In this document: positions 1 through 64,000 of the stretch, one piece after another | How the letters are laid out: each line of letters starts with the position of its first letter | How positions within the stretch are numbered: the first letter of the stretch is position 1 | Source: a virus | DNA length: 64,000 nucleotides | Reading direction: 5' to 3' (one strand) | IMG/VR virus record: IMGVR_UViG_3300037010_002464 | The notes under the pieces: model-generated | What the model was told of the DNA's origin: nothing | The model's database searches: none | What the model saw: only the letters and a program-made list of their open reading frames with translations | Program-made: the position numbers and the translations under genes

Positions 1-651
1 GCAAACAATCATGACCTCTACTGGGCTAGGCGTTGGTGCGCTCGTCGGGACGTCACGCCGTATGAGCACTTCTTCGACCTCAAGAGCTGGTACGGCAGCG
101 ACGAGCAGTTCGAGATTGCGGCCAACTGTCAAACCACCGAGCTCGCTTACACCGGGCAGCTGAAGATGATGCTGGACCTGAACTCGCCTGACCGCGTGTT
201 CATCCATTGCTATGACGAGCCAGGCCTGGTCGCTGATGACAGCGGTCCCGAGCGCGTGTGGAACCTGTACTACAGCGAGCGCCACTATTCAGTGACCAAG
301 TTCCTGACCTATTACGGCATTAACTCGAAGCCGAACGGGTGGATCGACACAAACCTGACCAATGCCTTCATCAGGACGCCGACCATGCAGCTCCTGGTGG
401 CTAACATGTGGCGGCCGCAGATCTGGAGCTCAGAGATGCTCAAGGTCAAGTACTATCAAGGGGCGTTCCCGACGCTCGAAGCTCGGCAAAAGTATACTGG
501 CTTTGAAAACATGCTTGACGTAGTCGTGCCGATCAATCAGCGTTGGAAAATGCTATGTCAAGAGCGGTACGGTACAATCTGGATGGATGACTTCTCTCGC
601 CCGATCAAGGAGGTCTGGGCGGAGCTAGAGAACATAGAGGTAGCAGAATGA
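1..651 (+). CDS. 5'-truncated PP-loop/asparagine-synthase-like family protein, paralog of 2776..3759
   Basis: Frame 1 is open from base 1 (ANNHDLYWARRWC...). Shares NxHD, F-DL--WY and C-terminal KYTGFEN motifs with 2776..3759. Confidence 0.6.
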   Translation, partial: ANNHDLYWARRWCARRDVTPYEHFFDLKSWYGSDEQFEIAANCQTTELAYTGQLKMMLDLNSPDRVFIHCYDEPGLVADDSGPERVWNLYYSERHYSVTKFLTYYGINSKPNGWIDTNLTNAFIRTPTMQLLVANMWRPQIWSSEMLKVKYYQGAFPTLEARQKYTGFENMLDVVVPINQRWKMLCQERYGTIWMDDFSRPIKEVWAELENIEVAE

Positions 652-1433
652 GGGATATGCTTACGAGCTCGCACTTTTGGAAAGTTTGGCTGCCGCCTCA
701 CGTGATTGCGGTAGCCTTGCTGTGGCGCTATGGCTTGCCAGCGTCAACTTTGCTTATGACGTTCGGCTTCTACTGCTTGATTAGCGGCTTGGGTGTAGCT
801 GTCGGCTTGCACCGCTTCTTCTCACATCGGTCGTTCAAGACCAGCAAGGCGTGGGAGCAGGCGATGCTGTTCTTCGGCTTGCTTGCTTGTCATGGCCATG
901 CGCTGTTCTGGGTTGCGCTCCATCGGGGCGTCCATCACCGCTACTCCGACACCGAGAAGGACCTCCACTCGCCGCACGCTCATAGCCTGTGGACCGCGTA
1001 CCAAGGCTATGCCTTTGACAAGGACATCGTCAACAAGGTCTCGTTGCGTTCAGGCATTGACTTCCTCCGTGAGCCTACATGGCAGTGGCAGGTGACCTAC
1101 TACCACTCAGTTCTCTGGGGCACGTGGGCCTTCTTCGCCCTGCTTTGGCTCATCGCTTCGCCGGTCCCGTTATTGGCTTTGACGCTCGCTCAGGTCTGGG
1201 CTATCCACCAAGAGGCCGCTGTCAATGTGCTCGGTCACACGGGCGGCATCGGCACGTACCGTAACTATCAGACCAAGGACTTCTCGGTCAACCGCCCGCT
1301 GTTAAGCCTCATCACTTGGGGGCAAGCCTTGCACAACAACCATCACGGCGACGCCAGCAATCCTGACTTCGGCACGAAGCGGTGGTATGAGTTTGACCCA
1401 TCAATGCTGTGGATCCGAGCAATTCGACAATGA
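648..1433 (+). CDS. Membrane fatty-acid (delta-9-like) desaturase
   Basis: His boxes HRFFSH, HRGVHH...DLHSP and HNNHH; hydrophobic segments; terminal WYEFDP motif. Confidence 0.92.
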   Translation: MRDMLTSSHFWKVWLPPHVIAVALLWRYGLPASTLLMTFGFYCLISGLGVAVGLHRFFSHRSFKTSKAWEQAMLFFGLLACHGHALFWVALHRGVHHRYSDTEKDLHSPHAHSLWTAYQGYAFDKDIVNKVSLRSGIDFLREPTWQWQVTYYHSVLWGTWAFFALLWLIASPVPLLALTLAQVWAIHQEAAVNVLGHTGGIGTYRNYQTKDFSVNRPLLSLITWGQALHNNHHGDASNPDFGTKRWYEFDPSMLWIRAIRQ

Positions 1434-2284
1434 CCGACCTCTACCTCCTGAACCCAGAAGCTGTTAAGCGAGAGTTTGACGAGATCGGAGCTGTTTGGCC
1501 GCTGCGCGTCTTCACGGATGAGCAGGTTGCGGTCTACCGTCAGCACCTGCTTGCTGAGATCTCTGACCGCAATTTGATGGCCTCCGACTACCGCTGCAAG
1601 AGCCAGGTGCTCTTCCCGTGGATGGCTGAGATTGTCAAGTCAGCGGCGATTAGGCACTATGTCGGGGCGGTGCTGGGCGATGACTTCCACTGCTGGGACA
1701 CCCTGTTCTGGGTCAAGGAGCCCAATGACGGCAAGATCGTGTCCTACCACCAAGACGCAACCTACTGGAACTTCGCGCCGAAGGATGCGGTCACGGTCTG
1801 GCTGGCGTTCAACGACGTGACCTGCGAGAGCGGCGCGATCAGGTACCGGCTACGCTCGCACAAGGATAAGAAGCAGCTTGAGCACCATGACGTGCGGAGC
1901 GAGTCGAACCTCCTGATGCGCGGTCAGACGGCTGTTGAGCCTGAGACTGGCAAGCGCCCGCGGCGCCTCATGTCAGCGGAGGTGCCAGCAGGCCACATTA
2001 CGATGCATTCGCCTTACATAGTTCATGGCTCGTCGTCGAACACAAGCTCAGAGCCGCGCCTGGCGTGCGGTATGATCTTCGCCGCGGGCCATGTTAAGCC
2101 GATTGCTAACTTCGCACCCGAGTCGACATTGTGGGTGCAGGGTGAGGACCGTCACGGGCACTTCATCCATGACCCTGTACCGACGGGTGACTGGGACACC
2201 GACCGTGGAAGCTGGCAGGCGGCTTATGATAGGCAGCACGTCAACTACTACAAGATGTCTCCTCATGATAGCCCTTCTCCATGA
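1430..2284 (+). CDS. PhyH-family 2OG-Fe(II) dioxygenase
   Basis: HQDATYW (HxD), TVWLA, VHGSSSN..SEPR motifs; ATGA overlap with the desaturase. Confidence 0.9.
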   Translation: MTDLYLLNPEAVKREFDEIGAVWPLRVFTDEQVAVYRQHLLAEISDRNLMASDYRCKSQVLFPWMAEIVKSAAIRHYVGAVLGDDFHCWDTLFWVKEPNDGKIVSYHQDATYWNFAPKDAVTVWLAFNDVTCESGAIRYRLRSHKDKKQLEHHDVRSESNLLMRGQTAVEPETGKRPRRLMSAEVPAGHITMHSPYIVHGSSSNTSSEPRLACGMIFAAGHVKPIANFAPESTLWVQGEDRHGHFIHDPVPTGDWDTDRGSWQAAYDRQHVNYYKMSPHDSPSP

Positions 2285-2795
2285 CACGCTCTTCGGCCGC
2301 TGGCAAGACCAAGCTGTGAACATCGAGCTGGAGCTGCCTGACGGCTTGCACTTCATGCGTGCGCGCACGTTTGGCTTGAAGGGAAGACTGGGTGGACAGC
2401 ATTCATATGTGGCTTATGTGCGAAACGGCGTGCATACAGTCTTTGAAGTAAGCAGCGCTGAGACGCTAGACTACCAAGAGGTCTCATTTAGGTCATACAT
2501 TCGGCGGCCAGTCGCACCTCTTGAGCAGGTAGTGCTCGCCTCTGACAGGCATGCCGGCCAACGCTGGTTTGGCCACAAGCCTAGGCTGCTGGCTACCGTA
2601 CGCGACGCGGCGCTGTTAGACGTGCTCGACGTAGTCAATGACTACCCAAAGGTAACTACGGGGTTTCACCTCTTTGCCAACAACTGCAACACCTTTGTTT
2701 CGTGGGTTGCATACAACTTTAACGTTAAGCTGCCGTGGACGCCAGGCAGCAAGCGTCACAGCTACTGGAAGAAGCATGCAATACAGCAAGGATAA
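2265..2795 (+). CDS. Permuted papain-like (PPPDE/LRAT/DUF3750-like) peptidase or acyltransferase
   Basis: His (QHSYV) precedes Cys (NNCNTFVSW); RWFG-P-LL segment; start chosen from the overlap with the upstream stop. Confidence 0.6.
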   Translation: MIALLHDTLFGRWQDQAVNIELELPDGLHFMRARTFGLKGRLGGQHSYVAYVRNGVHTVFEVSSAETLDYQEVSFRSYIRRPVAPLEQVVLASDRHAGQRWFGHKPRLLATVRDAALLDVLDVVNDYPKVTTGFHLFANNCNTFVSWVAYNFNVKLPWTPGSKRHSYWKKHAIQQG

Positions 2796-3759
2796 CCACT
2801 ACAAGTGGGGGTGGAATGGCCAGTGGCACAATGACCCAATCGTCGACGGTAAGTTCGCCGTTGAGGTAGCGGGTGTCACTCGTGAGGTCAGGTCGTTTCG
2901 CGAAGAGTGCGGTAACACCGTAGAGGACCTTGCTAACCAATTCACCAAGCCTATTCGTGTGGGCTTGAGCGGCGGCGGGGACTCGCAAGCGGTTTGCCTC
3001 TCGCTTCTGGACCGCAAGATTCTGTTTGAGCCGGTCATCATGCACATACGGGGTCCGAAGGGTGGGATCCGTAACGAGCATGACATCAAGCAAGCATTTG
3101 AGTTCTGTCGAAAGTTTGACCTCAAGCCATTGCTGATTGACCTAGACCTGCAAAAGTTCTATGACGGGCGAGGCCAACAGCTTGCCGCTGAGCACTGCTT
3201 GACCAATGCTCGAGTGCTAGCCCAGCTTTACTTGATCGAGCTATTCAAGGACACCCACGCCTTCATCATGGCTGGCGGCGACATGGTCCTGTCAAAGGGT
3301 TCGAGCTTAGAAGGTGACCCGATTGTTACCTCCTTCGGCCCTACGCCGATTCAACAGCACCTGATCAAGTACGGGATCGAGGGCTGCACGAAGTTCTTCA
3401 TGTACTCGCCTGAATTGATCCTCTCTTACCTTGACCACCCGGCTGTCAAGGGTTTGCGGTTGGCTCATCAAGCTGTCTACTCGTCATTTGACTCGATCAA
3501 GCCTGGCATCGCCCAATCATGGACCTGCTTTAGCTACTTCATCAAGCCATGCATGTATGTCGAGCAGTTCCCTGAGCTGGTGCAAGCGATGAAATATACA
3601 GGCTTTGAGAACGCTAATGACCTGGTGTCAGAGGGGCAAGCCTTGATGAACATCGTGACGCGTCAGTTCAAGCCGCTAGACCAGAAGATCATCGTGACGC
3701 TCGAGACCTTCATCGAAGGCCTTAAGAGCGGCGAGGCAAGGCTCTATGCAGCTCCTTAA
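2776..3759 (+). CDS. PP-loop (N-type ATP pyrophosphatase/asparagine-synthase-like) protein
   Basis: VGLSGGGDSQ PP-loop; C-terminal KYTGFEN shared with 1..651. Confidence 0.7.
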   Translation: MQYSKDNHYKWGWNGQWHNDPIVDGKFAVEVAGVTREVRSFREECGNTVEDLANQFTKPIRVGLSGGGDSQAVCLSLLDRKILFEPVIMHIRGPKGGIRNEHDIKQAFEFCRKFDLKPLLIDLDLQKFYDGRGQQLAAEHCLTNARVLAQLYLIELFKDTHAFIMAGGDMVLSKGSSLEGDPIVTSFGPTPIQQHLIKYGIEGCTKFFMYSPELILSYLDHPAVKGLRLAHQAVYSSFDSIKPGIAQSWTCFSYFIKPCMYVEQFPELVQAMKYTGFENANDLVSEGQALMNIVTRQFKPLDQKIIVTLETFIEGLKSGEARLYAAP

Positions 3760-4168
3760 AGTTGTCAGCGAGGACTCGCTTGCGCATTCGAAGGCCTTCG
3801 TCTTCGTGCTCGAGGAGTACCTCGCTCTCGTCAAGGCAGGCCACGCAGACTATGACTTGCCGTTCACGAACGGTTCTCTGGTAGCCTATGCGCTGTTGGG
3901 TGACCAGGTGATCGGCGCGTCGGTCTGGAGCTATGACCCTCCTAAGCGTGCGGCGTGGGTGCTGTTCTCTGCGGTGGCTGAAGAGCACCGCAAACAAGGC
4001 ATCTACAAGCAGCTCATCCACTTCGTTGAGCAGCAAGCAATTCGCAAGGGTGCGGCAGCGCTCTACTCAGGCGTGCATGTCACCAATGACGCCATGATCG
4101 CGGCGGCTCAAGCCAGCGGCAGAACCCTAGGCTGGTATCGTACAAAGAAGCCGCTTTCAGCTAAATAG
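3746..4168 (+). CDS. GNAT acetyltransferase
   Basis: V-EEHRKQGIY acetyl-CoA motif A; VHVTN-AM motif B. Confidence 0.85.
   Translation: MQLLKVVSEDSLAHSKAFVFVLEEYLALVKAGHADYDLPFTNGSLVAYALLGDQVIGASVWSYDPPKRAAWVLFSAVAEEHRKQGIYKQLIHFVEQQAIRKGAAALYSGVHVTNDAMIAAAQASGRTLGWYRTKKPLSAK
4162..4167 (+). promoter_or_regulatory. T4-late-like promoter box TAAATA (representative of about 20 copies)
   Basis: TAAATA lies just upstream of genes on + at 4162, 8875, 11155, 14717, 15918, 21375, 25111/25125, 25660, 29804, 30223, 35270, 46880 and on - at 5668, 8534, 27190, 37837, 41046, 49172, 56220, 56661, 61564. Resembles the T4 late TATAAATA. Confidence 0.8.
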
Positions 4169-4172
4169 CGGC

Positions 4173-4532
4173 ATGGATATCACACCTTACACCAATCAAA
4201 TCGCCTTCATTGCCTGTGGCATGTTTGGCGGCTTCGCCCACTATCTGAAGAAGTACCTACGCAAGGAGACCGACGTCGGCTTGTTTGACTGGTACGGCAA
4301 GGAAAACCTGGCAGCTACCCTTTACACGGTCATCGTCTTCCTCTTCGCGATGATCGGAGCCCTTGCAGGCGACATCGTCAACGCTGACATGAGCTTCTGG
4401 GCAACCCTGTACACAGGCTTTGTTACAGGCTTCGCAATCGATGCTGGCTTCAACTCGGACGCTAAGATCTCTGACGAGATCAAGGGTGCTCGTGAAGAGT
4501 CCCGCGCTGCCACGAAGAAGGACGGCGAGTAA
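4173..4532 (+). CDS. Putative holin
   Basis: Three hydrophobic segments and a charged C-tail; directly upstream of a spanin pair. Confidence 0.6.
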   Translation: MDITPYTNQIAFIACGMFGGFAHYLKKYLRKETDVGLFDWYGKENLAATLYTVIVFLFAMIGALAGDIVNADMSFWATLYTGFVTGFAIDAGFNSDAKISDEIKGAREESRAATKKDGE

Positions 4533-4542
4533 GCTCGCATCA

Positions 4543-4563
4543 CCGCCTGTCACTGACAGGCGG
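4543..4563. repeat. Perfect 10-bp inverted repeat between holin and spanin genes
   Basis: CCGCCTGTCA-C-TGACAGGCGG; no U-tract. Confidence 0.7.
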
Positions 4564-4581
4564 CTCTTAACACATACATAT

Positions 4582-4989
4582 ATGCCTTTCCTCCTCTCCC
4601 TTCTCGGCAACCGATTTGTGCTCTTCGGACTAATTGCGGCTTTAATTAGCGGTGGCGTCTGGTTCAAGGTGCACAGCCTTCAAAGCAAGCTCGATGACGA
4701 GGTAGCCATCGTTCAGCGCGTGCAGGCTGACAATGCCACGTTGAAGCTAAGTCTTCAGACAGCGATGGCGGTCAATGACTCAAACTTGGCTGAGCTGGCA
4801 AAGCTGCAGGCTGATCAAGCATTAGCCATCAAAGCCCTTGAAGGCGTCAAGACTGACTTGTCAGTCGCTAAGGCTGGCCTTGCGGACGCCCGCAAGCGCA
4901 TCGCTACCAAGCAGGCCTCGCCTGTGCCACCGAACATCGTCGACGCGGTGACGGCGATCCAGCAAGCACGTGACCAAGGAGCGAAGTGA
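4582..4989 (+). CDS. Inner-membrane spanin (Rz-like)
   Basis: N-terminal TM helix followed by a long coiled-coil; followed by a lipoprotein gene. Confidence 0.75.
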   Translation: MPFLLSLLGNRFVLFGLIAALISGGVWFKVHSLQSKLDDEVAIVQRVQADNATLKLSLQTAMAVNDSNLAELAKLQADQALAIKALEGVKTDLSVAKAGLADARKRIATKQASPVPPNIVDAVTAIQQARDQGAK

Positions 4990-5297
4990 TGAGAGCCCTG
5001 ACATTAGTCCTCCTGCTCGCGTTGACAGGTTGCTGCACGCCCAAGCCTGAGCAACCTGTGATGGTGCGCATCGAGCGCGTAGTCACGCCAATTCCGCAAG
5101 AGCTGCTGACCGTTCCTGCCCCTGTCCCTGCGCTTACGGCCGATGAGCTACGCAAGGATGACCGGGCTGTAGCGCGGTGGATGTTTGACTCAGAGATGCG
5201 GGCGGTGCTGCTTGAGTCTCAGTTGCGGCGAATCGCCGAGCTGTATGTCAAGCAGGTGAAGGAAGCCGAAGAGGCCAACAAGGCTAAGAAGCCTTAA
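4986..5297 (+). CDS. Outer-membrane lipoprotein spanin (Rz1-like)
   Basis: Lipobox LALTGC, Pro-rich mature part (P-ELL-VPAP), overlaps the i-spanin stop. Confidence 0.8.
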   Translation: MMRALTLVLLLALTGCCTPKPEQPVMVRIERVVTPIPQELLTVPAPVPALTADELRKDDRAVARWMFDSEMRAVLLESQLRRIAELYVKQVKEAEEANKAKKP

Positions 5298-5659
5298 CGC
5301 TCCATCCAGTTCGTGTTGCGCCGGTTGGCGATCTTGAACTTATCGCAGAAGAGCGTGAACAGCTCAGCGATGCACCGCTTCGCTGGCATCGTCAGCTTAA
5401 AGTCGGGGTCATACTTCTCAAGGCTGGAGACCTTCAGCAACTTTGGGAAGATGTAGACGTTCTCGCCTTCGGCTGTCTTGTGGCCGTCCCGGCTCATCTC
5501 ACGTGCATCGCCGTTCCAAGCAAGCTTCAGCTGCTTCTCGAGCTTTGGCCACGTGCTGACCAGGTCCTTGTAAGCCCTGACGTTCGTCAGGTCTTGCTCG
5601 GTAGGGACACCACCCTTCGAGTCGAGAAATTCTAAGAGCGATTCAAGCAGCTGAAACAT
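5294..5659 (-). CDS. Hypothetical late protein
   Basis: ORF; ATG 8 nt after TAAATA (5668-5673). Confidence 0.6.
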   Translation of the reverse strand: MFQLLESLLEFLDSKGGVPTEQDLTNVRAYKDLVSTWPKLEKQLKLAWNGDAREMSRDGHKTAEGENVYIFPKLLKVSSLEKYDPDFKLTMPAKRCIAELFTLFCDKFKIANRRNTNWMER

Positions 5660-5670
5660 GATGTCAATAT

Positions 5671-6246
5671 TTAGCCGAGATCGGCCCAAGTGACAGCCAA
5701 GTCGCCGTAGTTGATAGTCAAAGTGACCTCTGCGATGCCACGCTTGCCGTCACGATCGGCGATCACTTCAAGCTGTGCTCCCTTGAGAAAGGCGATCAGC
5801 GTGGCAGCTGTAGGATGCTCAGCTGCCAGCTCGTCAAACTTCTTACCCTCCCAGCGCGGCACAGAGAGGCGAAGTACCTCGCCAACTGAGCTTTTCCCAC
5901 CTGCATAGTCTAGGCCGCTATACAGCGTGTTGCTAACCTTACAGCCGATGAAGGATGCGGTCTTGATCACTGTGTTATTGCCGTCTAAGTACTCAATGTC
6001 GAGCGTGAAGTTAGACAGCTTGGTAAGCTGTTGCACCGCACGACCCGCATGGCCGGTGATGTCCTCTTCAATGACCACCGCAATGCCTTTGTAGAGGCCA
6101 AACTCAGACGTACGAACTAGCTGAGCGGTCAACGGGTCACCGTACGGCAATGCTTCACCTTCGGGGGTCTTGAAGACAGCACGAAACCGATTGACTTGTA
6201 GTGGGTGCAGGATGCCTGCGCTTAGCGGGTGCTTGACGGTGGTCAT
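5671..6246 (-). CDS. Tail tube (gp19-like) paralog
   Basis: ILHP-..NRFR-F, EEDI, IEYLDGN, F-GC...GLDY pattern resembling myophage tube proteins. Confidence 0.5.
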   Translation of the reverse strand: MTTVKHPLSAGILHPLQVNRFRAVFKTPEGEALPYGDPLTAQLVRTSEFGLYKGIAVVIEEDITGHAGRAVQQLTKLSNFTLDIEYLDGNNTVIKTASFIGCKVSNTLYSGLDYAGGKSSVGEVLRLSVPRWEGKKFDELAAEHPTAATLIAFLKGAQLEVIADRDGKRGIAEVTLTINYGDLAVTWADLG

Positions 6247-6251
6247 ATATT

Positions 6252-6836
6252 TTATCCCTTTGATGCTTGAATCTTGACGTACTGTAGAGTTTCATTAATC
6301 CGGCGCAGCCAACCGTTCAAATACTTCGCTTGCACAGGGTTGTGCTCTACAATTGACCGATAGAAAGCGGTACGAGCTTCAGCGATCTTGTTGCAGACGA
6401 CCAGCTGGTCGAGCGCCTTGACCTTGTTGAGGGTGGCTGGCCCAATGTCACCGTCTGGCGTAGCGCCGACAGCCTTTTGCAGCATGGTTGCGGCCCGCCC
6501 AACGCCGTGGTTGACGCACCCGTCAAAGTGCATTAGGGCTACCAGCTTAGGCATGTCTTGACAGTCGCCTGGCAGCCAGTAGCGCTTCATGTAGACACGC
6601 TTAGCGCCTTCCCAGTCTAGCGCTGCGATGTTGAGGTCTGGGTTGGCCGCCTTAGCAACGCCGAACTTGGTCTCACCGCCGTGGTCATCCGGGTCATTCG
6701 TATAGCCTACGGCCTTACGTTGGGCTTGGGTCTTGATCAGGCCTTCTCGCACACCCGGCGTCTCGAGGTTCCAGAAGCCGCCTACCTCATAGAGCATGGC
6801 GCGGCTGAGTGCTTGTTCAAAGAGGTCAATTGTCAT
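6252..6836 (-). CDS. Endolysin, GH108 lysozyme with peptidoglycan-binding domain
   Basis: E..GG, DPDDHGGETKFGV, Y-KRYW, FD-CVNHG, DGDIGPAT, GWLRR. Confidence 0.9.
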   Translation of the reverse strand: MTIDLFEQALSRAMLYEVGGFWNLETPGVREGLIKTQAQRKAVGYTNDPDDHGGETKFGVAKAANPDLNIAALDWEGAKRVYMKRYWLPGDCQDMPKLVALMHFDGCVNHGVGRAATMLQKAVGATPDGDIGPATLNKVKALDQLVVCNKIAEARTAFYRSIVEHNPVQAKYLNGWLRRINETLQYVKIQASKG

Positions 6837-6910
6837 GTTTGATGTTTCCGTTTTTGATTTGTCGCTCGATGAATTCCAAGATGTTATCAGCACCGAAATC
6901 CCCAGGCTCA

Positions 6911-7293
6911 TTACCCCCAGGCGTCCCAACTACCTTCTTCGAGAATTGCTACATAAAATGCATCAGCATATGACTTATACTGAACATTGGCCTCGCAGAT
7001 AGTGATGGCAGGGTGGACATTTTCAAAGGTCACATCGATGGCTGGAAGGTCATGCTGTTCCATGACCTCTTCAAAACGTTTCCGAATGACCTCCTCCCAC
7101 TCGTCTTGGGAGATGCGCGTGTTGTAAGGGTTGTAGAAGATCTTGTCTAGTTGGTAGCAAGGACCGTCATTGGCCTTTGTGACCTTCAGGCCACCGTCGC
7201 TCTGGAGCTTGAAGTCCCAGTCGTCAGGGAACGTGTCGATGAAGTCTTGCTGCATCTTGAGCAGTCGCTTCTTGTCAGGCGATCGAGCTTCAT
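6911..7293 (-). pseudogene. MKL/LKxQQ-family protein, frameshifted at the N-terminus; tandem paralog of 7290..7724
   Basis: ATG AAG CTC at 7293 (ATGA overlap) is 38 nt out of frame with EARSPDKKRLLKMQQDFIDTFPD. Could still be expressed from ATG 7255. Confidence 0.55.
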
Positions 7294-7724
7294 GATGCGG
7301 TCAGCTCATTAATGCGAGCCCAGATATCATCGGCTACGAATGAGTTACCGTATTGGTTCCAGGCATAGTCGCCGCCGTAGTCTCGCACGTAGTACTCGAA
7401 TGCGGCAGTATAAGAGGGGAACTCAAGCTGCGCGTCCTCAAGATATCCGCGCACCACCTTGCCGCCGGTAACCTTGACGTCAATCTTCCGTTTCTTGTAG
7501 TCGGCCTCAATTTCAGCTCGAGCTCGAGGTGCTGACTTGACGCTTTGATCAGGCAGCCCGATCTCATCCTCTGTGGCATACATCGGAGTGGTATCATCCT
7601 CTACCGATGCTTCAAGCTTACCATCATTTGTGATCTTGAAGCTCCAGCCATCCGGAAACGTGTCGATGAAGTCCTGTTGAGCCTTTAGCAAGTCAGCCTT
7701 GGATAAGATTTCAGCCAGCTTCAT
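7290..7724 (-). CDS. MKL/LKxQQ-family small protein
   Basis: MKLAEILSKADLLKAQQDFIDTFPDGW; paralog of the downstream gene. Confidence 0.7.
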   Translation of the reverse strand: MKLAEILSKADLLKAQQDFIDTFPDGWSFKITNDGKLEASVEDDTTPMYATEDEIGLPDQSVKSAPRARAEIEADYKKRKIDVKVTGGKVVRGYLEDAQLEFPSYTAAFEYYVRDYGGDYAWNQYGNSFVADDIWARINELTAS

Positions 7725-7740
7725 CCGAACCTCACGATAA

Positions 7741-7895
7741 GCTTGCTTAGCTTGACGCTCCAACGCACGAAGATGAGCTTCTTACCCAGGGAGAACCTGA
7801 AGCCGCGGGAAGTACCCCACTCGGCTGTTGGGTAGAAGTTGAAGCCCCGCTTAAGGATATACCGCCTTCGGGTGTTACGTTGAAGCCTAGCATAG
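7741..7895 (+). ncRNA. Candidate structured RNA in intergenic gap, antisense to flanking genes
   Basis: Nested stems CAACG/CGTTG, AGCTTCTTACCCAG/TTGGGTAGAAGTT, AGCCG/CGGCT and a c(UUCG)g hairpin; G-U pairs favour the + strand. Confidence 0.45.
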
Positions 7896-7896
7896 G

Positions 7897-8526
7897 TCAG
7901 ACCACGTCGTTGAACCAACTTCTGAAGTCGCCTGGGAAGTTAGCCGGGTTGTAAAGCCAAAGGCCTTGCGAGTGCACGTAGAACTTTGCGAGCTGCAGCT
8001 CGCCGACGAGCACTGAGGTCGTGGCTTGGATGAACCGCTCGCAAGAGGGGAAGATGACAAGCGTGCCAGCCTGAGGCTGGAAGCTAAAGTTATAGACGGG
8101 GAACTCAAGCTTCCCGCCGTAGACGTGCTGCTTGAGGTTGAAGGGAGGGGTGTCCTGGTAGTCTTTCAACCAGATGATGCAGGAGAGGTCACGGCCTGAA
8201 ACTCGTGCCCACTTCTTCCGCTTGTAAACCGCGTTGTCACAGTGCGGGGCTTCTGCCAGCTTCGCATTTGAGGTCGGAAACTGCTGGAACTGAATGGTCT
8301 CGGTGGCCTTGTGCTTGATGTCGTAGTGCTCTTCGATGAGCGGAATCAGCGGCTTGAACTTGTTGTAGATCAGGTCCTCCGACGCCTTATGGGCACGAGC
8401 CATAGGTAGAGGCCGCCCTTCTGAGTCCTTGTCTGGCTCGACGACTCGTGTTTGGTCGGCGATACGTGCTACTTCTTCAGGTGTGAGGAAGCCTTGCTGG
8501 ATGATGAAAGGCGAACGATATGTCAT
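7897..8526 (-). CDS. 2OG-Fe(II) oxygenase-like (prolyl-4-hydroxylase-type) protein
   Basis: PHCDN, RDLSCIIWL, YGGKLEFP, P-AGTLVIFPS; distal His apparently absent. Confidence 0.75.
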   Translation of the reverse strand: MTYRSPFIIQQGFLTPEEVARIADQTRVVEPDKDSEGRPLPMARAHKASEDLIYNKFKPLIPLIEEHYDIKHKATETIQFQQFPTSNAKLAEAPHCDNAVYKRKKWARVSGRDLSCIIWLKDYQDTPPFNLKQHVYGGKLEFPVYNFSFQPQAGTLVIFPSCERFIQATTSVLVGELQLAKFYVHSQGLWLYNPANFPGDFRSWFNDVV

Positions 8527-8639
8527 ATGAGGCTATTTAGGATTGCGGAGGAATCTGTGCAAAACTGAGTTGTCGCTACATGTCCTTTGCATGTCCCAAC
8601 GCAGCATCACATGTGTGAATAGCGATCTCCTTACTATGA

Positions 8640-8882
8640 TCCTTTGTATAGAAGATGCCTTCTTCACGGACATCAGGTGATGTCAAGCTCAAGACTGTCA
8701 ACAATAAGCCTCTGTGGGCGCTGATCTTTGTGCACTATGGGCACATGTACCAAGTAAAGGTGCACCCATGGCTCACGTCGACGACGTTGACAAGGATTAC
8801 GCGGTCGAGTACACCTCAACTACGCCAGAGGACGTGCTTCGATACATCAATGAAGCAAACATTCCTGGTCCGCATAAATAGC
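8640..8882 (+). pseudogene. Probable frameshifted small gene
   Basis: Protein-like text switches frame near 8770 (PLWALIFVHYGHMYQVKV then VDDVDKDYAVEYTSTTPEDVLRYINE). Confidence 0.35.
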
Positions 8883-8885
8883 TGA

Positions 8886-9485
8886 GTGAGCGGCTTAGCA
8901 ACTTTTATCATCACCGAAGGCTTGAAGGCGCGCAGTGTGCTTGCCCTTCATCGCTTCGATAACGTCAAGCATCACGTGACCAAGGACTTGCAGCGGGAGC
9001 TGCTAAGGGCCTGGAAGCAAGCCACCCGGTCGCTCAAGCTCTCTGTAGACAAGGCGCAAGCTGAGGATGCTGTCTTCAAGAACCCTAAAGCGTTGACTGA
9101 CATTGCTGTCAGCGATGTTTCTACCAAGCTCTATACTACGGCTGAAACAGGCCGAGTCAAGCAGGTAAGCCCAACAGTTAAGCTACCGCTGTTGCTGAGC
9201 GACGCTGACCGTGCAGTGGCGCGCGAAAAGCTGTTTGACGCTGCAGCTGACACGTTCAAGACCGTCATCGACACGTGGTCCGAGGTGTTCATCCATGAGA
9301 AGTCGGGCCAGGCTCGAACCGACTTCTGCGTCAAGCGTGACGCACGCTCTGTGAGGCTTTGCCTCACCGCCCTTGAGAAGGGCGTAGAGCACGAGACATT
9401 GCTCTACCATATTACAATCGAGCACGGAAAGATCGGATCAAAGGTGCGAGACCATGATACAATCTTCCTCTCGGTTGACAGGTAA
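8886..9485 (+). CDS. Hypothetical late protein, possible head protein with ...ITE propeptide
   Basis: GTG 5 nt after TAAATA; MSGLATFIITE N-terminus. Confidence 0.65.
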   Translation: MSGLATFIITEGLKARSVLALHRFDNVKHHVTKDLQRELLRAWKQATRSLKLSVDKAQAEDAVFKNPKALTDIAVSDVSTKLYTTAETGRVKQVSPTVKLPLLLSDADRAVAREKLFDAAADTFKTVIDTWSEVFIHEKSGQARTDFCVKRDARSVRLCLTALEKGVEHETLLYHITIEHGKIGSKVRDHDTIFLSVDR

Positions 9486-9506
9486 CCCATCAATCAACGA
9501 GCTTAA

Positions 9507-10163
9507 ATGAAAATCTCCCAACGTCGAATGAAGAAAGCAGCGGCCGAGGAGCTCGCTACTTCGGACCTGGCTTCGATGGCATGCGTGTCGCCGATTGACA
9601 TGTTCTCGCTGGCATCTTACGCCACATACATGTACTTCGATGACGTGACTCAAGATTCATCGCGAGACCTGGTCGAGTTCTTGATCAAGTCCAACTTCGT
9701 CTTTAGCACGGACACGACCTTGTCTCTGCTGATCAACTCATACGGCGGCGACGTGCATGCGGGCTTTGCGGCTATCGATGCCATGGAAGTAAGCCGTTTG
9801 GAGATTCAGACCGTCGGCATCGGTGCAATCTGCTCGATGGCCGCCTTGATGTTTGTCTCAGGCACGCCAGGTAAGCGGATCATGTCACGGAACGCGTTCA
9901 TCATGACGCACCACTTCAGTGAAGGCGTCGAGGGCACGTACCATGACTTCATCGCGATGCGCAAGACTCAAGACATCATGCACAAGCGGTTCGTTGACCA
10001 CTTCGTCAAGCGGACCAAGATGACAGAGCAGCAAGTTAAGGACATTCTACTGTCGCCCACAGACCGCTGGATCACCGCACAAGAGGCGTTGGAGCTAGGG
10101 TTATGTGATATCATTCGGGATCCCTGGGAAACGCCACCAGATGCCCCTTCCGTCCTCGCATGA
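9507..10163 (+). CDS. clpP: ClpP-like serine protease
   Basis: INSYGG, G-ICSMAA (Ser), MTHH (His), TDRWITAQEA-ELGLCD (Asp). Confidence 0.92.
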   Translation: MKISQRRMKKAAAEELATSDLASMACVSPIDMFSLASYATYMYFDDVTQDSSRDLVEFLIKSNFVFSTDTTLSLLINSYGGDVHAGFAAIDAMEVSRLEIQTVGIGAICSMAALMFVSGTPGKRIMSRNAFIMTHHFSEGVEGTYHDFIAMRKTQDIMHKRFVDHFVKRTKMTEQQVKDILLSPTDRWITAQEALELGLCDIIRDPWETPPDAPSVLA

Positions 10164-10827
10164 TGCGCCGCCTGTTGAGCTAATAGCGGCCGTCGATAAC
10201 CTCTCAGACCCAGCAGCAGTTGCTGCTTGGGTTGAGAAGCAGCTTGCCTTCGATGCTAAGAGCGGCAGTCCCTTTTTCCTCACCTACACCAATCACACAG
10301 TTGGTGATGATGGACGTGTCTCATTAGCGGGTAATGTCAACGCTCAGGCATTGCCTCAACGCCTGAAGCCCTACAACCGTCTCCCTGTCAACTTCAAGAT
10401 TGTCAGCGGCGCTGTCTGGACCAACCCTGACATCATCTCCTTTGAGGGATTTCCTGAAGTCGTCGACTTCATTAACGTCTCATCATCAGCTATCCCTAGC
10501 TGGAACGGCTGTCCTCGTCGAGTTTCTGCGTTGGTGCTCAATGAGCAGCTTGCCCAGCGTGTTGACCCCAAGCACGCTGCGGGCAGCGCGGCAGAAACTA
10601 TCAACTTGGGCTACCTTGAAAAGCCCACATGCTTGCCTAGACTGGCGTTCTTCCCTCAGCTCCAAAGTCTCGCATTCACCTGCGCGCCTGAGATCCTTGA
10701 TGAGAAGCAGGTTGAGGAGCTAAAGGACTTCTTCATCCCCCGCCTGAAGGTTGCGTTACGCAATCGAGCAGGTGTTCTTCGCTTAGAGCAGGAGCTAATC
10801 GATGCAGGCTATGAAGAGTGGGTTTAA
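10141..10827 (+). CDS. Degenerate leucine-rich-repeat-like phage protein
   Basis: LPVNFKIVSG, SFEGFPEVV, SWNGCPRRV repeats; C-terminal LRLEQELIDAGYEEW. Confidence 0.55.
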   Translation: MPLPSSHDAPPVELIAAVDNLSDPAAVAAWVEKQLAFDAKSGSPFFLTYTNHTVGDDGRVSLAGNVNAQALPQRLKPYNRLPVNFKIVSGAVWTNPDIISFEGFPEVVDFINVSSSAIPSWNGCPRRVSALVLNEQLAQRVDPKHAAGSAAETINLGYLEKPTCLPRLAFFPQLQSLAFTCAPEILDEKQVEELKDFFIPRLKVALRNRAGVLRLEQELIDAGYEEWV

Positions 10828-11149
10828 GAGCGAGTGCCGTCAACTCTTCTTGAAGTTTCAGCAGATCGGGATTGATGATGAAATGAAGCTCGCATCGGCT
10901 ATACCGGCTGTTGCTTGCTTCCAAGCCAAGTTTGAGGACTCAAACCCAATGGTTGTTCAGACCTTGATCCTCACCATCTATGATCGCGTTGATGACTGCA
11001 TCGTAGTCGTATGCTATGGCCCTCGTAAAGGCGATGAGCAGTACGGCTCAATGAAGTATCGACGCAGCTCTGCCATGGCAGAGGGTGCCATCGTAAAACT
11101 GCTTGAATGGAAGCAGGATCAATTCTCTTTCCAGATTGAAATCAATTAG
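10811..11149 (+). CDS. LKxQQ-family small protein
   Basis: MKSGFKSECRQLFLKFQQIGIDD N-terminus. Confidence 0.55.
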   Translation: MKSGFKSECRQLFLKFQQIGIDDEMKLASAIPAVACFQAKFEDSNPMVVQTLILTIYDRVDDCIVVVCYGPRKGDEQYGSMKYRRSSAMAEGAIVKLLEWKQDQFSFQIEIN

Positions 11150-11181
11150 GGTGGTAAATAGCTTCAGAAGGTAACCACCTA

Positions 11182-11568
11182 ATGAAGCTCAACAACCTGT
11201 ACCAAGGCAAGCGTTTGATCGCTGAAGGTCGTGTAGACCCGAACGTGCTCATGTCACTGCAAAACATCATCAAGGGCGGCCAGGCTCGTGAGACCATGCA
11301 GTTCATCGTGCTGGCTCGCTTGATCGAGTTCTTCAAGAACGGCTACTTGTATAAGACCAACAACTTCTACGACCCGTTCCTCTCAACTTCCGGCGAGCTG
11401 CTCGCGCAACTGCGCGGCATGAAGCCTGAAGAGCAGGTTGAGCTGGCGAAGAAGATGCTAGAGCTTGCGGAAATCAAGGACCAAGACCTCCTGTACAGCT
11501 ACGTCAACCCGACTCAAGAAACCCTGCTGTGGATTCAGTGGGCAACAAAGCGCGAAGCTAACGACTAA
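11182..11568 (+). CDS. Hypothetical late protein
   Basis: TAAATA at 11155; MKLNNL...IAE start; genome-typical codon usage. Confidence 0.7.
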   Translation: MKLNNLYQGKRLIAEGRVDPNVLMSLQNIIKGGQARETMQFIVLARLIEFFKNGYLYKTNNFYDPFLSTSGELLAQLRGMKPEEQVELAKKMLELAEIKDQDLLYSYVNPTQETLLWIQWATKREAND

Positions 11569-11592
11569 TTCTCTTTTGCTGTCATTTCCCTC

Positions 11593-11632
11593 AACGGCTC
11601 CTAAGGCTTAACCCGCCTTCGGAGCCGTTTTT
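11593..11632 (+). terminator. Intrinsic terminator
   Basis: AACGGCTCC...GGAGCCGTT stem followed by a T-run. Confidence 0.75.
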
Positions 11633-11688
11633 ACTTCCATCCCAGACGGCATCCGCCGCTTAACCTCAAAACCCTTGGAACAACAACA

Positions 11689-12444
11689 ATGAGCCGTAAA
11701 CGCTATAACGATGAGTCTACCGTCAAGAAGCCTGGCACCTATGTCAACAAGCTGACCCTGAAGAATTCGGCCCAGCAGCATTATGCTGATATGCTGCAGG
11801 AGTCAACGGTGACATTTTGCTTCGGCAAAGCTGGCACGGGTAAGACCTACATCGCTGCGTACTATGCCCTGAAAGCACTGCTTGAAGGTGACGTTCGTCG
11901 TATCATCCTGACCCGTCCGATCGTTGCTACGGAGGATATCGGCTACCTCCCCGGCGACATGCTTGAGAAGATCCACCCGTACATCCTCCCGCTGCTCGAC
12001 GCGATCGAGGACCATGTGGGCCCGACCAAGGCAAAGGAGCTCCTCAACAACGGTCAAGTTGAGATCATTCCGCTGGCGTACATGCGCGGTCGGTCAATCA
12101 ACGAGTCCTTTGTGCTGCTTGACGAAGCGCAGAACTGCACTCAAGAGCAAATGATGATGTTCTTGACGCGCTTGGGCTATGACTCGAAGATGGTGATCAC
12201 TGGTGATACGGCTCAATCTGACCTGAAGGTGCCGAATGGTCTTAAATGGGCAGCAGATCGATTGGTTGGTCGCAACGAGCACATCAGCGTCGTTGACTTC
12301 GGCGGCGCTGCTACCGTACGAAATCCGCTAATCGAAGATATGCTCAACTACTTAGAGCTGGATCCAGCAGCTCCGACGCGAAGGGTCACTGAAGGCCCAG
12401 GCCGTTTGATCAAGGGTCCTGGAAGCTTGCTATCTTCTAGCTAA
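11689..12444 (+). CDS. phoH: PhoH-family ATPase
   Basis: GKAGTGKT, LTRP, GYLPG, AYMRGRS, LLDEAQN, LTRLG, ITGD-AQSD. Confidence 0.95.
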   Translation: MSRKRYNDESTVKKPGTYVNKLTLKNSAQQHYADMLQESTVTFCFGKAGTGKTYIAAYYALKALLEGDVRRIILTRPIVATEDIGYLPGDMLEKIHPYILPLLDAIEDHVGPTKAKELLNNGQVEIIPLAYMRGRSINESFVLLDEAQNCTQEQMMMFLTRLGYDSKMVITGDTAQSDLKVPNGLKWAADRLVGRNEHISVVDFGGAATVRNPLIEDMLNYLELDPAAPTRRVTEGPGRLIKGPGSLLSSS

Positions 12445-13022
12445 TGTACTACGTCTACCACATTGTTGATCCTCGAGACAATAGCCTTACAAGAGGCTAT
12501 ATTGGCGTGACTAAGCAAGAGCTCGTCGAGCGTTTCAAGGATCATCAACGTGGTAACCGAATCATCGGCAAAGCTATTCGGGCCCTAGGCTTGACTTCCG
12601 AGAGCATACATCTACTGTTTAGCTATTCTACAGCTGCAGAAGCCTATGCCAAAGAGGAAGAGCTCAGGCCTGACAACTTCATGGGATGGAACCAGTGTAA
12701 AGGTGGCCGCGGCGGCGGTGCCGGTCCAATATCCGAAGAAGCACGTGAAAGCCGGCGCCGCAATGCTTTGCGAGGATCAGACAACCCACGGTTCGGTATC
12801 TCCTGACGTTGTAGTTCATATAAAGCATGTCTTGATGACAAAGCATACACCGTTGAGCGATCGCGTCGAGCAGCCGCTGGAGGTGCAGGCGGCAAAGGCC
12901 TTCCAAAAGATTCTCCAAAGTACGCGCAAGCGGCTTTAAACCGACCTAAGTACGTCTGTTCAAAGTGTAATAAAGTTGGTCAGTACAACTCGATGATTGC
13001 TTGGCATGGTGACAATTTGTAG
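12444..13022 (+). pseudogene. GIY-YIG homing endonuclease, frameshifted
   Basis: YYVY...GYIGVT, R F H, E, WN..GG; the C-terminal CSKC...WHGDN motif lies in another frame near 12955-13020; AT-richer than flanks. Confidence 0.75.
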
Positions 13023-13105
13023 GTCGGCGGCAAAATAGTGTATAATGATTTTGTGCTCGTTGATACGATGAGCTCATCACTCTGAGATATTGACCCTAGG
13101 CTTTC

Positions 13106-13375
13106 ATGCAGTCCTCCCAACCTACGTTCAACCAAGATGAGGCTCTCCGGTCACTGCGCGAGAAGTTTGCGCGCTTAATCGGAAGGCTTGGAGCGAACAA
13201 CAGCCACGGCACCCGCCGGCATGAATTCGAAGTTGAGTTCTGCTATGCGGTGCGTGAGCTCGAAGGCTGCCCGCCGTATCTTTCGGGCAAGCTCTTCGAT
13301 CGTGTCGCCAATGTTTGCAATGCGCTCGCGCAGACCATTCGGGCTGACGACGACCAGGCGCCCCGCGCTCGGTAA
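13106..13375 (+). CDS. Hypothetical protein
   Basis: ORF downstream of TATAAT (about 13041) and followed by a GC hairpin. Confidence 0.6.
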   Translation: MQSSQPTFNQDEALRSLREKFARLIGRLGANNSHGTRRHEFEVEFCYAVRELEGCPPYLSGKLFDRVANVCNALAQTIRADDDQAPRAR

Positions 13376-13382
13376 CCTCTAC

Positions 13383-13413
13383 GGGGCGGCTTCGGTCGCC
13401 CCCTCCTAATTTT
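13383..13413 (+). terminator. Hairpin/possible terminator
   Basis: GGGGCGGC-TTCG-GTCGCCCC with a weak T-run. Confidence 0.5.
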
Positions 13414-14004
13414 ATGGCATCACATCCTATCCCCAAGTTCGGGCTCGCGATTGACTTCGAGACCACCGGGTACTCCCTCCCGCACTATGCCGAACGGCAT
13501 CAAGGCGTCTCCTTCGGCGCGCTGATCTTCGACATCGAGCGGCTGACTGTTGTTGACACGCTGTACTGCGAGATCAAGTATGACCCGAAGTACGCGTGGG
13601 AGGACACCGCTGAGAAAATCCACGGCCTGACTCGTGACTACCTCAGCAAGCACGGCGTCACGCAAGCCGAAGCCGCAGAGCAGCTAGCTCTGATGGTCCA
13701 CAAGTACATGGGCACCGAGAATGTCGTTGTTCTCGGCCACCGCCCGCACTTTGACATCGCTTTCCTTGACCAGCTGTTTGACTCGATCGGCTTTGCTTTC
13801 AAGTATGACCCCATCAAGCTCGACACGGCCGCCTTTGGCTTGGTCATGTTGGGGATGACCAAGTCCGATGATCTGTTTGACGCGGTAGGCCTGCCGCCGC
13901 GCGGGAAACATGATGCCTTAGAGGATATCATTTACACGTTGGAATCTCTAAGGCAAATCCGAGATTATTTCTTGACAGGACTTGCTGTATCAGCATCGTC
14001 CTAA
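13414..14004 (+). CDS. DEDDh 3'-5' exonuclease (DnaQ/RNase T-like)
   Basis: IDFETTG, A-KIHGL, H--FDI-FL, LDT, HDALED. Confidence 0.88.
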   Translation: MASHPIPKFGLAIDFETTGYSLPHYAERHQGVSFGALIFDIERLTVVDTLYCEIKYDPKYAWEDTAEKIHGLTRDYLSKHGVTQAEAAEQLALMVHKYMGTENVVVLGHRPHFDIAFLDQLFDSIGFAFKYDPIKLDTAAFGLVMLGMTKSDDLFDAVGLPPRGKHDALEDIIYTLESLRQIRDYFLTGLAVSASS

Positions 14005-14670
14005 ACTGAAGCCATTAGCAAGATACAGCTCTAGCTCATCTTGTTTGACGCGCTTAGTTTTCTCTTCATTGTGCACCCATACGCGCCCTTTTGAGCTAAC
14101 ACTCATGAGGGCGCGAGCATTTGGAGCCACAACTTTTCCTTTTTGAGCAGCGCTTATCTTAGCGCGCTCTTCTTCTGACTTAATTCTACCGGTAGCTGCC
14201 CTAGCAACTGCGTCCTTGACATGTTGAGGACATGGAATTCCTCTGTGAGCTTCACCAAGCTTTTGAGAATGTTCCGCAGCACGCGAAGGCTGCTTACGAC
14301 CTTTATGAAATTGACTGATACGAGCCTTATGCTCGTCTGATAACGTCTTACCTTTGTGAACAAGGCTTAGCATCACAGCCACCCGTCGGCGATCGGCTTC
14401 GTATAATTTGTATTGCTCCTTGCCAGTCACTTTATACTTTCGTTGAATGCGAGCTACTGCTTGAGCTAATCCATGATGCATTGGATAAATGCGGCACAAC
14501 AGTCGATGTGCGAACAAATGCTCTCTGTAAGGAAGCTTGACCAAGTTTACTTTCGCATCACTACCACCCATGCATCTTGGTACAATGTGATGACGCTCAC
14601 CTTCAACGTCTGAAGATTTACGCTGTTGTCCTCGCTTGATCAAATTTTGATAGATGATGCTGTAGTTCAT
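13990..14670 (-). CDS. Free-standing HNH homing endonuclease with NUMOD3 repeats
   Basis: ERHHIVPRCMGG, NLVKL-REH--AHRLL; repeated SEEHK-KIS..HKG; AT-rich. Confidence 0.9.
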   Translation of the reverse strand: MNYSIIYQNLIKRGQQRKSSDVEGERHHIVPRCMGGSDAKVNLVKLPYREHLFAHRLLCRIYPMHHGLAQAVARIQRKYKVTGKEQYKLYEADRRRVAVMLSLVHKGKTLSDEHKARISQFHKGRKQPSRAAEHSQKLGEAHRGIPCPQHVKDAVARAATGRIKSEEERAKISAAQKGKVVAPNARALMSVSSKGRVWVHNEEKTKRVKQDELELYLANGFSLGRC

Positions 14671-14726
14671 AAGTATGCGTTAGAAGTTATTATGTATATA
14701 GCAGTTAGCGCTATGATAAATATGTC

Positions 14727-15920
14727 ATGGCCCTCAACAACCGCATCTATAAGTACACGTGTGACACGTGCGATCGCAGCATTGAACGGCTGGCGGACCC
14801 AACTCGGCCAGACCCCTTACGCTGTGTCATCACCGACCAGTGCGCTGGCAAGCTATCCTTGGCAGGCACTAGGTTCGGCCTCAGGCCTGTCAACACCCCA
14901 ACCGTCATCGGCCTCCTCGATCGGGTTAAGCGCGGCACCGCCCGGGTGGCCGCGGCCGCGGAGAAGCCCCTTGACAAAGTAAGCCTCGCATCCTTTAGCG
15001 GTGGAGGCTTAACTCTCTCGCTTGTCAGGTCAAAGCTTAGCGGCTCCCAGCGCCTCTTCTACATCAACGACTCGGTAGGCTTCGAGCGCGTGCTCGCTCG
15101 CTGTGCTAGCGATGCCGTACAACCTGCGGCGCTCGAAGTAAAGGCCGTGCTTTTCGAGCTGACGCCGGCGGCTCTTGAGTACAAGCGCTACACCTACAGC
15201 CGAACTGACAGCTGCGTGTATGTGCAGGGCAAGGATGACTCCGCCAACCGAAACCTCCTGACTTTTGACAGCACCAGCAACGTGCGCGTACTTGTCAACG
15301 GCGCGCTGCTTGACTCGACGCTGTACTCGGCTGCGGCAGGCACGATTACCTTCTCTCCTCAGCTTGAAGGCCCTTCTCTTCTCATCGAAGTCTTTGTCTA
15401 CAAGTCGCTGACCCAGTTCTTCAATGAGGACCAAGCTCTCAAGCTTGCATTCAGTATCCTGCCTCAGCTTGATGCTACACGGTCCACAGGTGCTTGGGGC
15501 AACACGTTACGCGTCGGCGCCCATACTCCGCTCTATTGCATCGACCTAGGCGCTCTTGATCGAACCCGGACCTACGGCTTGGTACGCTTCGAAGCGGCTG
15601 ATGAGAACGGCACCACTTACGTCATCTCAAGCACCGGTAGCTTCCTGCTTGCCCGCGCACCCTATGCGTTTGAAGACAAGCGCCTGACAGCCACCGTGCC
15701 CACAACAACGTTGACGGCTGAAGGGTTCTCTGTGAGCTTTGCTGTTAATGGAGAGACCGGCAGTATGGAGCTAGTCATTGACGGAGCGACGCTTCAGCCT
15801 CAAGCTCGACCGTTAGCGTTGACAGCGATGCCAGCGGTCGCTGTTAGCACTCAGGCTGCAGACATTGTCAACCTGCTAGTAGAGCGGAACGAAAAAGCCT
15901 TCATCATCGGACCCGCATAA
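14727..15920 (+). CDS. Hypothetical late/virion protein with N-terminal Cys cluster
   Basis: ATG 4 nt after TAAATA; CDTC...C-ITDQC; beta-rich body. Confidence 0.65.
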   Translation: MALNNRIYKYTCDTCDRSIERLADPTRPDPLRCVITDQCAGKLSLAGTRFGLRPVNTPTVIGLLDRVKRGTARVAAAAEKPLDKVSLASFSGGGLTLSLVRSKLSGSQRLFYINDSVGFERVLARCASDAVQPAALEVKAVLFELTPAALEYKRYTYSRTDSCVYVQGKDDSANRNLLTFDSTSNVRVLVNGALLDSTLYSAAAGTITFSPQLEGPSLLIEVFVYKSLTQFFNEDQALKLAFSILPQLDATRSTGAWGNTLRVGAHTPLYCIDLGALDRTRTYGLVRFEAADENGTTYVISSTGSFLLARAPYAFEDKRLTATVPTTTLTAEGFSVSFAVNGETGSMELVIDGATLQPQARPLALTAMPAVAVSTQAADIVNLLVERNEKAFIIGPA

Positions 15921-15950
15921 ATAGTCTCGAGCAGCTTGCAGGAGGCCACA

Positions 15951-16451
15951 GTGCGTAACTACTACTACAGCTTCGAGATCAACCTCGAAAATCCTCATAT
16001 CCGCGAGCACCTTAAAGGTACAATCGTAGACATCGCAGGTGATGACATCACCGAGCTGAATGTCAACAGCCGTCTCTTCAATGATTCGGCTGCCTGCCTC
16101 GAGGCGCTCCACACCGACCTTAACCGCAAGGTTGAGCTGCTGAAGATCAGCAAGTCGAAAAACGCGGTCACGTCTATCAACGAGACCAACCCGATGCACT
16201 CGAATTCCGCCGAGGACCTTGAAAAGTTCAAGAAGGAGAACCCAGAGTTCACCGACTACCTCGACACTTGGGGCGATGACGAGGTCGTGCGAATGACATA
16301 CACGACCGAAGAGTTTGATGAAGAGGCGCCGCCGATCATCAATGATGAGCACGCGATGATCTTTCGCTACATCATCCATGAGTTCGAGGACTACATCGAG
16401 GTACCTGAAGGCAAGATGTACATCGACATCAACTCCTCCGTGGTGCACTAA
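15951..16451 (+). CDS. Hypothetical acidic protein
   Basis: GGAGG RBS before GTG; TAAATA at 15918. Confidence 0.7.
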   Translation: MRNYYYSFEINLENPHIREHLKGTIVDIAGDDITELNVNSRLFNDSAACLEALHTDLNRKVELLKISKSKNAVTSINETNPMHSNSAEDLEKFKKENPEFTDYLDTWGDDEVVRMTYTTEEFDEEAPPIINDEHAMIFRYIIHEFEDYIEVPEGKMYIDINSSVVH

Positions 16452-16543
16452 GGCAAATTGCATTTGAATAAATGCGGTTTAGGTGCATTTTGAATAGAAT
16501 CCATCTTGCCGTATCGTTACGGCTTCATCGAGACCATTCATAA

Positions 16544-16849
16544 ATGACAAAAGACCTGACAGGCAAGAAGCCCGAATTCTCCTTGGCCAGCGTGATGGCC
16601 AACGAAGTGACCAAGAAGCAGCTGCTCGGCTTCATCGACGAGATCGTCCTCTGTGAGGGCAAGATCAAGTCCGAGCGCGAAGCGATCAAGGACATCAAGG
16701 GCGAAGCCGAATCCGCTCTCGCCATCCCATCGCAAGTGCTGGGCGAACTGGTGCGCGAGCGCCTGGATAACGGCAGCATCGACGCTAAGATCAAGAAGCT
16801 GGAAGAGGCCAAGGATCTGGCCGTCGGCCTTGGCATCACCTCGGAATAA
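16544..16849 (+). CDS. DsbA(T4)/GapR-like dsDNA-binding protein
   Basis: L-GFIDEI...KIKSEREAIKDIK-EA pattern; about 100 aa. Confidence 0.65.
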   Translation: MTKDLTGKKPEFSLASVMANEVTKKQLLGFIDEIVLCEGKIKSEREAIKDIKGEAESALAIPSQVLGELVRERLDNGSIDAKIKKLEEAKDLAVGLGITSE

Positions 16850-16863
16850 GGGGAGCACACATC

Positions 16864-17382
16864 ATGAGCGCACTCCCACCTAGAGCATGGCCCTTCCCCA
16901 CCGGCAACAAGCCGCAGCCAGCATCCGCCGTCAACGGCGGCGCCAACTACGCTGCAGGCTCGACCCGCAAGGCCTGGTCACCCGCCGACCTGAAGGCTTT
17001 TGCCAAGCTGATCGTTGCAAACGAGACGCCGGCTGACATGGCCAAGAAGCTCGGTCGGACCGTCAAGGCCATCGTTGGCCAGCTCGGCGACCTGAAGACC
17101 GGCAAGACGGCGACTGCCCTGACGCTTGCCAGCTATGTAAAGCACGAGACCAAGGTTTCAGTCAAGCCCAAGCATCACGATGATCGCTGGGACAATGACG
17201 GTGACCGGACGCTGCTGCTGGCCTACGCTACCGGCGGCACGCCCGAGCAGATCGGCGCTGCATGCGGTCGGACAGCCTATTCGGTCGCCGGCCGCCTGCA
17301 TGCCCTGGGCGTCTTGAAGTTCGACAAGGACAACAAGACCTACATGACCGTGCCCCAAGCCTGGTTCAAGGTCGCGGACTGA
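16864..17382 (+). CDS. Tandem Myb/GcrA-like HTH protein
   Basis: Two W...D..L...A..(L/C)GRT..(A/S)(I/V) repeats. Confidence 0.6.
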   Translation: MSALPPRAWPFPTGNKPQPASAVNGGANYAAGSTRKAWSPADLKAFAKLIVANETPADMAKKLGRTVKAIVGQLGDLKTGKTATALTLASYVKHETKVSVKPKHHDDRWDNDGDRTLLLAYATGGTPEQIGAACGRTAYSVAGRLHALGVLKFDKDNKTYMTVPQAWFKVAD

Positions 17383-17385
17383 GCC

Positions 17386-17562
17386 ATGACGGCCGTCTTG
17401 TACTTGCTGTTTAGCGTTCTGGCTGGCTTTGGGCTGCTTGTTGGCCTAGAGCACATGAAGAACTCGAACGCGAAGGGTGAAGACGGCCGAGCAATGGGCG
17501 TCTTCTTCCTGATCGTCGGGTAGGTGATCTTTTGCGGTGTTATGGCCGTAAACGCCCACTAA
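17386..17562 (+). CDS. Small two-TM membrane protein, interrupted by an in-frame TAG at 17521
   Basis: MTAVLYLLFSVLAGFGLLVG...MGVFFLIVG*VIFCGVMAVNAH. Confidence 0.4.
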
Positions 17563-17580
17563 CTGCCCTCGCCCCTCAAG

Positions 17581-17604
17581 GCCGCTTTTATTAGCGGCTT
17601 TTTT
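17581..17604 (+). terminator. Intrinsic terminator
   Basis: GCCGCT-N6-AGCGGC-TTTTTT. Confidence 0.75.
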
Positions 17605-17619
17605 CATTCTGGATTTAGC

Positions 17620-17814
17620 ATGACCCAAGAGCTGAGAATCGTCGAAAGAAAAGAGGACTCTTTGTGGGTCCGTGTTAGAATGATTGAAATCAAGAAGGGT
17701 GACGTTTTCCGAATGTTTGAGGACGGCACCCCTATTGAGTGGAGCGGCAAGACAGAGTTTGAAGCCGCTTACGACGCCGATGAAACAGGCGTCATCACGA
17801 AAGGGAATACTTGA
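17620..17814 (+). CDS. Small hypothetical protein
   Basis: ORF whose stop overlaps the DNA polymerase start. Confidence 0.55.
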   Translation: MTQELRIVERKEDSLWVRVRMIEIKKGDVFRMFEDGTPIEWSGKTEFEAAYDADETGVITKGNT

Positions 17815-20800
17815 GCTTCGTCTCCACGTATTATGACAAACGACAAGCAAAGGTGCTTGTCTGGGAAAAGCTAGCCAGCGGGCAGCGTGTTCGTAAGCTC
17901 TACGATCCTCCCTATTATTTTTACAGACGAGATGACGCAGGGCCGTTCATCTCGACTTCGGGCGTGCACCTCAAGAAGGTGAACTGCTCGTCATCGAGCG
18001 ACTTCGACGAAGCTATTGCCGATGCTCAGCTTCGACGCTTGACGCTGTTTGAGTCCGATGTCAATCCGCTCGAGCGGATCCTAATGGATATCTACTCGAC
18101 GAAGCCTGCACCTGAGCTGACTATCGGCCTCCTTGACATCGAAGTTGACTATAACCCAGACATTGGCTATGCGGGCCCTGCCAATCCCTACGCGCCGATC
18201 AACGCTTTCACCCTGTGCGTCAACGGCCGGATGTGCACGGTCGCCGTGCCGCCGAAGAGCTGGGGCCCAGATGACAAGCTGCCTGCTGAGCTGAGCGAGG
18301 TCATCCTGGTCACCAATGAGGTTGAGCTGCTCGAGCTGATGCTCGACTTCCTCCAACCTTGTGACGTGCTGTCGGGCTGGAACTCCGAGTTCTATGACCT
18401 CCCGTACATCGCCAAGCGGATCGAGCTTGTCATGGGCAAGCACGTGCTTGATAGGCTAGCGTTAGAAGGTGGCCCGAGTCCTCGGTGGACTGAGAAGGCA
18501 AGGTTTAAGCACTCGAAGGAGAAGGACCCTGTCATCGACCTGATTAGCCGGGTCCACCTCGACTACCTCCGTCTCTTCCAAAAGTTTGACCTGACCAAGC
18601 GTCAGTCCTACTCCCTGAGCAACGTGTCGCTTGAGGAGCTGAAGGAGGACAAGGTTGAGTTCGACGGCACGCTTGCTGAGCTGTACAACAATGACTTCGT
18701 TAAGTTCGTCACCTACAACATCCATGACGTGACTCTGCTGGTTAGGCTCGATGCGAAGTTCCGCTACATTGAGCTGGCTAACCAGATGGTGCACATGGCC
18801 TCAGTCAACTTTGACTCGGTCTTCGGCTCGGTGCAGCTGATCGACACGGCCATCATGAACTATGCGCACAACACGCTGCAGCGCATCGTCAATGACCGCA
18901 ACGTGCGCCCTGAAGGCGACCCGGTTGAAGGCGCTATCGTGGTCACGCCGAACGTCGGCTTCTACCGGTGGATCGGCGCTTGTGACATCAACTCCTTGTA
19001 CCCAAGCACCATTCGCTCGCTCAACCTGTCCCTCGAGAAGCTCGTAGGGCAGATCATCGGCCCGTCGGACCTCGACAATGGCTGGGTTGAGGTCAAGCTG
19101 CCCAGAGGCGTTAGCACTCACATCGTTTCGAAGAAGTACCGGGTTGACGTGGTCGTGCACCGCAACGCAACCACCACCCGTGCCGTCTGGACGTACTACA
19201 AGGACCTTGACGGCAACGGGGCGACAGATACCAATGTCCGCTACGGCAATCGAACCGAGAACATCACAACGCCGCAAGATGACGCGGTCTATGACGCCAA
19301 CGAGTACGGCTGGCGCGTGTGGTCCGCCGTGGCTCTCGACCCTGAAAGCCCATTCAAGGACTTCATGCTCGATGTTAAGTTCGATCATGACCCGCAAGTG
19401 CTCGCGCTGCCTGCCAATGTCGTCGTCGACTACTGCAAGGAGAACAAGTGCGCGGTCTCGGCTTACGGCACGATCCTCGATCAGGGTAACGGCCAAGGCC
19501 TGGTCCCTGAGGTGCTGACCTCCTGGTTCTTCGGTCGGAAGGAGATGCAGGCTGAGAAGAAGAAGTACGGCAAGCTAGCTGACAAGCTGCTCGCCGAAGG
19601 CAAGACGGAGAAGGACCCTGAGGTCATCGAGGCGAAGCGCCTAGCAGGCTACTACGACATGCTTCAAGGCGTGCGCAAGGTGCTGCTCAACTCCACCTAC
19701 GGCGCTATGCTGAATGAGTACTGCCGCTTCGGCGACCCACGCATCGGCGCCTCGGTCACCTACAGCGGTCGACAGATCACCAACACGATGATCAACACGG
19801 TGTCGAAGAGCCTGGCGCCTACAGGTCAAGCTCCGCTGATGCTGAAGACCTTTGACCCGCACTCGAAAAAGGACTCGAAGACAGGGACCGACGGCAAGCA
19901 TAACTTGCGCTGGGGGCAAAACGCATACTCGATCATCATCACGCCTGGTGCCGGCCCCATCTATGGCGACACCGACTCGGTCTACTTCACATACGAGAGC
20001 ATCGTCAAGGGCATCGATGACGTTGACGTGCTGGTTGAGGCAGCGAACGCTATCGCTGATGACATCAATGACGCCTTCCCGCCGTTCATGGTCTCAGGTT
20101 TCAACTGTCAGCCAGGCTTCGAGACTTTGATCAAGGCCAACCGTGAGCTCGTGTGCCGGACCGGCCTGATTCAGGCCAAGAAGAAGTACATGATGCTGGT
20201 CGTCGACAAGGAAGGCAAGCGCATCAACCCGGGCGACGAGGACGAGCTGAAGACCATGGGATCGGACATCCGCCTCTCGTCAACGCCGACCGTCATCCGT
20301 CACATGCTGACGGACGTGGTGATGAAGCTGCTCAATGAACGGTCCAAGAGCGAGATCGACAAGGTGGTCATCGACTTCCGGAACTCGCTTGGCACTACTA
20401 CGGTCACTGACCAGATCAACCCGCTTGATATCGCGATGGTCACCTCGGTCAACAACCTCGACGAAGCGTGGACGCTGTGGGACAGGCTCGAACGCAACGG
20501 CTTGAGTAAGGTCAAGATTGCGCCAAACGCCCGCAACGCTGTCAACCACAACTACATGCTGGAGCATTTTAAGGTGCTAGACGGGGTCCCTATTAAGTCA
20601 GGGGATAAGATCAAAACCCTGTGGCTCCTAGATAACGCTTTCGGCTTCAAGAGCATCTCCTTTACCTCAGAAACTGAGGACTTGCCCCTTTGGTTTACCC
20701 GCAATTTTCAGGTAGACCGAAAGCTAATGGAGCAAAAGCTCGTGGACAATAAGCTCGAACTCATCTTCACCCCGATGAACTGGGAGGTCCCTACCTACCA

Positions 20801-20834
20801 ATCTCAGCTCATCAACAACCTCCTGGACTTTTAA
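17811..20834 (+). CDS. Family B DNA polymerase (T4 gp43-like)
   Basis: Exo DIE, GWN---YD, YN-HD; Pol DINSLYPS, K-LLNS-YG, YGDTDS, KKKY. Confidence 0.97.
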   Translation: MSFVSTYYDKRQAKVLVWEKLASGQRVRKLYDPPYYFYRRDDAGPFISTSGVHLKKVNCSSSSDFDEAIADAQLRRLTLFESDVNPLERILMDIYSTKPAPELTIGLLDIEVDYNPDIGYAGPANPYAPINAFTLCVNGRMCTVAVPPKSWGPDDKLPAELSEVILVTNEVELLELMLDFLQPCDVLSGWNSEFYDLPYIAKRIELVMGKHVLDRLALEGGPSPRWTEKARFKHSKEKDPVIDLISRVHLDYLRLFQKFDLTKRQSYSLSNVSLEELKEDKVEFDGTLAELYNNDFVKFVTYNIHDVTLLVRLDAKFRYIELANQMVHMASVNFDSVFGSVQLIDTAIMNYAHNTLQRIVNDRNVRPEGDPVEGAIVVTPNVGFYRWIGACDINSLYPSTIRSLNLSLEKLVGQIIGPSDLDNGWVEVKLPRGVSTHIVSKKYRVDVVVHRNATTTRAVWTYYKDLDGNGATDTNVRYGNRTENITTPQDDAVYDANEYGWRVWSAVALDPESPFKDFMLDVKFDHDPQVLALPANVVVDYCKENKCAVSAYGTILDQGNGQGLVPEVLTSWFFGRKEMQAEKKKYGKLADKLLAEGKTEKDPEVIEAKRLAGYYDMLQGVRKVLLNSTYGAMLNEYCRFGDPRIGASVTYSGRQITNTMINTVSKSLAPTGQAPLMLKTFDPHSKKDSKTGTDGKHNLRWGQNAYSIIITPGAGPIYGDTDSVYFTYESIVKGIDDVDVLVEAANAIADDINDAFPPFMVSGFNCQPGFETLIKANRELVCRTGLIQAKKKYMMLVVDKEGKRINPGDEDELKTMGSDIRLSSTPTVIRHMLTDVVMKLLNERSKSEIDKVVIDFRNSLGTTTVTDQINPLDIAMVTSVNNLDEAWTLWDRLERNGLSKVKIAPNARNAVNHNYMLEHFKVLDGVPIKSGDKIKTLWLLDNAFGFKSISFTSETEDLPLWFTRNFQVDRKLMEQKLVDNKLELIFTPMNWEVPTYQSQLINNLLDF

Positions 20835-20837
20835 CAC

Positions 20838-21377
20838 ATGACATGCATAGTAGGACTTGAAGCAGACGGCAAGGTTTACCTGGCTGGTGACATCCAAGGC
20901 ACCGGTTGGAACAACAAGGTCGTGCACACGCAGCCCAAGGTTTTCGCCAAAGGCGAGCTGGTCTTTGGCTTCACAACCAGCTATCGGTTTGGTCAGCTGG
21001 TCGAGCATGCGCTAGGCAACCCGGTTATCCCGGCCAATGATGATGAGGTTTACCGTTGGTTGATCACCGTCATGGTGCCCCAGCTGCGGGCGGCCCTCAA
21101 GGACGGCGGCTATGAAAGGGGCGGCAACGCGCTAATCGGCCTGCGTGGCCAGCTGTGGGAGCTGCAGGATGACTGGAGCGTGCTTCGCAGCAAGCTGGGT
21201 TACAGCGCCGTCGGCTCAGGCTGTGAATATGCTCACGGCGCTATGCATACTTACAACAAGATCGGCGGCGTGTTCACCGCACAGACCGCTGAACGCGCTC
21301 TCAAGATCGCTGTCGAAGCAGCCGGCACGTTCTCGCCGTCGGTAGGCCTGGAAGCCACGGTGATTAGCACCCAGTAA
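20838..21377 (+). CDS. HslV/proteasome-beta-like Ntn protease
   Basis: MTCIVG (N-terminal Thr nucleophile), D, K-F, AVGSG. Confidence 0.8.
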   Translation: MTCIVGLEADGKVYLAGDIQGTGWNNKVVHTQPKVFAKGELVFGFTTSYRFGQLVEHALGNPVIPANDDEVYRWLITVMVPQLRAALKDGGYERGGNALIGLRGQLWELQDDWSVLRSKLGYSAVGSGCEYAHGAMHTYNKIGGVFTAQTAERALKIAVEAAGTFSPSVGLEATVISTQ

Positions 21378-21444
21378 ATATGCCTCCCTGATAGGCATAA
21401 GATACAATCAATCCGCTCGCACATCTTCGCGACATAATCCACAT

Positions 21445-22164
21445 ATGAAACTCTCAGCACAAACCATCGCGTCAGTTGATAACCTCCTCACCACGCTGAA
21501 CACCATCGGCATCGAAAAGGTAATCGTCGAGCCAGGCAAGATCCGCGCCATCGACGAGAAGCGCACCGTCGGCGTTGTCACCGACCAGCAAGTGCCCGAC
21601 CTCGAGGGCAAGACCTTGGCCGTCAGCCGCATCAAGGCCTTGAAGGATCGGCTCAACTTGGCCAAAGCCCAGGGCAACGTCGGCATCACGGCTACCGCGG
21701 GCTCCGGCACCGACATCAGCATGCTCGAGCTGGCCGCCGGCCGCTCCAAGACCCAGTTCCGCTGCTCGGCCTCTGACGCTGTCAAGATCCCCAAGGCGAT
21801 CAACGACACGCCGGCTTATGAGGTCCTCATCTCGGTCAAGCAGATTCCGCTGATCGCTCAAGCCGACTCGGCCATGGCGACCGACGGCATCACCATCGCC
21901 TCCAAGGACGGCTCCGTGGTCTCCATCGAGCTCGTGGATTCGACCAAGGACGTGTACACCTTCGAGGTCGAGAAGGCAGCATCGCCAGTCAACGGTCAAA
22001 AGGCCGGCAGCTTCGTCTTCAAGTACACCAGCAAGTCCCTGCTGTCCCTGCTGCGTGAAGCCGCCAAGACCGCAGGCGATGACGTTAAGCTGAAGATCGG
22101 CTCGGGCGGCATGCTGTTCGTCGACGTCGCTGGCTACAACTTCTTCACGCTGCCGCAAGCATGA
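21445..22164 (+). CDS. Probable sliding clamp (gp45/PCNA-like)
   Basis: 239 aa, two-domain beta-rich pattern, strong codon bias, near the DNA polymerase; no diagnostic motif. Confidence 0.4.
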   Translation: MKLSAQTIASVDNLLTTLNTIGIEKVIVEPGKIRAIDEKRTVGVVTDQQVPDLEGKTLAVSRIKALKDRLNLAKAQGNVGITATAGSGTDISMLELAAGRSKTQFRCSASDAVKIPKAINDTPAYEVLISVKQIPLIAQADSAMATDGITIASKDGSVVSIELVDSTKDVYTFEVEKAASPVNGQKAGSFVFKYTSKSLLSLLREAAKTAGDDVKLKIGSGGMLFVDVAGYNFFTLPQA

Positions 22165-22739
22165 GCTGGCTGAAGGCGTTCATCCACAAGTACATCCTGA
22201 CTAAGGCCCCTTGGTCGGTGACTACCGATGACGGCAAGACCCTGCAGGTGTTGGACTACAACGCCGCATTCGTGCAGGGTCTTCGCGAGGAGCTGAAGGA
22301 CCAGATCCACGGCGTCAAAACCGACGCCGACGTGGTCACCCTTTGGGTTGGTCGGTACAACCATGAGCGTGAGGCTCCTCGCCTCGACGTTGTGCATGGT
22401 GACATCACGGCTGACGGCCGGGTAAGCATCAAGCTCGAGTGGAATGACGCCTTCATCCGCATGCTGCAAAATGCAGGCATTGAAGGCGCCACCGAAGACG
22501 AGCTTGTGCGTGTCTACCTGGCGACCGTGACGGCCAATGCGGCTCGTGACGTTGACGATGACCTGGTCATGGACAACGCGCCGATCCCACCTGAAGCGCT
22601 CGCTCGCGCCGAAGGAGGCAAGGACACGAAGCCTTCCTCGAAGGACGTGACCGCTATCCTCGACAGCATGGACCCTGACGTGCTGAAGATGTTCGAGAAG
22701 GACATCCGCAGCCGTGCCGCCCGCAGGAAGCGTGGCTAA
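22161..22739 (+). CDS. Hypothetical protein
   Basis: ATGA-coupled ORF with an internally repeated (D/E)(Y/W)N-AF motif. Confidence 0.7.
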   Translation: MSWLKAFIHKYILTKAPWSVTTDDGKTLQVLDYNAAFVQGLREELKDQIHGVKTDADVVTLWVGRYNHEREAPRLDVVHGDITADGRVSIKLEWNDAFIRMLQNAGIEGATEDELVRVYLATVTANAARDVDDDLVMDNAPIPPEALARAEGGKDTKPSSKDVTAILDSMDPDVLKMFEKDIRSRAARRKRG

Positions 22740-22758
22740 CTCTTACTTAGGACTCATC

Positions 22759-23034
22759 ATGACCGTACGTGCAAAGTTCATCTGCTCAGCCGTGCTGCCT
22801 AACTTCGGCAGCTCGACCGTCTTCCACTTCAACGCTGTCTACAGCAATGACCCCAACAACGAGAACAAGGCGTTCTCCGACGCTACCCCGTCGGGCTACA
22901 TGCAGATCGCCATCGACAACAGCAAGCCTGCTGCAACGATGTTCAAGCAGGGGCAAGAGTACTACTTCGACATTACGCCGGTCGGCAAGCCTGTGCCTGA
23001 AACCATGGTCGGCGTCAGCGGCTCGAGGGGCTAA
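22759..23034 (+). CDS. Small hypothetical phage protein
   Basis: AGGA RBS; VRAKF...ENK-F--ATPSG...F-QGQEYY. Confidence 0.7.
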   Translation: MTVRAKFICSAVLPNFGSSTVFHFNAVYSNDPNNENKAFSDATPSGYMQIAIDNSKPAATMFKQGQEYYFDITPVGKPVPETMVGVSGSRG

Positions 23035-23036
23035 GC

Positions 23037-23264
23037 GTGGATAAGTTCATCGACATTGTCGGCTCGATCGTTTCGATCATCCTCATCGTGCTCGTGCAGA
23101 GCGCCTTCGCAGCGTTGCCGTTTTGGCTCGCGTGGAACGCGCTGGCGCCTGACTACTTCATGACCCTGCCGCCCGCTTGGCACCACCTGCCCTTCCTGGA
23201 CGCGTGGGTCATGGTCATCGGTGTTCGCACGCTGACTTACAACGGCTCATCGAGCAAGAGCTAA
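23037..23264 (+). CDS. Small membrane protein
   Basis: Hydrophobic 75-aa ORF. Confidence 0.55.
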   Translation: MDKFIDIVGSIVSIILIVLVQSAFAALPFWLAWNALAPDYFMTLPPAWHHLPFLDAWVMVIGVRTLTYNGSSSKS

Positions 23265-23334
23265 GCATGCAGATGGTCACGGATTCGTTTTCTTGACCAT
23301 CCTAACGCTTTGGCTGCTGCTGAAACGCTGATGT

Positions 23335-23917
23335 AATGTACTCCGTCGACGATGCATTCGGTTCCACGTTTAGGAACTTCAATTCTTGTTCGACGGCTGA
23401 TTGTCATTCGTTGCCTAGTTTCATCGGTGATGGGATCACGTTTCCTTCCGAGCTGAGTTACGCTAATAGCAAGCCGGGTTTGAAATGTATGCCGTCTACC
23501 AGAACTAGATGCACCAATGTTTTTCTTATGTTCCTCCGAGAAGGTTCGGCCTTTGAGAGCATTAGAAAGTCTTTGTCGTGTTATAGTTGAAAAACCCTGC
23601 CGCCGCGTTTAGGCATAAACCTTAAGCTGCCGTTGAATATGACATGACGATTGATGATCAGCTTGTCACGGCGGTGCTCTAGAATGAGCTGTTGTTCAAA
23701 ATCATATGCATCAGTTGCTGCCCAAAACTCAGCAATAATTACCCAAGTCAAAGTTTTCAAATCCTAGACCTCTAACATACTTTGATGACTTGTATAGTGG
23801 CAGGTCTTGATCGGCTGGCAAAATGTTAGCTTCTCGGTAACCAATATAGAATTGACCTGTCTGCTTATGTGTAAGCATGTAGACGTACGGTAGGGTTTTT
23901 ATGCATTCATTAGTCAT
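23335..23917 (-). pseudogene. Decayed GIY-YIG homing endonuclease
   Basis: PYVYMLTH--TGQFYIGYR, then frameshifted IIAEF...AYDFEQQLI and a NUMOD3-like ITDETRQRM; AT-rich. Confidence 0.75.
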
Positions 23918-24926
23918 TGACGTTTCAAACATCCTCTTCAGGGTCGCCGCGATGCAAAAACATCAAGGTGGTCCAGCTAATTATAGCGCCAGCATAGACG
24001 ACTTAGTTGGCTTGTCTATGCACATAGCTATTATGAGCATCTACAAGTGGTACAAGAAGTTCAAGCCGGACTTCTTGGTCTTCAGCTTTGAAGGTGGCGG
24101 CAACTGGCGGAAGAAGTACACGGCGGAGCATACGATGATCCGGCGGCAGTACAAGGCCAATCGGATTCCCGACCCCGAGATGGCCCACTTCTACAAGCTC
24201 ATCGACGCCTTCAAGGAGACGATGAAGGAGCACACCTCTATCTGCTGCATCAGCGTGCAGGATATGGAAGGTGATGACGTAATCGCCGCCTACTGTCAGA
24301 TCAACGCTTCGCCCGAGAACCGCATCACGATCGTGTCAGGAGACAAGGACTTCACACAGCTCACCAAGCTGCCGAATGTCAAGCTTGTCAACCCTGACAA
24401 CGGCAAAGAGCGCAACCAGCCAGGCGACAAGGACTACGAGCCCGACATCGACTACTGGCTCTTCCTTAAGTGCGTTCGCGGAGACAGCGGCGACAACGTG
24501 CCGTCAGCGTATCCACGCGTCTTTGAGAAGAAGATCCGTGAGGCTTACAGCGACGATTACACACGGCTGAACTTCATGAACGCTACGTGGAAGGACGAGA
24601 ACTTAACCGAGCACCGTGTCGGCGACCTCTACAAGCACAACGAGGTTCTCATGGACCTAACGAAGCAGCCCGATGACATCAGGCTGAAGCTGTTAAAAGG
24701 CGTCATCATGCAGTCAGATCCAGCGGCTCTCGCCTCTTACTCGCACTTTCACTTCTTGCGGTTCTTGGGCAAGTACAAGCTGAACAAGGTGGCCGAAGAG
24801 GCCAACAAATTCATCGACATGTTCATGAACAACCAACGCTACCTCAAGGGTGACAAGCCTAAGGCTCACACGGTTCTCGTCGAGAAGCCGGCTGAGCCTG
24901 AAGGTGACGGCCTTCTCGCATTCTAA
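23901..24926 (+). CDS. T4 RNase H-like 5'-3' exonuclease
   Basis: IDVSN, NWRK, YKANR, EGDD, SGDKDF-QL, GDSGDNVP. Confidence 0.92.
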   Translation: MHSLVIDVSNILFRVAAMQKHQGGPANYSASIDDLVGLSMHIAIMSIYKWYKKFKPDFLVFSFEGGGNWRKKYTAEHTMIRRQYKANRIPDPEMAHFYKLIDAFKETMKEHTSICCISVQDMEGDDVIAAYCQINASPENRITIVSGDKDFTQLTKLPNVKLVNPDNGKERNQPGDKDYEPDIDYWLFLKCVRGDSGDNVPSAYPRVFEKKIREAYSDDYTRLNFMNATWKDENLTEHRVGDLYKHNEVLMDLTKQPDDIRLKLLKGVIMQSDPAALASYSHFHFLRFLGKYKLNKVAEEANKFIDMFMNNQRYLKGDKPKAHTVLVEKPAEPEGDGLLAF

Positions 24927-24934
24927 AGGCAAGC

Positions 24935-25057
24935 ATGAGCATCCTTAGAAAAGCCTGGTCAGCTGTTCTCTTTCCTGTCTGGCTTGTGTTCTTCTTCCTC
25001 CTGCTCGCTGTTGCTCGGCGAGAGGGAGAGGCATGGACAGACGAGGATTTTGAGTGA
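24935..25057 (+). CDS. 40-aa single-TM peptide
   Basis: MSILRKAWSAVLFPVWLVFFFLLLAVARRE...; below the ORF-track cut-off. Confidence 0.4.
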   Translation: MSILRKAWSAVLFPVWLVFFFLLLAVARREGEAWTDEDFE

Positions 25058-25170
25058 AGAGGATATTTACCAAAACTCGAGTCGTAAACATCATCCTCAC
25101 GGTGTTTGCATAAATATTGGGCGGTAAATAAAATCGAGCATAGCTCGATCACATATCACACGGGAACACC

Positions 25171-25662
25171 ATGGCAACCGACAAGCAAGTTACGAAGACA
25201 GCCGAACCGGCTAAGGATCCGAACGCCAACAAGGGCGGGATCATCATGCATCCGACGCGCCTCAAGCACGTCTTCTACGTTGACGTGAACGACAGCGGTC
25301 AATTCCGCGAAGTCGCTGTCATCAAGGAGTGGCCGAACGGCTCGCTGTCGTACATCGACATCGGCCTGATCGACCAAGTTGACCGCGGCCGCCTGAAGAA
25401 GGTGCTGATGTCGGGCCACGCCGACAAGTACGAGCTGTGGGACCTGCTCAGCCAAGAGCGCCTGTCGAACGGTAAGAACGCCCTCGATTACTTCCACCAG
25501 ATGACCCGGACCAAGAAGGCTGCAGGTCACATCGACTCCCTGATGGGTCAAGGTGGCGGCTCGCTCTTCGACGCCGACCTCCGGCCTGAAGGCAACGTCG
25601 TTGTCGGCTCCGCATTCACGGACACGACATCCGGCGTCGTTGACTCGACCAGTCACCTGTAA
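25171..25662 (+). CDS. Hypothetical late protein
   Basis: Two TAAATA boxes upstream; strong codon bias. Confidence 0.75.
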   Translation: MATDKQVTKTAEPAKDPNANKGGIIMHPTRLKHVFYVDVNDSGQFREVAVIKEWPNGSLSYIDIGLIDQVDRGRLKKVLMSGHADKYELWDLLSQERLSNGKNALDYFHQMTRTKKAAGHIDSLMGQGGGSLFDADLRPEGNVVVGSAFTDTTSGVVDSTSHL

Positions 25663-25665
25663 ATA

Positions 25666-25960
25666 CAGGTCCGCAGCCTTCGGGCTGCAAACAAGCGCAA
25701 GCTTGGTGAGCCGCCTCCACAGCTCGAACTCGAGCGGAGGATTCAGGCACCTGACGGGTGTCCGGCTCACGGCTTGTGCACATAGCGATCCTAGGTACGC
25801 GCCGCGTCCGGATCGGCATAGCAGATCAGAGGGCGCCACCCCTCTGTCATTCTTCCCAAGTTGCGGCACGTGCTGCATGTAGCTTGGCTCATCAGCTAAT
25901 CTTCAAAGCTCTTCGCTTCACGGCGGAGTCATCTTTGGCGTCTTAGCAAACTGACCATGG
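25666..25960 (+). ncRNA. Candidate ~290-nt multi-domain structured RNA (ncRNA or long leader)
   Basis: Starts after TAAATA (25660); six consecutive stem domains with G-U pairs, a UUCG loop and a three-way junction; overlapping ORFs look spurious. Confidence 0.65.
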
Positions 25961-25970
25961 AGACATCATC

Positions 25971-26501
25971 ATGAAACAGCTTCTATGCTTCTTTGCTCTA
26001 ATCTTCGCCCTTACCGCTCACGCAGACAATGTCGAGTGCCCTGCAGCCACGCTTGTGGCTGATCAAACTCTCGCTGAGTACACAATGCAAGTCGCGACCG
26101 CTGACGGTCATAAGGAGCCAAAGTACGTCGTCGGCGTGCTAAAGGTTGAGAGCAAGCTTGGAGAGAGCAAGCACCGTGTTGTTAAGCAGGGTAGCAGCAC
26201 CTTCTATGGCGTTGGGCAAGTCTCAATCGGCGCCGCAAAAGCCGTCATGAAGCGCTTCTCCGACCTCTGGAACGACTTTGACACCCGCAGCGATGAAGAA
26301 CTGAAGGCCCGGCTGATCTTAGATGACCGGTTCAACGCTAGCGTCACAAGCAAGTACCTGCTAATGATGGGAGTCAACAAGAATGCGGCAAAGGGGATCG
26401 CCGCTTACAACCTAGGTGAAGGAGGCGTACAGCAGGTCAACGCTGCCACACATCCTTATACCCGCAAGGTCATGACAGCCGCTGCTGCATACAAGCTATG
26501 A
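25971..26501 (+). CDS. Secreted lytic transglycosylase (SLT-like)
   Basis: Signal peptide ...LTAHA; catalytic VES, YGVGQV, AAYNLG. Confidence 0.85.
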   Translation: MKQLLCFFALIFALTAHADNVECPAATLVADQTLAEYTMQVATADGHKEPKYVVGVLKVESKLGESKHRVVKQGSSTFYGVGQVSIGAAKAVMKRFSDLWNDFDTRSDEELKARLILDDRFNASVTSKYLLMMGVNKNAAKGIAAYNLGEGGVQQVNAATHPYTRKVMTAAAAYKL

Positions 26502-26835
26502 CCCATTCAAGCACCGAGTCCTGCTTGTAGATTGCGGCCAGCCACTGAACATCGCCGTTACCTGTGCGAATGCACAGCATTCGATCAGGCTGCGCTGACG
26601 GCCAAAGCATAACATAGGCTGAGGAGACGGCTGGCTTGCTAATTGCCAGCACAGCCGCATTCGCATCGAAGAACACAGGGTTGATACGATGGCGTGCTGC
26701 GTTAAGAGCGCCAGCTTCGATGCTGGAAAGCCTAGTAATTTTTACAGTCACGTCGTCAAGGCTATCAATGATGTTCTGCTGGAGCGTCAACAGGATGCGG
26801 CGCTGCTCGTTCTCAAACAATGCTTGTAGCTTCAT
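26470..26835 (-). CDS. MKL/LxLQQ-family small protein
   Basis: MKLQALFENEQRRILLTLQQNIID. Confidence 0.7.
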   Translation of the reverse strand: MKLQALFENEQRRILLTLQQNIIDSLDDVTVKITRLSSIEAGALNAARHRINPVFFDANAAVLAISKPAVSSAYVMLWPSAQPDRMLCIRTGNGDVQWLAAIYKQDSVLEWVIACMQQRLS

Positions 26836-27185
26836 TACCAGCTCTTAATCGGTGTTGATCCGTCGATGAGCCGCGCCAGAGCTTCGTCATAAGAAGCGAC
26901 CTCCACACGACTGTTTGAGACGCTATACAGCGATTTATCGCGTAAGGGTAAGTAACTTCTGAGGTGATGCCCAAGTTGAACTTGAACAATCGCGTCAAAG
27001 CCAAGCTCCCTTACTCGTCGTTGAGCGTCTTCATCATGGTCTGACCTAGCCCAGTGTTTGAATGCCTTGTCAACCGGCACGATCTTAACCTTGACGCTGT
27101 CAGGCGCGTCATCAATGAACCGCTGTTGAAGCTTTAGCAGCTGTTCTTTAGACGATGATTCAAGCAATGACTGTAGTAGCTCCAT
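26835..27185 (-). CDS. MKL/LKLQQ-family small protein
   Basis: MELLQSLLESSSKEQLLKLQQRFID; ATG 4 nt after TAAATA. Confidence 0.7.
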   Translation of the reverse strand: MELLQSLLESSSKEQLLKLQQRFIDDAPDSVKVKIVPVDKAFKHWARSDHDEDAQRRVRELGFDAIVQVQLGHHLRSYLPLRDKSLYSVSNSRVEVASYDEALARLIDGSTPIKSW

Positions 27186-27235
27186 CTCATATTTACAAAA
27201 TGCCTAAGTAGGCCGCCCAAGAATACAATACTCGG

Positions 27236-28249
27236 ATGGAGTTGGAATCCCTTATCAGGCAATATGTGCGGCTAGGCAAGCGCTCCCCGAAAGGGTTTGA
27301 GCCTTGCATCTGTGCGGCTTGCAATGACTACAAGACTCGCGGCGGCTTCAAGTTCGAGAGCGGCGTCATCGGGTACCATTGCTTCAACTGTGGGCTCGAC
27401 ACCAAGTTTGACTCGACCGCCTACAGCACTCCGTCTGAGAAGTTCCGCAACCTGCTGCAGTCCTTCGGCGTCGCCGAGGAGGAGCTCTCCAAAGCTATCG
27501 GCAAAGCGTTCATCGAGCGGCAGGGATTCTCACCCGCAGCACTCCAGCAAGCAAAGCCGACCTGGTCGCCGCCCAAGACCTTCGAAGCGCCACCCGGAGC
27601 GGTACCTGTGATGTCTGATGACTCTCCTTGGTGTGAGATCGCTCGCCTCTACCTGCAGGAGCGGGCGCTTGACCCAGCGGCCTACGGCTACCTCGTTAGC
27701 GATAGCCCAAAGCTTGCAGGGCGAGTCATCATCCCCTATTACCACCGTGACAGGCTCATATATTGGCAAGCGCGAGCGCTTATTGATACAATGGATCCAC
27801 GGTACTACAACCCGCCGGCCTCCGACAAGGAGAAGCTCATCTTCAACTATGATGAGCTGCAGACCGGGTCAGGTAACCTGTATGTCACTGAAGGTGCGCT
27901 TGATGCGTTAAGCATCGGCTCCGCGGTGGCGCTCTCTGACAGCCACGCAAGCGAGTGGAAGTTTCAAGAGCTACGGAAGGCGGCCTCCCACGGCCGCAAG
28001 ATAGTGTTCGTCACCGACAAGAACAAAGTCGGGTATGACCTAGGCGTCGCGGCCCTCAAAGAAGGCTGGAGCATAGCAGTCATGCCCGACGGGCTCGATG
28101 ACGCTAACCGGTGCAGAATGCGGTTTGGGCGGCTTTGGCTGCTTAATCACCTCGCCTCCACTAACGCCTCGGGCATTGCGGGAGAGGTGCTACTACGCAT
28201 GAAGTGCGACCGGACAGACCCAAAACGAAAGCAGAAACATGACCGTTGA
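27236..28249 (+). CDS. DNA primase (T4 gp61-like)
   Basis: Zn finger C-AC...YHCFNCG, RVIIP, Q-R, TOPRIM VTEG-LDA, D-N, DDAN. Confidence 0.9.
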   Translation: MELESLIRQYVRLGKRSPKGFEPCICAACNDYKTRGGFKFESGVIGYHCFNCGLDTKFDSTAYSTPSEKFRNLLQSFGVAEEELSKAIGKAFIERQGFSPAALQQAKPTWSPPKTFEAPPGAVPVMSDDSPWCEIARLYLQERALDPAAYGYLVSDSPKLAGRVIIPYYHRDRLIYWQARALIDTMDPRYYNPPASDKEKLIFNYDELQTGSGNLYVTEGALDALSIGSAVALSDSHASEWKFQELRKAASHGRKIVFVTDKNKVGYDLGVAALKEGWSIAVMPDGLDDANRCRMRFGRLWLLNHLASTNASGIAGEVLLRMKCDRTDPKRKQKHDR

Positions 28250-29654
28250 AAAGGAGCGTTTGCTCCTCAGCTACCTGGTGAACGACTCGACGCTGTTCAC
28301 CCGCACGAACCACATCATCGACCCGAAGTACTTTGACCCATCGCTGAAGAGCGCGGTCACCTTCATCAAGGCCTACTATGAGCAATACAAGGGCCTTCCG
28401 TCACAAGCGCAGCTTTATGCTGAGCAAGGCCTCACCCTCCCTGCGGTACAGGGCATTCCGAGCGAGGCTAAGTACGCAGAGACCGAGCTCGAGACCTTTT
28501 GCCGTGACAAGGCGATTGAGCACGCCATCTATGCCAGCGTCGACCTGCTGAAAGACCAGAAGCTGGCTGAGATCGAGCGCCTCATTCGAGACGCCATCAC
28601 CATCAGCCTGCAGCGTAACCTAGGCACCGACTACTTCGCTGACCCAGAGGCTCGTCTCAACCTGCTGCAGACTCAAAGCAAGCCGGTACCTACGCTGTAC
28701 CGTAGGCTCGACGAAGCGCTTGGCGGCGGCCTGCCTCGGAAGGGCATGATCATCTTTGCGGCGCCGTCAGGTGTGGGCAAGTCGTTGACCATGTCCAACG
28801 TCGCCCGCAACCTAATGATGCAGGGGATGCACGGCATCTACTTCTCGCTCGAGCTGTCCGAGGAGATGGTGTCGAAGCGTTTCGACTCGATGTTCACTGG
28901 CATCAGCCAAGGCGCGATCCTCACCGACATCACGAAGACCAGCATCCAGGTGCGGAAGGCCCAAGAGCGGGCCCAAGGCACGCTAATGATCAAGCGCCTG
29001 CCCGAGTCAGCTACCAACGCTAACCACCTCAAGGCTTACCTCAAGGAGTACGAGCTCATTCACAAGCGAATCCCCGACTTCGTGGTCGTCGACTACCTTG
29101 ACCTGATGGCCTCCAACGAGAAGGTATCGGTTGAGAACCAGTTCATCAAGGACAAGTACGTAGCTGAAGAGCTGCGCGCCATCGCCGATGAGAACAACCT
29201 CATGATGATCACGGCTTCGCAGCTGAACCGTGGCGCGCAACAGATCGAATCGCTCGATGAGTTGAATCAAGCTCACATCGCAGGCGGCATCTCGAAGATC
29301 AACACCACCGACAACCTGGTTGCAATCATCCAGACCCCCCAGATGAAGGCGCGCAACGAGATGGTCTTCAAGATGCTGAAGACACGGTCATCAGCAGGCG
29401 TGGGTAGTTACTTCATCATGAAGTTTGACCCGGTCTCCCTACGGCTGTCTAACCTCGAGGAGGACGAGCCGCCTGTCACGCTCGCTGACTCGCTCAGCAA
29501 GTTCAGGAAGCCTGGCGGGGCCGCTCCTTCACCTGCTAGCGAACCGCCGCCCTGGGAGGACGCCGGCTCATCAGGGCTGGGAAGCCTTCCACGGCCCACT
29601 CCTAAGCACGGCTTAGGCCTGCCTAGCAACCTCGATGACATCTTCAAAGTATGA
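28239..29654 (+). CDS. Replicative DnaB-family helicase (gp41-like)
   Basis: APSGVGKS, FSLELSE, VVDYLDLM, TASQLNR, LKTR. Confidence 0.93.
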   Translation: MTVEKERLLLSYLVNDSTLFTRTNHIIDPKYFDPSLKSAVTFIKAYYEQYKGLPSQAQLYAEQGLTLPAVQGIPSEAKYAETELETFCRDKAIEHAIYASVDLLKDQKLAEIERLIRDAITISLQRNLGTDYFADPEARLNLLQTQSKPVPTLYRRLDEALGGGLPRKGMIIFAAPSGVGKSLTMSNVARNLMMQGMHGIYFSLELSEEMVSKRFDSMFTGISQGAILTDITKTSIQVRKAQERAQGTLMIKRLPESATNANHLKAYLKEYELIHKRIPDFVVVDYLDLMASNEKVSVENQFIKDKYVAEELRAIADENNLMMITASQLNRGAQQIESLDELNQAHIAGGISKINTTDNLVAIIQTPQMKARNEMVFKMLKTRSSAGVGSYFIMKFDPVSLRLSNLEEDEPPVTLADSLSKFRKPGGAAPSPASEPPPWEDAGSSGLGSLPRPTPKHGLGLPSNLDDIFKV

Positions 29655-29806
29655 ACGTCGCTAACTTCATGTTTGCCCTCATCTGTCTCAGTTCAGGGTT
29701 GTCCCTGCTGTCGTCAGCGCTAACTAATCAAACACGCAAGGAGCGAGTATTCATGGGCTACTTTGCCCTGTTTACTTGCTCCATGTTGCTGATTTTCGGC
29801 ACCTAA
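29651..29806 (+). CDS. Small two-TM peptide
   Basis: ATGA-coupled 51-aa hydrophobic ORF. Confidence 0.4.
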   Translation: MNVANFMFALICLSSGLSLLSSALTNQTRKERVFMGYFALFTCSMLLIFGT

Positions 29807-29836
29807 ATACTACCTCATACCCCATAGGAGAGCCAC

Positions 29837-30193
29837 ATGGCCAAGCTTGACGAGATCACCACTTTCAACCTCGACGGCAACACATACGCCGTTTCAACCC
29901 TCAACCAGGACATGCGCGAGCTCCTGACGGTCTATCTTGAGACCGAGGACACTATCCGCGGCCACAAAAAGGCGCTACTCGTGTCACAGCATGCTCTCGC
30001 TAGTATGGGCAACATGTTCCGCGACCTAATCAAGGACCTGCCGGCTCTGAGCCCTGAGGAGGTCGACCGGTTGGCCGCAGCCGCAGCCGTGGCCTCGGGC
30101 ACGGTCCCGCAGCCACCCCAGCCGGCCAATGACCCGGCCATTCCTGGCCCCGCCGTAAAGCGCCCGAGCATCAACCGGAAGCGCGGGACCTGA
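29837..30193 (+). CDS. Hypothetical late protein
   Basis: TAAATA plus AGGAG RBS. Confidence 0.7.
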   Translation: MAKLDEITTFNLDGNTYAVSTLNQDMRELLTVYLETEDTIRGHKKALLVSQHALASMGNMFRDLIKDLPALSPEEVDRLAAAAAVASGTVPQPPQPANDPAIPGPAVKRPSINRKRGT

Positions 30194-30241
30194 ACGTTGC
30201 AGCATGGCAAGCTTTCGGCCAATAAATAGCCGCTAGCCGCC

Positions 30242-31897
30242 ATGAAACATACATTCAAGACCCTCGTAACTCGCGCTAAGGTCCTCCTCAAGGAGGACGC
30301 TTACGGCATCACTCACCTCGAGGACCTGCCGATCGAGACGTTCCTTCGGATGCTTAAAGAGCTTCCGAAGCTTCGCTGTGTCCAAAAGCTAGACGGCGCC
30401 AACCTAGTCTTAGGTGTTGATGTGCAAGGTCGGTTCTATACCTCGCGCGAGCAGAAGGGCGGCGACCGGTTCTACAAGGTCGCTGACTTCCCGAAGCGCC
30501 CGGCATATGACGGCTTCAAGACGGCGCATGCGGCGCTCGAAGAAGCCAAAGACACCATCATGAAGGTGCTCAAGCCTGGTATGGCTATCAGCTGCGAGGT
30601 CATCTACGGCGATCAGCCTAACACGGTCATCTACGGCCGTGGCGGCATGTCCTATGTCGCCTTCCTCGAGCCTGTGCCAGGCGATGACCCAACGCACAAG
30701 CTTGACTATACGCTGGCGAAGCGCTTGACCGAAGCGCTTGACGGCCAAGTTGTCAACACGAATATCGATGCAGCGGACACCACCGACGGTATCAACTTTG
30801 TCAAGATTCCTCGCCCGATGAAGTGGTCGTTCTCTCGCTCGGACGTTGTGCCGCCTGAAGAGATCGCCAAGGTTCGCTACAAGGACATGCTCGACTCGCT
30901 TGAGAAGTTCCTCGAGCAGCCCTGCGGCGGCGCCGAAGACATCGGCATCGACATGACCAACTATGAGGTGACCAAGGACAAGGGACAGAAGCTCGGCGAG
31001 GTGCGCAAGGCTCTCAATGAGAAGATTCGCACCGACTACATGATCCCGATCAAGAACGAGTTTCTTGAGAACTTGGTACGAAAGCAGAAGCCTAGCCTGC
31101 GCAGCAGCAAGTCCGATGACGCAGGCTTCATGAGTATCGAAGGCTTGATCTTCACCGACAAAGAGACCAGCGAACGCTTCAAGATCGTAGACCGTGACGA
31201 CTTCACAGCCGTCAACAAGTTCTTCTATCAAGTGCGCAACCGGATCGTCGGCCGAATCACGACCTCAAACGAGGACCTCTCCCTCGAGTCGCGCGGCGGC
31301 ATCATCGGCGATGCCAAGGTTCGGTGCATGCGCCTCTTCAGCATCCCTGACCTCGAGATGCCTGGCCAGGCTAAGCGAGCCCTCGAGCCCTTCAAGGCTG
31401 ACACCCGCCAAGAGACCCTGAAGAAGCTGCAAGAGACCGTTAAGTCGCTCAACTTCATGGCGATCAAGCGCAAGATGGCCGCAGTCATGACTCATTGCAT
31501 GTCAGAGCTCGAAGACGAGTTGGACGAGTTCAAGAGCACGGTTGACGAGCTCGAGCTTCAGTTGCCGACCGGCAAGACAGTCAAGTACACCCCGGAGATT
31601 CGGCGCCGGACGCTCATGACCTTCGCTGAAGGCTTCATGACCGTCAACCAAAGCCTGCGGGCCATCAGGTCAGCAAACGGCTTTACGGACCTCTTCGAGT
31701 TCTACCTCAAGGACGCCCTTGACGTGATGTATCCGAAGAACCCGCAAAAGGTCGCCGTGCCTCCGCCGCCTGATGACGAGCAGGACGAGCTCAAGGACGA
31801 GCCTACTGACGAAGACCTGCCTCCTGAAGAGGAGCAAGCTGAAGCGCCTGAGGAAGAAGGCGCTGAAGGCGAGCAGAAGCCAGGGGAGGAAGAGTGA
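30242..31897 (+). CDS. Ligase-superfamily nucleotidyltransferase-like protein, probably virion-associated
   Basis: QKLDG (motif I), CEVI (III), IEGLIF (IV), FKIV (V); LLKE propeptide-like N-terminus; acidic tail. Confidence 0.6.
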   Translation: MKHTFKTLVTRAKVLLKEDAYGITHLEDLPIETFLRMLKELPKLRCVQKLDGANLVLGVDVQGRFYTSREQKGGDRFYKVADFPKRPAYDGFKTAHAALEEAKDTIMKVLKPGMAISCEVIYGDQPNTVIYGRGGMSYVAFLEPVPGDDPTHKLDYTLAKRLTEALDGQVVNTNIDAADTTDGINFVKIPRPMKWSFSRSDVVPPEEIAKVRYKDMLDSLEKFLEQPCGGAEDIGIDMTNYEVTKDKGQKLGEVRKALNEKIRTDYMIPIKNEFLENLVRKQKPSLRSSKSDDAGFMSIEGLIFTDKETSERFKIVDRDDFTAVNKFFYQVRNRIVGRITTSNEDLSLESRGGIIGDAKVRCMRLFSIPDLEMPGQAKRALEPFKADTRQETLKKLQETVKSLNFMAIKRKMAAVMTHCMSELEDELDEFKSTVDELELQLPTGKTVKYTPEIRRRTLMTFAEGFMTVNQSLRAIRSANGFTDLFEFYLKDALDVMYPKNPQKVAVPPPPDDEQDELKDEPTDEDLPPEEEQAEAPEEEGAEGEQKPGEEE

Positions 31898-32790
31898 CAG
31901 CTCAGATGCAACGCTTGCGCGGCGCTGACTCGGACACGGTCAAGAATGCGTTCTTCGCTAACTACCTTGCTGCCTTGCTCATGGCACGCTTGCATGACTT
32001 GAAGGGGATGCAGCTTGTGCGAGACCCAGGTCACAGCAAGCTAACCAAGTTTGAGACAGGCATGAGCGACCTCAACTTTTGGGGGCGAGTGCTGTTCTAC
32101 CCAACAGACCCGCAGGTGCAAAAGCTGATGGCGTTCGGCCACGCCGACCTCCTCGCCAAGGAGTCAGGCCGTATCCTGCACTCGCGCATCCAGAAGGTGA
32201 TGCATGTACCGCTAACCGACCCGAAGAGCATCGATTGGGCCGAAACTACAGCCTCCCTAGTCGTGATGGCCCACCGTTTCGAGCTTAAGAGCTCCTACTA
32301 CGGCCACGTTGTGCGCGCCATGCAAAAGTGGGATTCGCTGAGCGAAGCAGGCAAGCGCAAAGCCGTCGGCGACTCATTCCTCTACCTGATGCAGGCTGAC
32401 CCAAAGTCAAACCTGCTAGCACGCATGCGGGAGCTGGCAGGCTCTACGATGCTCAATGACCTGAAAGCCCTCGCGATGAAAGTTGTCTCCTTCCGTAGGC
32501 TCGGCGAATGCCGCCTCACTCTCAACGAGGATGGCGAGGTTGTGAGCGTTTCAGGCTTTGGCAACGCTAGCATGCCGATCTTCGGCAACACGAACAACAT
32601 CATCAAGCCCGCGGGTGTTGATGCAGGTAGCCAGTACGGCTACCAAAACAAGTCCAGTACCCAAGTAAAGGGCACCAAGGGCGCCGACGCTACCGACAAG
32701 CTGATCAAGAAGCGCAAGCGGAAGTTCAAAGCCATCAGGTTCAAGGCGCCTGCTGGCTTCAAGGTTAAGAAGAGGACAGACAATGACTGA
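31894..32790 (+). CDS. Hypothetical protein with basic C-tail
   Basis: GTGA-coupled ORF in the late operon. Confidence 0.7.
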   Translation: MTAQMQRLRGADSDTVKNAFFANYLAALLMARLHDLKGMQLVRDPGHSKLTKFETGMSDLNFWGRVLFYPTDPQVQKLMAFGHADLLAKESGRILHSRIQKVMHVPLTDPKSIDWAETTASLVVMAHRFELKSSYYGHVVRAMQKWDSLSEAGKRKAVGDSFLYLMQADPKSNLLARMRELAGSTMLNDLKALAMKVVSFRRLGECRLTLNEDGEVVSVSGFGNASMPIFGNTNNIIKPAGVDAGSQYGYQNKSSTQVKGTKGADATDKLIKKRKRKFKAIRFKAPAGFKVKKRTDND

Positions 32791-34594
32791 CATGATCAAG
32801 CAACTGATGGGCGAGTTTGGCTTCCTCAATGAGGACGCTGACATTGAACGCAATGTCAAAAACCAGATCACGCATGCGGCGACCAAAGATGAGGTCGACA
32901 CAGTGGCTTTTGGCCTCGAAACCGATGACGGTCAGATTGTCAAAGTCTACGTCAAGGTTGAGGACGCTGACAAGTTTCAGCAAGAGATGGCCGCTATGCT
33001 CGGCGAGATCGATGACATCGAGGAGGCCTTGAACGAGATCTCCAAGGACATCGAGATCATCGACGTGGAGTGGCCTGAAGACTCAGAGGACACCGAAGGC
33101 GATGACGCTGAGGACGCTGACCCTGAAGCAACTGATGAGACTGATGGCTCTGAAGTCATGAATTCGAAAGTCTACTCGAAGGACAACAAGGCTAAAGAGA
33201 AGCAAGCCAACGAGGAGCTCTCCTACGGCGAGGAGCTGACGGCAGACCTGCTGGCCGAAGCGAACCACCACAGCATCGCCAACCAGCTGTCCACGGTCAA
33301 CCAGCACCTGATCTATCAGGCGATCCTGCACCTGGGCGTTCCTGAGCTGGCGCTCGACAAGAGCCCATACCGTAGCGCGATCCTCCGCGGCATCAAGGAC
33401 ACGGCCCTCGAGCTAGCCCACACGCCGACCATGCGCAGCACGCTGAAGACCTTCATCAAGCAGCAAGCGCTCGATGACCGCAGCAATAAGCATGACAAGG
33501 ACCTCGAAGACGCGCCTGCTGAGAATGTAGAGCCGAAGGTGCACGACAAGGCGCCGAAGCAGATGGCCAAGCACATGCCGAAGGACGAGCCGGTAGAACC
33601 GTCGTCTAAGAAGCCTGTCTTCAAGGAGCCTGTCAAGTCCTCCAAGCCTGCGCCGAAGCCAGTCAAAGAAGAGCTGAACCCTGACACGACGGCTGGTATG
33701 TACTGGGAAGCGGTCAGCGGCATCTTCAAGCTTGCCGACGGCACCAATGACAAGAGCTACGCCGAACGGGTCATGACCAACCAACAGTTCAAGTCGTTGG
33801 TGGCCCGTTCGAGCTCACGCATTGTGGGCCGCATGACTAACGGCTTGCGCACCAAGCTCAACCTGCTTGAAAAGGCGATCCTCGTCGCAAACAGCGTTGA
33901 CGCTGCCGGCGCACAGCTTGTGACAGAAGCGTTCACCTACGTTGAGATGGGCGAGCTGCTGGCTACGCTGTTACGAGTCGCCGATGACCCGAAGGCTGCC
34001 ATGGCTGACCGCATCATCATGTCGCAAGCCTTCAAGCGCCTGATGCTAGAAGCACGGAGCTCGTTCGGCTCGCTGAGCAGCAATGTTAAACGCCTGCTGC
34101 AAGCCGTCAAGCTCGAGCTTGATAAGCTTGACCTGTCTGAGGCTGACATGAGCTTCGACGAGCCGAAGAAGGATGAGGAGCCGGCTGAAGAGCCTGCCGA
34201 GGAGACCAGCGAAGAGGAGGAGCAGGCGACCGCAGCTCCCGAGCCTGCTAAGCCACCCGTCAACCTCGACGCAACGGACTCAGGCATCGCCTTTAAGTCA
34301 GAAGGTGACGCGCTGCATATGAGCTTCCCAGGCGGCACGTTGGAGCTGGCGGGCGAGAGCCTCGAACGCGCTATGAAGGCCCTCAACAACAAGCAGACCA
34401 TGTCGGTGCAGCTGGGTTCAGGCAAGTTTGCCACCTTCTCGCCGCGCGGCAGCTCAGCTGTAGTCAAGCTGATGGGCACCGACACCAAGATCCAGCTGGC
34501 TCCGCCGGACATCTCCGCCTTCCTCGATGCAGGCGGTCAGGTGCTGCAGGGTGACGCTGACAACGCCAAGAGCGACAAGCCGGACCAAGAATGA
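32783..34594 (+). CDS. Large acidic hypothetical (possible head internal) protein
   Basis: 603 aa with several L/V-x-E sites and low-complexity acidic linkers. Confidence 0.7.
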   Translation: MTDMIKQLMGEFGFLNEDADIERNVKNQITHAATKDEVDTVAFGLETDDGQIVKVYVKVEDADKFQQEMAAMLGEIDDIEEALNEISKDIEIIDVEWPEDSEDTEGDDAEDADPEATDETDGSEVMNSKVYSKDNKAKEKQANEELSYGEELTADLLAEANHHSIANQLSTVNQHLIYQAILHLGVPELALDKSPYRSAILRGIKDTALELAHTPTMRSTLKTFIKQQALDDRSNKHDKDLEDAPAENVEPKVHDKAPKQMAKHMPKDEPVEPSSKKPVFKEPVKSSKPAPKPVKEELNPDTTAGMYWEAVSGIFKLADGTNDKSYAERVMTNQQFKSLVARSSSRIVGRMTNGLRTKLNLLEKAILVANSVDAAGAQLVTEAFTYVEMGELLATLLRVADDPKAAMADRIIMSQAFKRLMLEARSSFGSLSSNVKRLLQAVKLELDKLDLSEADMSFDEPKKDEEPAEEPAEETSEEEEQATAAPEPAKPPVNLDATDSGIAFKSEGDALHMSFPGGTLELAGESLERAMKALNNKQTMSVQLGSGKFATFSPRGSSAVVKLMGTDTKIQLAPPDISAFLDAGGQVLQGDADNAKSDKPDQE

Positions 34595-35268
34595 TCCTCG
34601 ACCTGAACCGCTACAACTACGTGGACTACAAGACCGAGCAAGTCTTAGGTCGGCGGTTCTACGACCTAGGCGAGATCGGGCTCTACCCTAGCATTACTAC
34701 GGTGCTAGGTCACACGCCGACTGAAGAGACCAAGGCTTGGCTTGGCACTTGGAAGGCACGTGTGGGCGAATCAGAGGCCGCTAGGAAGTCAAAGCTGGCT
34801 ACGGACAGGGGTACAAACGTCCACACCATGTTGGAGCGTCACGTACGAGGCGAGGACATCCGCAAGGCTGAGTTCCCCGATGATCATGTCCGTGTCTTCA
34901 ACAGCATGAAGCTCGAGCTGACCAAAGTGGGCGCTGTGGTAGGTCAAGAGATGGTCCTCTACTCGAACACCTTCAAGGTAGCGGGACGCTGTGACATGGT
35001 CGCTGAGCACCAAGGCGAGCTCAGCATCGTCGACTACAAGACCTCGACTCGAATCAAGGACGCCTCTGACATCGGTGACTACTGGATCCAGACAGCGTTC
35101 TACGCCTTGGCTCACAATGAAATGTACGGCACCAATATCGAGAAGCTCGTCATCATGATGGGCGTCGAGAACAAGCTTCCGCTCGTCTTCAAGAAGCGGC
35201 TTGACGAGCAGATGATTCTCGACCTGCTCGCTCGTACTGACAAGTTCTACGCTGAGCTGCCCATCTAA
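34591..35268 (+). CDS. PD-(D/E)XK exonuclease (Cas4/RecB-like, T4-type)
   Basis: YPSITTVL, RGT-VH, E..L, AGRCD, IVDYKTS, Q-AFY. Confidence 0.88.
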   Translation: MILDLNRYNYVDYKTEQVLGRRFYDLGEIGLYPSITTVLGHTPTEETKAWLGTWKARVGESEAARKSKLATDRGTNVHTMLERHVRGEDIRKAEFPDDHVRVFNSMKLELTKVGAVVGQEMVLYSNTFKVAGRCDMVAEHQGELSIVDYKTSTRIKDASDIGDYWIQTAFYALAHNEMYGTNIEKLVIMMGVENKLPLVFKKRLDEQMILDLLARTDKFYAELPI

Positions 35269-35293
35269 CTAAATAGCCCATCTGGAGCTGCAC

Positions 35294-35737
35294 ATGACCA
35301 CTGACATTGATAAGCTAAAAGAGAGCATGCATGCTCTCGTGACACCGCCGTTTACCGGCACTCACGAAGAGATGATCGGAGCCGTGGGCTACTGGGTGAC
35401 GATGATCTCGCACCTGCGCTCGCTGTTCAACATCGTTAGCAGCCATGAGAACCGCTCGGCAATCGTTGATCAGCTTGAGAAGGAGGTCGGCATCATGAAA
35501 GCTGAGCTTGACAACCTCTCGGCTGAGCTTGTCACTGACAAGGCTACTGGCCAGACTTCGATGGTACAGCCTGTAGCATCGTTAGCTCCTGAACCTGCTT
35601 CGCAAACGGTGCCTGCAATGGTCGAGCCCACGGTTGACCTTAGCGTGCGTGAAAGCATGCTAGACCGGATCAAGGCTAACGCTGGAGTGCCGCAGAACAG
35701 CATCAAGGTCCACCCACTGTCTAAGCTGAGCAAGTAA
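35294..35737 (+). CDS. Hypothetical late protein
   Basis: TAAATA plus GGAG RBS. Confidence 0.7.
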   Translation: MTTDIDKLKESMHALVTPPFTGTHEEMIGAVGYWVTMISHLRSLFNIVSSHENRSAIVDQLEKEVGIMKAELDNLSAELVTDKATGQTSMVQPVASLAPEPASQTVPAMVEPTVDLSVRESMLDRIKANAGVPQNSIKVHPLSKLSK

Positions 35738-36549
35738 TGAAGCTAGTTGAGCTTTCAGGTAGCGTCAAGCGCATCAAGACGGACATGAACGAAGAGGAGC
35801 TGGTCACGCTCCTCCGTGGCCCAGCGCGCAACGCCTATGACGCTATCAAGCGTCAACCGATCTACACCAAGGTCGAGACTAAGGACCCGTTCTTCGTCGT
35901 TGACCCCGCGCGTTCAGCCCGCAAGTCCAAGTTCATTATCGACGAGCTGACGGGCATGCTTAGCTCGTGGCGCGGTTGGACCTCACGCTTGAACGCTATT
36001 CGAGGCTGGACCAGCAAGGCTCTTGCAGAGAGCCGTGGTACCGGTCAAGTCTGCTTGCTGATCCCATTCGACGGCGCACGAGTCCACACAACCAGCGGCA
36101 CCAGCTTCTACCGCAGCTTCACGAAGGCTCACGCCAAGCTCGAGGTCGAGAAGGTTGACAACGAAGCCCTTTGCGGTTGGCTCAAGAGCCTGCATGAGGT
36201 TGTCAAGAAGGCGGACCCGGACTTTGGCCCGTGGGGCGAGCCTGAGAGCGCTGTCCAGTTTTTGAAGCTTGTCGACAAGCTGGACCAGGCTCGCAGCGTG
36301 GTCAACAAGCTCAAGCCTGACGACATCAAGGCCATTGACCGCTTGCACCTGCGGCGTGCGTTCAACATGTTTGACAGCAGCCTGGCTCTGCAGCTGAGCA
36401 AGCTGCTCGACCCCGATGACAACGGCTTTCACACGTTGACCTCCCTCTACAACCTGCCTGAGAACCGCGAGGTGTGGACCGGCGCCAAGTGCGTCGTGAT
36501 CACGCTGACTGAGTATGAGCAGCTGGTCAAGCGAGGCGCGCTGAAGTGA
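35737..36549 (+). CDS. Hypothetical protein (MKL-type N-terminus)
   Basis: TAATG-coupled 270-aa ORF. Confidence 0.7.
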   Translation: MKLVELSGSVKRIKTDMNEEELVTLLRGPARNAYDAIKRQPIYTKVETKDPFFVVDPARSARKSKFIIDELTGMLSSWRGWTSRLNAIRGWTSKALAESRGTGQVCLLIPFDGARVHTTSGTSFYRSFTKAHAKLEVEKVDNEALCGWLKSLHEVVKKADPDFGPWGEPESAVQFLKLVDKLDQARSVVNKLKPDDIKAIDRLHLRRAFNMFDSSLALQLSKLLDPDDNGFHTLTSLYNLPENREVWTGAKCVVITLTEYEQLVKRGALK

Positions 36550-36686
36550 AGCTCGCGGGCTTGTTAGAGGAGAAGCTACCTGAAAGGGAAGCACGTACCC
36601 TCCTGCTAACAATCCAGCAAGAGCTGATCGACAAGTTCACGACGGCTGAAAGCCTGATTGAGTACATCAAGGGCATCGTCGAATGA
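36546..36686 (+). CDS. 46-aa MKL/LxIQQ-family peptide
   Basis: MKLAGLLEEKLPEREARTLLLTIQQELIDKF...; GTGA and ATGA overlaps at both ends; not in the ORF track. Confidence 0.6.
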   Translation: MKLAGLLEEKLPEREARTLLLTIQQELIDKFTTAESLIEYIKGIVE

Positions 36687-37003
36687 AGCTAGCTCAGCTG
36701 GTCGAGGACGTTAGCCGTGGGCGGCTGCTCAAGCTGCAGCAATATCTGCTTGACCATCTTCAAGGCAAGTTTGACATCAAGCTTGGAAAGCATGACAACG
36801 GGAAGCTATGCCTGTTCATCACCTACTTCACTATGGGCTTGGAGCCTAAGCTGGAGCTGATTCTCGAGCATGACGGTTGGCAGCTCTACGTGTATGAGAG
36901 CCGAGAGGATGAGTGGCGCGCCGTAACTGGCTCTAACAACAGCCAAGACGATGCTGACATTGCGGCCGAAGTACAGTCCTACACTTACGGCCCGCAAGGC
37001 TAG
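36683..37003 (+). CDS. MKL/LKLQQ-family small protein
   Basis: MKLAQLVEDVSRGRLLKLQQYLLD. Confidence 0.7.
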   Translation: MKLAQLVEDVSRGRLLKLQQYLLDHLQGKFDIKLGKHDNGKLCLFITYFTMGLEPKLELILEHDGWQLYVYESREDEWRAVTGSNNSQDDADIAAEVQSYTYGPQG

Positions 37004-37830
37004 CTCTTGTGCCCACCGTTAGTACTTATGATCATCCAGCCAACAGAATAGCCAACTTCTACTGGCTTTTTTGTTTGCTGTGTTTGAAGCAGTTTTGATA
37101 GACCAAGCTTATTAACCTGACAAAACTCTTTTAACCTCGTTACCGTGATAAATTCGCCGTCAGGTCGTTGTAACGTCCACTCTTTAAGAGCAATGACTTG
37201 CTTAGCACGAAACTCTCGTAGTTTTTGCTTAGTTTCATTAGACCGTTTTTGGCCCGTATTGGCTTTAGCAATTTGATCAATGAGCTCCTTCGGATGAGAA
37301 TATCCTGTAGCTAGCGCTGTCTTCTTTATTGCTGCTTTGTGTTCAGATGACAGAGTTTTACCAGTATGAGCTTTAGAAAGCAGCTCTCTGGTATGCATAG
37401 TCATTACTTTGCCTTTGTGAGCTAATGAAATTTTCTTCTTTGTCTCATCTGATTGCTTCCAGCCGCTAGAATGGGACTTATGTTTTAAACCTCTTCTTAG
37501 TAAAACACTCTGTTCTCTGATGGACTCAAACCATCGGCTCGATCTTGGTAAATATCTTTGATGTTTCAGCGTTGATTTACACATCATAGAAAGAGCAAAC
37601 GCCATCCTTCGCTTGTCATCGCCTTGAGTCATTTTAACAAGTAACACGTGACAAATAAAATGTTCTCGTGCTGTTAACTTGACAATATTTGACTTAAGAT
37701 CGGTGCCACCTAAGGCTTTAGGAAGAATATGATGTTTTTCAACGTATTGGGTCATTGATTCTCTATTCAAAGCTCGATCGACTAGCTTATTATAGAGTGC
37801 AGTATATTTGTTTGATAGAAAGTTATTCAT
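37000..37830 (-). CDS. Free-standing HNH homing endonuclease with NUMOD3 repeats
   Basis: EKHHILPKALGG, NIVKLTAREHFICHVLL; repeated S-ETK-KIS..HKG; AT-rich. Confidence 0.92.
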   Translation of the reverse strand: MNNFLSNKYTALYNKLVDRALNRESMTQYVEKHHILPKALGGTDLKSNIVKLTAREHFICHVLLVKMTQGDDKRRMAFALSMMCKSTLKHQRYLPRSSRWFESIREQSVLLRRGLKHKSHSSGWKQSDETKKKISLAHKGKVMTMHTRELLSKAHTGKTLSSEHKAAIKKTALATGYSHPKELIDQIAKANTGQKRSNETKQKLREFRAKQVIALKEWTLQRPDGEFITVTRLKEFCQVNKLGLSKLLQTQQTKKPVEVGYSVGWMIISTNGGHKS

Positions 37831-39355
37831 GCTACCTATTTACCTTCTTACGGCGGAGCCTAAAAACTTTGTCCCTGTTCAGCTAAAAGCTGAAGCTGAA
37901 AAATTAGGCTATGAATGCACTATCATCGACATTCGCCACACCTTCATCGTCGAGACCACGGGTAAGTCCAAGGTCATGTACAAGGTGGATGACGACAAGC
38001 TGGCCGAGCTGAAGCCGCCGTTTGCATGCATCCCGCGCCTTAACGAGCACCACATCATGTACAAGCTGAACGTGCTTAACCGGCTTGTGGCCGACGGCGC
38101 GTACATGGTCAACACGCCCGAAGCCATGGGTCTGTGTAATGACAAGCTAGGTTCGCAGGTCGCCTTGAACTCCGCCGGAATCCAGACACCGTACAGCACA
38201 GTCATCGGCTCGCTTGACATGCTCGACCTCACCTTGAAGCAGGTTGAGGAGGACGGTCAGCTGAAGTTCCCGATGATCATCAAGACGCTGCGCGGCACGC
38301 ACGGCATCGGCGTTATGAAGGTCGACTCGAAGTCCTCCCTCGTCTCAGTCGCTCAGGCGTTCCTCGCCAACAGCGGCTCCGAGGTGATGCTGCAGGAGTT
38401 CATCGAGCACAAGGAGTCCCTTCGCATCATCATGATCGGCGATGACCTGCTGGCGGCTAACCGTCGTGGTCAGCCGAAGGAGAAGGACGAGTTTCGCACC
38501 AACTCGCACTTGGGCTCCGAGACTGAGAAGTACGAGCCTAACGAGGAGGAGCTGGCGCTCGCTCGCAAGATCGTTGAGCTGTTTGGCGCCCGCTTCTGCG
38601 CGATCGACTATATCCAGCACAATGGCCAGCTAATCGTGCTCGAAGTCAACGGCTCGCCAGGCCTCGAAGCCATCCAGAAGAACTGGGAGGACAAGAACCT
38701 GCCTGAGGCTGTGATCAAGGGCTTGGTTAAGCTGTCAGGCAAGCATGATGCTCCGTTCGTCCCGGGCTCAGGCGAACCGGCGGTGGTCGACGGCATATAC
38801 GACGGTATTCCCGTCTCTGAGCCGAAGATCGCTCCTGAGATCGAACCAGCGGTTCCTAACGGCATTGAGGGTTCCCTCGACGTGCCGCACAATGACGCGC
38901 CGGTGCAAGTAACCCCGAATGTCAACGGTGACCAACCGCTTGGCGACACTGAGCAGCTGGTCATCGTCCGGCTTGCGGACCAAGGCATGCATGCACGAGT
39001 GGACACCGGTGCGGCGTTCTGTTCACTGCACGCCGAAGACGTGGGTGAAACTGGCGGCTGGGTCAAGTTCAAGCGCGACGGCATCACCTACCGCGTGTCG
39101 GTTGACCGTCATGTCAAGATCCGGAACGCTCACGGTAAGTCAACTCGGCCGTTGATCAAGCTTGACATCATCCTGCGGGGTGTCCGCTACAACCAGGTTG
39201 AGTTCTCAGTCACCTCTCGTGCTGACATGAAGTATGACGCTTTGATCGGTCGCAACCTGTTGAAGATCGCAGGCATCCCTGTGCTCGTACCGAATGACGA
39301 TAACCAACGGGCGGCCGACTTGCCACCGTCGGACATCGAGGTCGAAGAGGAATGA
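37829..39355 (+). CDS. rimK: RimK-type ATP-grasp ligase fused to a RimB-like retropepsin protease
   Basis: CNDK, IIKT--GTHGIGV, LQEFI, FRTNSHLG, LEVNGSPG; C-terminal ARVDTGA--CSLHA, RP-I, LIGRN. Confidence 0.9.
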   Translation: MLPIYLLTAEPKNFVPVQLKAEAEKLGYECTIIDIRHTFIVETTGKSKVMYKVDDDKLAELKPPFACIPRLNEHHIMYKLNVLNRLVADGAYMVNTPEAMGLCNDKLGSQVALNSAGIQTPYSTVIGSLDMLDLTLKQVEEDGQLKFPMIIKTLRGTHGIGVMKVDSKSSLVSVAQAFLANSGSEVMLQEFIEHKESLRIIMIGDDLLAANRRGQPKEKDEFRTNSHLGSETEKYEPNEEELALARKIVELFGARFCAIDYIQHNGQLIVLEVNGSPGLEAIQKNWEDKNLPEAVIKGLVKLSGKHDAPFVPGSGEPAVVDGIYDGIPVSEPKIAPEIEPAVPNGIEGSLDVPHNDAPVQVTPNVNGDQPLGDTEQLVIVRLADQGMHARVDTGAAFCSLHAEDVGETGGWVKFKRDGITYRVSVDRHVKIRNAHGKSTRPLIKLDIILRGVRYNQVEFSVTSRADMKYDALIGRNLLKIAGIPVLVPNDDNQRAADLPPSDIEVEEE

Positions 39356-39827
39356 AGCTGCAAGCCTTGCTTGAAGACGGTAGCCTGCGTAAGCGAGTCG
39401 CTCAAGTTTCAGCAGCTAGTGCTCGAGCACGTGCATGACGCCGATGTCAAGCTAAAGGCGAGCGCGAGGTGGAGGGACGAGTACATCACCCTCACTATTA
39501 AGCATGCTTTCCTTAACTGCAAGGTATTCATCCAGCCGACTGAAGTGGGATGGAGCACAACGGCACAGAGTCGTACATCGGCGACGGTAGCGACTTCGCA
39601 CGGCTTTGCGTGACGTGCGTGACGTGACTGAGACCAGCGTGTTTCTAAACGATCGGGTCCTCACGCTTGAAGTTGTCTACAACGGCGAGCGTGACGAGAA
39701 GTCGCTCCATATGAAGTGGAATGAAGATACCCAGTGCTTTGTCGATGAAGACGGCGACGAGCTGTCTGACGTAGCCGATGTCATCAAGCACATCGAAGGC
39801 AAGATCAGCCGGCGAGGTCGCGGATGA
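39352..39827 (+). pseudogene. MKL/LKFQQ-family gene, frameshifted or fragmented
   Basis: MKLQALLEDGSLRK (ATG 39352) is out of frame with ESLKFQQLVLE; 39606..39827 may be a further fragment. Confidence 0.55.
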
Positions 39828-40075
39828 AGCTAGGACACCTGCTCGAAGCGCCAAAGCCTGCCCATGACATTCGTGTAGATTCGCTGAAGCTTCAACAGCT
39901 AATCATCGACAACGAGTACGGCGCTGACCTTGACGCTAAGATGAATAGCATGGGTGGGATGCATGTCACCCTGCCCAACCTTGTTGACGAGCTCATTTGG
40001 CATAACGCTCACTCATTTCATGGCCAGGTCTGGTCATCATGCTACAAACAGCCGGATCTTAGGCTTAGCGCCTGA
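39824..40075 (+). CDS. MKL/LKLQQ-family small protein, possibly truncated
   Basis: MKLGHLLEAPKPAHDIRVDSLKLQQLIID. Confidence 0.6.
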   Translation: MKLGHLLEAPKPAHDIRVDSLKLQQLIIDNEYGADLDAKMNSMGGMHVTLPNLVDELIWHNAHSFHGQVWSSCYKQPDLRLSA

Positions 40076-40183
40076 AGCCGCGATGCAGCTTTTCTTGCCC
40101 GAGGCATTTGGGTTGAAGCTTAAGCAGCAATCTGCACAGCTACTACGGCTCGAAGCATGATATCTACCTTCGGCCTCAACGAG

Positions 40184-40330
40184 CTAACAAGCATTTCCCA
40201 GTGTCAGTCGTAATCGAGTGGGATGGCATAATGCTAGCAGCGAAAGCAACACCGTCTTCGTGTTCAATTCAGGGTCTTCGATCAGCAGCTGTTGAAGCTT
40301 AAGAGCGCTTGTCCGAATCTCTCGAGCCGT
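40184..40330 (-). pseudogene. LKLQQ-family remnant lacking its start
   Basis: AREIRTSALKLQQLLIED read in an alternative frame across the end of 40299..40820. Confidence 0.4.
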
Positions 40331-40820
40331 AGCTGAGGTAGTCGACGTAGGTGTGCTGGAACTTGACGCGGTTGAAGACGTCATTGCCTACTTTTCGCTT
40401 GATGTCAACGATATCAGTCAGCTCGAGAGCCGTGTCTGAGCCGACGAGCTTGACCTGCAGCGACTTGGTCGCGTTACCTCGTGCGTGCAAGCGAAGGTCC
40501 TTAACCTCAGCCTCAACCCGTTCTTCGTCATAGTCGGTCTCGACCAAGGTGTAGACAACGGTGTCGCCTGGCTGTGGCAGGTTAAAGGAGCGCTTCAGCG
40601 GGCCCAGCGCTTCGAGGAGCTTCGAGCTCTCGTCATACTGGACCTTGACGCCGTTGATTTCAACCACGTCTGCAAAGAAAGCGGCACGAGAGCCGTCAGG
40701 CAACGGCTCCTTGACATACACCGCGGGCTGGGTCTTGAGGCTCGTGTAGGAGCTGACCACGTGCACGCCGTCTTGGCCGAGCAGCTTGATCTTGTCATTC
40801 TTCACGAGTGCTACAAGCAT
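40299..40820 (-). CDS. Hypothetical protein
   Basis: TAATG-coupled ORF. Confidence 0.7.
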   Translation of the reverse strand: MLVALVKNDKIKLLGQDGVHVVSSYTSLKTQPAVYVKEPLPDGSRAAFFADVVEINGVKVQYDESSKLLEALGPLKRSFNLPQPGDTVVYTLVETDYDEERVEAEVKDLRLHARGNATKSLQVKLVGSDTALELTDIVDIKRKVGNDVFNRVKFQHTYVDYLSYGSRDSDKRS

Positions 40821-41044
40821 TACTCAGCTCCGGCGGTGTCGTCGACAACAGGCGTGGCCGTATCGATGGTCTCAGGCCCTGCCGTGCCCATGATGCGGGC
40901 TTTCATCTTGGACTGTAGCACGTTGCTGATGATCGATTGTGCGTTGCCTTCAGGGTCACCCTTGATGGTAGCGTTGATGAAGTTGCGCAGGGCGGCTTTG
41001 GTTTCTTCTGGAGTCATATGTTCCCAACGGTTAGGTTGTGCCAC
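40820..41044 (-). CDS. Small late protein (prohead-core-like)
   Basis: TAAATA at 41046; short helical protein with an acidic tail. Confidence 0.5.
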   Translation of the reverse strand: MAQPNRWEHMTPEETKAALRNFINATIKGDPEGNAQSIISNVLQSKMKARIMGTAGPETIDTATPVVDDTAGAE

Positions 41045-41056
41045 CTATTTACCTCC

Positions 41057-41509
41057 TCAAGGAAGCGTCTGCTTCACCACGGCTTGCAACTCACCGGCAA
41101 GCTGCCGTAGGTGCTCAGCATTGAACCGCTCCTGGCCTCCAGTAGGCCGCGGGTTGCTGGCCAAGAAGAGCAGTCCTTCGATGATCGTCCGATTGCAGTC
41201 GTTGACCCACTGGACACGGGAGCTTTCATGAACGCCATGCCGACATGCTTCGAGCGCCGAGTTCCAGCCTCGAACAAAGCCTTCGCGCTCCTCGTTCGGC
41301 GGGACAAAGATTGTCCGCGCAGGCGATGACACCTTGGCCGGCCACTTGACAGCCAGCACCAAGCCGCGCTTTGCTGCGAGGCAATCGAGCCTTGCGTCCT
41401 CGAGCTGGCGAGTCAGCAGGCGCACCTGAGCCTCAAGCTCTTCGATCTTGTGCTTTGCTGCAATGGGTGACTCGCTATGAGGTGGGCCTTCAATGGGTAG
41501 CACGAACAT
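41057..41509 (-). CDS. Hypothetical protein
   Basis: AAGGAGG RBS; GF-RGWN-ALE motif. Confidence 0.65.
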   Translation of the reverse strand: MFVLPIEGPPHSESPIAAKHKIEELEAQVRLLTRQLEDARLDCLAAKRGLVLAVKWPAKVSSPARTIFVPPNEEREGFVRGWNSALEACRHGVHESSRVQWVNDCNRTIIEGLLFLASNPRPTGGQERFNAEHLRQLAGELQAVVKQTLP

Positions 41510-41519
41510 GTGACCTCCT

Positions 41520-42032
41520 TTAACGGCAGTCGGCAGGCTCTGCCTTGACCGTGTACAGAATCAGCTGGCGGTTGACCGCCAAAGCCAAGCTGGTGGAGCT
41601 AGTGACCTTGACGATGACATCGCTGATCTCATTCCAGTCCCCGCCCGCCCGCCCGGCGCCGATCATTGGGAACAGCAGCGGCAGGCTGCCTGCGGAGATG
41701 CCGCTGCAGTACTCGTGCATGCTCATCATATACAGCGTCTTGCTGAAGCATTCAGCCAAGCCCTGCATGTCGAGCGGGTTCGGGCCGCCCAGCGTTTGGG
41801 TGACGGCGTTGACGATGAACAGCTCTGGGTTGTGCTGATAGAACGAGCAGGTGCCGATCTTCAAACCGAGCAGCTGCTCGGTTTGCTTGTAGACGGCGTA
41901 GGCGCCAGGGTAGCGGTTACGCACGCCGGCGGCGACGCCTGACCCCATGACACCCTTGTCATTGCAGCCGTGGATGATGAAGCCGCGAGGTGCGGATAGC
42001 AGGTCATCCTCGACGGTGAAGAATTTTTTCAT
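41520..42032 (-). CDS. Macro-domain (ADP-ribose processing) protein
   Basis: DL, HGCN--GVMGSGVA, N-VTQ, FPMIGAG-AGGDW. Confidence 0.9.
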   Translation of the reverse strand: MKKFFTVEDDLLSAPRGFIIHGCNDKGVMGSGVAAGVRNRYPGAYAVYKQTEQLLGLKIGTCSFYQHNPELFIVNAVTQTLGGPNPLDMQGLAECFSKTLYMMSMHEYCSGISAGSLPLLFPMIGAGRAGGDWNEISDVIVKVTSSTSLALAVNRQLILYTVKAEPADCR

Positions 42033-42754
42033 GATGTCCTAACTGAACAGAACAGGTTGAGCAGCTCGCGCTGCCAGTCGGCGGTGGGAACTTTGACGTG
42101 CTCATACACAAGCGCTTGCAAGGCTTCACCGTTGCAGAATGGGTCACGATGAGCGCGTTGTGCAAAGCGAAGGAGCTCATCCTTCAAGGCTTCATTGCCG
42201 CTTTGCCGAGCCTCGCCCTTCTTGCGACTGCGCACAACGCCTGGGATGAGCTCAGCCGCAGCGAGCGCCACAGCTACAGGGTAGCGAGGCGGTTCGGTGT
42301 GCATGTAGAAGTCCAGGCTTTCGCGTGCCACGGTCAAGTGAGCGTCATAGCTGAAGATCGGCTTGACTTGCAGCAGCTTGCGTAAGTTAGTCAGCTCAGG
42401 CGACACCACCTTCATGTACCAGAAGGCGGGATTCTTGCCGGACCATGGTGTGCGTTGCAGGGTAGTTGGGTCGAGCTCGACCGTGATTTGGCTGTTGACA
42501 ACCTGCTTGCACCGCTCTTCGTCAAAGCGGTCACCGTTGCCGCGGACCACCGTGATGTGGGTGCCGAACATTGGCTCAAGCAGGTTGCACCATGGGCCAT
42601 GCTCAAGCTCTATGAGCTTGGCATAGTAGCGAGCCAGCTCACGGTGCTTCTTCCCTGGGAGGTCCAGGATCAAGGTCTTGAGCTTGCCGGTCTTGCGGAA
42701 GTCCGCGCCGCGGTCAGGCTCGAAGACGAGGTTGCCGGTAACTTTCATGTTCAT
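42029..42754 (-). CDS. 2H phosphoesterase-family protein
   Basis: Two HxT motifs (THITVV, AHLTVA) about 75 aa apart, with S-EL--LR between them. Confidence 0.65.
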   Translation of the reverse strand: MNMKVTGNLVFEPDRGADFRKTGKLKTLILDLPGKKHRELARYYAKLIELEHGPWCNLLEPMFGTHITVVRGNGDRFDEERCKQVVNSQITVELDPTTLQRTPWSGKNPAFWYMKVVSPELTNLRKLLQVKPIFSYDAHLTVARESLDFYMHTEPPRYPVAVALAAAELIPGVVRSRKKGEARQSGNEALKDELLRFAQRAHRDPFCNGEALQALVYEHVKVPTADWQRELLNLFCSVRTS

Positions 42755-42780
42755 AAGTATTCAACTTGCCGATAGGTATA

Positions 42781-42809
42781 ATAGTACACCCTATCGAGCA
42801 AGTTGTAAA
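42781..42809 (-). promoter_or_regulatory. Sigma70-like promoter inside an inverted repeat
   Basis: TTTACA-N17-TACTAT; IR 42762-42776/42790-42805. Confidence 0.65.
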
Positions 42810-42812
42810 CAC

Positions 42813-43640
42813 TTAGAGTGGCCTCAATTTCGGCTCACCACCGTTGAAGAACTCGGCCACGTTGTCTAGCTGGTGGATGCTGAGCCATTGAGTATCAACG
42901 CGGACCTCATGCCTGGTCACAGGCTCGCCGGCGGCCGGACGCTTGGCCAAAGGGATGCGCTGTCGAACCTCCTCGTCCAGCGGCTTGAGGAAGGAGACAT
43001 GCCGCAGGTAGGCGCCGTTAGTGTAGGTAGGTGGCAGGCTCTCCCAGTCGAAGCCTCGCTCCTTGAGCAGCTCACGACGGTCTTGCATGCTGATGCCATG
43101 CAGCTCACGCTCAGGCGCAACGACACGGGCTGCGGTGCTCACAGCGTTCTTGACCGCGTCCTTCTCACGCCAGGTAAAAGCGTCCAACACGTCCAGCTCC
43201 GTGGGCACCTCCCACATGCGGCAGTCAAAGGCCGGCGGCTCGTTGAGCTCCAAGTAGCGAGTCGGGTCAGTCCGCATCAGGGTATCGAGGAATCGGCCAG
43301 TGAAGGTCGCCGACAGCAGGCTCACGTTCTTCTGCTCACGCATGTTGAACTCGAGCTTGTCACGATGCCAGCAGAAGGTGGCTTCATCAGACTGCACATA
43401 GGCCAAGCGCGGCCGCATCTTTGTGAAGGTACCGGCCGTAGCCTGAATCATGGCTTCGAGGATCCAGGAGTCGACGGGCTTCTGCATGCCCTTTGTGAAG
43501 GTGCTGAATGTACGGCCGTCAACGCGCGCGACAACCCACTCCCAGTCTTGGACAAGCGAGACTCCCGGACGAAAGAAGGAGCGCTCATTAGCCAAGCCCT
43601 CGTAGGCTTTGACCCGGTCACCGAGTGCGTCTGTTTTCAT
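42813..43640 (-). CDS. thg1: tRNA(His) guanylyltransferase Thg1-like 3'-5' polymerase
   Basis: RVK-YE, VARVDGRTFSTFT, YVQSDE, FDCR, WRE-DA-KN. Confidence 0.92.
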   Translation of the reverse strand: MKTDALGDRVKAYEGLANERSFFRPGVSLVQDWEWVVARVDGRTFSTFTKGMQKPVDSWILEAMIQATAGTFTKMRPRLAYVQSDEATFCWHRDKLEFNMREQKNVSLLSATFTGRFLDTLMRTDPTRYLELNEPPAFDCRMWEVPTELDVLDAFTWREKDAVKNAVSTAARVVAPERELHGISMQDRRELLKERGFDWESLPPTYTNGAYLRHVSFLKPLDEEVRQRIPLAKRPAAGEPVTRHEVRVDTQWLSIHQLDNVAEFFNGGEPKLRPL

Positions 43641-44149
43641 TCGAGAGAGTCCAAGTAGTCGTTGTAGGCACGGTGCGCCGAGCGAAGCACGAGCGGCCGC
43701 AGCTTGAGCTTTGACCGCACGTTCTTTGTAGTAAGCTTGCCGGAGCTTAACTTCGTTGCGCCAGAAGGTGTCAACCTTCTTCTGACGCTCTTCGCGCCAG
43801 TGTCGATGAAGTAGCTCTTCCCTACGCGCTCGATGACCTTCATCGCTTCGAATGGGTCAGAGCCGCCGTAGTCGTCCTCGCTGTCCGGGGTGACCGTGAC
43901 AGAGATGGCCATGAGGCCAGCGCCCGCGTCAAATGAGACAGCTAAGGCTGCAGAGTCCTCGTTGCGGAGGAGGTTGTAGCGACCTACGACACGGGTGAAC
44001 CGAGGAGCCTGCTTGATCGGATGATGCTTGGCTTGGAGCATGCGCAGCTGCTCCTTGAACTTGTCACCCTTCGGGACGCCGCTGCCCTGCTCGATGCCGA
44101 AGTCGCACCAGGAATCCGAGCTCACTTGTTGAGTGTCTTCTTGAGCCAT
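43637..44149 (-). CDS. Hypothetical protein
   Basis: Coupled ORF within the cluster. Confidence 0.6.
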
Positions 44150-44481
44150 GCTTCACCACCTTTAGCTTGCAGCTTTTCGTGTTGCCGATAGGTGAGCTCG
44201 GTCGTAAAAGTGACCGTGCTCTTGGTTGTACGGCACCCCCGCTCCCGCAGCGTACCCATTGCCTCGTTGATCAGCTTGACGTAGTCGCCGACGGTCTTCA
44301 CATTCTCGATGTCATCGTCGCTGAGCTCGATACGAAACTCGTCTTCGACAGCCATGACCAGCTCAACCGCATCGAGGCTGTCCAGCATACCGTCGGCTTT
44401 GAGCTTCGAGAGCTGGGTATCAGGCGCTAGCTTAAGCACCTCCTCTGAGTAGCCGGTCTGCTCAAGATGGTCTTGAGCTAG
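44122..44481 (-). CDS. Acyl carrier protein-like (start uncertain)
   Basis: [28 protein letters not shown]; frame open up to the ArfA stop at 44482. Confidence 0.8.
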
Positions 44482-44655
44482 TCAGGTGAGAGAGTCGTCA
44501 TCTGGAATTGCCTTCTTGCGTTCGAATGAGCCCTTACCCTTGCGCTGCCGTTGGATGCGCTGCCGGTACTTGGGCGTTAGCAGGTCACGCGCGATCGGGT
44601 CACGCGGCCTTTGAATCGGGATGACGAGGGTGTTCTCGTCCTTCTCATCAGCCAT
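44482..44655 (-). CDS. arfA: Alternative ribosome-rescue factor A-like (57 aa)
   Basis: Translated by hand: ...DPIARDLLTPKYRQRIQRQRKGKGSFERKK...; missed by the ORF track. Confidence 0.85.
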   Translation of the reverse strand: MADEKDENTLVIPIQRPRDPIARDLLTPKYRQRIQRQRKGKGSFERKKAIPDDDSLT

Positions 44656-45703
44656 GATGATAGACCTTGGTCAAGGCTTCGATGCGAGCATGCTTGAGAG
44701 CCAGGCCGATCTCCTTGCCAGGCAGGCCCAGGAACGGCTCGGCCAGCACGCCGTTGACTGCCTTAACGCCTTGCTCCAGGAGCTCGAGCTCAACAGGATC
44801 TGTGAACACCATGGCTCGACGCACTTGCGCCCACAGGCCACGGGTGGCTCCGGTTTGCTGCATGTCATCGAGCAGGCTGACAGGATTTGAGCGATCCCAT
44901 TTGCGAGTGATCACGTCAAAGGCCTTGACGGTCCCGCCAGGCAGGCCGCGTGCAGCGGCCTCGGTGATACGGTTGACGGCACCACCATGCTTGATCAGCC
45001 AAGCCAGCACTAAGTCAGGCTCTCGAGTCTTGTTGAGCAAAGCTTGGGTGAAGTCGGCGTCCATCGTGCGTAAAGCAGCAAGGCCTTTGACACGGCCGAA
45101 GGCCTTCATGACATAGAGCACCCTGAAGAAACGCATCGGGTCCGGCGTCTCCAAGGCTTTGACCAGCTCAGCCCAGATCCGCTCTTGGGACAGCTCGTTC
45201 AGCTGGCCGTGCTTGATCATGTCCTCGCACAGCTCGATAGTTTCGACGGCGATGTCAAAGTCCGGAAACTTGCCAGCGAAGCGGGCCAGCCGCAGGACAC
45301 GGAGCGGATCCTCGCAAAAGGCTTTGCTCGTGTGCCTCAACACCTTGACTTGTAGGTCACGCCTGCCACTGTAAGGGTCAACCAGCTCCCCTGTCTTCGT
45401 GTGCTTGGCCATCGAGTTGATGGTCAAGTCACGGCGGGCCAGGTCATCCTCAATCGTGACGGTGGGCGCGGCGTCAACCTCGAAGCCGTGATAGCCAACA
45501 GCCACCTTGCGTTCGATTCGAGCCAGCGCCCATTGGTCGCCGTTCTGTGGGTGCAAGAACACCGGAAAGTCGGCGCCGACCTTCTCAAAGCCGAGCTTCA
45601 ACATCTCGGCCTCGGTGGCGCCGGTGACCACGTAGTCATGGTCCGAAGGTGTCAAGCCCAGCAGCTCGTCACGGACTGAGCCGCCCACAGCGTAAACTTC
45701 CAT
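44648..45703 (-). CDS. cca: tRNA nucleotidyltransferase (CCA-adding, class II, no HD domain seen)
   Basis: VGGSVRD-LLG, DHDYVV, VGADFPVF, ALAR-ERK, DL-RRDLTIN, EDPLRVLR-ARF, ER-W-E. Confidence 0.93.
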   Translation of the reverse strand: MEVYAVGGSVRDELLGLTPSDHDYVVTGATEAEMLKLGFEKVGADFPVFLHPQNGDQWALARIERKVAVGYHGFEVDAAPTVTIEDDLARRDLTINSMAKHTKTGELVDPYSGRRDLQVKVLRHTSKAFCEDPLRVLRLARFAGKFPDFDIAVETIELCEDMIKHGQLNELSQERIWAELVKALETPDPMRFFRVLYVMKAFGRVKGLAALRTMDADFTQALLNKTREPDLVLAWLIKHGGAVNRITEAAARGLPGGTVKAFDVITRKWDRSNPVSLLDDMQQTGATRGLWAQVRRAMVFTDPVELELLEQGVKAVNGVLAEPFLGLPGKEIGLALKHARIEALTKVYHHG

Positions 45704-45728
45704 GTCAGCCTCCGTTAGTATTGTACGG

Positions 45729-45757
45729 ATTGTACACCAGGAAGGCGCTGGTGTAAA
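45729..45757 (-). promoter_or_regulatory. Sigma70-like promoter for cca
   Basis: TTTACA-N17-TACAAT; flanked by a 10-bp IR 45708-45717/45767-45776. Confidence 0.7.
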
Positions 45758-45805
45758 TCACTTCTGTAACGGAGGCGCCCCCGAGACGGGCTCACGCCTG
45801 TCATC

Positions 45806-46381
45806 TCAGTCCCCGTGGTGCTTTGAGAAAGCCCGGGGCGCCATTAGAGCCTTGAGCTCCTCATAGGAGATGGGCGCATAGTTCATGCCTGGCGCGTCCA
45901 CGCCGATGTCCTGGATCTTGCCGCCCCAGGGGTGAATGGTCGTGCCATGACAGTGGCCGTGCAGCATCCAGGCTCCGTGGTGGCCGGACTCCCAGGTCAG
46001 CTCAGGCGTGTGGTTGAGCGTGATCTGCTGACGGTTGTACTTGCCCACGCCCTGGTCAGGAATGTTGATCACGCGCTTCTTCTCGATCAGCTCGAAGTAA
46101 GCGTGCAGCTGCTTGTTATCCTCGATGACCGAGTCGTGGTTGCCGAGGATCAAGCGCTTCTTGCCGTTGAGCCGGCACAGGATGTTCTCAGCCTTGACAG
46201 CTGGGAGGAAGGCAAAGTCGCCCAGATGCCAAACGATGTCATTCGGCTTGACCCGAGCATTCCATTTTTCGATCAACGCTTCGTTCATCTCGTTGACGTT
46301 ACCGAAAGGGCGCTTCGAGTACTTGATGACGTTGGCGTGTCCGAAGTGGGTGTCGGACGTGAAGAAGAGTGTCTGTGTCAT
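45806..46381 (-). CDS. Calcineurin-like metallophosphoesterase
   Basis: SDTHFGH, LGDF, GNHD, H-P, HGHCH. Confidence 0.9.
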   Translation of the reverse strand: MTQTLFFTSDTHFGHANVIKYSKRPFGNVNEMNEALIEKWNARVKPNDIVWHLGDFAFLPAVKAENILCRLNGKKRLILGNHDSVIEDNKQLHAYFELIEKKRVINIPDQGVGKYNRQQITLNHTPELTWESGHHGAWMLHGHCHGTTIHPWGGKIQDIGVDAPGMNYAPISYEELKALMAPRAFSKHHGD

Positions 46382-46508
46382 GATGTTATTATGATGCGCT
46401 CGAACCAGATGCCGAGCGTTGTTGACCTGCGCTCAACTTCGAGCTGCAAGTGGTTGGGCAGGTCAGTGACGTGATGCACGATGACATACTCGTTGGGCTC
46501 TCGCTTGG

Positions 46509-46847
46509 TCACGAGCCTAGCCCAAAGCTCGCGTGAGCAAGGGTGCATAGGTTGGCGACCGACGTAGGGGGGCTTTCATTTGACTTGTGCATGGTTGCAA
46601 TGCCAAGCATCTTGTTGCCGGTGTAGACCGGCACAGGCTTCAGCGCCGTACTTCCGCCAGGCGTGACAAGGCTCTGGGGCTTCGGGGTTTGCCGGATGAC
46701 AGTCTCAGGAGCCTTGACCGGCGCGACTTTGACTGGAGCCGGCGTGCGCGCAAACTTAGGTACGCTCGCCCACTTAGCCAGCATCTGTTCATTGGAGTCA
46801 TGCAGCGCCTGTTGCTTGCTTGTTAACTGATGCTTCTTTCGCTTCAT
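46509..46847 (-). CDS. T4-like hypothetical protein
   Basis: YTG-KMLGIATMHKSN motif; own sigma70-like promoter. Confidence 0.65.
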   Translation of the reverse strand: MKRKKHQLTSKQQALHDSNEQMLAKWASVPKFARTPAPVKVAPVKAPETVIRQTPKPQSLVTPGGSTALKPVPVYTGNKMLGIATMHKSNESPPTSVANLCTLAHASFGLGS

Positions 46848-46854
46848 ACCTTGG

Positions 46855-46885
46855 ATTGTATTCGGCATTAGCCGCTTTGTAAATA
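46855..46885. promoter_or_regulatory. Overlapping divergent promoters
   Basis: Minus strand TTTACA(46878-83)-N17-TACAAT(46855-60); plus strand TAAATA(46880-85). Confidence 0.65.
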
Positions 46886-46890
46886 CTTCC

Positions 46891-47697
46891 ATGCTTAAGA
46901 CCTACATCATCCAACGTTCAATTCTCGAGCCTATCCCGTGCGAGCGCCTGCACCGTGTTGACTATGACGAGCTGCTCAAGACAATGCGCTTTCCGCTCAT
47001 GTGGGTATACGAGCACTACCTGCAGGCATGGCTACCGCGCGAGGTGGATGAGCGCTTGATCTTGTCGATGACCGGCTATAGGCTCGATAATGACCGGCTA
47101 ATGCGCAGGCTAACAGTCCTGGGTTTGCTCGAGGTGCCACAGCTGCGATGGGAGGACCTCAAGGACCAGCTTAAAGCTGACGGCTATGTCAAGGTTCCAG
47201 GCATAGTGCCTGCGGGTTACTGCGCTCAGCTAGCTGACTACTTCTACCGTCAACCTGAAGTCCATGAGCGCTGGCCTGACATGCCTGGCATCAAGCGTAC
47301 ATCGGTCAATGACTCGCCGTTGATGCGACTGGTCCATGAGGCTACGCTCAAGCTTGCACTCTACGTGCTTGACGCTGACATCAAGACCAGCTATAGCTTT
47401 ACAGCAGCATATGAGGCAGGTACCGTGCTGCCGCGGCACACTGACAGGCCGCAGTGCGTTTACAACGCGTCCGTCATCTTAGGTGTCGACCCGTCAAGCG
47501 CTGACCCTAAGGAGTGGCCGCTCTTCATCGAAGTCAACGGAGTGCCGCATGCTGCCAAGCTCAACGTAGGCGACGCTGTGTTCTATGCAGGTACCCGAGA
47601 CCCACATTGGCGGAACGAGCTCCCAGCAAACATGCACCGGCTACTGGGAACCTTTTTCCACTACGTGCCGGCGGACTTTGCCGGCTCGCTTGCTTAG
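46891..47697 (+). CDS. 2OG-Fe(II) oxygenase
   Basis: L-RHTDRP-C, WPL, L-VGDAV-Y-G..PHWR, F-HYV. Confidence 0.8.
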   Translation: MLKTYIIQRSILEPIPCERLHRVDYDELLKTMRFPLMWVYEHYLQAWLPREVDERLILSMTGYRLDNDRLMRRLTVLGLLEVPQLRWEDLKDQLKADGYVKVPGIVPAGYCAQLADYFYRQPEVHERWPDMPGIKRTSVNDSPLMRLVHEATLKLALYVLDADIKTSYSFTAAYEAGTVLPRHTDRPQCVYNASVILGVDPSSADPKEWPLFIEVNGVPHAAKLNVGDAVFYAGTRDPHWRNELPANMHRLLGTFFHYVPADFAGSLA

Positions 47698-49151
47698 ACC
47701 CAGTAGCCGGTGAATGTCACGATAGACGTGATCGACTGGGATGCGGTAGCCGTACCCACAAGCTGCTTGAAGTGGGTGTTGATGAATTCACCCGGGTGGA
47801 CAACGATCGGCGCGGACTGAAAGTCCATGACGAGGTCCGGCGCATAGACAGCGCCGATAGCAGCAGCGATAGGTACCGACTGGAAACCGAGGAAGATGCG
47901 GCGGGGCGTCTTCGTTGTACCTGTGGCGAATGAACCAGTCTCAGCGGTTTGCATCGACACGGCGGTATGGCCATAGCCGATCGCCCACTGAAGAGTAGTC
48001 GGCGTGGTTACAACAGCAGCGCCCGTGTTGATTGACGAGATGCGAACGCCGGTGATGATCAAGTTACGACCCGTAATGTTGATCGTCGCTGCTGGCACCT
48101 GGTAGCTTGTTGCGATGTAGTCGGTGTTCGCGCCCGCAGCAGCCGTGATGACCGTGACGCCTCCCAAGCCCGTCGAAGCGGCGGCGGTGTTCGAGCCGGC
48201 AGCCGTTGTTGGGTTCGTTGACGAGCCGGTAGTAATCGTGCCGGTGGCTTGCGTTGAACCGACAGTCGTACCGTTCTGACCTTGGTAGGCCATTAGGCCT
48301 GCAAGAGCTTGCTGATGAGCATACGGCAGGTTGGTGTCCAGGTCCATCAGCGACACCGTTAGGTCCGAGACACGCCACGTGTTCGTGTTTGAGACCGTAC
48401 CGGTGTTGTACTTCATCATGAATACAGGTAGCGAGCCAGCGATGAAGGGCTGTCCGTTGCCCGCTGGAACATTCAACGTGCCGATTAGCACGTCATCCAA
48501 CCAGAAGTATACGCTGTGCTCTGAGACAACGATCGTTGTCTTGAACATCGTACTGACCGTGAGCTGTGCGAGGGAGCGCATAACTGACGTCGTCGTCGTC
48601 GTGCCGTTAAACCTTACTTCACCGACCATGCCCACGGTAGTAATCCGAATCCAAGCACCGTCTGTCGGTTCCGTCGTGGCAGCTGTTGGGTTACCCAGGC
48701 CGAACATGACGTTCTCATTGGCTACGAGCGTTGCGGTGAAGAGCCCTTGGGTAAATTCCAGCGACAACGGCGCGGTGCCAACCACCGGGAAGTACTGGAA
48801 CGTCTTCATGTATGCGCCGTGCGATGAGGTCGTGCCTTGAACCGTGCCGAAGTTCAACGTGCCTGCGCCTGGCAAAGACGCTGTCAGTGTGTTGAAGGTG
48901 TATGACCAGTTGGACGTATTTTGCGCGGTTGCGTTGAACGTCTCGGTGAACAGCATCGTGTCCACGCCGATGCGCAGCCGATAGTCATTCGAGGTCTCAG
49001 GGCTACGCAGCGTCGCGGTGCCCAGGATCGTACCGTCATCGTTCTCGCTGAAGATGCGAGTCTTTGAGTTGTTGGTCAGGGCTACTGACAGCTCGCCAGA
49101 GCTGCTAACTTCGGCGCCTTGGCCAGTGGATGGGGAGTTGATGATTGCCAT
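47694..49151 (-). CDS. Virion structural (tail-associated) protein
   Basis: Thr/Gly/Ala-rich beta protein; TAAATA plus RBS upstream. Confidence 0.6.
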   Translation of the reverse strand: MAIINSPSTGQGAEVSSSGELSVALTNNSKTRIFSENDDGTILGTATLRSPETSNDYRLRIGVDTMLFTETFNATAQNTSNWSYTFNTLTASLPGAGTLNFGTVQGTTSSHGAYMKTFQYFPVVGTAPLSLEFTQGLFTATLVANENVMFGLGNPTAATTEPTDGAWIRITTVGMVGEVRFNGTTTTTSVMRSLAQLTVSTMFKTTIVVSEHSVYFWLDDVLIGTLNVPAGNGQPFIAGSLPVFMMKYNTGTVSNTNTWRVSDLTVSLMDLDTNLPYAHQQALAGLMAYQGQNGTTVGSTQATGTITTGSSTNPTTAAGSNTAAASTGLGGVTVITAAAGANTDYIATSYQVPAATINITGRNLIITGVRISSINTGAAVVTTPTTLQWAIGYGHTAVSMQTAETGSFATGTTKTPRRIFLGFQSVPIAAAIGAVYAPDLVMDFQSAPIVVHPGEFINTHFKQLVGTATASQSITSIVTFTGYWV

Positions 49152-49179
49152 GTAAGAGATCCTCTAGTTGCTATTTATG

Positions 49180-51675
49180 CTAGTCGACGATGCGCATCCA
49201 GCATCCCAAGCCTTCATCAACCGTTGAGTTGCCTGACATGGGCATTTGCATTACGGATGTGTCAAATGACAGGATGTAGGGTGTTGTTGTTAAGCCTATA
49301 GGCTGATAGAGACTTTGCTTCCAAAGGATGAGCTGATTGCCAGAGCCGATGGTAAGCGGGTATCCGCCTGTGATAGGTTGCCTAAACACGTCCACTAAGG
49401 GCATGTTTAACGCATATGTCGGACCGTTCGGCGAAACTGCATACCGGCCGTAAGGTTCCATTATGTAGTTGCCGATGGTGTATTGGGCGTTCACTCGCAA
49501 GCCCGTCCGCGACACAGACCAGGTCGTCATATTATCTGTACTGGTGTAGCCGGTATATCGGTTTACGTCATATGTCATCCACGTGTTTGTAGGGATGTGA
49601 TAAACAAGTGACTCGCAAGCGATTGATCCGGCAGCGGTAGACGCTGAAATCTCAGTGAACGAGAGCATGTTTGACGACTTGTAGATGCCATACAAACATA
49701 GCACGTAATAGTCGCTGCCGATCTTCGTGATGTTATTGACCGCGCTAACCGTACCCGTAAGGGTTGTAATAAGCGTCCAGGAAGCACCATGGTTAGTAGT
49801 TTGGTAAACACTCCCGTTATGACCAAGCGCCACAGTGCTAGACGACGACACCGATACAACCCGGTAATTTTGCACGCCAGGGTAATTTGTAGGGTTGAGT
49901 GATGTCGCGGTCAAGGCGCCGGAGGGAGACGTGAACGTGTATACGACACCTTGATTGATGCTGTTTGTTGCGGCCAAGTAATATGTCGAGCCGTCATATG
50001 CGAGGCAACTTTGTGACGGTAAATTCAAGTCAGCATAGGCAACGCCGGCACCCGCAATTGTTTGCGCGACTGTCCATGTAGCGCCTTCATCAGTCGACGT
50101 GATAATACTGATGTCGTTTGTATTCGTGTTTACGTTTACCAACACGATTGTCGAGCCTGTATAGCAAGAGCCTAGGTGAACTGCGCCGAGTGCGGAGCGC
50201 TCGACCACCCCGCAAAAAGTTACATTGACTTTAGGAAATAGCGCCTTCAAGCTAGCTGATGCATTGCTATATGTCGATGAGCCGTCGCACTGTTTAAACT
50301 TGCCCTCAAGCGCAGTGCCATAGCCTGGGTTGTAATCCATGGTAGAATACCCTGGATAGTCTGCCGGGTTTACGTTGTCATCGATTGCGATGTATGAGGC
50401 AGCAAAGTCAGAAAGCTGAGGGAACATCACAAAGCGTGATGGAAACACAGCATATGACTTAGCCTTATCGATTGTGAACTTTTTAAAGAAGCCAACGCCG
50501 ACAGAGGGTGCATTGAACACACCGAACGTCGTGTCATCGAGCGTGACAGCATTGAAGCACAAGGACATAAAGCCTTCATATTGGACATTAAGCGGTGTAA
50601 CTTCAATGCCTGAAGCTTGAAGATTTTCCGTTAAGTCGCGAATCAAAATCCCTGTAACTGTACTATTGCTAAGAGACCCTGTGATCACATATTTGTTTGA
50701 CAAAGCCATCAATGCATTAGCTTCAAAGCCTTGCGCTAAATTTGCGTAGTTCTTGATCGTTGTGAAGTTATCATTAGTGATGTATACAGCGCCGTTTGTG
50801 GCAAGCATGTAAAATGAGTTGCCATATGACTTAAGCGGTCCTGTGAAGTCAGATGCTTGGAAATAGATTGACCCAATCAAATTATGCCTAGTCCATGTAC
50901 CCCCAACGGTAGAATTTGTGAAGAATGCCGTGTAGTTATAGTTGAGATAACTGCTATAGCTGGGAACTGCCGCTACTGCAAGCACTCCCGCGTCATTGAC
51001 AGCAAAGGCCCATGCCTTGCTAATAGTTGAATCAGATGCGTATGACCAAGACACGCAGTCGGATGATGACGCAATTACTGCTGTAGCATTTGTGTTGTAA
51101 GCAGCCGCAAATACATAAAAGGTACCAGCCTTAAAGATGAATTCGGACGTTGTCTGAGACAAGTCAGGTACCGTTACTGTACCTACATATGACCAGCTAG
51201 CCCCTGTTGTAGACGTGTAAATCTCACCCGTAGTAGCGAGGATGTAATAAGCGGCGCTTGTAGCGCATACAGCTGAATACTGCTTATCAGAAACAGTACC
51301 GATTGACCAAGATGAACCGCCGTCCGTCGAATATGTAACTTGAGTGATCGTATCGCTTCCATAGAGGTTATAAGGCACAGCTAAGATCTTTAAGCTGTCT
51401 ATGTTAGCGACCTTCCATTGATAGCCACCCGCAGCTATCGGCAAGGCAACGGAGGTAACAACCTCGGCCTTTTTGTTATAAATCCCAGGGGCGTCAAATG
51501 GCAGCTGTTCTCCTGGCAAGCGAATGCCGCCGTTGTATGCAGTAAGGCTATAGATGCCGTCGCCATAGCTGCCAGTGCGCTTAAACTTGTTGGACGGCGG
51601 AGGCAGAGCAAAATAACTGCTTTCACCCTTGACGCTACGCTTCTTATTTGCTCCGTAAAGGCTCTTATGAGTCAT
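49180..51675 (-). CDS. Tail fibre/receptor-binding protein with Asp-box (BNR) repeats
   Basis: YSTDGGSSW, TSTDEGATW, TTNHGASW, TSTDNMTTW; AT-richer. Confidence 0.65.
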   Translation of the reverse strand: MTHKSLYGANKKRSVKGESSYFALPPPSNKFKRTGSYGDGIYSLTAYNGGIRLPGEQLPFDAPGIYNKKAEVVTSVALPIAAGGYQWKVANIDSLKILAVPYNLYGSDTITQVTYSTDGGSSWSIGTVSDKQYSAVCATSAAYYILATTGEIYTSTTGASWSYVGTVTVPDLSQTTSEFIFKAGTFYVFAAAYNTNATAVIASSSDCVSWSYASDSTISKAWAFAVNDAGVLAVAAVPSYSSYLNYNYTAFFTNSTVGGTWTRHNLIGSIYFQASDFTGPLKSYGNSFYMLATNGAVYITNDNFTTIKNYANLAQGFEANALMALSNKYVITGSLSNSTVTGILIRDLTENLQASGIEVTPLNVQYEGFMSLCFNAVTLDDTTFGVFNAPSVGVGFFKKFTIDKAKSYAVFPSRFVMFPQLSDFAASYIAIDDNVNPADYPGYSTMDYNPGYGTALEGKFKQCDGSSTYSNASASLKALFPKVNVTFCGVVERSALGAVHLGSCYTGSTIVLVNVNTNTNDISIITSTDEGATWTVAQTIAGAGVAYADLNLPSQSCLAYDGSTYYLAATNSINQGVVYTFTSPSGALTATSLNPTNYPGVQNYRVVSVSSSSTVALGHNGSVYQTTNHGASWTLITTLTGTVSAVNNITKIGSDYYVLCLYGIYKSSNMLSFTEISASTAAGSIACESLVYHIPTNTWMTYDVNRYTGYTSTDNMTTWSVSRTGLRVNAQYTIGNYIMEPYGRYAVSPNGPTYALNMPLVDVFRQPITGGYPLTIGSGNQLILWKQSLYQPIGLTTTPYILSFDTSVMQMPMSGNSTVDEGLGCWMRIVD

Positions 51676-52877
51676 TTGATTCTCAGCTTAGCGCCCGAGT
51701 ATTCAGTGGGCATGATGTCTTTTTTGATCAATGAAAAGTCGTGCTTAATAACAACCGAATGAGACGAATTTGAGATTGAATAAAGGTTATCATTAAGCAT
51801 GAACGTTTCATTATAGCCGATGCCTAGCAAAACTCTTGCATTATCGTAGCTAGTCCATGTTTTAAGGTCGTATGACATGTATGGACCAATAACGTAAATC
51901 GCCCGTCCGGTTGAGTCTGTTGTCTTAAACAGCTTGTTAGTCCCAAAAAAGCCTACGGTTGAATTCATTGAATTCAGCCTCACTTTAGTCCAGTTAAGCC
52001 CATCAGCTGACACTAGCATCTGGAGGGTATAAGACATTGATGTCCTGTACGCCGTGAACAGCTGACCGCTTTTATTGTAAGGCAGAGCTTCTACGACCCA
52101 TCCATTTTCGAGCACCTTGGTGAAGGTTGACATGTCCTCTGTGTAATATGCATTGTCAACTATGACCCCCTTTGAAGTTGGGCCGGTACCTGTTATTTTA
52201 AAGCCCACCGGACCTACAATGGGGTTCCTGGTCATCGTCGGCGATGCTGACAATGGCTTATTGATTACTAACGGTATTCCCACTACACCGCTGTCATTCT
52301 TCAAAGTAGTAAAGATCTTTGTTTGAGTAGCTGCTGACTGGATGCCATTGCCATATGATAGCAAAGCTTCTGTGATAGAAATTGTGAATTGCGTCCAACC
52401 CGACAACCCGTCCGCTGAATAGCAGCCAAATGTGCGAGTGTTGACAAAATCATAGCAGAACATTAGGTACTCGCTACCTGTCCATAAAATGCTACCTGCA
52501 AACTGGGTGCTAGCCCACGCAATTGATGATGTCTCCCAATTAACAAAGTCAGCGGTTTTCCAAACTAGCAAATTCGCGCCGCTGGCGTCATAAGTGACTA
52601 GGAGGTATGCAGGGCCACCTATGCATACAATTGCGCCCGGCGCAAGGGTCAAGACATCAGTGCCAGGAACAAACAGCATGGGTGTAGAGTTAACTACACC
52701 GAAGCGCTGCTGTTGCAGCAACGTCATCTTAGACGTGTCAACGGGTTGCCCACCTTGGTTAAGGTCGATCTCGTCAGGATGCGTTAGCATTGAGTAGGTA
52801 AGCTTACCTACTTCACTGTTGGTTACATCGGCTGGATTCTTGTCGCCTCGAAAGCCGATTCGCTGACCCTTATTCAT
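51672..52877 (-). CDS. Asp-box beta-propeller tail-associated protein
   Basis: KTADFVNW, YSADGLSGW, VSADGLNW, MSYDLKTW. Confidence 0.65.
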   Translation of the reverse strand: MNKGQRIGFRGDKNPADVTNSEVGKLTYSMLTHPDEIDLNQGGQPVDTSKMTLLQQQRFGVVNSTPMLFVPGTDVLTLAPGAIVCIGGPAYLLVTYDASGANLLVWKTADFVNWETSSIAWASTQFAGSILWTGSEYLMFCYDFVNTRTFGCYSADGLSGWTQFTISITEALLSYGNGIQSAATQTKIFTTLKNDSGVVGIPLVINKPLSASPTMTRNPIVGPVGFKITGTGPTSKGVIVDNAYYTEDMSTFTKVLENGWVVEALPYNKSGQLFTAYRTSMSYTLQMLVSADGLNWTKVRLNSMNSTVGFFGTNKLFKTTDSTGRAIYVIGPYMSYDLKTWTSYDNARVLLGIGYNETFMLNDNLYSISNSSHSVVIKHDFSLIKKDIMPTEYSGAKLRIK

Positions 52878-54109
52878 CTGACCTTCACGTAAAGGTTGTT
52901 AGCTGTTAAGAGGTCCCAAGTAATTAACGGTACCTGCATAGTAGATGGATCGATGATAACTTCACCGATAAATGGAGCCGTCATGAATTCATCATCCGCT
53001 GAGTATTTAGTATACATGAATGCCCTGCTATTAGCAGCATACACTCCATTCAAAATCATCGGAACTTCGTAAAAGTCATATACTACCGGAACTTGATCTA
53101 GCCCAGCGCTAACTGAAAGCAAGTTTTCGCCTTGGCATGGCACATCGTCATAGCCTGATCGTGCACTAATGTTGACAAAGGCTCTTAACCAATAGCTGCC
53201 TAGGCTCATCACCGGCGAATTTGCACACGCCAATATGTTGTCATCATCTCCCGCGGCTAGATTAAAGGTGCCTGTCCAGGACGTGCCGTTAGCCGATGAC
53301 ATCAGCCTACCATTTCGAGTAGAGACTACCCACGTGCTGTTAACATAGCAGAACGGGTGAGCGCTAGAAGCATATCCGGCACGAGTCCAAGTCACGCCAT
53401 GGTCTGTTGACTTATAGATTTCGGTAGTACCTGGTACGGTAGTTGCTAAAAGCAATGAGCTTGTGCCGCTTACATGCTTAACGTCACGACCGCTAAACAC
53501 CGTTGTCCAAGTTGACCCGTTAGTCGACCTAATCATGCCACCATAATCAGTTTGGTATGAATCATGCTGCATGATGCTAGCGATCCAAGCTGTGCCGTCC
53601 CACAAGAGAGCGCTTATAAGCGCGCCTGTTGAAGCGCAAAAGCCAGTCAGCGTCGAACCTGCAGTCCAAGTTGTACCGGCTGTCGAATATGCTGTATAGA
53701 CGCTGGCGCCAAGCGTGTCGAAGGGTGACCGTTTTCCTATAGCTGTGCCGATTACGACATACTGCGAGCCGTTATAGCCTAGCATACGCCAAACATAGCC
53801 TGTATTTGCAGGCAGTGTAACAGGCGATGACCACGTGATAAAGTCGGTTGTTGTTGAAAATTGAGTAGCGCTTATAGCCGCCCACAACGACCCTGTCCAA
53901 ATGATGTCGACAACCAAGAACGGGGTGAAGTGCTGTTTAAGCGTGATCTTGGGATAGATCCTCTTAAGATCCGCAGGTGCATTCGTAACATAGGTCTTTT
54001 GACCCATCACGGGTGCATAGTCCTTGTTCTGATAGTCGATGCCGTAAGTCAGCTTGCCAAAGCCGACAATAGGCCTTGCGCCTGCACCCGCAAACACACC
54101 CTTGTTCAT
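52874..54109 (-). CDS. Asp-box beta-propeller tail-associated protein
   Basis: RSTNGSTW, KSTDHGVTW, SSANGTSW. Confidence 0.65.
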   Translation of the reverse strand: MNKGVFAGAGARPIVGFGKLTYGIDYQNKDYAPVMGQKTYVTNAPADLKRIYPKITLKQHFTPFLVVDIIWTGSLWAAISATQFSTTTDFITWSSPVTLPANTGYVWRMLGYNGSQYVVIGTAIGKRSPFDTLGASVYTAYSTAGTTWTAGSTLTGFCASTGALISALLWDGTAWIASIMQHDSYQTDYGGMIRSTNGSTWTTVFSGRDVKHVSGTSSLLLATTVPGTTEIYKSTDHGVTWTRAGYASSAHPFCYVNSTWVVSTRNGRLMSSANGTSWTGTFNLAAGDDDNILACANSPVMSLGSYWLRAFVNISARSGYDDVPCQGENLLSVSAGLDQVPVVYDFYEVPMILNGVYAANSRAFMYTKYSADDEFMTAPFIGEVIIDPSTMQVPLITWDLLTANNLYVKVR

Positions 54110-54492
54110 TAGAAGTCACCGGCCCGAGTCACAAGCACGTTGAAGGACTCAGCGTTGTGAGTGCTAGCGCGCAGCTTCCAGCCTGACTTAATGATGAGCG
54201 CAAGGTCAGACACGCTATAGGACCAAGTGGCGTTGGTCGTTGACGGTGTATTTGCCGGCACCAGGATTTCCTTCCACAAGCGCGTGTTCGTGCCGTCTGA
54301 AACGAAGATGCGCACTACGCCGGCCGTGGTAGTACCTTGGGCCGTGACCGTCAGGTCATCAATGCGAGTACCGCTTGAACCACCGGTTAGCACGTCTACG
54401 ATCGTGCCTGTGCCGTCACGGGCTGTGTTAGCGGCGCTGATGACAACGGCTGCGGCCGCAACGGTTGACGCATACTGTGCATATTGGGACAT
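54109..54492 (-). CDS. Small virion structural protein
   Basis: ANTARDGTG...GGSSGTRID...GDF, beta-rich. Confidence 0.6.
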   Translation of the reverse strand: MSQYAQYASTVAAAAVVISAANTARDGTGTIVDVLTGGSSGTRIDDLTVTAQGTTTAGVVRIFVSDGTNTRLWKEILVPANTPSTTNATWSYSVSDLALIIKSGWKLRASTHNAESFNVLVTRAGDF

Positions 54493-54501
54493 GGGAACCT
54501 C

Positions 54502-56214
54502 TTAGATGATGTTAGCCGCTTGGAGCGTGAAGTCAGGAACCGTCGGTTGACCCGACGTGATGAACATTTGCGATGTGCCGACCTTCGCCGTCACTTGGCA
54601 GATGCGTTGGCCTTTGATCGGGCTTGTAGACGTGCCTAGCAGCAGCAGCGTGTCAGCGGTTACGACCTTGCCGACCCATTGCAGCACGCCGAACTCATGC
54701 TCGTCAAAGTAGACGCCGATTGGTGTGTAGCCTGAGGTGACACACTGCACACGCTGACCAACCTGTAGGCCTGCAAGGGAGATTGAGAACTGCTTAGCAT
54801 AAGTTGGGATCGTGCCGAAGTCAACGGTCACATCAGTCGAGATTATGACTGTGCCGTTCTGGCTGATCTGCGTGAAGGCGAGGGACGTGGTGTTAAGGGT
54901 GATCGGCTGGTAGGTGCTTAGCATCCACACCGTTGTGGCGTTTGCGGTGCCTTCAGCCACGGTTACCAGCAAGCCAGTGATCGCTTCGGCGCTTGAATCC
55001 AGGCCTGAGATGCGCGTCATCGTTGACGCTGAGCCGTTGTAAGTGTAGACGCCGTTTTGAGAGCCGGTGGTCTGATTCTTAACCAGCACCATGTCACCGC
55101 TCACCATGATGACACCGTCAATTGTCGGGCCAGGAGCTGTTAGGGTCAGGTTAGCTGTTGACGCCACGCGAGCGTTGATGCCTGTACCGCCGCTTGAAGA
55201 CGGTAAGACTGCCGGGTCGATCAAGTCTCCGCTTTGCATAACGGTCAAGCGACCATTCTTAAGCACAACAGGCTTTAAGCCGACAACCACTGTCAAGGTA
55301 GCAGCCGTTGTTGTCGACGACCCGTTGCTATCCGTGACTACGCACTGGTACCAGTCGCCGTTGTTTGCGCTGCCACCTGTAACGGTCGCTGCAGCGGTTG
55401 TATAAGAGGCTGTCGTGCCACCAGTACCTGTTGAGACATTTGACCAGCTCGAACCGCTATTGACGCTGCACTGCCATTGATAAGTCAGCGAGCCTGCATT
55501 TGCGGTCGCGGTAACAGTAAATGTAGCCGTAACGCCTGCTGTTACAGTTACGCTTGATGGCTGGTTGTTGATCGTCGGTCCGAGAACTGTAGCAGGCGCA
55601 GCAAAGTATGCGTCGAGCTCAGCTTGCGTGAGCGTACGCGACCAAACAGCGACATTCTTAAAACGCCAGCCGGTGTTAACATTGCCCGACGCTGTAGTAC
55701 CGTCAAAGATCGAGCCGATAGTTAGGTACTTCGAGCTACCCGTAGGTGTAACCGATGTTGTATTAGCGGATGACAGCGTGCCACCCAGGTATACCTGACG
55801 ACTTGTAGCACCGCCGTATACACACGCCGTGTTGTTATAAACAGCTCCAGAAAGAGCGGCGCTTAGCGCTTCATCCGCGGTGCCACCGTTACGCGTCTTA
55901 GCGCTTGCTGTGTTTGTGCTACCGGTTTGATAAAGCTGCCAATAGTTACCTGCGCTTGTCGTGTAACCGATGAACGTGTAGTCACCGCTTGCACCACCGT
56001 TAACGTAAGCCTGTACAGCTATAGTAAACGGCGTGCCCAATGTGATCGTGGTGCACAGCAAGTACGGATTCGTAGCTGAAGTTACGGTCCAGCATGAATT
56101 TGTCGAGTCCCATGTCAAGCCGCCACCTTGTGAGAAGGTGTTGCCTCCGAATGAACCGACCAGATTGTTAGTCGTTAGCGGCCAGTATTCTACGAGGTTG
56201 GTATTGAGGGACAT
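54502..56214 (-). CDS. Virion protein with LamG-like, Ig-like and tail-fibre domains
   Basis: YWPL...V-VWSRTLTQAEL (LamG); PTI--QP-SVTV..YQWQ..YQCVVT (Ig); RVASTAN..IDG..GD-VLVKNQT..QNGVY. Confidence 0.75.
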   Translation of the reverse strand: MSLNTNLVEYWPLTTNNLVGSFGGNTFSQGGGLTWDSTNSCWTVTSATNPYLLCTTITLGTPFTIAVQAYVNGGASGDYTFIGYTTSAGNYWQLYQTGSTNTASAKTRNGGTADEALSAALSGAVYNNTACVYGGATSRQVYLGGTLSSANTTSVTPTGSSKYLTIGSIFDGTTASGNVNTGWRFKNVAVWSRTLTQAELDAYFAAPATVLGPTINNQPSSVTVTAGVTATFTVTATANAGSLTYQWQCSVNSGSSWSNVSTGTGGTTASYTTAAATVTGGSANNGDWYQCVVTDSNGSSTTTAATLTVVVGLKPVVLKNGRLTVMQSGDLIDPAVLPSSSGGTGINARVASTANLTLTAPGPTIDGVIMVSGDMVLVKNQTTGSQNGVYTYNGSASTMTRISGLDSSAEAITGLLVTVAEGTANATTVWMLSTYQPITLNTTSLAFTQISQNGTVIISTDVTVDFGTIPTYAKQFSISLAGLQVGQRVQCVTSGYTPIGVYFDEHEFGVLQWVGKVVTADTLLLLGTSTSPIKGQRICQVTAKVGTSQMFITSGQPTVPDFTLQAANII

Positions 56215-56239
56215 GCTGCTATTTATTATCGAGCAAAGT

Positions 56240-56268
56240 AAAAGGCCTGGTCAACTGACCAGGCCTTT
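56240..56268 (-). terminator. Intrinsic, possibly bidirectional, terminator
   Basis: AAAAGGCCTGGTCA-AC-TGACCAGGCCTTT. Confidence 0.8.
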
Positions 56269-56313
56269 AGGTTTTAAGTTCGCACTTAAGGGTAGCGCAT
56301 CACCCGAACCAGC

Positions 56314-56607
56314 TTACGCGAGTTCGCCAGCGCCGTACTTGGTCGTGACAGCGCTTGAAGCGGCCGTGACCAGGTTAGCCAGCGTTGTGCTGGTTGCAGG
56401 CACCGAGCCGTTCGGGTAAGCGATCTTGACGGTGTACGTGTCATTGATCGTCATCGCGATGTCGTCCTTCGTGACCGAAGTTGCGGTAGCGGCGCCCGAC
56501 TCATGGATGAAGTCGACTGCGGAGAACGAAACCAGGGTGATGACTGGTGAACCAGACGGGCCGGTGCGGTTGATCGTGATGGTGTGAACTTTTCCGGTGA
56601 GGGACAT
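56314..56607 (-). CDS. Small late structural protein
   Basis: AGGAG RBS, TAAATA at 56661, strong codon bias, own terminator. Confidence 0.7.
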   Translation of the reverse strand: MSLTGKVHTITINRTGPSGSPVITLVSFSAVDFIHESGAATATSVTKDDIAMTINDTYTVKIAYPNGSVPATSTTLANLVTAASSAVTTKYGAGELA

Positions 56608-56659
56608 GTGAGCTCCTAGGCGTGAGGGTTCGCACGCCTATGCGTGCATTGTTGTACCC

Positions 56660-56884
56660 TTATTTATCGGCCAGCAACCTGCTAAGTTCATTAAAGCCGC
56701 CGACCGACCGGTCTTCAGCGACGATGAACGGCACGGCTTTAACGGCTGGGTAAAGCTGACGGAAGGCTTCGAGTGTGATGTCAGCTCCGATCTTAACTGC
56801 TTGAAACGGCTCGCTCTTGGAGGTTAGCATGGCTTTTGCGCGGTCGCACTGGGGGCAGCCGTCTTTGGTGTAGACTGTGTACAT
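56660..56884 (-). CDS. Glutaredoxin/NrdH-like redoxin
   Basis: CPQC, VP-I, GGF; near nrdB. Confidence 0.9.
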   Translation of the reverse strand: MYTVYTKDGCPQCDRAKAMLTSKSEPFQAVKIGADITLEAFRQLYPAVKAVPFIVAEDRSVGGFNELSRLLADK

Positions 56885-57240
56885 GGTTGGTTAGGGTTTT
56901 AGGGAGGTGGCCTATGATATAGGTATGGGCTAGGTCAACGGTAGCAAGGATGTTTTGAATCGGCTGATCGACCCTGAAAAAGCCTGAGCTGGTGACCTTT
57001 ACGGCTATCCGCTCAACTTCGCGAAGGTTTAGCGCGTTAACCGCGATGTCTGAAACCACAGCCGCCGAGATGATGTAGTCGCCGACTCGTGTGCAGCTTA
57101 ACACTGACACGCATGAGGTTGCCCTGCTGCTTAGCGGAGCTCGTGTTGACGCGCCGATTTGCTTAAGGGAAGTATCTATCCCTGAGTCGACTAGCAGCTG
57201 CTGCAGCTTGAGGGCCACAGCGCTTCTGGCTCTTGACCGG
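56885..57240 (-). pseudogene. LKLQQ-family remnant
   Basis: RARSAVALKLQQLLVDSG without an MKL start; frame runs into the glutaredoxin gene. Confidence 0.45.
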
Positions 57241-57283
57241 GACTATCCCGGACATGTACTCGCGCTGCAGTTCAAGCTCGTAG

Positions 57284-58372
57284 TCAGAGAGTCGGGAGTG
57301 TGCTGAGGTCAAGCTCATCGTCGAGGGCTCCGATGACGTAAGCGGTGGACTCGTTCTCCTGCAGCGCGGTCTGCTTCATCGAGGTGTTCGAGTGCTTGTT
57401 GAACCAGGGCAGCGGGTTGCTCTTCGGCACCACCGCGGTGTACTTGACGCCGATGGCCTTCAGCACGTCAATGGCTGTCCAATCCACGAAGTCCTTCATG
57501 ATCTGTGCATTCAAGCCTATGACCACGCCCTTCTTGAACAGGTAGTCAGCCCAAGCCTTCTCCTCAGCGATCACGTCGAGGTAAAGTTGGTAGGCCTTGT
57601 CCTTGCAGCGCTCCTTGGCGGCTTTGAACCGGTCATCATCCTTAACGCATTGGTTGATGATGTAGGCGGTCCAGTCCTTGTGCAGCAGCTCATCCTGCAG
57701 GATCAGGCTGATGATGTTGCCGTTGCCGATGAAGATCTTGTTCTCAACCATGCCGAGGCTGGTTGCGAATGAAACCATGAAACGGATCGCCTCGAGCGCG
57801 TAGCTGGCGTTAAGGGCCATCCAGATGGCGTCGACATGCAGCTCTTCATGCACATGTTGGCCGGTAGCGATCAGCGAATTAAGCCGATGAAGCTCATCAT
57901 AGTGCTCGCCGATCCTGGCAGCCATCTGCACGATCTCGACCGTGTCATGGATCTTGTTGAACTCATCCTTGGGCTGGCCGTAGATGTTACGGATGATCCA
58001 GCTGTAGGCCTTCGAGTGGATGTTCGCCTCGAAGAAACCCCAGTTGTTGAACAACAGCTCAAGCTCAGGGATCGAAGCGATCGGTGTAAAGACCTGAGTT
58101 GGGCCTCGGCCCTGGATCGAATCGAGCGCTGTTTGCCGAAGGAGGTTACTCGTGAAGATGTGCCGAACGGCATCAGATGCCTCCTTAAAGTCGGTCTTGT
58201 CCTTCATTAAGGTGATTTCCTGCGGGCGCCAGAAAAACCCCTCCGCCGTGTCATTGAACTTCTCGATCTTTGGGTAGCGAACCTCCTCGAAGCGCTGAAC
58301 GGTCACGCGACCGTCAAGGAACATCCGGCGGCTCAGGTAGTTTGTTGGCTTAGAAAAGTCGTAAGTGCTCAT
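57284..58372 (-). CDS. nrdB: Ribonucleotide reductase class Ia beta subunit
   Basis: FFWRPQE, QTALDSIQGR, E-NIHS-AY, LEAIRF-VSF, DE-LH, TALQE-E--AY. Confidence 0.97.
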   Translation of the reverse strand: MSTYDFSKPTNYLSRRMFLDGRVTVQRFEEVRYPKIEKFNDTAEGFFWRPQEITLMKDKTDFKEASDAVRHIFTSNLLRQTALDSIQGRGPTQVFTPIASIPELELLFNNWGFFEANIHSKAYSWIIRNIYGQPKDEFNKIHDTVEIVQMAARIGEHYDELHRLNSLIATGQHVHEELHVDAIWMALNASYALEAIRFMVSFATSLGMVENKIFIGNGNIISLILQDELLHKDWTAYIINQCVKDDDRFKAAKERCKDKAYQLYLDVIAEEKAWADYLFKKGVVIGLNAQIMKDFVDWTAIDVLKAIGVKYTAVVPKSNPLPWFNKHSNTSMKQTALQENESTAYVIGALDDELDLSTLPTL

Positions 58373-58738
58373 ACGAAGATATTGTCGGTGAAGAATCGGG
58401 CTACATCGCTAGCGTCAGCAAATGAAGGCGTGTCGGTGTAGAGGTAGTCGGTGGGGGTCAAGGGAGTCAGGATCGCTGGCTCGACACTGATACAAATCTC
58501 ATTTTCATGGTTGTCAGGGGACATGCACCATGTAGCGAGTTTGCACATACGGCTTTATCGGGCCGTTGATGAGCACGAACACGCAAACATTTGTGATGTC
58601 ACCGATGTTGGTCTTTGCGATCTACCAAGTCAGCTTGCTCGAGACCTCGTAGCCTGCATCAATGAGCAGCTGCTGGAGCCTGAGAGCCTCTTGCCTGGTG
58701 TTCCAGCCCTCAAGCAGGCTCTTGAAGTAGCTGATCAC
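58369..58738 (-). pseudogene. LRLQQ-family gene, interrupted
   Basis: MISYFKSLLEGWNTRQEALRLQQLLIDAGYE..TW then TAG at 58624; a second-frame tail ends overlapping the nrdB ATG. Confidence 0.55.
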
Positions 58739-59070
58739 AGTAGCCGTGCGTGAGCAAACGAGATCGCGATGTCGGACTTCGTCCGCAGGTCAAGCGACTC
58801 AAACGAACAGCAGTGGAGGTACCAGCACTCGCCCGTACCCAGGTCAACCTCCATGTCAAAGACGTTGTCATGCTCGTAAGCCTCAGCGATGGCCTCATTG
58901 GTGTCTTCGAAGCCGGCAATCGCCAATGCCCATCGCGGATTGGTCAGGTTCATAACACGCCCATCAGGCGATGCCTCGGTCGGAGGAATCATGACCTCTT
59001 GCTCGTCATATTCCATGGACGGACGCGACATGTAAGTAACAGTCGCTTTTAGCTTAGGAAGGGATGTCAT
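58735..59070 (-). CDS. Hypothetical protein
   Basis: ATGA-coupled to nrdA. Confidence 0.6.
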   Translation of the reverse strand: MTSLPKLKATVTYMSRPSMEYDEQEVMIPPTEASPDGRVMNLTNPRWALAIAGFEDTNEAIAEAYEHDNVFDMEVDLGTGECWYLHCCSFESLDLRTKSDIAISFAHARLL

Positions 59071-61391
59071 AGTTTGCACGTCTCGCAATCATCTTCGAGC
59101 TCTAGCTCGGGAGTGGGTGTCATGGATGGGGCGACCTCAGCGTCAGCCTTGGCACCTTGCTTGTCAATCAGGCTGTAGTAGAAGGTCTTCAAGCCCCACT
59201 TGTAGCCCTTCATCAGGTTGCCGATGACCAGGTTAACAGGGACCTTGCGGTCCTTCTTCGGGTCATCGCTTCGGAAGAATTTCGGGTTGTAGAACGTGTT
59301 GGTGCTGATGGATTGATCGGTGTAAGCCGCAATGACCGCCACCGTTTTGAGGTACTGGATGCAGTCGGTCTGTTCCCACATCAGCTGATAGCGGTTCTTC
59401 AGCTTCGAGTACTCAGGCACCACCTGGATCAGCAGCGAGCCCTTGGACTCCTTGATCGAGATGAGGGCCATCGGCATCTCAACGCCGTTGGTTGAGTTGA
59501 TGACCACGGAGGAGCTCTCAACCGGCGCCACCGCGCTGTTAGTAGCACAGCGCACGCCGTGCTGTAGCATGCGGTCGCGCAACGGCTCCCAATCAATCTC
59601 AGGCGAGAAGTCGGTCAGCTCGTTGACGCCGAAAGCTCGACGCTCCCAAGGGAAGACGCCGTGGCCGTAGTAGGTATGCTGTGAGCGAGTGCATGCGCCG
59701 CGCTCTTCAGCCAGGTCAACGGAAGCTTCTGTCAGGAAGTAGACCTGCTGCTCCATCCAACGCTTGACCTCGCCTAGGGCTTCATCATCACCGTACTTGA
59801 AGTTGCGCTTAGCGTGCCAGTAAGCCAAGTTGGTGATGCCGACGCCTAACGGCCTGAACTCAAGGTTGGACAGTTCAGACTGGACGGACAGGAAGTCCTG
59901 GTAGGAGAGCAGGTTGTCAAGCGAGCGGACCAGCACGCGGCAAGCGCGCTTCATGTCCTCCGGGTTGCGGAAGGCACCCCAGTTGATCGAGCCCAAGGTG
60001 CACAGCGCGATCCGACCGTTCGGGTCATCAACGCGTTGGAAGGCGCGAGTCGGCAGCAGGATCTCTTGACAGAGGTTGGACTGGTAGATCGGGTCGAGCG
60101 TGGTGTCAAACGGGCCTTGCTTCTGCACGTTGTCGACGAACATCATGTAGATGCGACCGGTGTCGGTGCGCTCCTTGATGAAGAGCGCGCGGACAACCTG
60201 GTCAGCCGTCAGCACCTTCTTGGTAATGTCGGTACGACGTTCAGCCTCTACGTACAGCTTGTCGAAGAGGTCGATGTCCGAGTAGAAGGCCTCATACAGC
60301 TCGGGGACTTGGCTCGGGTCAAACAGCGTAATCGTGCCTTGGCTCAACAGGCGCTTCCAGAATAAGCCTGACAGCGCAACGCTGTAGTCCATGTGGCGGA
60401 CACGAGTCTCGTCGGTGCCTTGGTTGTTCTTCAGGACGATCAGGTCTTCAAACTGCGCGTGCCAGATCGGGAAGGTGACCGTAGCCGAAGCGTTGCGGAT
60501 GCCGCCTTGCGAGCATGAACGGAGGTCAGCGAACCACTTCTTGAGAAACGGAACCAGACCAGTGTGCTTGATCTCACCGCCTCGGATTGCGGCTCCCAAC
60601 GGGCGGATCCTACCAACTTCGAGGCCGATTCCTGCCCGCTTTGAGGCGTAGTCGGCCATCATTTCACCCGCCGCAAAGATGCTCTTCAGAGTGTCGTCGG
60701 ACTTGATGAGAACGCAGGAGCTGAACTGCTTGGTCGGGGTGCCGAGGCCGGCGAGCACCGGCGTGGCCAGCGTGAACAGGCCGTCGGAGCCGCAGTTGTA
60801 GTAGTCCTTGACCCAGCGCATCCGCACGTTCTTGGCTTCAGCGTGGAAGGCCGTAGCGCCCGCAACTGCATAGCGGACCTGCGGGGTCTCGTACATCTTG
60901 CCGGTCACCCTGTTGCGCACCAAGTACTTGTCGATAAGCTGCTCGATGGCCGCGTACGAGTAGTCCTCATCCTTCTCATGGTCAATGAAGGAGCCGATCT
61001 GGTCCCACTCCTCCTTCGTGTACCACTCGAGGAGGTCCTTGGTGTAGACGCCGGCCGCAACATTGGTGACCACAATGTCGTAGAGGCTAGGCGGCGTGTA
61101 CCTGCCGTAGACCTCCTTGCGCAGGGTCGAGACCCGAAGCCGACCTGCTACGTACTGATAGTTGACATGCCCAACCGGGTCGGTAATCAAGTTGACCGCT
61201 GAACGGATCAGCAGCTCGTCAATGGTCGTGGTCTCAATGCCATCAAAGAGCTCAATGTTGGCCCGCATCTCAACCAAGGATTGGGACACGTCCGCGATGC
61301 CTGCGCAGGCCATCGCTACTTGCTTTTGGATCTTCTCAATCTGAAGCGGTACCCGCACCCCAGTGCGTTTGATCACCGTTATCTTTGTCAT
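59067..61391 (-). CDS. nrdA: Ribonucleotide reductase class Ia alpha subunit
   Basis: ATP cone, TPVL, QFSSC, SQGG-R, SNLCQEI, LCTL, GLKT-YY, C-terminal CETC. Confidence 0.97.
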   Translation of the reverse strand: MTKITVIKRTGVRVPLQIEKIQKQVAMACAGIADVSQSLVEMRANIELFDGIETTTIDELLIRSAVNLITDPVGHVNYQYVAGRLRVSTLRKEVYGRYTPPSLYDIVVTNVAAGVYTKDLLEWYTKEEWDQIGSFIDHEKDEDYSYAAIEQLIDKYLVRNRVTGKMYETPQVRYAVAGATAFHAEAKNVRMRWVKDYYNCGSDGLFTLATPVLAGLGTPTKQFSSCVLIKSDDTLKSIFAAGEMMADYASKRAGIGLEVGRIRPLGAAIRGGEIKHTGLVPFLKKWFADLRSCSQGGIRNASATVTFPIWHAQFEDLIVLKNNQGTDETRVRHMDYSVALSGLFWKRLLSQGTITLFDPSQVPELYEAFYSDIDLFDKLYVEAERRTDITKKVLTADQVVRALFIKERTDTGRIYMMFVDNVQKQGPFDTTLDPIYQSNLCQEILLPTRAFQRVDDPNGRIALCTLGSINWGAFRNPEDMKRACRVLVRSLDNLLSYQDFLSVQSELSNLEFRPLGVGITNLAYWHAKRNFKYGDDEALGEVKRWMEQQVYFLTEASVDLAEERGACTRSQHTYYGHGVFPWERRAFGVNELTDFSPEIDWEPLRDRMLQHGVRCATNSAVAPVESSSVVINSTNGVEMPMALISIKESKGSLLIQVVPEYSKLKNRYQLMWEQTDCIQYLKTVAVIAAYTDQSISTNTFYNPKFFRSDDPKKDRKVPVNLVIGNLMKGYKWGLKTFYYSLIDKQGAKADAEVAPSMTPTPELELEDDCETCKL

Positions 61392-61476
61392 TTGTCTGTA
61401 GCTAGAAGAGTAAAATGCCGCTATGATATTGTAATCACGGCGGCATTTGCGAGGCTAATTAGCCTGGTAGAATTAG

Positions 61477-61560
61477 GTGTAGCTGCAGCGAGGGTAAATC
61501 ATTTCGGTCTGCATTGCACTTAGCGTGAGCAGCTTTTCTCAAGAATGCTTGCAGCTACAC
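61477..61560 (-). ncRNA. Candidate ~85-nt late small RNA or nrdA leader
   Basis: 13-bp terminal stem GTGTAGCTGCA(A)GC/GCTGCAGCTACAC beginning 3-4 nt after TAAATA. Confidence 0.5.
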
Positions 61561-61580
61561 TTGTATTTACTAGTCAGCTT

Positions 61581-61814
61581 TCAAAGGACGTCAAATTCCG
61601 CTTGAGCTTGCTCGCGCCGACCGGTCATGATCTCGATCATCAGGTCAACGACCCGGTTGTACCCCTCATCGCCGAGGTAGGCGATCTTGACTTGCTGCGG
61701 GTACATGTAACTGTTCCGGTCCCGAATGTTCCGCATGCTATTGATCTCGGTCTCGAGGTCATCGATGAGGCCTTGGAGGCCGACGGCTTTCTTCAACAGC
61801 TCAGCGTTCATCAC
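61581..61814 (-). CDS. Small coiled-coil protein, paralog of 61811..62074
   Basis: Shared MN-E-L--A--L...A---F--L frame. Confidence 0.65.
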   Translation of the reverse strand: MMNAELLKKAVGLQGLIDDLETEINSMRNIRDRNSYMYPQQVKIAYLGDEGYNRVVDLMIEIMTGRREQAQAEFDVL

Positions 61815-62074
61815 AAGTCCCTGAAGCCTTCCTTGGCACGGCCGAGCTTCAGCTCATACAGCGTACGTACCTTCTCGAGCGCAGCGATGAAGAACTCCTT
61901 GCCCACCTTGCCAAGCTCGAGGTTGAAGTTGACGTCGATTGACATTTGCGGATCGAAGACTTCAGGTTGGCGCTTGGCGCATTCTAGAGCTTCATCAAGG
62001 CGGCGGATATTGACCGATTGACAGTTAATCTCTTCCTTGAGGGCGAGGGCTTCAGCGAGGGTTTCGTTATTCAT
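61811..62074 (-). CDS. Small coiled-coil protein
   Basis: Tandem paralog with overlap coupling. Confidence 0.65.
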   Translation of the reverse strand: MNNETLAEALALKEEINCQSVNIRRLDEALECAKRQPEVFDPQMSIDVNFNLELGKVGKEFFIAALEKVRTLYELKLGRAKEGFRDL

Positions 62075-62354
62075 AGTTTAGCAGCTGTTTTGGTGGGTTA
62101 AGCAGTTCTAGAAGCACGTCGCCGTGGCATGCCTTAGGCGCACAGTGGCAAACAAGCCACTTGCCGCGAAGCTCTTCAAGCTGTCCTAGGAGCTCTGGGT
62201 TATTCAACAGGTAGGTGCGGTACTTTTCGATGACTACCGTCCTCGTGCCGTCCTGGCCAAGGATGAACGGGTTGCCCCACTTCCCGGGCCGCCCGATATA
62301 GACCGAGTTGAGGGGCGCGGGCCCATCCTTCAAGTTTACTAGCGAGCGGCTCAT
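62067..62354 (-). CDS. DUF4326-family protein
   Basis: VYIGRP-KWGNPF, R--VIEKY, EL-GK-L-C-CAP-ACHGDVL. Confidence 0.85.
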   Translation of the reverse strand: MSRSLVNLKDGPAPLNSVYIGRPGKWGNPFILGQDGTRTVVIEKYRTYLLNNPELLGQLEELRGKWLVCHCAPKACHGDVLLELLNPPKQLLNYE

Positions 62355-62601
62355 GCGGTGTATACGGGTGGTGCTTAGGCTTGATATCAAGCAAGGGTAC
62401 ATAAGGGCAATAGAAATAGCCGTCGGCTATCGGGCCATCTTTTGCCTTGTACCCTAATGCTACTATCTCTTCAAGAGCTTCCTCGATTGCTTCAGCTGCC
62501 GCTCGAGCAATTTCCTCGCTCAAGATCCTAGCAATTTCGTCCTCGAGATCCAGGCCATGCTCTTGCTGCTCTTGCTTTAGATCTTGCACCTGCTCGTCCA
62601 A
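62200..62601 (-). CDS. Small protein with major-capsid (gp23-like) motifs
   Basis: QDLK...HGLD-E-EIA-IL-EEI and GYFYCPYVPL. Confidence 0.55.
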   Translation of the reverse strand: MDEQVQDLKQEQQEHGLDLEDEIARILSEEIARAAAEAIEEALEEIVALGYKAKDGPIADGYFYCPYVPLLDIKPKHHPYTPHEPLASKLEGWARAPQLGLYRAAREVGQPVHPWPGRHEDGSHRKVPHLPVE

Positions 62602-62662
62602 TTAGCCTTAAGCTTACGCGGAGCCACTTCGATTGACCAGGAGCTTATGCTGAAGGTTGACA

Positions 62663-63898
62663 TCAGAAGCTAATCAGCTTGCTCTCGCCGTTGATCTTAT
62701 CAACGGTATGCTTGAAGTTGTTCTGCCAGACCACGTCGCCGTCGGTAAACGGTAGCCGACCTTCGAGGTAGTCAACCACACCGCGAGTCATGTCCGAAGC
62801 CGTGCAGACTGGGACATTCTGGCAGATGTGGTTGATGGTCTTCGTCACGAGGTTGAAGTCGTTTGGCAGGGCCATCATGTGCAGGCACTCACGGATGGTC
62901 AGCGAGCGGTGCTCATACGGGTGAGCCGCATCGGTGGTCCGACCGATCAGGGCGTTGAAGTTGACCTCAGGTAGGAAGATGGACGGCGAGTCGTCCCAGA
63001 TGCCCTTGTCCTCAACAAACATCTTGTGATGGATGCGGTCAAAGTAGGCCGCGGCGCGCGGGTCAGCCGCAGCTTGCGCAGGCTCGGAATACCAGTCACG
63101 CATCTCTTTTGGCCGCTCGGGAGCCTTCGGGTCCTTCAACACAAAGTCTTGAACGGTCACCATCGTCTTGCCCTGCTCACGCATCCGCTCACGGATCACG
63201 TCAGGGAAGCCTTCGCCGAAGCGTGCGTGGGCAAACTTGGCGAAGCGAGTGGAGCGCAGCTGCTTGTAGGCGCGTTCCTTGTCGTCATCATGCTGGGTAG
63301 CGCCGGCCGGGATCTGAGCCATATACTCGCCCCAGGTTGGAGCCTGCTTGTGGTAGTACGGCATGACCGGCACGCGGCCTTGCTCGCGCCAGAAGAAGTA
63401 GAACGTGCGGTGACGCCGTTGCGGCACTCCATGCAGGTGGGTGCTGGTGAAGTAGAACGACATCGTGTAGCCGTTGTCGTCGGCGATCTGCTTGAGGCGC
63501 TCACGGACAGACTCGCCGAGCTTGCTCTCATACATCGCAGGAGCGTTCTCGCCCCAAAAGACCTTCGGCTTTAGCGTGCCGAGCACGTGCTTCGCTGAGG
63601 CAAACATCCAGCTGTTGGCGTTCTCACGCATCGTCGCATCGCCGGTGCCCAGCGTGGACAGGCCGGCACACGGGCAGAGAGCCGTGATGAAGTCAGCACC
63701 GGCGAGAGCAGCTTGGTCGCCGCCGTCATCCAGCACCTCATAAGGAACCTGCGGCATGTAAGCGCGGAGGTTCTTCTCATTGTCGGCGAAGGCCTTGTAG
63801 GTCAGCAATGCTTCAGGATCATAACCTAGCACGTTCCTCGCGGCAATCGTGTTCCCACCGATAAGAGGGACAATACTGCCGTATCGGTATATAGTCAT
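62663..63898 (-). CDS. DNA cytosine-5 methyltransferase (phage type)
   Basis: CPCAGLS (IV), GENAP (VI), HGVPQ-R-R (VIII), R-LTIRE (IX), QNVP (X). Confidence 0.85.
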   Translation of the reverse strand: MTIYRYGSIVPLIGGNTIAARNVLGYDPEALLTYKAFADNEKNLRAYMPQVPYEVLDDGGDQAALAGADFITALCPCAGLSTLGTGDATMRENANSWMFASAKHVLGTLKPKVFWGENAPAMYESKLGESVRERLKQIADDNGYTMSFYFTSTHLHGVPQRRHRTFYFFWREQGRVPVMPYYHKQAPTWGEYMAQIPAGATQHDDDKERAYKQLRSTRFAKFAHARFGEGFPDVIRERMREQGKTMVTVQDFVLKDPKAPERPKEMRDWYSEPAQAAADPRAAAYFDRIHHKMFVEDKGIWDDSPSIFLPEVNFNALIGRTTDAAHPYEHRSLTIRECLHMMALPNDFNLVTKTINHICQNVPVCTASDMTRGVVDYLEGRLPFTDGDVVWQNNFKHTVDKINGESKLISF

Positions 63899-64000
63899 AT
63901 ATTTCTGCTTAACAAATATACCATCTGGTATACAAAATTGTTGATCGTGCTAAGACTCGATCAAACAGTGGATATGTTGAAAACCATCATGTAATCCCAC

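Follow-up and report, generated by a model that had tools for sequence, protein, structure and literature searches.

An expanded, rapidly evolving and partly decayed family of small proteins in an uncultured T4-like phage, and its candidate head-targeting leader

Introduction

A short amino-acid motif, L[KRT]xQQxxx[DE], recurs on both strands of a 64,000-nucleotide stretch of viral DNA (IMG/VR record IMGVR_UViG_3300037010_002464; the whole stretch is referred to as the window). A first-pass annotation read the motif and the leader before it as one tag, carried by about 12 small proteins with otherwise unrelated bodies and addressing them to the phage head. The locus therefore raises the question of what the motif marks, a tag, a domain or a repeat, and whether anything in these proteins points to the virion. 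We find that it marks a protein family that is expanded, rapidly evolving and partly decayed in an uncultured T4-like phage.

Results

The motif is conserved at the protein level

All 12 motif sites reported by the first-pass annotation are present, in position and in strand, and the motif is far commoner than chance would give. Six-frame translation of the window yields 12 occurrences, against 0.29 expected from dinucleotide-preserving shuffles (200 trials; mean 0.29, maximum 3), and likely genes contain 7, against 0.05 in residue-shuffled proteins. A profile built from the N-termini recovered 13 copies in the window, all with E <= 7e-8 (the next match had E 0.09), together with 28 family representatives, all small, from a search of 1.84 billion proteins. 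The 13th copy, added by the profile to the 12 already listed, is the C-terminus of a 240-aa ORF (10105-10827).

Motif codons vary among the copies, which use all Leu synonyms and both CAA and CAG. DNA identity between copies is only ~60-70%, whereas the amino-acid pattern stays conserved over ~45 residues. Since codon choice differs between copies, we conclude that conservation is at the protein level. The same observations contradict a dispersed nucleotide-level repeat or regulatory cassette, conservation lying in amino acids and not in DNA. They also bear on the proposal that a DNA or RNA repeat (promoter, recombination site or structured RNA) translates by chance into the motif. The motif-bearing copies do lie at gene junctions, one of them at an inversion breakpoint, but the synonymous codon differences, the conserved amino-acid pattern and the direct orientation, before the inversion, of the two members that it cut make this origin extremely improbable.

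Five of the 13 copies are intact

The copies and their displaced parts are as follows.

7290..7724, minus strand: m1, intact member of 144 aa, with leader MKLAE, an LLKAQQDFID helix and a body; the independent assembly L015 contains a near-identical copy that differs by a 12-nt indel, and the orthologue in the related contig L014 has 149 aa (52% identical)
6911..7293, minus strand: m2, C-terminal helix lost; the leader's ATG, at 7293, and the motif are in different frames, and the motif frame is open from an internal Met at 7255 (114 aa); the frameshift is also present in L015, and the L014 orthologue is intact (151 aa, leader present)
10720..10827, plus strand: truncated module at the C-terminus of the 240-aa ORF, VLRLEQELIDAGYEEWV and then a stop; profile E 2e-10
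10802..11149, plus strand: intact member of 115 aa, atypical leader MQAMKSGFKSE
26470..26835, minus strand: intact member of 121 aa; the second of a pair of genes in tandem
26835..27185, minus strand: intact member of 116 aa, first gene of that pair; TAAATA box at 27195; the modelled member
36546..36686, plus strand: 46-aa ORF, leader and helix only; its GTG start overlaps the upstream stop (GTGA)
36683..37003, plus strand: intact member of 106 aa, ATGA-coupled
39352..39827, plus strand: pseudogene m8; the L014 orthologue is intact (176 aa), and against it m8 has indels of +1, -1, -49 and -6 nt
39824..40276, plus strand: 5' part of pseudogene m9, frameshifted relative to its 191-aa orthologue P0012 and cut by an inversion
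8537..8665, minus strand: remnant of the m9 3' end, containing an in-frame stop; directly upstream of a 209-aa gene, as in L014
40274..40324, minus strand: helix fragment of member X (ALKLQQLLIE) at the right-hand inversion junction; no start codon; overlaps the end of a 173-aa ORF
8666..8885, plus strand: at the left-hand inversion junction, the body of member X, which starts with the family's first strand (GDVKLK) and is itself frameshifted
56793..57218, minus strand: leaderless member, a 141-aa open frame with a GTG start directly before ALKLQQLLVD; it overlaps a glutaredoxin-like gene by 92 nt, and none of the other five frames scores as well in codon usage
58622..58738, minus strand: 38-aa truncated member, leader-like FKSLLE, ALRLQQLLIDAGYE and first strand, then TAG; GTGA-coupled, with 35 further open codons past the stop

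The picture of about 12 small proteins thus has to be revised. Only 5 of 13 copies are intact leader-helix-body genes, and roughly half are pseudogenes or fragments. Two copies are without a leader, two are stubs (38-46 aa) and one is appended to the 240-aa ORF. The remaining three comprise two multiply frameshifted pseudogenes and a copy that was cut, along with one of these pseudogenes, by a 31.6-kb inversion. A leader precedes the motif in many copies, as first described, but is out of frame at 7293 and 39352 and absent at 40303 and 57212 (both minus strand).

Of the two gene-start features noted for the family, start/stop coupling is borne out for seven members (7293, 26835, 36546, 36683, 39352, 39824 and 58738), which overlap the upstream gene by ATGA, GTGA or TAATG. 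The TAAATA box lies directly upstream of 27185 only, and precedes many non-member genes too. Members also lie in tandem pairs (7724/7293, 27185/26835, 39352/39824, 36546/36683 and 10777/10802).

The bodies share one predicted fold

We compared the bodies of the members by BLAST and by body-only hhalign, and neither gave significant body-to-body similarity. By sequence, then, the bodies do look unrelated, as had been claimed; by predicted fold they do not. The AlphaFold2 model of the 27185 member (pLDDT 67) places a helix at residues 12-26 and a strand at 31-37, followed by two inserted helices, four strands and a C-terminal helix. That of the two-domain relative P0029 (pLDDT 78.6) runs helix, five strands, helix, twice over. 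Although the two bodies have no detectable sequence similarity, their models have 23 of the top 50 structural neighbours in common (48,161 PDB chains). Relatives from other phages can be aligned over their full length and share a conserved W...SYD helix at the C-terminus. Several of the 28 representatives are tandem two-domain proteins with a further, internal copy of the helix-strand module, and one carries the module behind a 290-aa domain.

Because the bodies share one predicted fold, we regard the members as divergent paralogues. The models argue strongly for a single small alpha/beta domain of ~90-150 aa, predicted to consist of a long helix at the N-terminus, an antiparallel sheet of five strands and a helix at the C-terminus. 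LKLQQxxID and the DVKL-type strand that follows it are, with similar assurance, the most conserved part of that domain and not a graft onto unrelated proteins. Of the supposed portable N-terminal tag, only the 8-residue leader behaves as a reusable signal; the LKLQQxxID helix is the first helix of the conserved domain. The literal first-pass reading, in which leader and helix form one tag attached to a library of unrelated effectors, can still point to bodies that resist alignment, but it has to contend with their common predicted architecture and overlapping structural neighbours, with relatives that align throughout, and with an unrelated enzyme family that has the leader without the helix. 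We consider it very unlikely.

No Pfam model matched nine window members at E <= 1 or ten relatives at E <= 0.1, PHROG and NCBIfam models gave no match to the family, and nothing relevant emerged when PDB sequences were searched with a profile. The data define a new protein family, one for which Pfam, PHROGs and NCBIfam have no model. Frataxin/CyaY, PsiB and class II tRNA synthetase anticodon-binding domains recur as neighbours of both models; these two-layer alpha/beta sandwiches likewise have an N-terminal helix, an antiparallel sheet and a C-terminal helix on one face, but no sequence similarity to the family and no functional residues in common with it. Superposition on frataxin/CyaY covers 77-85 residues, with Z 5.2-5.6 for P0029 and 3.6-4.0 for the window member, against a noise line of ~Z 8 for the tool. 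Since the sandwich matches (Z 4-7) fall under ~8 and come without likeness in sequence or functional residues, we use them as a description of shape only.

Members turn over rapidly

The 31.6-kb inversion cut m9 and X. L014 2227-2924 matches window 8594-7897. Because the two cut members were in direct orientation beforehand, the inversion did not arise by recombination between them. We classify m8 and m9 as pseudogenes because L014 has intact orthologues of both. Orthologues of family members show dN of 0.33-0.43, compared with 0.05-0.09 for neighbouring genes, and so change 5-8 times faster at non-synonymous sites. Their dN/dS, where intact, is 0.23-0.26, which indicates that selection still acts on intact members.

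These values weigh on the possibility that the copies are mostly functionless duplicates: a small self-spreading cassette, whose ATGAAGCT... start provides the preceding gene with its TGA stop, would have multiplied at gene junctions and be decaying, its N-terminus seeming conserved only because it was used to recognise copies. About half of the window copies are indeed broken or truncated, the start overlaps an upstream stop in most, and the window holds 13 copies in 64 kb, compared with ~1-3 per 20-kb locus in other phages. Such a cassette would not, however, account for the dN/dS of intact orthologues, for the gene-like codon usage of intact copies, or for a module kept across phages whose DNA is no longer alignable and whose synonymous codons have turned over; we judge it improbable. 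Birth-and-death evolution within a phage genome is plainly visible here, and half of the apparent 'genes' are relics, a point that matters for annotation.

The leader as a separate element

The leader consensus is M-K-L-x-x-L-(L/F/V)-E, 8 residues long, and a linker of 3-12 residues, with proline in several members, joins it to the helix. In the 27185 and P0029 models, confidence is low for the leader region (below 50 for residues 1-8 of 27185) and good for the helix. The same leader heads a cytidylyltransferase-like (PF01467) family that is unrelated to the small proteins and never has the helix. It is present in most of 77 homologues, down to ~40% identity, and stays at the extreme N-terminus even with a linker of 20-60 residues. 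Of 38 N-terminal modules, 35 have an (L/I)-x-E before the helix, as do 8 of 10 internal ones; among control windows of 16 residues the share is 13-18%. The sequence pattern suggests that the leader is probably an independent signal, separate from the domain.

An alternative is that the proteins are never packaged: the leader would merely be the start of the first helix in a family of cytoplasmic accessory proteins. Through the conserved helix, which has two Gln on its hydrophobic face, each protein would dock or dimerise with one constant partner (another member, or a host or phage hub), and the variable sheet would bind changing targets. This fits a helix-strand that is best conserved and recurs internally, the tandem pairs of the window and fused two-domain proteins of relatives, the presence of members in operons of every functional class, and the persistence of leaderless copies, two of which retain open, well-coded frames. 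It leaves unexplained the same leader on an unrelated enzyme family across a variable linker, as well as proline-containing leader-helix linkers, and it sits poorly with P0029, whose two domains show no confident mutual packing (pTM 0.45). We hold this alternative to be possible but doubtful.

Head targeting and comparison with T4

Phages that bear the family are T4-like: member-bearing loci contain Portal_T4, T4_baseplate, gp25 and gp5-like genes, and in L022 members are translationally coupled within a baseplate operon. Mullaney and Black are said to have described, in 1996, the capsid-targeting sequence of T4 IPI, IPII, IPIII and Alt. The family leader resembles the N-termini of T4 gp24 (MAKINELLRE), gp22 (MLKEQLIAE) and IPII (MKTYQEFIAE); that of gp21 is MNEPQLLIE. 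The T4 gp21 protease cleaves after L/I-x-E, and the internal proteins of T4, diverse as they are, have nothing in common but a targeting sequence of 10 residues (PMC9026906, PMC3012670).

A separable leader, an (L/I)-x-E site and T4-like N-termini make head targeting plausible. By this analogy, the leader signal may serve head targeting and processing, a reading that we rate somewhat short of probable. In this lineage the leader would play the part of the T4 capsid-targeting propeptide: it would bind the protein to the prohead core and then be removed, after Glu, by a gp21-type prohead protease. The mature domains would remain in the head and enter the host along with the DNA. Each copy would have a target of its own, set by the fast-changing sheet, and copies would often be lost because they are individually dispensable. 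Many members lie in replication or nucleotide-metabolism operons and not in obvious late operons, which counts against head targeting, as do the two leaderless members that keep open, well-coded frames; and two short amphipathic N-termini could resemble each other by chance. Moreover, the proposed cut would fall ahead of the helix, the best-conserved part, whose conservation calls in any case for another constraint, whether fold or partner.

Like the family, T4 internal proteins are small, diverse, individually dispensable, fast-changing and from a T4-type phage, with a short leader that begins MK and ends in an (L/I)-x-E site. Family members differ in being homologous beyond the leader (helix, strand and fold) and in their far higher copy number, 13 in the window with further copies in the baseplate region. 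T4 internal proteins are without a conserved helix after the cleavage site, and a small residue is usual after Glu at T4 sites, whereas in the family this residue is often acidic or Asn. Pfam, PHROG and NCBIfam models, the PDB-sequence profile and structure comparison revealed neither a sequence match nor a clear likeness in fold to T4 IPI, IPII or IPIII, and we found the family only in uncultured phages, not in cultured ones.

Were the leader a head-targeting signal, it would be a very short natural packaging tag and show how far the T4 'internal protein' strategy scales up, with dozens of disposable, diversifying injected proteins as natural candidates for first-minute counter-defence. More speculatively, and in our view unlikely, the 8-residue M-K-L-x-x-L-L-E might be a general prohead address for a packaged, cleaved and injected library of at least 20 fast-evolving small alpha/beta proteins, together with one or more enzymes of nucleotidyltransferase type. 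That arsenal would be much larger and more modular than T4's three internal proteins and Alt.

Giant phages offer a second comparison: SPN3US family B has 20 members, and the phiKZ inner-body proteins belong to PF12699 (PMC5694885). The PF12699 model gave no match to nine window members at E <= 1 or ten relatives at E <= 0.1. The SPN3US and phiKZ head and ejection families are, as here, large within-genome expansions of small or medium paralogues whose number varies between related phages. They differ from the present family in that their proteins were identified by virion mass spectrometry, whereas ours are known from genes, and in that many of their propeptides exceed 100 residues, compared with 8 for the leader.

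In T4, ipII and ipIII lie next to e. Some family members similarly adjoin a lysis enzyme gene.

A divergent protein family with one predicted fold

All 12 sites of the LKLQQxxID motif listed in the first-pass annotation are present in the window, and the motif is enriched over shuffled sequence. A six-frame search for L[KRT]xQQxxx[DE] gives 12 occurrences, against a mean of 0.29 and a maximum of 3 in dinucleotide shuffles, and the likely genes contain seven, against 0.05 expected from residue-shuffled proteins. Scanning the window with a profile of the N-termini gave 13 copies at E ≤ 7e-8, with the next match at E 0.09; the thirteenth copy forms the final 17 residues of a 240-aa ORF. Synonymous codons vary among the copies, which places the constraint at the peptide level rather than in the DNA, and a DNA-level repeat was thereby ruled out. 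Overlap with the stop codon of the upstream gene (ATGA, GTGA, TAATG) is frequent among members, as first described.

Among 1.84 billion representative proteins, a profile search matched 28, none of them from a known family; all are small except two weak long ones, P0021 (518 aa) and P0024 (652 aa). Several matched proteins are tandem two-domain forms in which the helix-strand module is repeated mid-protein (P0001, P0005, P0011, P0013, P0014 and P0029-31). P0021, encoded at L016:1165-2721, carries two family modules after a 290-aa N-terminal region that gave no Pfam match and has a GS...DIDI signature, which we take to be typical of Pol-beta-type nucleotidyltransferases. Relatives in other T4-like phages can be aligned over their full length and have a conserved C-terminal helix, W...SYD. 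For the bodies in the window, BLAST and body-only hhalign found no significant similarity between subgroups; full-length hhalign scores were not counted as proof of body homology because they come mainly from the N-terminus.

The predicted structure of the two-domain protein P0029 (pLDDT 78.6) consists of a helix, five strands and a helix, twice over, and that of window member 27185 (pLDDT 67) has the same element order plus two inserted helices. Of the top 50 structural neighbours of each model among 48,161 chains, 23 are common to both. These neighbours, which include frataxin, PsiB and tRNA-synthetase anticodon-binding domains, score Z 4-7, below the noise line of the tool, and so are used as a description of shape only. 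Foldseek comparison of both models with PDB and BFVD gave nothing at E ≤ 0.001, the weak top rows being GNAT enzymes, polo boxes and tandem PH domains. ESM Atlas yielded only unnamed clusters at chance-level scores, and Pfam, PHROGs and NCBIfam scans of the window members and their relatives gave nothing above noise. On a helical wheel, the hydrophobic face of the family helix includes the first invariant Gln and is bordered by the second, positions that suit packing or interface residues. A clamp-binding (PIP-like) reading of QxxIxx was dropped, the aromatic positions being missing in most copies.

The bodies had been regarded as unrelated and the helix as part of a portable tag. Agreement between the predicted models suggests instead that the bodies share a single fold and belong to divergent paralogues, and the helix-strand module, repeated inside two-domain proteins, is part of the domain. 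We hold this description of the family and its domain with high confidence.

The family is confined to uncultured phages. There was no match to m1 (the member at 7724) or P0029 in a tblastn search of 50,697 GenBank phage records, none in a profile search, of uncertain sensitivity, of Ralstonia phage RsoM2USA and two IMG/VR contigs, and none in 12 IMG/VR loci surrounding related polymerases that were scanned for the motif.

Decay, rearrangement and rapid change of family copies

The window is phage DNA, encoding a family-B DNA polymerase, a DnaB-type helicase, ribonucleotide reductase subunits, a RimK-type ATP-grasp protein and a GH108 lysin. By its polymerase, the closest cultured relative is RsoM2USA (42% identity), and the DNA-level comparison gave no alignment.

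17811-20834, family-B DNA polymerase
37808-39355 (+), fusion of a RimK-type ATP-grasp domain with a putative ATP-dependent zinc protease domain (PF05618); the orthologue on the related contig L014 shares 87% identity
56660-56884 (-), 74-aa glutaredoxin-like ORF with a CPQC motif, downstream of the ribonucleotide reductase small subunit, with a 92-nt overlap with the leaderless member 57218

Although the motif sites are real, only five of the 13 copies are genes with a complete leader, helix and body; the other eight are not.

7724 (-), m1, complete
10802 (+), complete
26835 (-), complete
27185 (-), complete
36683 (+), complete
7293 (-), m2, MKL leader and motif in different frames, ORF open only from the Met within LLKMQQ
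39352 (+), m8, indels of +1, -1, -49 and -6 nt relative to L014
39824 (+), m9, frameshifted relative to L014 and also physically split
~40300 (-), helix fragment of member X, whose body runs from ~8666 (+) and begins with the first strand of the family, GDVKLK
36546 (+), 46-aa ORF of leader and helix
57218 (-), leader absent, coding score the best among its six frames
58738 (-), 38-aa stub ending in TAG, with 35 further codons open after the stop
10105-10827, 240-aa ORF ending in the thirteenth copy

The m2 frameshift is identical in L015, an independent assembly of the window phage, and is therefore not an assembly error. Between the same two assemblies, m1 (window 7293-7724, L015:378-800) differs by a 12-nt in-frame indel, one GACTACGGCGGC copy more or less.

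In L014, 78-82% identical to the window in nucleotide sequence, the orthologues of four members are still intact, and the gene order is RimK, m8, m9, 209-aa gene, m1, m2, lysin. Positions 1-2113 of L014 match window 38180-40227 (+) and positions 2227-2924 match window 8594-7897 (-). This split match indicates an inversion of ~31.6 kb (about 8666-40276) in the window phage relative to L014. Each breakpoint, at ~8665/8666 and 40276/40277, falls within a family member, one cutting m9 and the other X. Genes within the inversion all lie on the + strand, the exceptions being a few ORFs on the - strand (the 27185/26835 member pair, for example); the two flanks are on the - strand. Single copies of the family are clearly expendable.

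Members also diverge faster than their neighbours. Between the window and L014, protein identity is 52% for m1 and 61% for m2, compared with 87% for RimK, 91% for the 209-aa protein and 93% for the lysin. For m1 and m2, dN is 0.33-0.43 and dN/dS 0.23-0.26, against 0.05-0.09 and 0.06-0.12 for the same three proteins, with dS near saturation. These values indicate that the family is fast-changing yet still selected. Within m1, dN is 0.13 in the first 45 residues and 0.62 in the body.

The leader as a probable separate N-terminal signal

The first eight residues of 38 N-terminal modules fit M-K-L-x-x-L-(L/F/V)-E. Between leader and helix lie 3 to 12 residues, with proline among them in several members (LLEAPKPAH and LLEEKLPER are examples); in both models, 27185 and P0029, the leader is predicted with low confidence and the helix with high confidence. 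We sought the leader on other ORFs of the window and related loci, and found it on a cytidylyltransferase-like gene (PF01467) that opens the baseplate-hub operon in three T4-like phages.

L022:3336-4025 (+), cytidylyltransferase-like gene (PF01467)
L019:14695, the same gene in a second phage
L020:15139, the same gene in a third phage

Most of 77 homologues of this protein, down to ~40% identity, start with the leader pattern (MKLSQILEA, MKISTLLEE, MRLQDLLEA and similar). The leader keeps to the extreme N-terminus even when the linker to the first Rossmann strand reaches 20-60 residues, which is the behaviour of a signal and not of a fold element. The portable-tag proposal survives in half: the eight-residue leader appears reusable, being also carried by PF01467 enzymes, but the helix is not a tag. 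We think it probable that the leader is an independent signal.

In T4, the prohead protease gp21 cleaves after L/I-x-E, the first 10 residues of IPIII are enough for packaging, and diverse internal proteins have only the targeting sequence in common (PMC9026906, PMC3012670). N-termini in the T4 record include MAKINELLRE (gp24), MLKEQLIAE (gp22), MNEPQLLIE (gp21) and MKTYQEFIAE (ipII). The family leader contains L-x-E, part of the gp21 motif, and by this analogy looks like a T4-propeptide type of N-terminal signal that can be reused. A family of head proteins, with 20 members, is found in the giant phage SPN3US (PMC5694885).

The main alternative is an accessory family that is not packaged, whose conserved helix docks either to a sister copy or to one constant partner. 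In its favour are the tandem pairs and the fused two-domain forms; we judge it less likely than not. For head targeting with cleavage after the leader Glu, an (L/I)-x-E is found ahead of the helix in 35 of 38 modules at the N-terminus and in 8 of 10 internal ones, compared with 13-18% of control windows, counts that are not independent because the modules are related by descent. By analogy with T4, we predict such targeting tentatively, as a possibility somewhat short of an even chance.

Gene neighbourhoods and a recurrent hexamer

Family-bearing loci contain T4 portal, baseplate, gp25 and gp5-like genes. P0013 and P0023 sit within the baseplate gene cluster of L022, where members, translationally coupled, are interspersed with gp5, gp25 and other baseplate genes. 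The stretch L022:2627-17736 places members among baseplate genes (gp5-like, gp25 and one for a DUF8360 protein of 1159 aa), and in most cases stop and start codons overlap. Among these members are the two-domain P0013 and a protein of 256 aa in which the first module no longer has the QQ pair. On three other T4-like contigs (L018, L020 and L021), a family gene stands tail to tail with a gene for a 200-aa ClpP/NfeD-type protease, beside gp46/gp47-like recombination nuclease genes.

The hexamer TAAATA occurs at 25 sites in the window (for example, 8875, 14717, 15918, 27195, 30223, 35270, 49177 and 56225); on both strands it precedes many start codons by 4-15 nt. This spacing is too short for the usual promoter-to-start distance. 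One possibility is that the hexamer marks late transcription starts whose leaders are very short; another is that it belongs to the ribosome-binding context.

Follow-up and report, generated by a model that had tools for sequence, protein, structure and literature searches.

The 308 bases between two co-oriented genes of an uncultured jumbo phage are a real, selected, non-coding structured stretch that lies outside every known RNA family. With roughly even confidence, we read this gap as a cis-acting non-coding part of the mRNA shared by the two genes, built of two modules, and not as a free-standing RNA gene. The 5' module (module A, 25673-25779; folded and compared as 25666-25782) has kept its shape and not its sequence, whereas the 3' module (module B, 25781-25970, 190 nt) is conserved in sequence and, judged by peptide, profile and DNA alignments, corresponds in antisense to the first third of a GT2-like glycosyltransferase gene, of which it is a fossil. 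An earlier note on this DNA had described 25666-25960 as one densely structured RNA of about 290 nt; we find instead two modules with different evolutionary behaviour, and what the note had missed is that half of the 'RNA' is a gene fossil in antisense.

Genomic context of the gap

The DNA analysed here (the window, a stretch of 64 kb) is part of the phage genome, and the IMG/VR contigs with relatives of the gene flanking the gap are 147-389 kb long. The gap (25663-25970) separates the genes P0002 and P0001, with genes of a replication module on either side:

17811-20834: family-B DNA polymerase, replication module
23901-24926: 5'-3' exonuclease, replication module
25171-25662, plus strand: P0002, the upstream gene, 163 aa (open reading frame, function not assigned)
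25971-26501, plus strand: P0001, the SLT-like gene, 176 aa (Sec-type signal peptide ending in AHA, SLT/g-type-lysozyme-like domain)
27236-28249: primase, replication module
28239-29654: DnaB-type helicase, replication module

Every gene from the exonuclease to the SLT-like gene is on the plus strand, and the gene order (exonuclease, P0002, gap, SLT-like gene, primase, helicase) is the same in every relative examined. P0002 is conserved beside the 5'-3' exonuclease gene in jumbo-phage contigs, with 123 homologs found; considered also as a candidate RNA-binding partner, it has no match in Pfam or PHROG, the Atlas likewise gave none, and its AF2 model is poor (pLDDT 54). A metagenome scan with P0002 as the query returned only distant relatives (41-55% identity). 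The downstream gene had been called a secreted transglycosylase, and this agrees with its signal peptide and with weak, consistent matches to PF01464 and to g-type lysozyme: the PF01464 score is 16.1 bits (cut-off 21.3), 7 of 13 orthologs match this model weakly (best E = 0.002, below the gathering score), and comparison with the PDB yields goose-type lysozyme (E = 0.017). The invariant E60 precedes S or T, and there is an A-Y-N-x-G motif. These weak but consistent sequence matches suggest that P0001 is an SLT/goose-lysozyme-like protein with a signal peptide. In L010, one of the relatives, the called start of the SLT-like gene (4154) is probably wrong, as an ATG at 4121 restores the signal peptide that all orthologs have.

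Among the fetched relatives closest by P0002, a homologous gap is present only in L008 (ENA scaffold, ERZ19026137), where P0002 is 95% identical to that of the window and the gap is 320 nt long; the element is thus carried by two metagenomic genomes only. Relatives with 74-82% P0002 identity (L009, L011-L013, L028, L029 and L033) have gaps of 64-199 nt, in which a strong hairpin after the stop codon is followed by a hairpin chain of 100-130 nt before the Shine-Dalgarno sequence (SD), and several of these gaps contain a TATAAT-type box. The gaps of all relatives fold better than shuffles (z = -3 to -6), with a hairpin chain in each.

The window and L008 also differ downstream of the gap. Positions 25997-26110, which encode the end of the SLT signal peptide and the mature N-terminus, are only ~50-58% identical to L008 at the DNA level, with a 6-nt indel, whereas the adjoining stretches are 80-90% identical, which marks 25997-26110 as a local divergence or recombination hotspot. 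Between the SLT-like and primase genes (26470-27185, minus strand), there are two small genes in the window and one in L008, and ~330 nt at 26500-26830 are absent from L008.

Folding of the gap

On the plus strand, 25666-25960 folds with -133.6 kcal/mol (z = -5.25), and none of 100 shuffles was as good, which answers the comparison with shuffled controls that the earlier note had proposed; the minus strand of the same segment has z = -1.96, in line with its view that the G-U pairs favour an RNA of the plus strand. After G+C regression, the gap region ranks third of 425 overlapping 300-nt segments. All stems that had been listed exist in the sequence, as checked one by one, and the suspected GGUC/GACC closure beside the ribosome-binding site is seen in the MFE structure as CAGGUC/GACC-UG next to the SD. 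The parts of the element, all on the plus strand, are:

25655-25669: small hairpin ACCUG-UAAAUA-CAGGU spanning the P0002 stop codon (sequence, fold)
25673-25688: hairpin 1, GCAGCC-UUCG-GGCUGC, 6-bp stem with a C(UUCG)G tetraloop (sequence, MFE)
25695-25779: Y-shaped three-way-junction arm (Y arm), 85 nt, 9-bp and 8-bp stem and two hairpins (MFE, L008 comparison)
25786-25815: hairpin 3, CGAUCC/GGAUCG (stem invariant in comparison with L008)
25827-25855: hairpin 4, CAGAGGG-CGCCAC-CCCUCUG (stem 25827-25846), with the U-rich tail UCAUUCUUC (terminator scan)
25856-25887: hairpin 5, CCAAGUUGC.../GUAGCUUGG, with three conserved G-U pairs (MFE)
25895-25947: hairpin 6, GCUAA.../UUAGC, long interrupted stem-loop (MFE)
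25959-25973: Shine-Dalgarno GGAG (25959-25962) and the ATG of the SLT-like gene (25971) (sequence)

The stems of the Y arm are GCGCAAGCU/GGCUUGUGC plus GUGAGCCG/CGGCUCAC, and its junction is formed by CCUCC/GGAGG with GCUCG/CGAGC and by GGCACCU/GGGUGUC. Nearly all of the folding signal is concentrated in 25666-25782 (z = -6.0, with the MFE structure making up 31% of the ensemble), whereas 25781-25972 by itself is marginally structured (z = -2.0, a level reached by 6 of 200 shuffles). A coding stretch, 22200-22520 inside the ORF 22161-22739, reaches z = -4.86, comparable to the gap, and strong z-scores in this genome therefore extend to coding DNA and are not confined to intergenic regions. Strong folding (z = -4.64) is also found at 17383-17815, a stretch with a canonical intrinsic terminator (GGCCGCU-UUUAUU-AGCGGC and then a U run) and an apparent 64-codon ORF directly upstream of the DNA polymerase gene.

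Searches for known RNA families

Searching the whole window with Rfam 15 (4227 models) gave nothing at the gathering score, and a search of 25600-26020 with E up to 10 yielded best E values of 3.8-8.7, all snoRNA or lncRNA noise; ARAGORN found no tRNA or tmRNA gene in the window. A known RNA family is ruled out by these searches, among them the Infernal/Rfam search that the earlier note had recommended; the note had not recognised the RNA as a tRNA, tmRNA, RNase P or riboswitch. The INPHARED phages show no homology to the gap, and exact-motif scans of IMG/VR with two conserved 21-mers found none. With GOLLD, ROOL, HEARO, group I introns, tmRNA, RNase P and 6S RNA the gap shares a length of a few hundred nucleotides, multiple stems and a phage context; unlike these large structured Rfam RNAs, it matches no model, has no interrupted gene or associated protein gene, and has a very narrow distribution. 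On our reading, it belongs with the structured intercistronic or leader RNAs of phage operons.

Module A keeps its shape while its sequence diverges

Module A is ~60% identical between the window and L008, roughly the neutral rate, and its fold is kept: that of L008 folds independently to the same shape (z = -6.06), and independent folds of the two complete gaps give the same architecture. When the L008 sequence is placed on the 103 pairs of the window MFE structure, 75 pairs are unchanged and 11 pair despite a change on one side; 7 pairs have double compensatory changes, and 9 are broken, most of them in the inner junction hairpin, which aligns poorly. Overall, 95.6% of the cells are paired; sliding the partners by 1-3 columns lowers this to 33-42%, and only 3 of 500 shuffles did equally well. 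Six of the seven double compensatory pairs lie in module A (two in hairpin 1, four in the Y arm); the C(UUCG)G loop of hairpin 1 is retained while two pairs of its stem swap, and G-U pairs shift position between the two phages. The G-U pairs and the conserved loop suggest an RNA of the plus strand, on which both neighbouring genes are encoded. In both, the plus strand of module A is more stable than the minus strand by ~5 kcal/mol, although the minus strand folds well too (z = -4.2 and -3.7). Divergence at a neutral rate, combined with a fold at z = -6 and six double compensatory pairs, indicates selection on the fold and not drift, and we infer that only the shape of module A is selected. The collection of homologs with a look at covariation, as the earlier note had advised, thus produced one close homolog (L008) with seven double compensatory pairs and a preserved fold. 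These changes are suggestive of a conserved structure in the sequence comparison, with covariation statistics that are weak because only two sequences carry the element.

The Y arm appears to be dispensable for the gene pair in general, because the relatives with 74-82% P0002 identity have shorter gaps that lack it. With blastn-short, a repeat finder and a covariance model, no second copy of the Y arm or of module A was found in the window or in 22 related loci, which rules out a repeated or mobile element for the sequences examined; the 13-nt palindrome of L008 (see below) is not a repeat family either.

Intercistronic hairpins that are processed by RNase III are known from T7 early mRNA, and stabilising hairpins stand at the 3' ends of phage and bacterial mRNAs; a site of the RNase III type consists of about two turns of double-stranded RNA that the host enzyme cleaves. 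In its predicted fold, the Y arm offers a stacked stem of 9 + 8 bp. It resembles the processing and stabilising hairpins in that a long, near-continuous double-stranded arm with a small bulge stands between co-oriented cistrons after a stop codon, and in that the shape is selected and not the sequence; it differs from them in ending in a three-way junction and not in a simple loop. Hairpin 1 is directly followed by AAACAAG, with no U-tract.

Module B is constrained in sequence

Module B is 92% identical to L008, with 15 substitutions and one 13-nt hairpin insertion. Six of the substitutions fall in paired bases (one pair broken) and nine in loops, bulges and linkers, and the frequency of substitution in paired bases is about half that in unpaired bases. 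The synonymous differences between the window and L008 are 0.37 in P0002, 0.42 in the primase, 0.56 in the exonuclease and 0.60 in the SLT-like gene. Comparison of the ~8% divergence of module B to the 37-60% at flanking synonymous sites shows strong sequence constraint, and the conserved block continues through the first seven SLT codons, synonymous sites included. On these alignments, module B is probably constrained as a non-coding sequence, unless a recombination tract reset its identity: the alignment of the window with L008 is a mosaic (50-97% identity), and the high identity of module B could come in part from a more recent recombination tract.

Since the stems of module B are mostly invariant, they are silent for or against pairing. 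Hairpin 3 has three differences from L008, all in the bulge or loop; it forms in L010 too, within a GT2 coding sequence, and not in L009. Hairpin 4 has one compensatory pair (C-G to A-U), and its core, AGGGCGCCAYCCC, is common to the window, L009 and L010; just 3' of it, L008 carries the insertion, an extra 13-nt GC hairpin (GGCCCGUCGGGCC). The helix of hairpin 5 is invariant, the sole difference lying in a bulge, and the changes in hairpin 6 are mostly from U-G to C-G, with one pair broken. When hairpins 3 and 4 were extended to L009 and L010, the covariation term was unfavourable, which gives these hairpins no wider support. Hairpins 4 and 6 pass a loose terminator scan only, and the site count (6) is close to that in shuffles (5.7). 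Hairpin 4 is weakly terminator-like, with a poor U-tract; together with its tail and the GC hairpin inserted there in L008, it may give partial termination.

On neither strand do the window and L008 share a conserved ORF: the 26-codon ORF on the minus strand of L008 is interrupted by a stop at its tenth codon in the window, and the 13-nt insertion of L008 shifts every frame that crosses 25850. A hidden small protein gene is ruled out by this comparison.

Module B is a fossil of a glycosyltransferase gene

The L010 gap is 652 nt long and is filled by a minus-strand gene, P0123 (218 aa, L010:3466-4123), which stands head-to-head with the SLT-like gene, the two starts being interlocked in CATG; its 3' end and the end of the P0002 homolog overlap. 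P0123 is a real gene, with homologs down to 29% identity, four of them with PF00535, and one PHROG match; PF00535 was found on P0126, P0128, P0129 and P0132, and P0123-P0128 are the GT2 genes of related jumbo phages. The remnant in the window is:

25791-25972, minus strand: fossil of a GT2-like glycosyltransferase gene, codons 1 to ~60, interrupted by stops and a frameshift (peptide, profile, DNA alignment)

Like the intact gene of L010, the fossil shares CATG with the SLT start codon. The minus-strand peptide MMMSPWSVC*DAKDD of the window and MLMSPWSVCQASKDD of L008 are in register with MTFSIDVHVLASKDD of P0123 from the same start codon, and past the frameshift the peptide GWRPLICYADPDA matches KGMAPFVSYVDPDD of P0123, which is the DxD region conserved in distant GT2 homologs. 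A six-protein GT2 profile scores 4.9 bits in the window and 5.5 bits in L008, compared to a mean of -1.8 and a maximum of 5.2 in 300 shuffles. The alignment of the window DNA to the GT2 gene of L010 beats 300 of 300 shuffles, and L009 has the same core. An intact GT2 ORF is absent from the window, where the fragments AKDD and YADPD remain and about two thirds of the gene are gone. The gene is thus intact in L010, a fossil in the window, L008 and L009, and absent from L011-L013, L028, L029 and L033. Compared to the GT2 genes of related jumbo phages, the remnant has the place, the orientation and the N-terminal and DxD-region codons of the L010 gene; unlike the intact genes, it is broken by stops and a frameshift and kept as non-coding sequence.

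In L010, the SD of the SLT-like gene lies within GT2 codons 3-4, and the start of the GT2 gene and the true start of the SLT-like gene share one CATG; from this we conclude that the SLT leader and the 5' coding region of the GT2 gene were once the same DNA. That exactly this third of the GT2 gene survives, and is conserved, is explained if the DNA doubled as the SLT leader.

Promoters and the TAAATA box

The window contains 25 TAAATA boxes, compared to 7.9 expected, and none of 100 shuffles had as many; most of the boxes precede a start codon by 4-40 nt and are on the correct strand. The box is similar to TATAAATA, the late promoter of T4 (PMC3014915), and to ATAAATA, a motif that has been proposed for the jumbo phage CBB (PMC5259590). 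The claim that a single RNA starts here at a late promoter is not supported: the box is a genuine, over-represented, promoter-like motif of this genome, but at this site L008 reads TAACAA. In the window, the box at 25660-25665 includes the TAA stop codon of P0002; no box was found in this gap in any other relative examined, and a promoter scan found no sigma-70-type promoter in the gap. A probable promoter region of the two genes lies upstream of P0002:

25105-25170, plus strand: probable P0002-SLT promoter and leader (promoter scan; conserved in 11 relatives)

This region contains TAAATA at 25111 and 25125, an overlapping sigma-70-like TTTGCA-N18-TAAAAT, an SD, and a hairpin (ATCGAGC-loop-GCTCGAT) with a loop that varies across the 11 relatives. 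The simplest reading is that both genes would be co-transcribed from the P0002 promoters.

The conserved block upstream of P0002, seen likewise in L008-L013, L028, L029, L031 and L033, has two TAAATA boxes 8-10 nt apart, then the hairpin and then CACATAC...GGAG, with a reverse-oriented TATTTAC ~100 nt upstream; this control region is sampled better than the gap element. Elsewhere in the window, many TAAATA boxes stand 4-8 nt before an ATG with no SD between them, for example at 4162, 14717, 27195 (minus strand), 37842 (minus strand), 46880 and 56225 (minus strand), and if transcription starts ~6 nt after the box, as in T4, such mRNAs would be leaderless or nearly so.

The ribosome-binding region

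In the initiation region (25940-26010), folding does not exceed that of shuffles (z = +0.22), and the initiation regions of five relatives are also unstructured by this comparison. With 4-6 bp, the CAGGUC/GACC-UG long-range helix is short, and the multiloop that it closes spans 280 nt. The predicted probability that the SD is unpaired is 0.18 for an RNA that starts at 25650 and 0.27 for one that starts at 25671, that is, about the same.

These results bear on a comparison with T4, in which the genes e (lysozyme), soc, 49 and I-TevI have inhibitory leader structures (reviewed in PMC3014915): a short local helix sequesters the SD or the AUG, and a late promoter lies within its 5' strand (PMC3014915). 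The locus resembles the gene e system in that a late-promoter-like box and a structured leader precede a cell-wall-degrading enzyme in a T4-like phage; it differs in that the initiation region is open, the only box lies 300 nt upstream and is not conserved, and moving the 5' end leaves SD accessibility unchanged. Because the ribosome-binding region is unstructured and SD pairing is independent of the 5' end, timing in the style of gene e is not supported. The earlier proposal of a regulatory leader that times a cell-wall enzyme is thus retained as far as a non-coding leader under selection is concerned, and not as regards the timing, given the open initiation region (z of at least 0).

Interpretation and alternatives

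In the reading that we favour, the element is probably cis-acting. P0002 and the SLT-like gene would be co-transcribed, and module A, directly after the P0002 stop codon, would be a 3'-end, processing or stability element that could block exonucleases or be a double-strand-specific cleavage site uncoupling the fates of the two cistrons. Module B would be the leader of the SLT-like gene, with four ordinary hairpins followed by an open ribosome-binding site. It would once have doubled as the antisense of the 5' coding part of the divergent GT2 gene, with the starts interlocked in CATG, and when the GT2 gene died in the lineage of the window, the piece that doubled as the SLT leader would have been kept and the rest lost. 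A stability or processing role for module A and an open leader in module B are favoured because the ribosome-binding site is unstructured and SD accessibility does not depend on the 5' end.

We consider it unlikely that the gap instead encodes a discrete, stable ncRNA of ~185-290 nt that starts from the TAAATA at 25660 and acts in trans or binds protein. The over-representation of the box near gene starts and its likeness to the T4 late promoter and the CBB motif speak for such an RNA, as do the position of hairpin 1 with its UUCG loop, which a start ~6 nt past the box would place at the 5' end, and the terminator-like hairpin 4 with its U-rich tail, a possible 3' end (unless transcription runs on to the SLT-like gene); the loops and linkers of module B are conserved too, as those of a tertiary fold or a protein platform would be. 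However, L008 has the whole element with TAACAA in place of the box, the box in the gap is absent from other relatives and in the window is built on the P0002 TAA stop, the U-tract of hairpin 4 is poor, and neither an Rfam match nor a second copy in the window or the 22 related loci was found. A discrete, tertiary-folded RNA of ~190-290 nt, acting in trans or as a protein platform, whose constrained half came from the GT2 antisense, is quite unlikely; if true, it would mean that a functional structured RNA had arisen de novo out of a gene fossil. Even less probable, in our judgement, is a leader of the T4 gene e type, in which read-through transcripts would hide the SLT ribosome-binding site and transcripts started at TAAATA, without the pairing strand, would be translated. 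In its favour, such a mechanism is established for T4 lysozyme (PMC3014915), pairing is possible between CAGGUC (25666-25671) and GACC-UG next to the SD and, in L008, between GUCCC and GGAGAC, and a start ~6 nt past the box at 25660 would fit the geometry and remove the pairing strand. Against this stand the short helix that closes a 280-nt multiloop, the nearly equal SD probabilities, the unstructured initiation region in the window and five relatives, and the lack of TAAATA here in L008; moreover, no early/late contrast would arise, because the P0002 promoters are themselves TAAATA boxes.

It is also improbable that the gap is a collection of mostly functionless leftovers, namely an ordinary hairpin after the gene, a Y arm inserted as a chance or selfish palindrome, and a GT2 pseudogene in decay, with an apparent conservation that would stem from recent recombination of the two lineages. 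Half of the gap is demonstrably gene fossil, module B is barely more structured than shuffles, the alignment with L008 is mosaic, its identity ranging over 50-97%, relatives differ freely in the length and content of the gap, and L008 gained a 13-nt palindrome, all of which could be expected of leftovers; what argues otherwise is the ~8% divergence of module B compared to the neutral 37-60%, with substitutions that avoid breaking pairs, the z = -6 fold and six double compensatory pairs that module A has kept at a neutral rate of divergence, and the finding that the Y arm is not a repeated element. A replication element acting at the DNA level (an origin, a single-strand initiation signal or protein-binding palindromes) is very unlikely. 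An origin of replication is not supported by the cumulative GC skew, which has no inflection at 25.7 kb; there are no iterons, direct repeats or AT-rich unwinding stretch, G-U pairs that vary and a UUCG tetraloop are typical of RNA, and the element is absent from relatives with the same replication genes. These observations outweigh, in our estimate, the location between the exonuclease and primase-helicase genes, the well-folding minus strand of module A (z = -4.2 and -3.7), the conservation of module B in sequence beyond shape, and the presence of three GATC sites within 40 nt.

Implications

Metagenomic jumbo phages are nearly blank at the RNA level, and according to the T4 review, functional characterisation has yet to be achieved for any riboswitch or small trans-acting RNA even in T4 (PMC3014915). 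For ncRNA scans, the lesson of this gap is that dense hairpins with a strong z-score may be a structural module plus a sequence-conserved gene fossil. If the Y arm is a processing or stability element, it would be a possible compact insulator part for phage engineering. The locus offers a clean, datable case of phage leader evolution, in which two genes had interlocked starts, one of them died, and only the piece that served as leader continued to be selected, and beside this constrained leader piece stands a Y arm that evolves fast and yet is conserved in shape.

Follow-up and report, generated by a model that had tools for sequence, protein, structure and literature searches.

A lineage-conserved early gene block in a ~175-kb phage, with a predicted core for tRNA-end repair and ribosome rescue

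Eight co-oriented ORFs on the minus strand, which an earlier note had placed at 41520-46381 of the window (the whole 64,000-nt stretch analyzed, from a phage genome of ~175 kb with the Ralstonia jumbo phage RsoM2USA as a distant relative), were all confirmed at those positions, and the identities assigned to the eight genes hold. The real extent of the block is larger, reaching upstream to 46892 and downstream to 40299, and it is organized as three promoter-delimited early units, each with a sigma70-type promoter, rather than as one operon. Unit 1 is p127-p56-metallophosphoesterase (MPE), unit 2 is cca-arfA-(acp)-(170-aa gene)-Thg1-like (TLP) and unit 3 is 2H-macro-(p150)-p74-p173. All of the promoters lie on the minus strand: P1 (TTTACA-N17-TACAAT; 46855..46883) heads unit 1, P2 (TTTACA-N17-TACAAT; 45729..45757) heads unit 2 and P3 (TTTACA-N17-TACTAT; 42781..42809) heads unit 3. 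These three TTTACA-N17-TAYAAT sites occupy the only sizeable gaps in the block; promoter-like sites number 6, compared with 2.0 ± 1.6 in shuffles. The sites are kept at equivalent positions in most relatives, with that of P1 upstream of the p127 homologue. Translational coupling is limited to cca-arfA-(acp)-(170-aa gene)-TLP and 2H-macro, with overlaps of 8 nt (cca stop/arfA start), 4 nt (170-aa gene/TLP) and 4 nt (2H stop/macro start). The proposal in the earlier note that the genes form one module thus stands for cca, arfA and TLP, which share a coupled operon, but not for the whole block, which is divided among three transcription units.

The locus was compared with seven metagenomic relatives (TLP 48-75% identical), giving eight phages including this one. 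The order MPE-cca-arfA-TLP-2H-macro is kept in all seven relatives (25-82% identity), so the linkage of the six core genes withstands the synteny check of related phages. The acp and 170-aa genes are optional, and their dispensability in relatives argues against a module of all eight genes. Among the additional minus-strand genes, p127 (46509..46892; phrog_27048), the first of unit 1, is shared by 5 of 7 relatives and by a sister group (L030-L037), and the small ORF p56 (46378..46548) is seen only in the window and in contig L003. At the other end of the block, p150 (41057..41509) is variable among relatives; p74 (40820..41044) and p173 (40299..40820), which closes unit 3, are kept in all relatives and in the jumbo contig L204. 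Since collinearity in the lineage is just as good for the flanks (tail-fibre genes, p74, p173, ClpP, PhoH) as for the cluster itself, synteny alone is no proof of co-function and may reflect descent only.

Unit 2 opens with a class II CCA-adding enzyme (44648..45703, minus strand) that matches PolyA_pol (5e-18) and phrog_2244 (6e-91). It has an E. coli-type head and neck, which align to positions 1-204 only of the 409-position model for the multifunctional Cca (NF008137; 1e-88), and it carries the GGxVRD, DxD, RRD and EDPLRVLR motifs of that enzyme. The HD phosphohydrolase half of E. coli-type Cca is missing, the C-terminal 150 residues of the phage protein being a different helical region; the earlier report of no HD motif was correct, as the model match ends at 204 and no conserved His or Asp was found beyond that residue. 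The last gene of the unit (42813..43640, minus strand) encodes a bacterial-type Thg1-like 3'-5' polymerase (PF04446, 6e-26). Its closest solved relative is the TLP of Bacillus thuringiensis (PDB 4kgk; 6e-58), with eukaryotic Thg1 reaching only 1e-25 to 4e-29. The catalytic D and SDE residues are invariant; the phage protein differs from bacterial TLPs (PMC3061083, PMC3701042) in having ~60 additional C-terminal residues. In vitro, TLPs mend 5'-truncated tRNA (PMC3061083).

Between these two genes lies an arfA-like gene of 57 aa with a true UGA stop (44482..44655, minus strand), which scores 29.7 bits against PF03889 (cut-off 25.5). Phage ArfA-like genes are already annotated in two papers. The conserved core of the phage protein aligns to the ArfA chains of ribosome structures of E. 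coli ArfA/RF2 rescue (PDB 5mgp, 5u4i, 5h5u), and its length is that of active truncated bacterial ArfA, while the residues N-terminal of the core differ from those of E. coli. The Pfam match spans just 19 residues, the ArfA chains in the PDB are matched at no better than E 0.003-0.007, and tblastn and word-based searches gave no homologues, all of which would fit a short basic peptide that is ArfA-like by composition and not a ribosome-rescue factor. We regard this as very unlikely, given that the score exceeds Pfam’s curated cut-off, that eight orthologues keep a Y/F-RQR...KKGKGS-F/Y core and an upstream D-P-I-A..L segment (16 invariant columns), that three orthologues have precomputed PF03889 matches at E ≤ 1e-5, and that the family profile retrieves another 80 viral ORFs of this size (E 1e-7 to 2e-17). 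The ORF directly follows cca in 7/7 relatives, always with a stop and at 50-63 aa. In bacteria, ArfA is made from a non-stop mRNA that RNase III has cut or that was terminated prematurely, and tmRNA keeps its level low (PMC8012679), whereas each of the 8 phage genes closes with an ordinary stop codon and would therefore escape non-stop/tmRNA control.

The acp gene (44122..44481, minus strand) encodes an ACP domain (PP-binding, 31.7 bits; cut-off 20.8) with a DSLD motif and a C-terminal extension. It is frameshifted in this phage: a 16-nt deletion relative to L003 breaks the N-terminus and leaves no proper start, the first in-frame start being a GTG at 44439. The 170-aa protein (43637..44149, minus strand) is present in this phage and L003 only, and profile searches found no family for it.

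A role in the routine maturation of phage-encoded tRNAs instead of the repair of inflicted damage, in which the enzymes would append CCA where tRNA genes do not encode it and supply G-1 or other 5' nucleotides, appears improbable. Elsewhere, tRNA genes do occur at 29 of 80 TLP loci, in some cases immediately next to TLP, and at no fewer than 15 of 80 ArfA loci; the ArfA ORF of RsoM2USA ends ~10 nt ahead of a tRNA array, and in two contigs (L043 and L029) the MPE lies inside or beside such arrays. However, ARAGORN detected no tRNA genes in the 64-kb window, which covers part of the ~175-kb genome, or in any of the seven relatives out to 10 kb from the cluster. Hosts also possess their own CCA enzyme, and to our knowledge ArfA plays no part in tRNA maturation.

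The three hydrolases lie outside unit 2. The calcineurin-like MPE (45806..46381, minus strand; Metallophos_2/phrog_547) matches phrog_547 at 3e-53, PDB 1xm7 at 2e-16 and PF12850 at 25.9 bits, slightly below the cut-off of 27, and its calcineurin-type metal motifs are all invariant across 7 orthologues. No substrate is known for aq_1665, the nearest relative with a solved structure, which counts against a repair role. The 2H phosphoesterase (42029..42754, minus strand; domain at residues ~20-153) has invariant H66xT68 and H139xT141 motifs, and the top 30 structural matches of its AF2 model (pLDDT 85) are all 2H enzymes (Z 5.7-7.9); it shares 9-18% identity with any solved 2H enzyme and carries an additional C-terminal helical bundle. 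The macro domain (41520..42032, minus strand) is of the TARG1/DarG/Poa1p-like class and T4 Tk.4 family (profile E 2e-13 against solved macro domains). In yeast, Cpd1 (2H) and Poa1p (macro) process ADP-ribose 1'',2''-cyclic phosphate, a pair that completes Tpt1/KptA-dependent RNA repair. The phage 2H gene likewise immediately precedes, and is coupled to, a macro gene of the Poa1p/TARG1/DarG class, but unlike in that pathway no KptA/Tpt1 was found.

It is possible, if rather unlikely, that only unit 2 concerns translation and that 2H, macro and MPE are independent counter-defense or NAD/ADP-ribose enzymes in an early accessory region. Candidate activities for them are the breakdown of immune signals made of cyclic nucleotides or derived from ADP-ribose, the removal of ADP-ribose from DNA or RNA, and protein dephosphorylation, protein phosphatases being among the known Metallophos-type enzymes. 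The separate promoters favor such independence, and the position of MPE and 2H-macro outside the cca-arfA-TLP transcription unit counts against joint action. Structurally, the 2H domain is matched best by the anti-CBASS nuclease Acb1 (PDB 7t26; Z 7.9, rmsd 3.0, 113 residues), with LigT-like enzymes, Usb1 and the viral 2'-5' or cGAMP phosphodiesterases scoring within 1 Z of it; the phage fold is as near to Acb1 as to RNA-end enzymes. The macro domain matches DarG macro models (NCBIfam 2.7e-7, PADLOC 3.8e-11) and DarG, Poa1p and TARG1 structures, and its widespread T4 Tk.4 family (1,367 phage records) is drawn mostly from phage groups absent among the Thg1 matches, which counts against joint repair. 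Both observations weaken the reading of 2H and macro as parts of one repair module, as first suggested. In L204, moreover, 2H-macro-p74-p173 comes after an AAA_28 (NadR-like) kinase, with an NAD kinase upstream of cca, and both repair and counter-defense roles are listed for 2H and macro (PMC7824862). On the other side, at least four other lineages (ph0011, Vibrio phage 2.275.O, L196, L209) have 2H homologues at a distance of 1.4-4 kb from cca, some of them passing or approaching the 2H-SAK RNA-repair model, and in unrelated contigs the MPE family adjoins TLP genes or sits inside tRNA arrays. An HD phosphoesterase domain is present in the nearest cellular relatives of Cca but missing from the phage enzyme, leaving a plausible gap for a separate phosphoesterase; the neighbors of the CCA enzyme might supply such end-healing in trans.

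The block is a lineage-specific neighborhood, and the set dissolves outside the lineage. There, the 10 kb around ArfA contain no cca, TLP, 2H or macro gene at any of 80 viral loci, and cca and TLP are rarely neighbors, cca occurring at 1 of 80 TLP loci and TLP at 1 of 80 cca loci. Only pairs recur: TLP-MPE, calcineurin-type phosphoesterase-ArfA, 2H-cca and 2H-macro. Other lineages offer partial, independent parallels. RsoM2USA has TLP, Metallophos, a PTP-like phosphatase, an unannotated ArfA and a tRNA array within 4 kb, with cca 22 kb from TLP; in DSS3_MAL1 TLP adjoins the same MPE family and cca is 9 kb off, and in Kabachok cca and TLP are 3 kb apart. TLP and MPE lie ≤1.5 kb apart in 4 of 80 viral contigs. 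A Metallophos gene is found 1 kb upstream of ArfA in L036, and the L030-L037 group has in common a p127 homologue ~2 kb upstream of ArfA.

Phage T4 uses Pnkp and Rnl1 for heal-and-seal repair of PrrC-cut tRNA-Lys. The present set would likewise be a phage-encoded answer to host tRNA attack, including removal of 2',3'-cyclic phosphates, but one that mends RNA termini by re-polymerization and not internal breaks. No RNA ligase or polynucleotide kinase was found in the cluster or among the ~45 window ORFs scanned, so only RNA termini, and not anticodon-loop breaks, would be repairable. For TLP to act on 5'-OH ends left by a nuclease, a kinase would be required, and that none was found counts against repair; nor do we know of a bacterial toxin trimming tRNAs at the 5' end. 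The enzyme families of the block are those of jumbo-phage repair sets (Iyer, Anantharaman, Krishnan, Burroughs, Aravind 2021, PMC7824862), where CCA enzymes, Thg1, 2H, macro and calcineurin-like phosphatases appear as RNA-repair functions that counter attack by the host on ribosomes and tRNA; among cultured phages, the one closest to ours is a jumbo phage of the broad group surveyed. In that survey the genes appear as scattered components and the rescue factor is PTH2, with ArfA named 0 times in the text, whereas here six genes are contiguous, cca-arfA-TLP form one coupled operon and the rescue factor is ArfA. The present phage also differs in its ~175-kb genome and in having no RNA ligase nearby.

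From the gene identities, catalytic motifs and operon layout observed here, and their conservation in eight phages, we infer the activities, targets and cooperation of the encoded enzymes. On balance, and with modest confidence, we favor an early block whose unit 2 core keeps host translation usable by tRNA-end repair combined with ribosome rescue. In this core, where cca and TLP bracket the short arfA, the CCA-adding enzyme would rebuild tRNA 3' ends and the bacterial-type TLP would refill acceptor stems truncated at the 5' side. ArfA, whose gene ends in a stop codon, should be produced constitutively and at about the length of active, truncated bacterial ArfA; its predicted action is to bring host RF2 to ribosomes that have stalled on truncated mRNA. 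The three hydrolases could plausibly remove terminal or cyclic phosphates or clear ADP-ribose-derived products, and may act independently. The conserved side-by-side arrangement is a variant of already known phage translation-repair toolkits, and its likely purpose would be to preserve a working host translation apparatus in early infection. The damage to be countered may be caused by RNases of host abortive-infection systems or toxins, or by the phage’s own destruction of host mRNA.

Co-oriented ORFs run unbroken across 40299-46892 on the minus strand, and the eight genes that the earlier note had read there as a single tRNA-repair and ribosome-rescue module were all recovered on that strand between 41520 and 46381: those for a calcineurin-like metallophosphoesterase (MPE), a CCA enzyme (cca), ArfA, an acyl carrier protein (ACP; acp), a 170-aa protein, a Thg1-like protein (TLP), a 2H phosphoesterase and a macro domain. 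The only gaps in this block hold three near-identical TTTACA-N17-TAC(A/T)AT sites, one preceding p127 (46883), one preceding cca (45757) and one separating the TLP gene from that for 2H (42809). Six such promoter-like sites were observed, versus 2.0 ± 1.6 in shuffled sequences, and sites of the same form occur at the same positions in most relatives. As the three conserved sites divide the block, they define three tandem units of early type: p127-p56-MPE (unit 1), cca-arfA-(acp)-(unknown)-TLP (unit 2) and 2H-macro-(p150)-p74-p173 (unit 3), in which p127, p56, p150, p74 and p173 are ORFs with no assigned function. A single eight-gene operon is rejected on the basis of this arrangement. Within units 2 and 3, start and stop codons overlap by 8, 28, 4 and 4 nt, which probably couples the genes inside each unit. 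The region’s only plus-strand gene (46891-47697) encodes 268 aa without a family match; its position and orientation, between p127 and tail-fibre-like genes, are kept in 6 of 7 relatives (266-269 aa).

The 6-kb block had no DNA-level match when 50,697 phage records were searched by megablast. The same phage is present in public assemblies, on contigs of up to 174,685 bp, and the DNA polymerases of this phage and the Ralstonia jumbo phage RsoM2USA share 42% identity. Seven metagenomic relatives (L003-L009, with L003 the closest) were reached through TLP homologues at 48-75% identity. Synteny across related phages had been proposed as a check on the module, and the six core genes (MPE, cca, arfA, TLP, 2H, macro) are linked in the same order in all seven, with identities of 55-82% for MPE, 42-61% for the CCA enzyme, 55-73% for ArfA, 25-77% for 2H and 50-72% for macro. 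Collinearity extends equally to the flanks, where tail-fibre genes lie upstream and p74, p173, ClpP, PhoH and RNase T lie downstream; conservation of the block may therefore reflect common descent.

Compared with the relatives, the window is inverted from a breakpoint just past p173, leaving the block intact. In six of the seven (L003 and L005-L009), p173 is succeeded on its own strand by ClpP, PhoH, RNase T and a 397-aa protein, and by the DNA polymerase where the relative’s locus reaches far enough; L004 ends soon after ClpP. The window has all of these genes on the other strand, at 9.5-20.8 kb, and the placement of genes in 1-40160 versus 40184-64000 indicates a lineage-specific inversion of about 40 kb. 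L003 also carries a phosphatase of the Swiss-Army-Knife RNA-repair type (HAD_SAK_2; L003:13488-14018) between the RNase T-like gene and that for the 397-aa protein; at the matching position of the window (13990-14670), the opposite strand encodes a NUMOD3 homing endonuclease, and no homologue of the phosphatase was found in the window or the other relatives.

The first gene of unit 2, cca (44648-45703, minus strand), encodes a polymerase with a PolyA_pol head (5e-18; PF01743, 66 bits) and an RNA-binding neck (7e-7; PF12627, 29.3 bits), and belongs to phrog_2244 (6e-91). The GGxVRD, DxD, RRD and EDxxR motifs of class II CCA enzymes are present and invariant in the orthologue alignment. As to full C-C-A specificity, as opposed to A-adding, CC-adding or poly(A) activity, both the Aquifex A-adding enzyme and true CCA enzymes are among its best solved matches, with scores that differ little. 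A single-protein scan of IMG/VR returned no match. The match to the E. coli-type multifunctional Cca (NF008137) covers only positions 1-204 of 409 (297.6 versus a cut-off of 451), and the C-terminal 150 residues, i.e., those after residue 204, contain no conserved His/Asp pair among eight orthologues. The HD phosphohydrolase half is thus missing, confirming the earlier note’s observation that this CCA enzyme shows no HD motif; the nearest cellular Cca homologues have the domain.

The last gene of the unit encodes the TLP (42813-43640, minus strand; PF04446, 91.3 bits versus a cut-off of 29.2), in which the catalytic residues D41 and S84-D85-E86 are invariant among 11 sequences. With a match of 5.7e-58 to the Bacillus thuringiensis TLP (4kgk), compared to 1e-25 to 4e-29 for the eukaryotic Thg1 structures 3wbz, 3otb and 5xox, the phage protein is of the bacterial type, to which it is far nearer than to eukaryotic Thg1. 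Bacterial-type TLPs mend 5'-truncated tRNAs in vitro (PMC3061083).

Between the two polymerase genes lies arfA (44482-44655, minus strand; 57 aa; PF03889, 29.7 bits versus a gathering cut-off of 25.5), with an 8-nt overlap between its ATG and the stop of cca. Through DLLTPKYRQRIQRQRKGKGSFERK, the protein aligns with the E. coli ArfA chains solved on the ribosome, matching residues 18-41 of 5mgp_w and five other ArfA chains at E 0.003-0.007. An ArfA ORF sits directly 3' of cca in all seven relatives, including three in which gene callers had overlooked it; precomputed PF03889 matches exist for the orthologues in L006-L008. The eight phage proteins (50-63 codons) share 16 invariant columns, and their core of F/Y-RQR, followed by KKGKGS-F/Y and a basic tail, is invariant or nearly so. 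ArfA and RF2 bind one another only on the ribosome. Bacterial arfA is expressed from a non-stop mRNA, through which tmRNA keeps its level down (PMC8012679). In contrast, a normal stop codon closes arfA in all eight phages, which therefore lack the non-stop arrangement characteristic of the family, and expression of the phage ArfA should accordingly be constitutive, as judged from gene structure. The window has a perfect 8-bp hairpin after the arfA UGA, but this is the product of a deletion that L003 does not have and lies at the deletion junction.

ArfA genes of this kind are easily missed. A word-based homologue search matched nothing but the query itself, and a tblastn search of phages found no match; the latter is a false negative, as a profile search finds ArfA in RsoM2USA. 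Both word-based searches and tblastn with the low-complexity filter overlook short ArfA-like ORFs. Citromicrobium phage RXM and pelagiphage HTVC027P already carry ArfA annotations, unaccompanied by experiments.

Unit 2 has two further members. The window ACP domain (PP-binding, 31.7 bits, with a DSLD motif) lies in frame behind the arfA UGA and has no start of its own. DNA alignment with L003 (window 44439-44501, minus strand; L003:4040-4120) shows a 16-nt deletion in the window acp that removes part of helix 1, and translation from the old ATG (44501) now reaches a TAG after 7 codons. This deletion accounts for the in-frame arfA-acp layout. A programmed ArfA-ACP read-through fusion is rejected since each of the four relatives with an ACP has a separate ATG for acp, in the +1 frame: in L003 this ATG lies within the 3' end of arfA, and for L004, L007 and L009 the called gene coordinates give acp that frame as well. 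With helix 1 shortened and the start codon lost, the window protein departs from a four-helix PP-binding protein with its own start, and is most simply viewed as a decaying gene. The lineage ACPs (P0029:95-144, P0030:100-143 and window 44122-44260) share a conserved C-terminal extension of about 40 aa with the motif V.L...Q.E.L...GG..WL...L, which matched no family. For the 170-aa protein (43637-44149, minus strand), there was no credible family in Pfam, PHROG, NCBIfam or PADLOC and no usable lead in Atlas (scores of at most 0.85, with a model pLDDT of 0.35). As ACP is missing from 3 of 7 relatives and the 170-aa gene from 6 of 7, both are regarded as dispensable passengers.

Units 1 and 3 contribute the putative end-processing enzymes. 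MPE (45806-46381, minus strand) belongs to phrog_547 (3e-53), scores slightly below the cut-off for PF12850 (25.9 versus 27 bits), and has the metal-binding motifs DxH, GD, GNH(D/E), H and GHxH, all invariant among seven orthologues; its closest solved relative is an uncharacterised Aquifex protein (PDB 1xm7, 1.8e-16). The 2H protein (42029-42754, minus strand) has two HxT motifs, H66xT68 and H139xT141, that are invariant in eight sequences, with the 2H fold at residues of about 20-153 followed by a C-terminal helical bundle. It scores 14.8 bits (E 0.034) against Pfam 2H-SAK (PF22547; gathering cut-off 27), a model to which distant homologues on the cca-bearing contigs L196 and L209 match at 30.3 and 24.4 bits and which several database homologues also carry. 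No relevant match came from a sequence profile search of the PDB, nothing below E 0.05 from Foldseek against the PDB and no match from an IMG/VR scan; the fold was recognised by VIA re-alignment only, in which the top 30 matches of an AF2 model (mean pLDDT 85) are all 2H enzymes (Z 5.7-7.9, 106-126 residues aligned). The Z scores are 7.9 for the anti-CBASS enzyme Acb1, 7.2 each for TT0787, Usb1 and MHV ns2, and about 6 for LigT; based on this predicted model, the protein is as close to Acb1 as to RNA-end enzymes. In L008 (10857-11633) and L009 (3293-4072), about 120 aa with biotin/lipoyl-like repeats (Pfam Biotin_lipoyl E 2.7e-5 in L009) are inserted in the N-terminal part of the 2H protein, which lacks the C-terminal helical bundle of the window protein.

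The adjacent macro gene (41520-42032, minus strand) encodes 170 aa that score 19.1 against Pfam Macro as a single sequence (cut-off 22), while a profile of eight sequences matches solved macro domains, including BT1257, SCO6735, DarG, Poa1p and TARG1, at 2e-13 to 2e-6. The protein is therefore predicted to be a macro domain of the TARG1/DarG/Poa1p class. It is not a full-length DarG antitoxin (NF048014): the match is limited to residues 9-75, in the N-terminal macro part (30.2 versus a cut-off of 250). In PADLOC, the sole result was a match to the DarG macro. The macro gene falls in the T4 Tk.4 family (1,367 phage records), which is common in T4-type phages that were not among the Thg1 matches. 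A 2H enzyme and a macro domain are the classic pair for processing Appr>p and ADP-ribose-1''-phosphate.

Profiles of each block gene were run against three sets of 80 viral contigs, on flanks that extended at most 10 kb from the locus. ArfA loci occur on at least 104 viral contigs, and all 80 of those examined (L016-L095) were confirmed at 1e-7 to 2e-17; the ArfA-like ORFs of the IMG/VR contigs are short and stop-terminated, typically with 48-60 codons. None of these 80 loci has cca, TLP, 2H or macro within the flanks, while the window MPE family occurs in 3 and tRNA arrays, a few kb away, in at least 15. Among 80 of the 546 TLP loci found, 29 have tRNA genes nearby and 7 have MPE, at 1.5 kb or less in 4 of them; one locus each has cca, macro or ACP, and no flank holds ArfA or 2H. 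The 80 cca loci have macro in 8, MPE in 4, the 2H family in 3 and TLP in 1, with no ArfA in the flanks. On this evidence the full gene set is a property of one lineage.

Some gene pairs nevertheless recur independently outside it. TLP adjoins the window MPE family in DSS3_MAL1, and Brevundimonas phage Kabachok has cca and TLP 3 kb apart. In RsoM2USA, a Thg1-like gene, a Metallophos enzyme, a PTP-like phosphatase, an unannotated ArfA and a tRNA array follow one another within 4 kb, with cca 22 kb off. This ArfA-like ORF (L010:15802-15921; MG752970.1, about 111844-111963; MKNVVAKDL...KKKKGKGSFRRGKKGKHDE) is on the strand opposite the annotated gene RsoM2USA_176 and ends about 10 nt before the tRNA array (Pro, Cys, Glu, Glu, Tyr...). 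In a sister group of ArfA-bearing contigs (L030-L037), ArfA is preceded at a distance of about 2 kb by a p127 homologue, and in one of them (L036) by a different Metallophos enzyme at 1 kb. Escherichia phage ph0011, Vibrio phage 2.275.O, L196 and L209 have 2H homologues at a distance of 1.4-4 kb from cca, and two of these homologues match the 2H-SAK RNA-repair model or come close to doing so. Contig L204 (IMGVR_UViG_3300021057_000274; 389 kb) has an intact 2H-macro-p74-p173 block, homologous to unit 3, 3 kb from cca; the order across L204:8448-17247 is NAD kinase, cca, small ORFs, an AAA_28 (NadR-like) kinase and then this block, which links the 2H-macro genes to NAD metabolism genes.

The observation of the earlier note is thus confirmed, and its interpretation as a single module is partly supported: the core genes are linked in the relatives, but promoter-like sites divide the block into three units and the full set is confined to one lineage. 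The eight genes may act together; for ACP and the 170-aa protein this is unlikely. Unit 2 is the best-supported core of the reading. According to this narrower reading, the phage would make two polymerases early in infection that rebuild the 3' and 5' termini of tRNAs, their translation coupled to that of a ribosome-rescue factor freed from its regulation. Such repair would be terminal only, as searches of the block, the flanks of the seven relatives and about 45 window ORFs found no RNA ligase, polynucleotide kinase, RtcB or KptA; the ligase, kinase or 2'-phosphotransferase that accompanies heal-and-seal systems of the Pnkp/Rnl, RtcB or Trl1/Tpt1 type is absent over the same scope. TLP acting on 5'-OH ends made by nucleases would do so without an activating kinase. 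Given that the nearest cellular Cca homologues have the HD domain that the phage enzyme lacks, it is reasonable, if only by inference, that MPE and 2H supply this end-healing in trans. Set against this are the uncharacterised nearest solved relative of MPE, the equal closeness of the 2H fold to Acb1, the Appr>p-processing role of 2H-macro pairs and the DarG-like, widespread nature of the macro domain.

A more specific proposal is that the cca-arfA-TLP operon is dedicated to counter-defence, with the phosphoesterases replacing the Cca HD domain in trans and ArfA freed from tmRNA control by a gained stop codon. It would act by re-polymerisation, not ligation, against toxins that attack the acceptor end (e.g., HEPN/HepT-type 3'-end nucleases, CapRel-type pyrophosphorylation, MenT-type extension) and those that strand ribosomes on cut mRNA. 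We regard this proposal as rather improbable.

Phage answers to attacks on translation are known mainly through the ligase-based tRNA repair of T4 and scattered jumbo-phage annotations. CCA enzymes, Thg1, 2H, macro and calcineurin-like phosphatases have been framed as phage RNA-repair components, in an account that does not mention ArfA (PMC7824862). The block is a compact variant of known phage translation-maintenance toolkits, in which the conserved cca-arfA-TLP operon is the novel element. With at least 104 loci, ArfA-like genes occur commonly among viral metagenomes, where gene callers and BLAST have overlooked them. The block provides an operon that is compact, conserved and directly clonable and that encodes polymerases for both tRNA ends and a rescue factor without its bacterial regulation, with candidate end-healing enzymes adjoining. 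It makes testable whether a phage ArfA works with the host RF2, whether bacterial-type Thg1-like proteins play a physiological part during infection, and whether separate phosphoesterases can stand in for the HD domain of Cca.

Follow-up and report, generated by a model that had tools for sequence, protein, structure and literature searches.

Does the UGA that closes the arfA gene of this phage end one protein, or does it lie inside a larger one? The window, by which we mean the whole 64,000-nucleotide stretch analysed here, comes from an uncultured large phage. On its minus strand a small gene for an ArfA-like ribosome-rescue factor stops at a single UGA, past which the same frame runs on into an acyl carrier protein (ACP). 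The preliminary description offered two readings of this arrangement: programmed readthrough yielding an ArfA-ACP fusion, or a 1-nt deletion that had disconnected the ACP from an ATG at 44501. The evidence below favors, with a probability of roughly 70%, the reading that the arfA-UGA-ACP frame arose incidentally, when a recent lesion specific to this strain struck the ACP gene at its 5' end. The ACP is then most likely a fresh pseudogene that gives rise, at best, to traces of an ArfA-ACP fusion through the ordinary leakiness of UGA-C.

Anatomy of the arfA-ACP junction

The features of the junction are as follows.

44655-44482, minus strand: arfA, a 57-aa, stop-terminated ArfA-like ribosome-rescue factor
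44484-44482, minus strand: UGA stop of arfA, in the context UGA-C-UAG and preceded by the codons CTC ACC
44478-44501, minus strand: vestigial ACP start, with ATG 44501, seven codons (MTTLSPD) and then TAG at 44480-44478
44478-44460, minus strand: perfect 8-bp hairpin (5' arm 44478-44471, loop 44470-44468, 3' arm 44467-44460)
44122-44481, minus strand: ACP body, 119 codons plus stop in the arfA frame, with no start codon
44122-44439, minus strand: ORF called as ACP by gene callers, 105 aa from a GTG, which would be without helix I
43637-44149, minus strand: next gene, 170 aa, function unassigned, overlapping the ACP end by 28 nt

The layout agrees with the one first described, in that arfA ends in ACC TGA and 119 stop-free codons follow in its frame, up to a TGA at 44124-44122. 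Genes are tightly packed on both sides: the first 8 nt of arfA, beginning with its ATG, are shared with the end of the CCA-adding enzyme gene (44648-45703), and the 28-nt overlap at the ACP end recurs in the closest relative. The remark that the ACP has no convincing start was also accurate. From the TGA to GTG 44439 there is no in-frame ATG, GTG, TTG or near-cognate start, and a GGAGG directly abuts the GTG with a spacer of zero. ATG 44501, by contrast with the ACP body, lies in the +1 frame relative to arfA, and it has a GAAGG Shine-Dalgarno-like element 9-10 nt upstream. The hairpin, GCUCAAGA-CCA-UCUUGAGC with a 3-nt loop, begins 3 nt past the UGA exactly as reported and folds at -11.0 kcal/mol when taken alone.

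By sequence, the window protein is a member of the ArfA family. It scores 29.7 bits against Pfam ArfA PF03889 (cutoff 25.5), matching positions 23-41 of the 44-position profile, and it is 71% identical to the 55-aa arfA product of the closest relative. A profile of 29 phage-type homologues matches E. coli ArfA structures (5u4i and others) over residues 14-49 with E = 4e-8. The conserved core (..RQR..KGKGS.. region) is common to the window protein and E. coli ArfA (PF03889; PDB 5u4i, 5mdv, 5h5u). At 57 aa, the protein is about the size of the active, truncated form of E. coli ArfA. [quoted passage not shown] In contrast, arfA of the window and of its five relatives stops at a regular UGA and contains no internal hairpin, so that the preliminary contrast between a short, stop-terminated ArfA and the non-stop E. 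coli gene extends to six of six members of this phage clade. The synthesis from non-stop mRNA that marks proteobacterial arfA is thus absent from the window, where the UGA precedes the hairpin; that trait is a regulatory one and is no requirement for membership of the ArfA family. As judged from its reading frame, the window ArfA is constitutively translatable and unaffected by the ACP lesion.

ArfA-like genes are not confined to this clade. Gp30 of pelagiphage HTVC027P carries an ArfA annotation (PMC12753301), and phage ArfA as a category is therefore not new; this protein gives a weak tblastn match to the window ArfA, and the two are phage-encoded ArfA-domain proteins that are only distantly related. 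Stop-terminated ArfA-like genes of 40-55 aa with the core RDPIA[RK]DL.TPKYR.R make up a large family in viral contigs (IMG/VR loci L104-L178 plus L008-L017). Among these, 34 of 52 distinct genes stop at TGA, compared with 30% of neighboring long ORFs, and TGA is in the majority in eight of nine sequence clusters. The excess may not reflect a link to RF2, because the sequences are related to each other and because one subgroup has a strong promoter downstream whose -35 box, TTGACA, includes the TGA.

The ACP consists of a PP-binding domain with the phosphopantetheine site DSLD (Ser codon at 44379-44377) followed by a conserved C-terminal helical extension of ∼45 aa. It scores 32 bits against PF00550 (cutoff 20.8), where only profile positions 28-67 are matched, and the N-terminal third goes unrecognized by the model. 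The DSLD motif is present in the window and invariant across our alignments. Within the clade the extension spans ∼45-60 aa and shares the motif ELT..Q..K...GG..WL...L. AlphaFold2 (AF2) predicts three helices for it; it has no Pfam match and is absent from one relative, L183. The intervals in which it was noted are as follows.

Window, 44122-44260, minus strand: ACP C-terminal extension
P0002, residues 98-144: ACP C-terminal extension
L179, 641-1063: ACP C-terminal extension
L180, 782-1219: ACP C-terminal extension
L182, 3538-3969: ACP C-terminal extension

Ancestral layout and the lesion in the window

When the post-UGA ORF was searched against proteins, two ENA scaffolds (L018/L019) emerged with an ACP, 144 or 152 aa long, that is 60% identical; they represent the closest relative of the window. 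Over aligned residues, the identity to the L018 ACP is 64%. These scaffolds are syntenic with the window in the CCA enzyme, the ACP, a 174-aa protein and a Thg1-like protein, and the apparent gap between CCA enzyme and ACP in L018 is an uncalled 55-aa arfA ending in TGA. A further search with the Thg1-like protein added four lineages that are 50-75% identical in that protein. The arrangement of the two genes in each relative is given below.

L018/L019: arfA 55 aa; ACP 144 aa; ACP starts 17 nt inside arfA, +1 frame
L180/L181: arfA 45 aa; ACP 145 aa; ATGA overlap, +2 frame
L182: arfA 64 aa; ACP 143 aa; ACP starts 53 nt inside arfA, +1 frame
L183: arfA 62 aa; ACP 91 aa; ACP starts 56 nt inside arfA, +1 frame
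L179: arfA cut by the contig end; ACP 140 aa; apart from arfA, behind a 169-aa gene starting at the ATG inside arfA

Each of the five syntenic relatives encodes an ACP that starts at an ATG of its own, includes the entire first helix and is read in a frame other than that of arfA, and in four of the five the ACP ATG overlaps arfA by 4-56 nt. The L018 protein, for instance, begins MKISPD and proceeds directly into a full first helix. The GATGA-embedded ATG homologous to 44501 is also in use in L183 and L179. The arfA stop is TGA in six of six clade members and TGAC in five of six. Because five of five relatives carry a separate, out-of-frame ACP, the window layout is, on this comparison of sequences, a derived state that is unique among the clade members compared.

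Loss of the ACP in L179 was considered and ruled out, as an intact ACP sits after the 169-aa gene. In that contig (100-200) an ATG in the arfA end, which reads MTT like the window at 44478-44510, starts a 169-aa homologue of the window's 170-aa protein, and the gene order is shuffled around the reused overlapping start site. The short ACP of L183 (2152-2427) carries a seven-residue tandem duplication, IMADQID twice, in its first helix.

The genes for CCA-adding enzyme, ArfA, extended ACP and Thg1-like protein form a conserved module that occurs in at least six phage lineages, with the following coordinates.

Window, 42813-45703, minus strand: CCA/arfA/ACP/Thg1-like module
L018, 2861-5821: CCA/arfA/ACP/Thg1-like module
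L182, 2335-4834: CCA/arfA/ACP/Thg1-like module
L183, 956-3257: CCA/arfA/ACP/Thg1-like module
L180, 80-2034: CCA/arfA/ACP/Thg1-like module

The ACP stays adjacent to arfA even in relatives whose Thg1-like protein is only ∼50% identical, and this conservation beside arfA across diverged relatives suggests that the ACP is probably useful to these phages. The source pipelines missed arfA in L018 (3912-4079), L180 (648-785), L182 (3396-3590) and L183 (2019-2207), where the uncalled gene shows as an empty gap of 125-140 nt between CCA enzyme and ACP; phage arfA is probably under-annotated in general. Other collections gave no close relatives. Among INPHARED phages, blastn with the window gave only distant CCA-enzyme matches and tblastn with the ACP only generic phage ACPs. 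IMG/VR scans likewise found none for three queries (CCA enzyme, 170-aa neighbor and ACP), and a metagenome scan with the ACP alignment yielded nothing but generic ACPs, the pattern MAVEDEF being common. A match of the C-terminal extension to Brevundimonas phage Bajun was discarded, since it crosses a stop codon into a separate gene without evident similarity.

Single-base-type frame errors are frequent in metagenome assemblies, and a sequencing or assembly artefact hiding a true genome with an intact ACP had to be considered. The Logan assemblies SRR11727985 and SRR11723145 contain a junction identical to that of the window, with one mismatch in 6.3 kb (99.98% identity), and thus three independent assemblies, including the JGI record of the window, agree base for base. 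The 57-aa ArfA and 105-aa ACP products are recorded on 6-9 contigs, and the proteins derive from a metagenomic contig that measures up to 174,685 bp. The protein collection contains no intact allele of the window's ACP; the lesion allele, found in several samples, is the only one recorded. The difference from the closest relative is, moreover, 16 nt in a nonrepetitive stretch and no homopolymer slip. An artefact is therefore very unlikely, to the point of being hardly credible, and the preliminary concern about a sequence error at the junction can be set aside: the lesion is real and identical in independent SRA assemblies.

Alignment of the DNA locates the lesion. The window and L018 share the ACP ATG and CCTGACTA, directly after which L018 carries a net 16 nt more, and homology resumes at TTGAGCAG after this gap. 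The window thus retains ATG 44501 and its seven codons, homologous to the L018 ACP start. That a frame-shifting deletion cut the ACP off ATG 44501, as had been suggested, is borne out by the intact homologous loci in the relatives; the proposed size is not, as the net loss is 16 nt rather than 1 nt. The effect on the frame is the same. Since 16 equals 1 modulo 3, the ACP body shifts from the +1 frame into the arfA frame, and the junction itself creates the TAG that closes the old ACP frame. For a gene that overlaps arfA in the +1 frame, an indel that shifts the frame has an even chance of bringing it into the arfA frame, and an open frame after the UGA follows automatically because the break is only 3 nt from the stop.

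The hairpin coincides in position with the 16-nt gap relative to L018/L019. No equivalent hairpin lies just past the arfA stop in any of the five relatives; in L018 the conserved TTGAGCAG takes part in a different stem, of 7 bp, that lies further downstream, and near the position of the window's hairpin the relative carries an inverted repeat that is imperfect. Perfect 8-bp hairpins with loops of 3-8 nt number 19 in the 64-kb window, compared with ∼8 in Markov simulations, so that finding one next to a particular stop codon is somewhat unusual without being remarkable. Shuffled versions of the 111-nt context fold just as well (z = -0.64). An intrinsic terminator or RNase III site was rejected: the terminator prediction made no call, a U-tract is missing, and the stem has no more than 8 bp. 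The hairpin is instead probably the scar of a deletion or of a template switch at a quasi-palindrome, and such a mutational scar would explain the stop, the frameshift and the hairpin, all within 25 nt.

Taken together, these observations suggest the following course. In the ancestor, the ACP had its own ATG, placed within arfA or at its 3' end and read in a different frame, as is seen in four of five relatives, and arfA and ACP formed a compact, probably translationally coupled pair inside the CCA-enzyme/ArfA/ACP/Thg1-like cluster. Some 31 nt just past ACP codon 7 were then replaced by ∼15 nt, for the net loss of 16 nt. This event shut the ACP's own frame with a TAG behind MTTLSPD, placed the remaining ACP directly behind the arfA UGA in the arfA frame, and left the perfect 8-bp inverted repeat at the breakpoint. 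ArfA output would be normal and ribosomes initiating at 44501 would yield a heptapeptide, while the ACP body would be translated only upon misreading of the arfA UGA, or else not at all. The lesion would in effect have inactivated the ACP gene.

The ACP body itself shows no sign of decay beyond the 5' lesion: 119 codons are open, DSLD is kept, and the comparison with L018 gives dN 0.27, dS 1.25 and omega 0.22, within the range of the neighboring genes (0.16-0.44). Judged by this ratio, which resembles that of the neighboring genes, the lesion is recent. With omega at 0.22 and DSLD kept, any neutral phase must have been short, by our estimate at most a few percent of the divergence. The intact body fits a very recent lesion, and it would fit continued selection on a readthrough product equally well.

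The 5' end of the protein is a different matter. Only ∼9 residues of the first helix remain after the UGA, with D and H at core positions that are hydrophobic in the relatives, and the hydrophobic pattern that the relatives keep is lost in this region. With a 27-row alignment, AF2 models the relative's ACP at pLDDT 81.9; helix I of this model spans residues 5-20 and precedes the point of the GTG. In a fold search, this model matches solved ACPs in the PDB and corresponds to an ordinary ACP fold; the search gave nothing informative on the C-terminal extension. At equal alignment depth, a construct of ArfA tail, W and window ACP reaches a pLDDT of 55.9, with a helix drawn across the UGA position at low confidence. 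A complete four-helix ACP fold from its own start is thus not found in the window, where helix I is damaged and the PF00550 match begins at position 28.

Possible routes to an ACP product

If the ACP is made, how would ribosomes reach it? On the readthrough hypothesis the ACP is delivered as an ArfA-ACP fusion, with the UGA decoded probably by tRNA-Trp, helped by UGA-C and the hairpin, and more so when RF2 is scarce, for example when it is tied up by ArfA on stalled ribosomes. Much about the locus invites this reading: the frame is open for 119 codons behind a single UGA in the context UGA-C-UAG, a hairpin of -11 kcal/mol lies 3 nt downstream, the body is intact with a dN/dS of 0.22, and with the start codon missing there is no other visible route to the ACP. 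With readthrough, the residues that flank the UGA would fill the first-helix positions of the alignment without a gap, and AF2 draws a low-confidence helix there. Among E. coli termination contexts, UGA-C is the leakiest tetranucleotide. Competition between tRNA-Trp and RF2 sets UGA readthrough at 2-4% in E. coli K-12 (PMC10570021). Basal leakiness and this context therefore lead us to expect a trace of ArfA-ACP fusion without any programmed signal. Reassignment of TGA or a suppressor tRNA is not indicated, as TGA is a normal stop here (the commonest in the window, at 31 of 58 long ORFs, and also the end of the CCA gene) and there are no tRNA genes, suppressor or otherwise, within the 64 kb covered, out of a genome of roughly 175 kb.

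Several observations weigh against a functional signal. The in-frame layout and the hairpin occur in one strain only and on a deletion, whereas the five relatives keep separate, out-of-frame genes with their own ATG and without the hairpin. An exhaustive phmmer search with ArfA among 1.84 billion representative proteins gave 28 matches, all of 44-69 aa and none fused, and a scan of viral contigs gave 75 loci with 52 distinct small, stop-terminated ArfA-like proteins, again none fused. The arfA frame is what any frame-shifting indel here would produce half of the time. Known stimulators of readthrough are located further downstream of the stop; a hairpin that starts only 3 nt past it would have its base inside the mRNA channel when the UGA is in the A site. 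The ArfA C-terminus sits in the mRNA tunnel (PMC5378476), and from this location a folded domain attached to it may disturb ArfA function. The junction helix, with D and H at core positions, is modeled poorly. Programmed readthrough at the arfA UGA, as first proposed, is hence not supported, the relatives having an intact, independent ACP, an unconserved layout and hairpin, and no fused ArfA; functional readthrough in the window strain is unlikely. We hold it similarly unlikely, if anything a little more so, that the ACP is reachable only via decoding of the RF2-specific UGA, with the amount of fusion varying inversely with free RF2, and that the locus represents a newborn recoding or fusion intermediate that is tolerated or exploited.

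Two further routes would bypass the arfA stop. Initiation at GTG 44439, giving a 105-aa truncated ACP, or termination-reinitiation downstream of arfA would rely on what is the longest conventional ORF, one that pipelines call in all assemblies. The GGAGG that abuts the GTG without a spacer speaks against this, as does the homologous codon in the relatives, which is an internal Val with no Shine-Dalgarno element; of the four helices of an ACP, the product would also be missing the entire first one, and the Pfam match begins at profile position 28 already. We regard this route as improbable. More improbable yet is another form of recoding from ATG 44501, either a short hop of peptidyl-tRNA-Asp from GAC 44483-44481 to GAC 44472-44470 or a -1 frameshift at GAC-TAG. 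The ATG keeps its Shine-Dalgarno-like element, the stop after the take-off GAC supplies with its final base the start of the hairpin, and the ACP frame contains a second GAC 11 nt further on, a set of matched codons, stop and hairpin that resembles the T4 gene 60 bypass. Spontaneous translational hops are rare, though, and a GAC repeat within 11 nt arises easily by chance. The site lacks a slippery heptamer that could support a -1 shift, the nascent-peptide signal of gene 60 has no counterpart in the seven-residue peptide, and the first helix of the product would be even shorter. The features are absent in the relatives, which need no recoding. The recent lesion with a nascent pseudogene thus remains our preferred reading.

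Implications and comparison with known systems

For annotation, the 105-aa "ACP" of the window phage should be read as a headless gene, and the arfA upstream of the ACP as one that gene callers overlook in the majority of relatives. What really forms the unit is a pair of overlapping genes, arfA and ACP, set in a cluster for tRNA repair and ribosome rescue. For work on recoding, the locus is a caution: one deletion at the start of an overlapping gene can yield a frame that continues across a stop into a hairpin, and conservation needs to be checked before readthrough is proposed. Were the readthrough reading true, the locus would offer a rare snapshot of the birth of a readthrough fusion in which RF2 availability is linked to a phage protein. 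A more promising lead may be the overlapping arfA-ACP pair itself, in which an extended ACP is conserved alongside genes for ribosome rescue and tRNA repair.

Three known systems help to place the junction. In phage Q-beta, readthrough of the coat protein UGA produces A1. The window shares with it a UGA-ended phage gene, an in-frame extension and the prospect of tRNA-Trp decoding at a few percent; in contrast to the conserved and essential Q-beta extension, the window layout is found in one strain, was born of a deletion and joins genes that are independent elsewhere. What recalls the T4 gene 60 bypass is a codon-stop pair at a hairpin's base and the recurrence of this codon further on, in the frame by which the protein continues, but the gap is 11 nt rather than 50 nt, and there is neither a nascent-peptide signal nor conservation. 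The relatives, with the ACP ATG 4-56 nt inside arfA and a classic ATGA in L180, resemble ATGA-type overlapping, translationally coupled gene pairs; the window differs from such pairs in that its downstream gene has lost the frame connection to its ATG.
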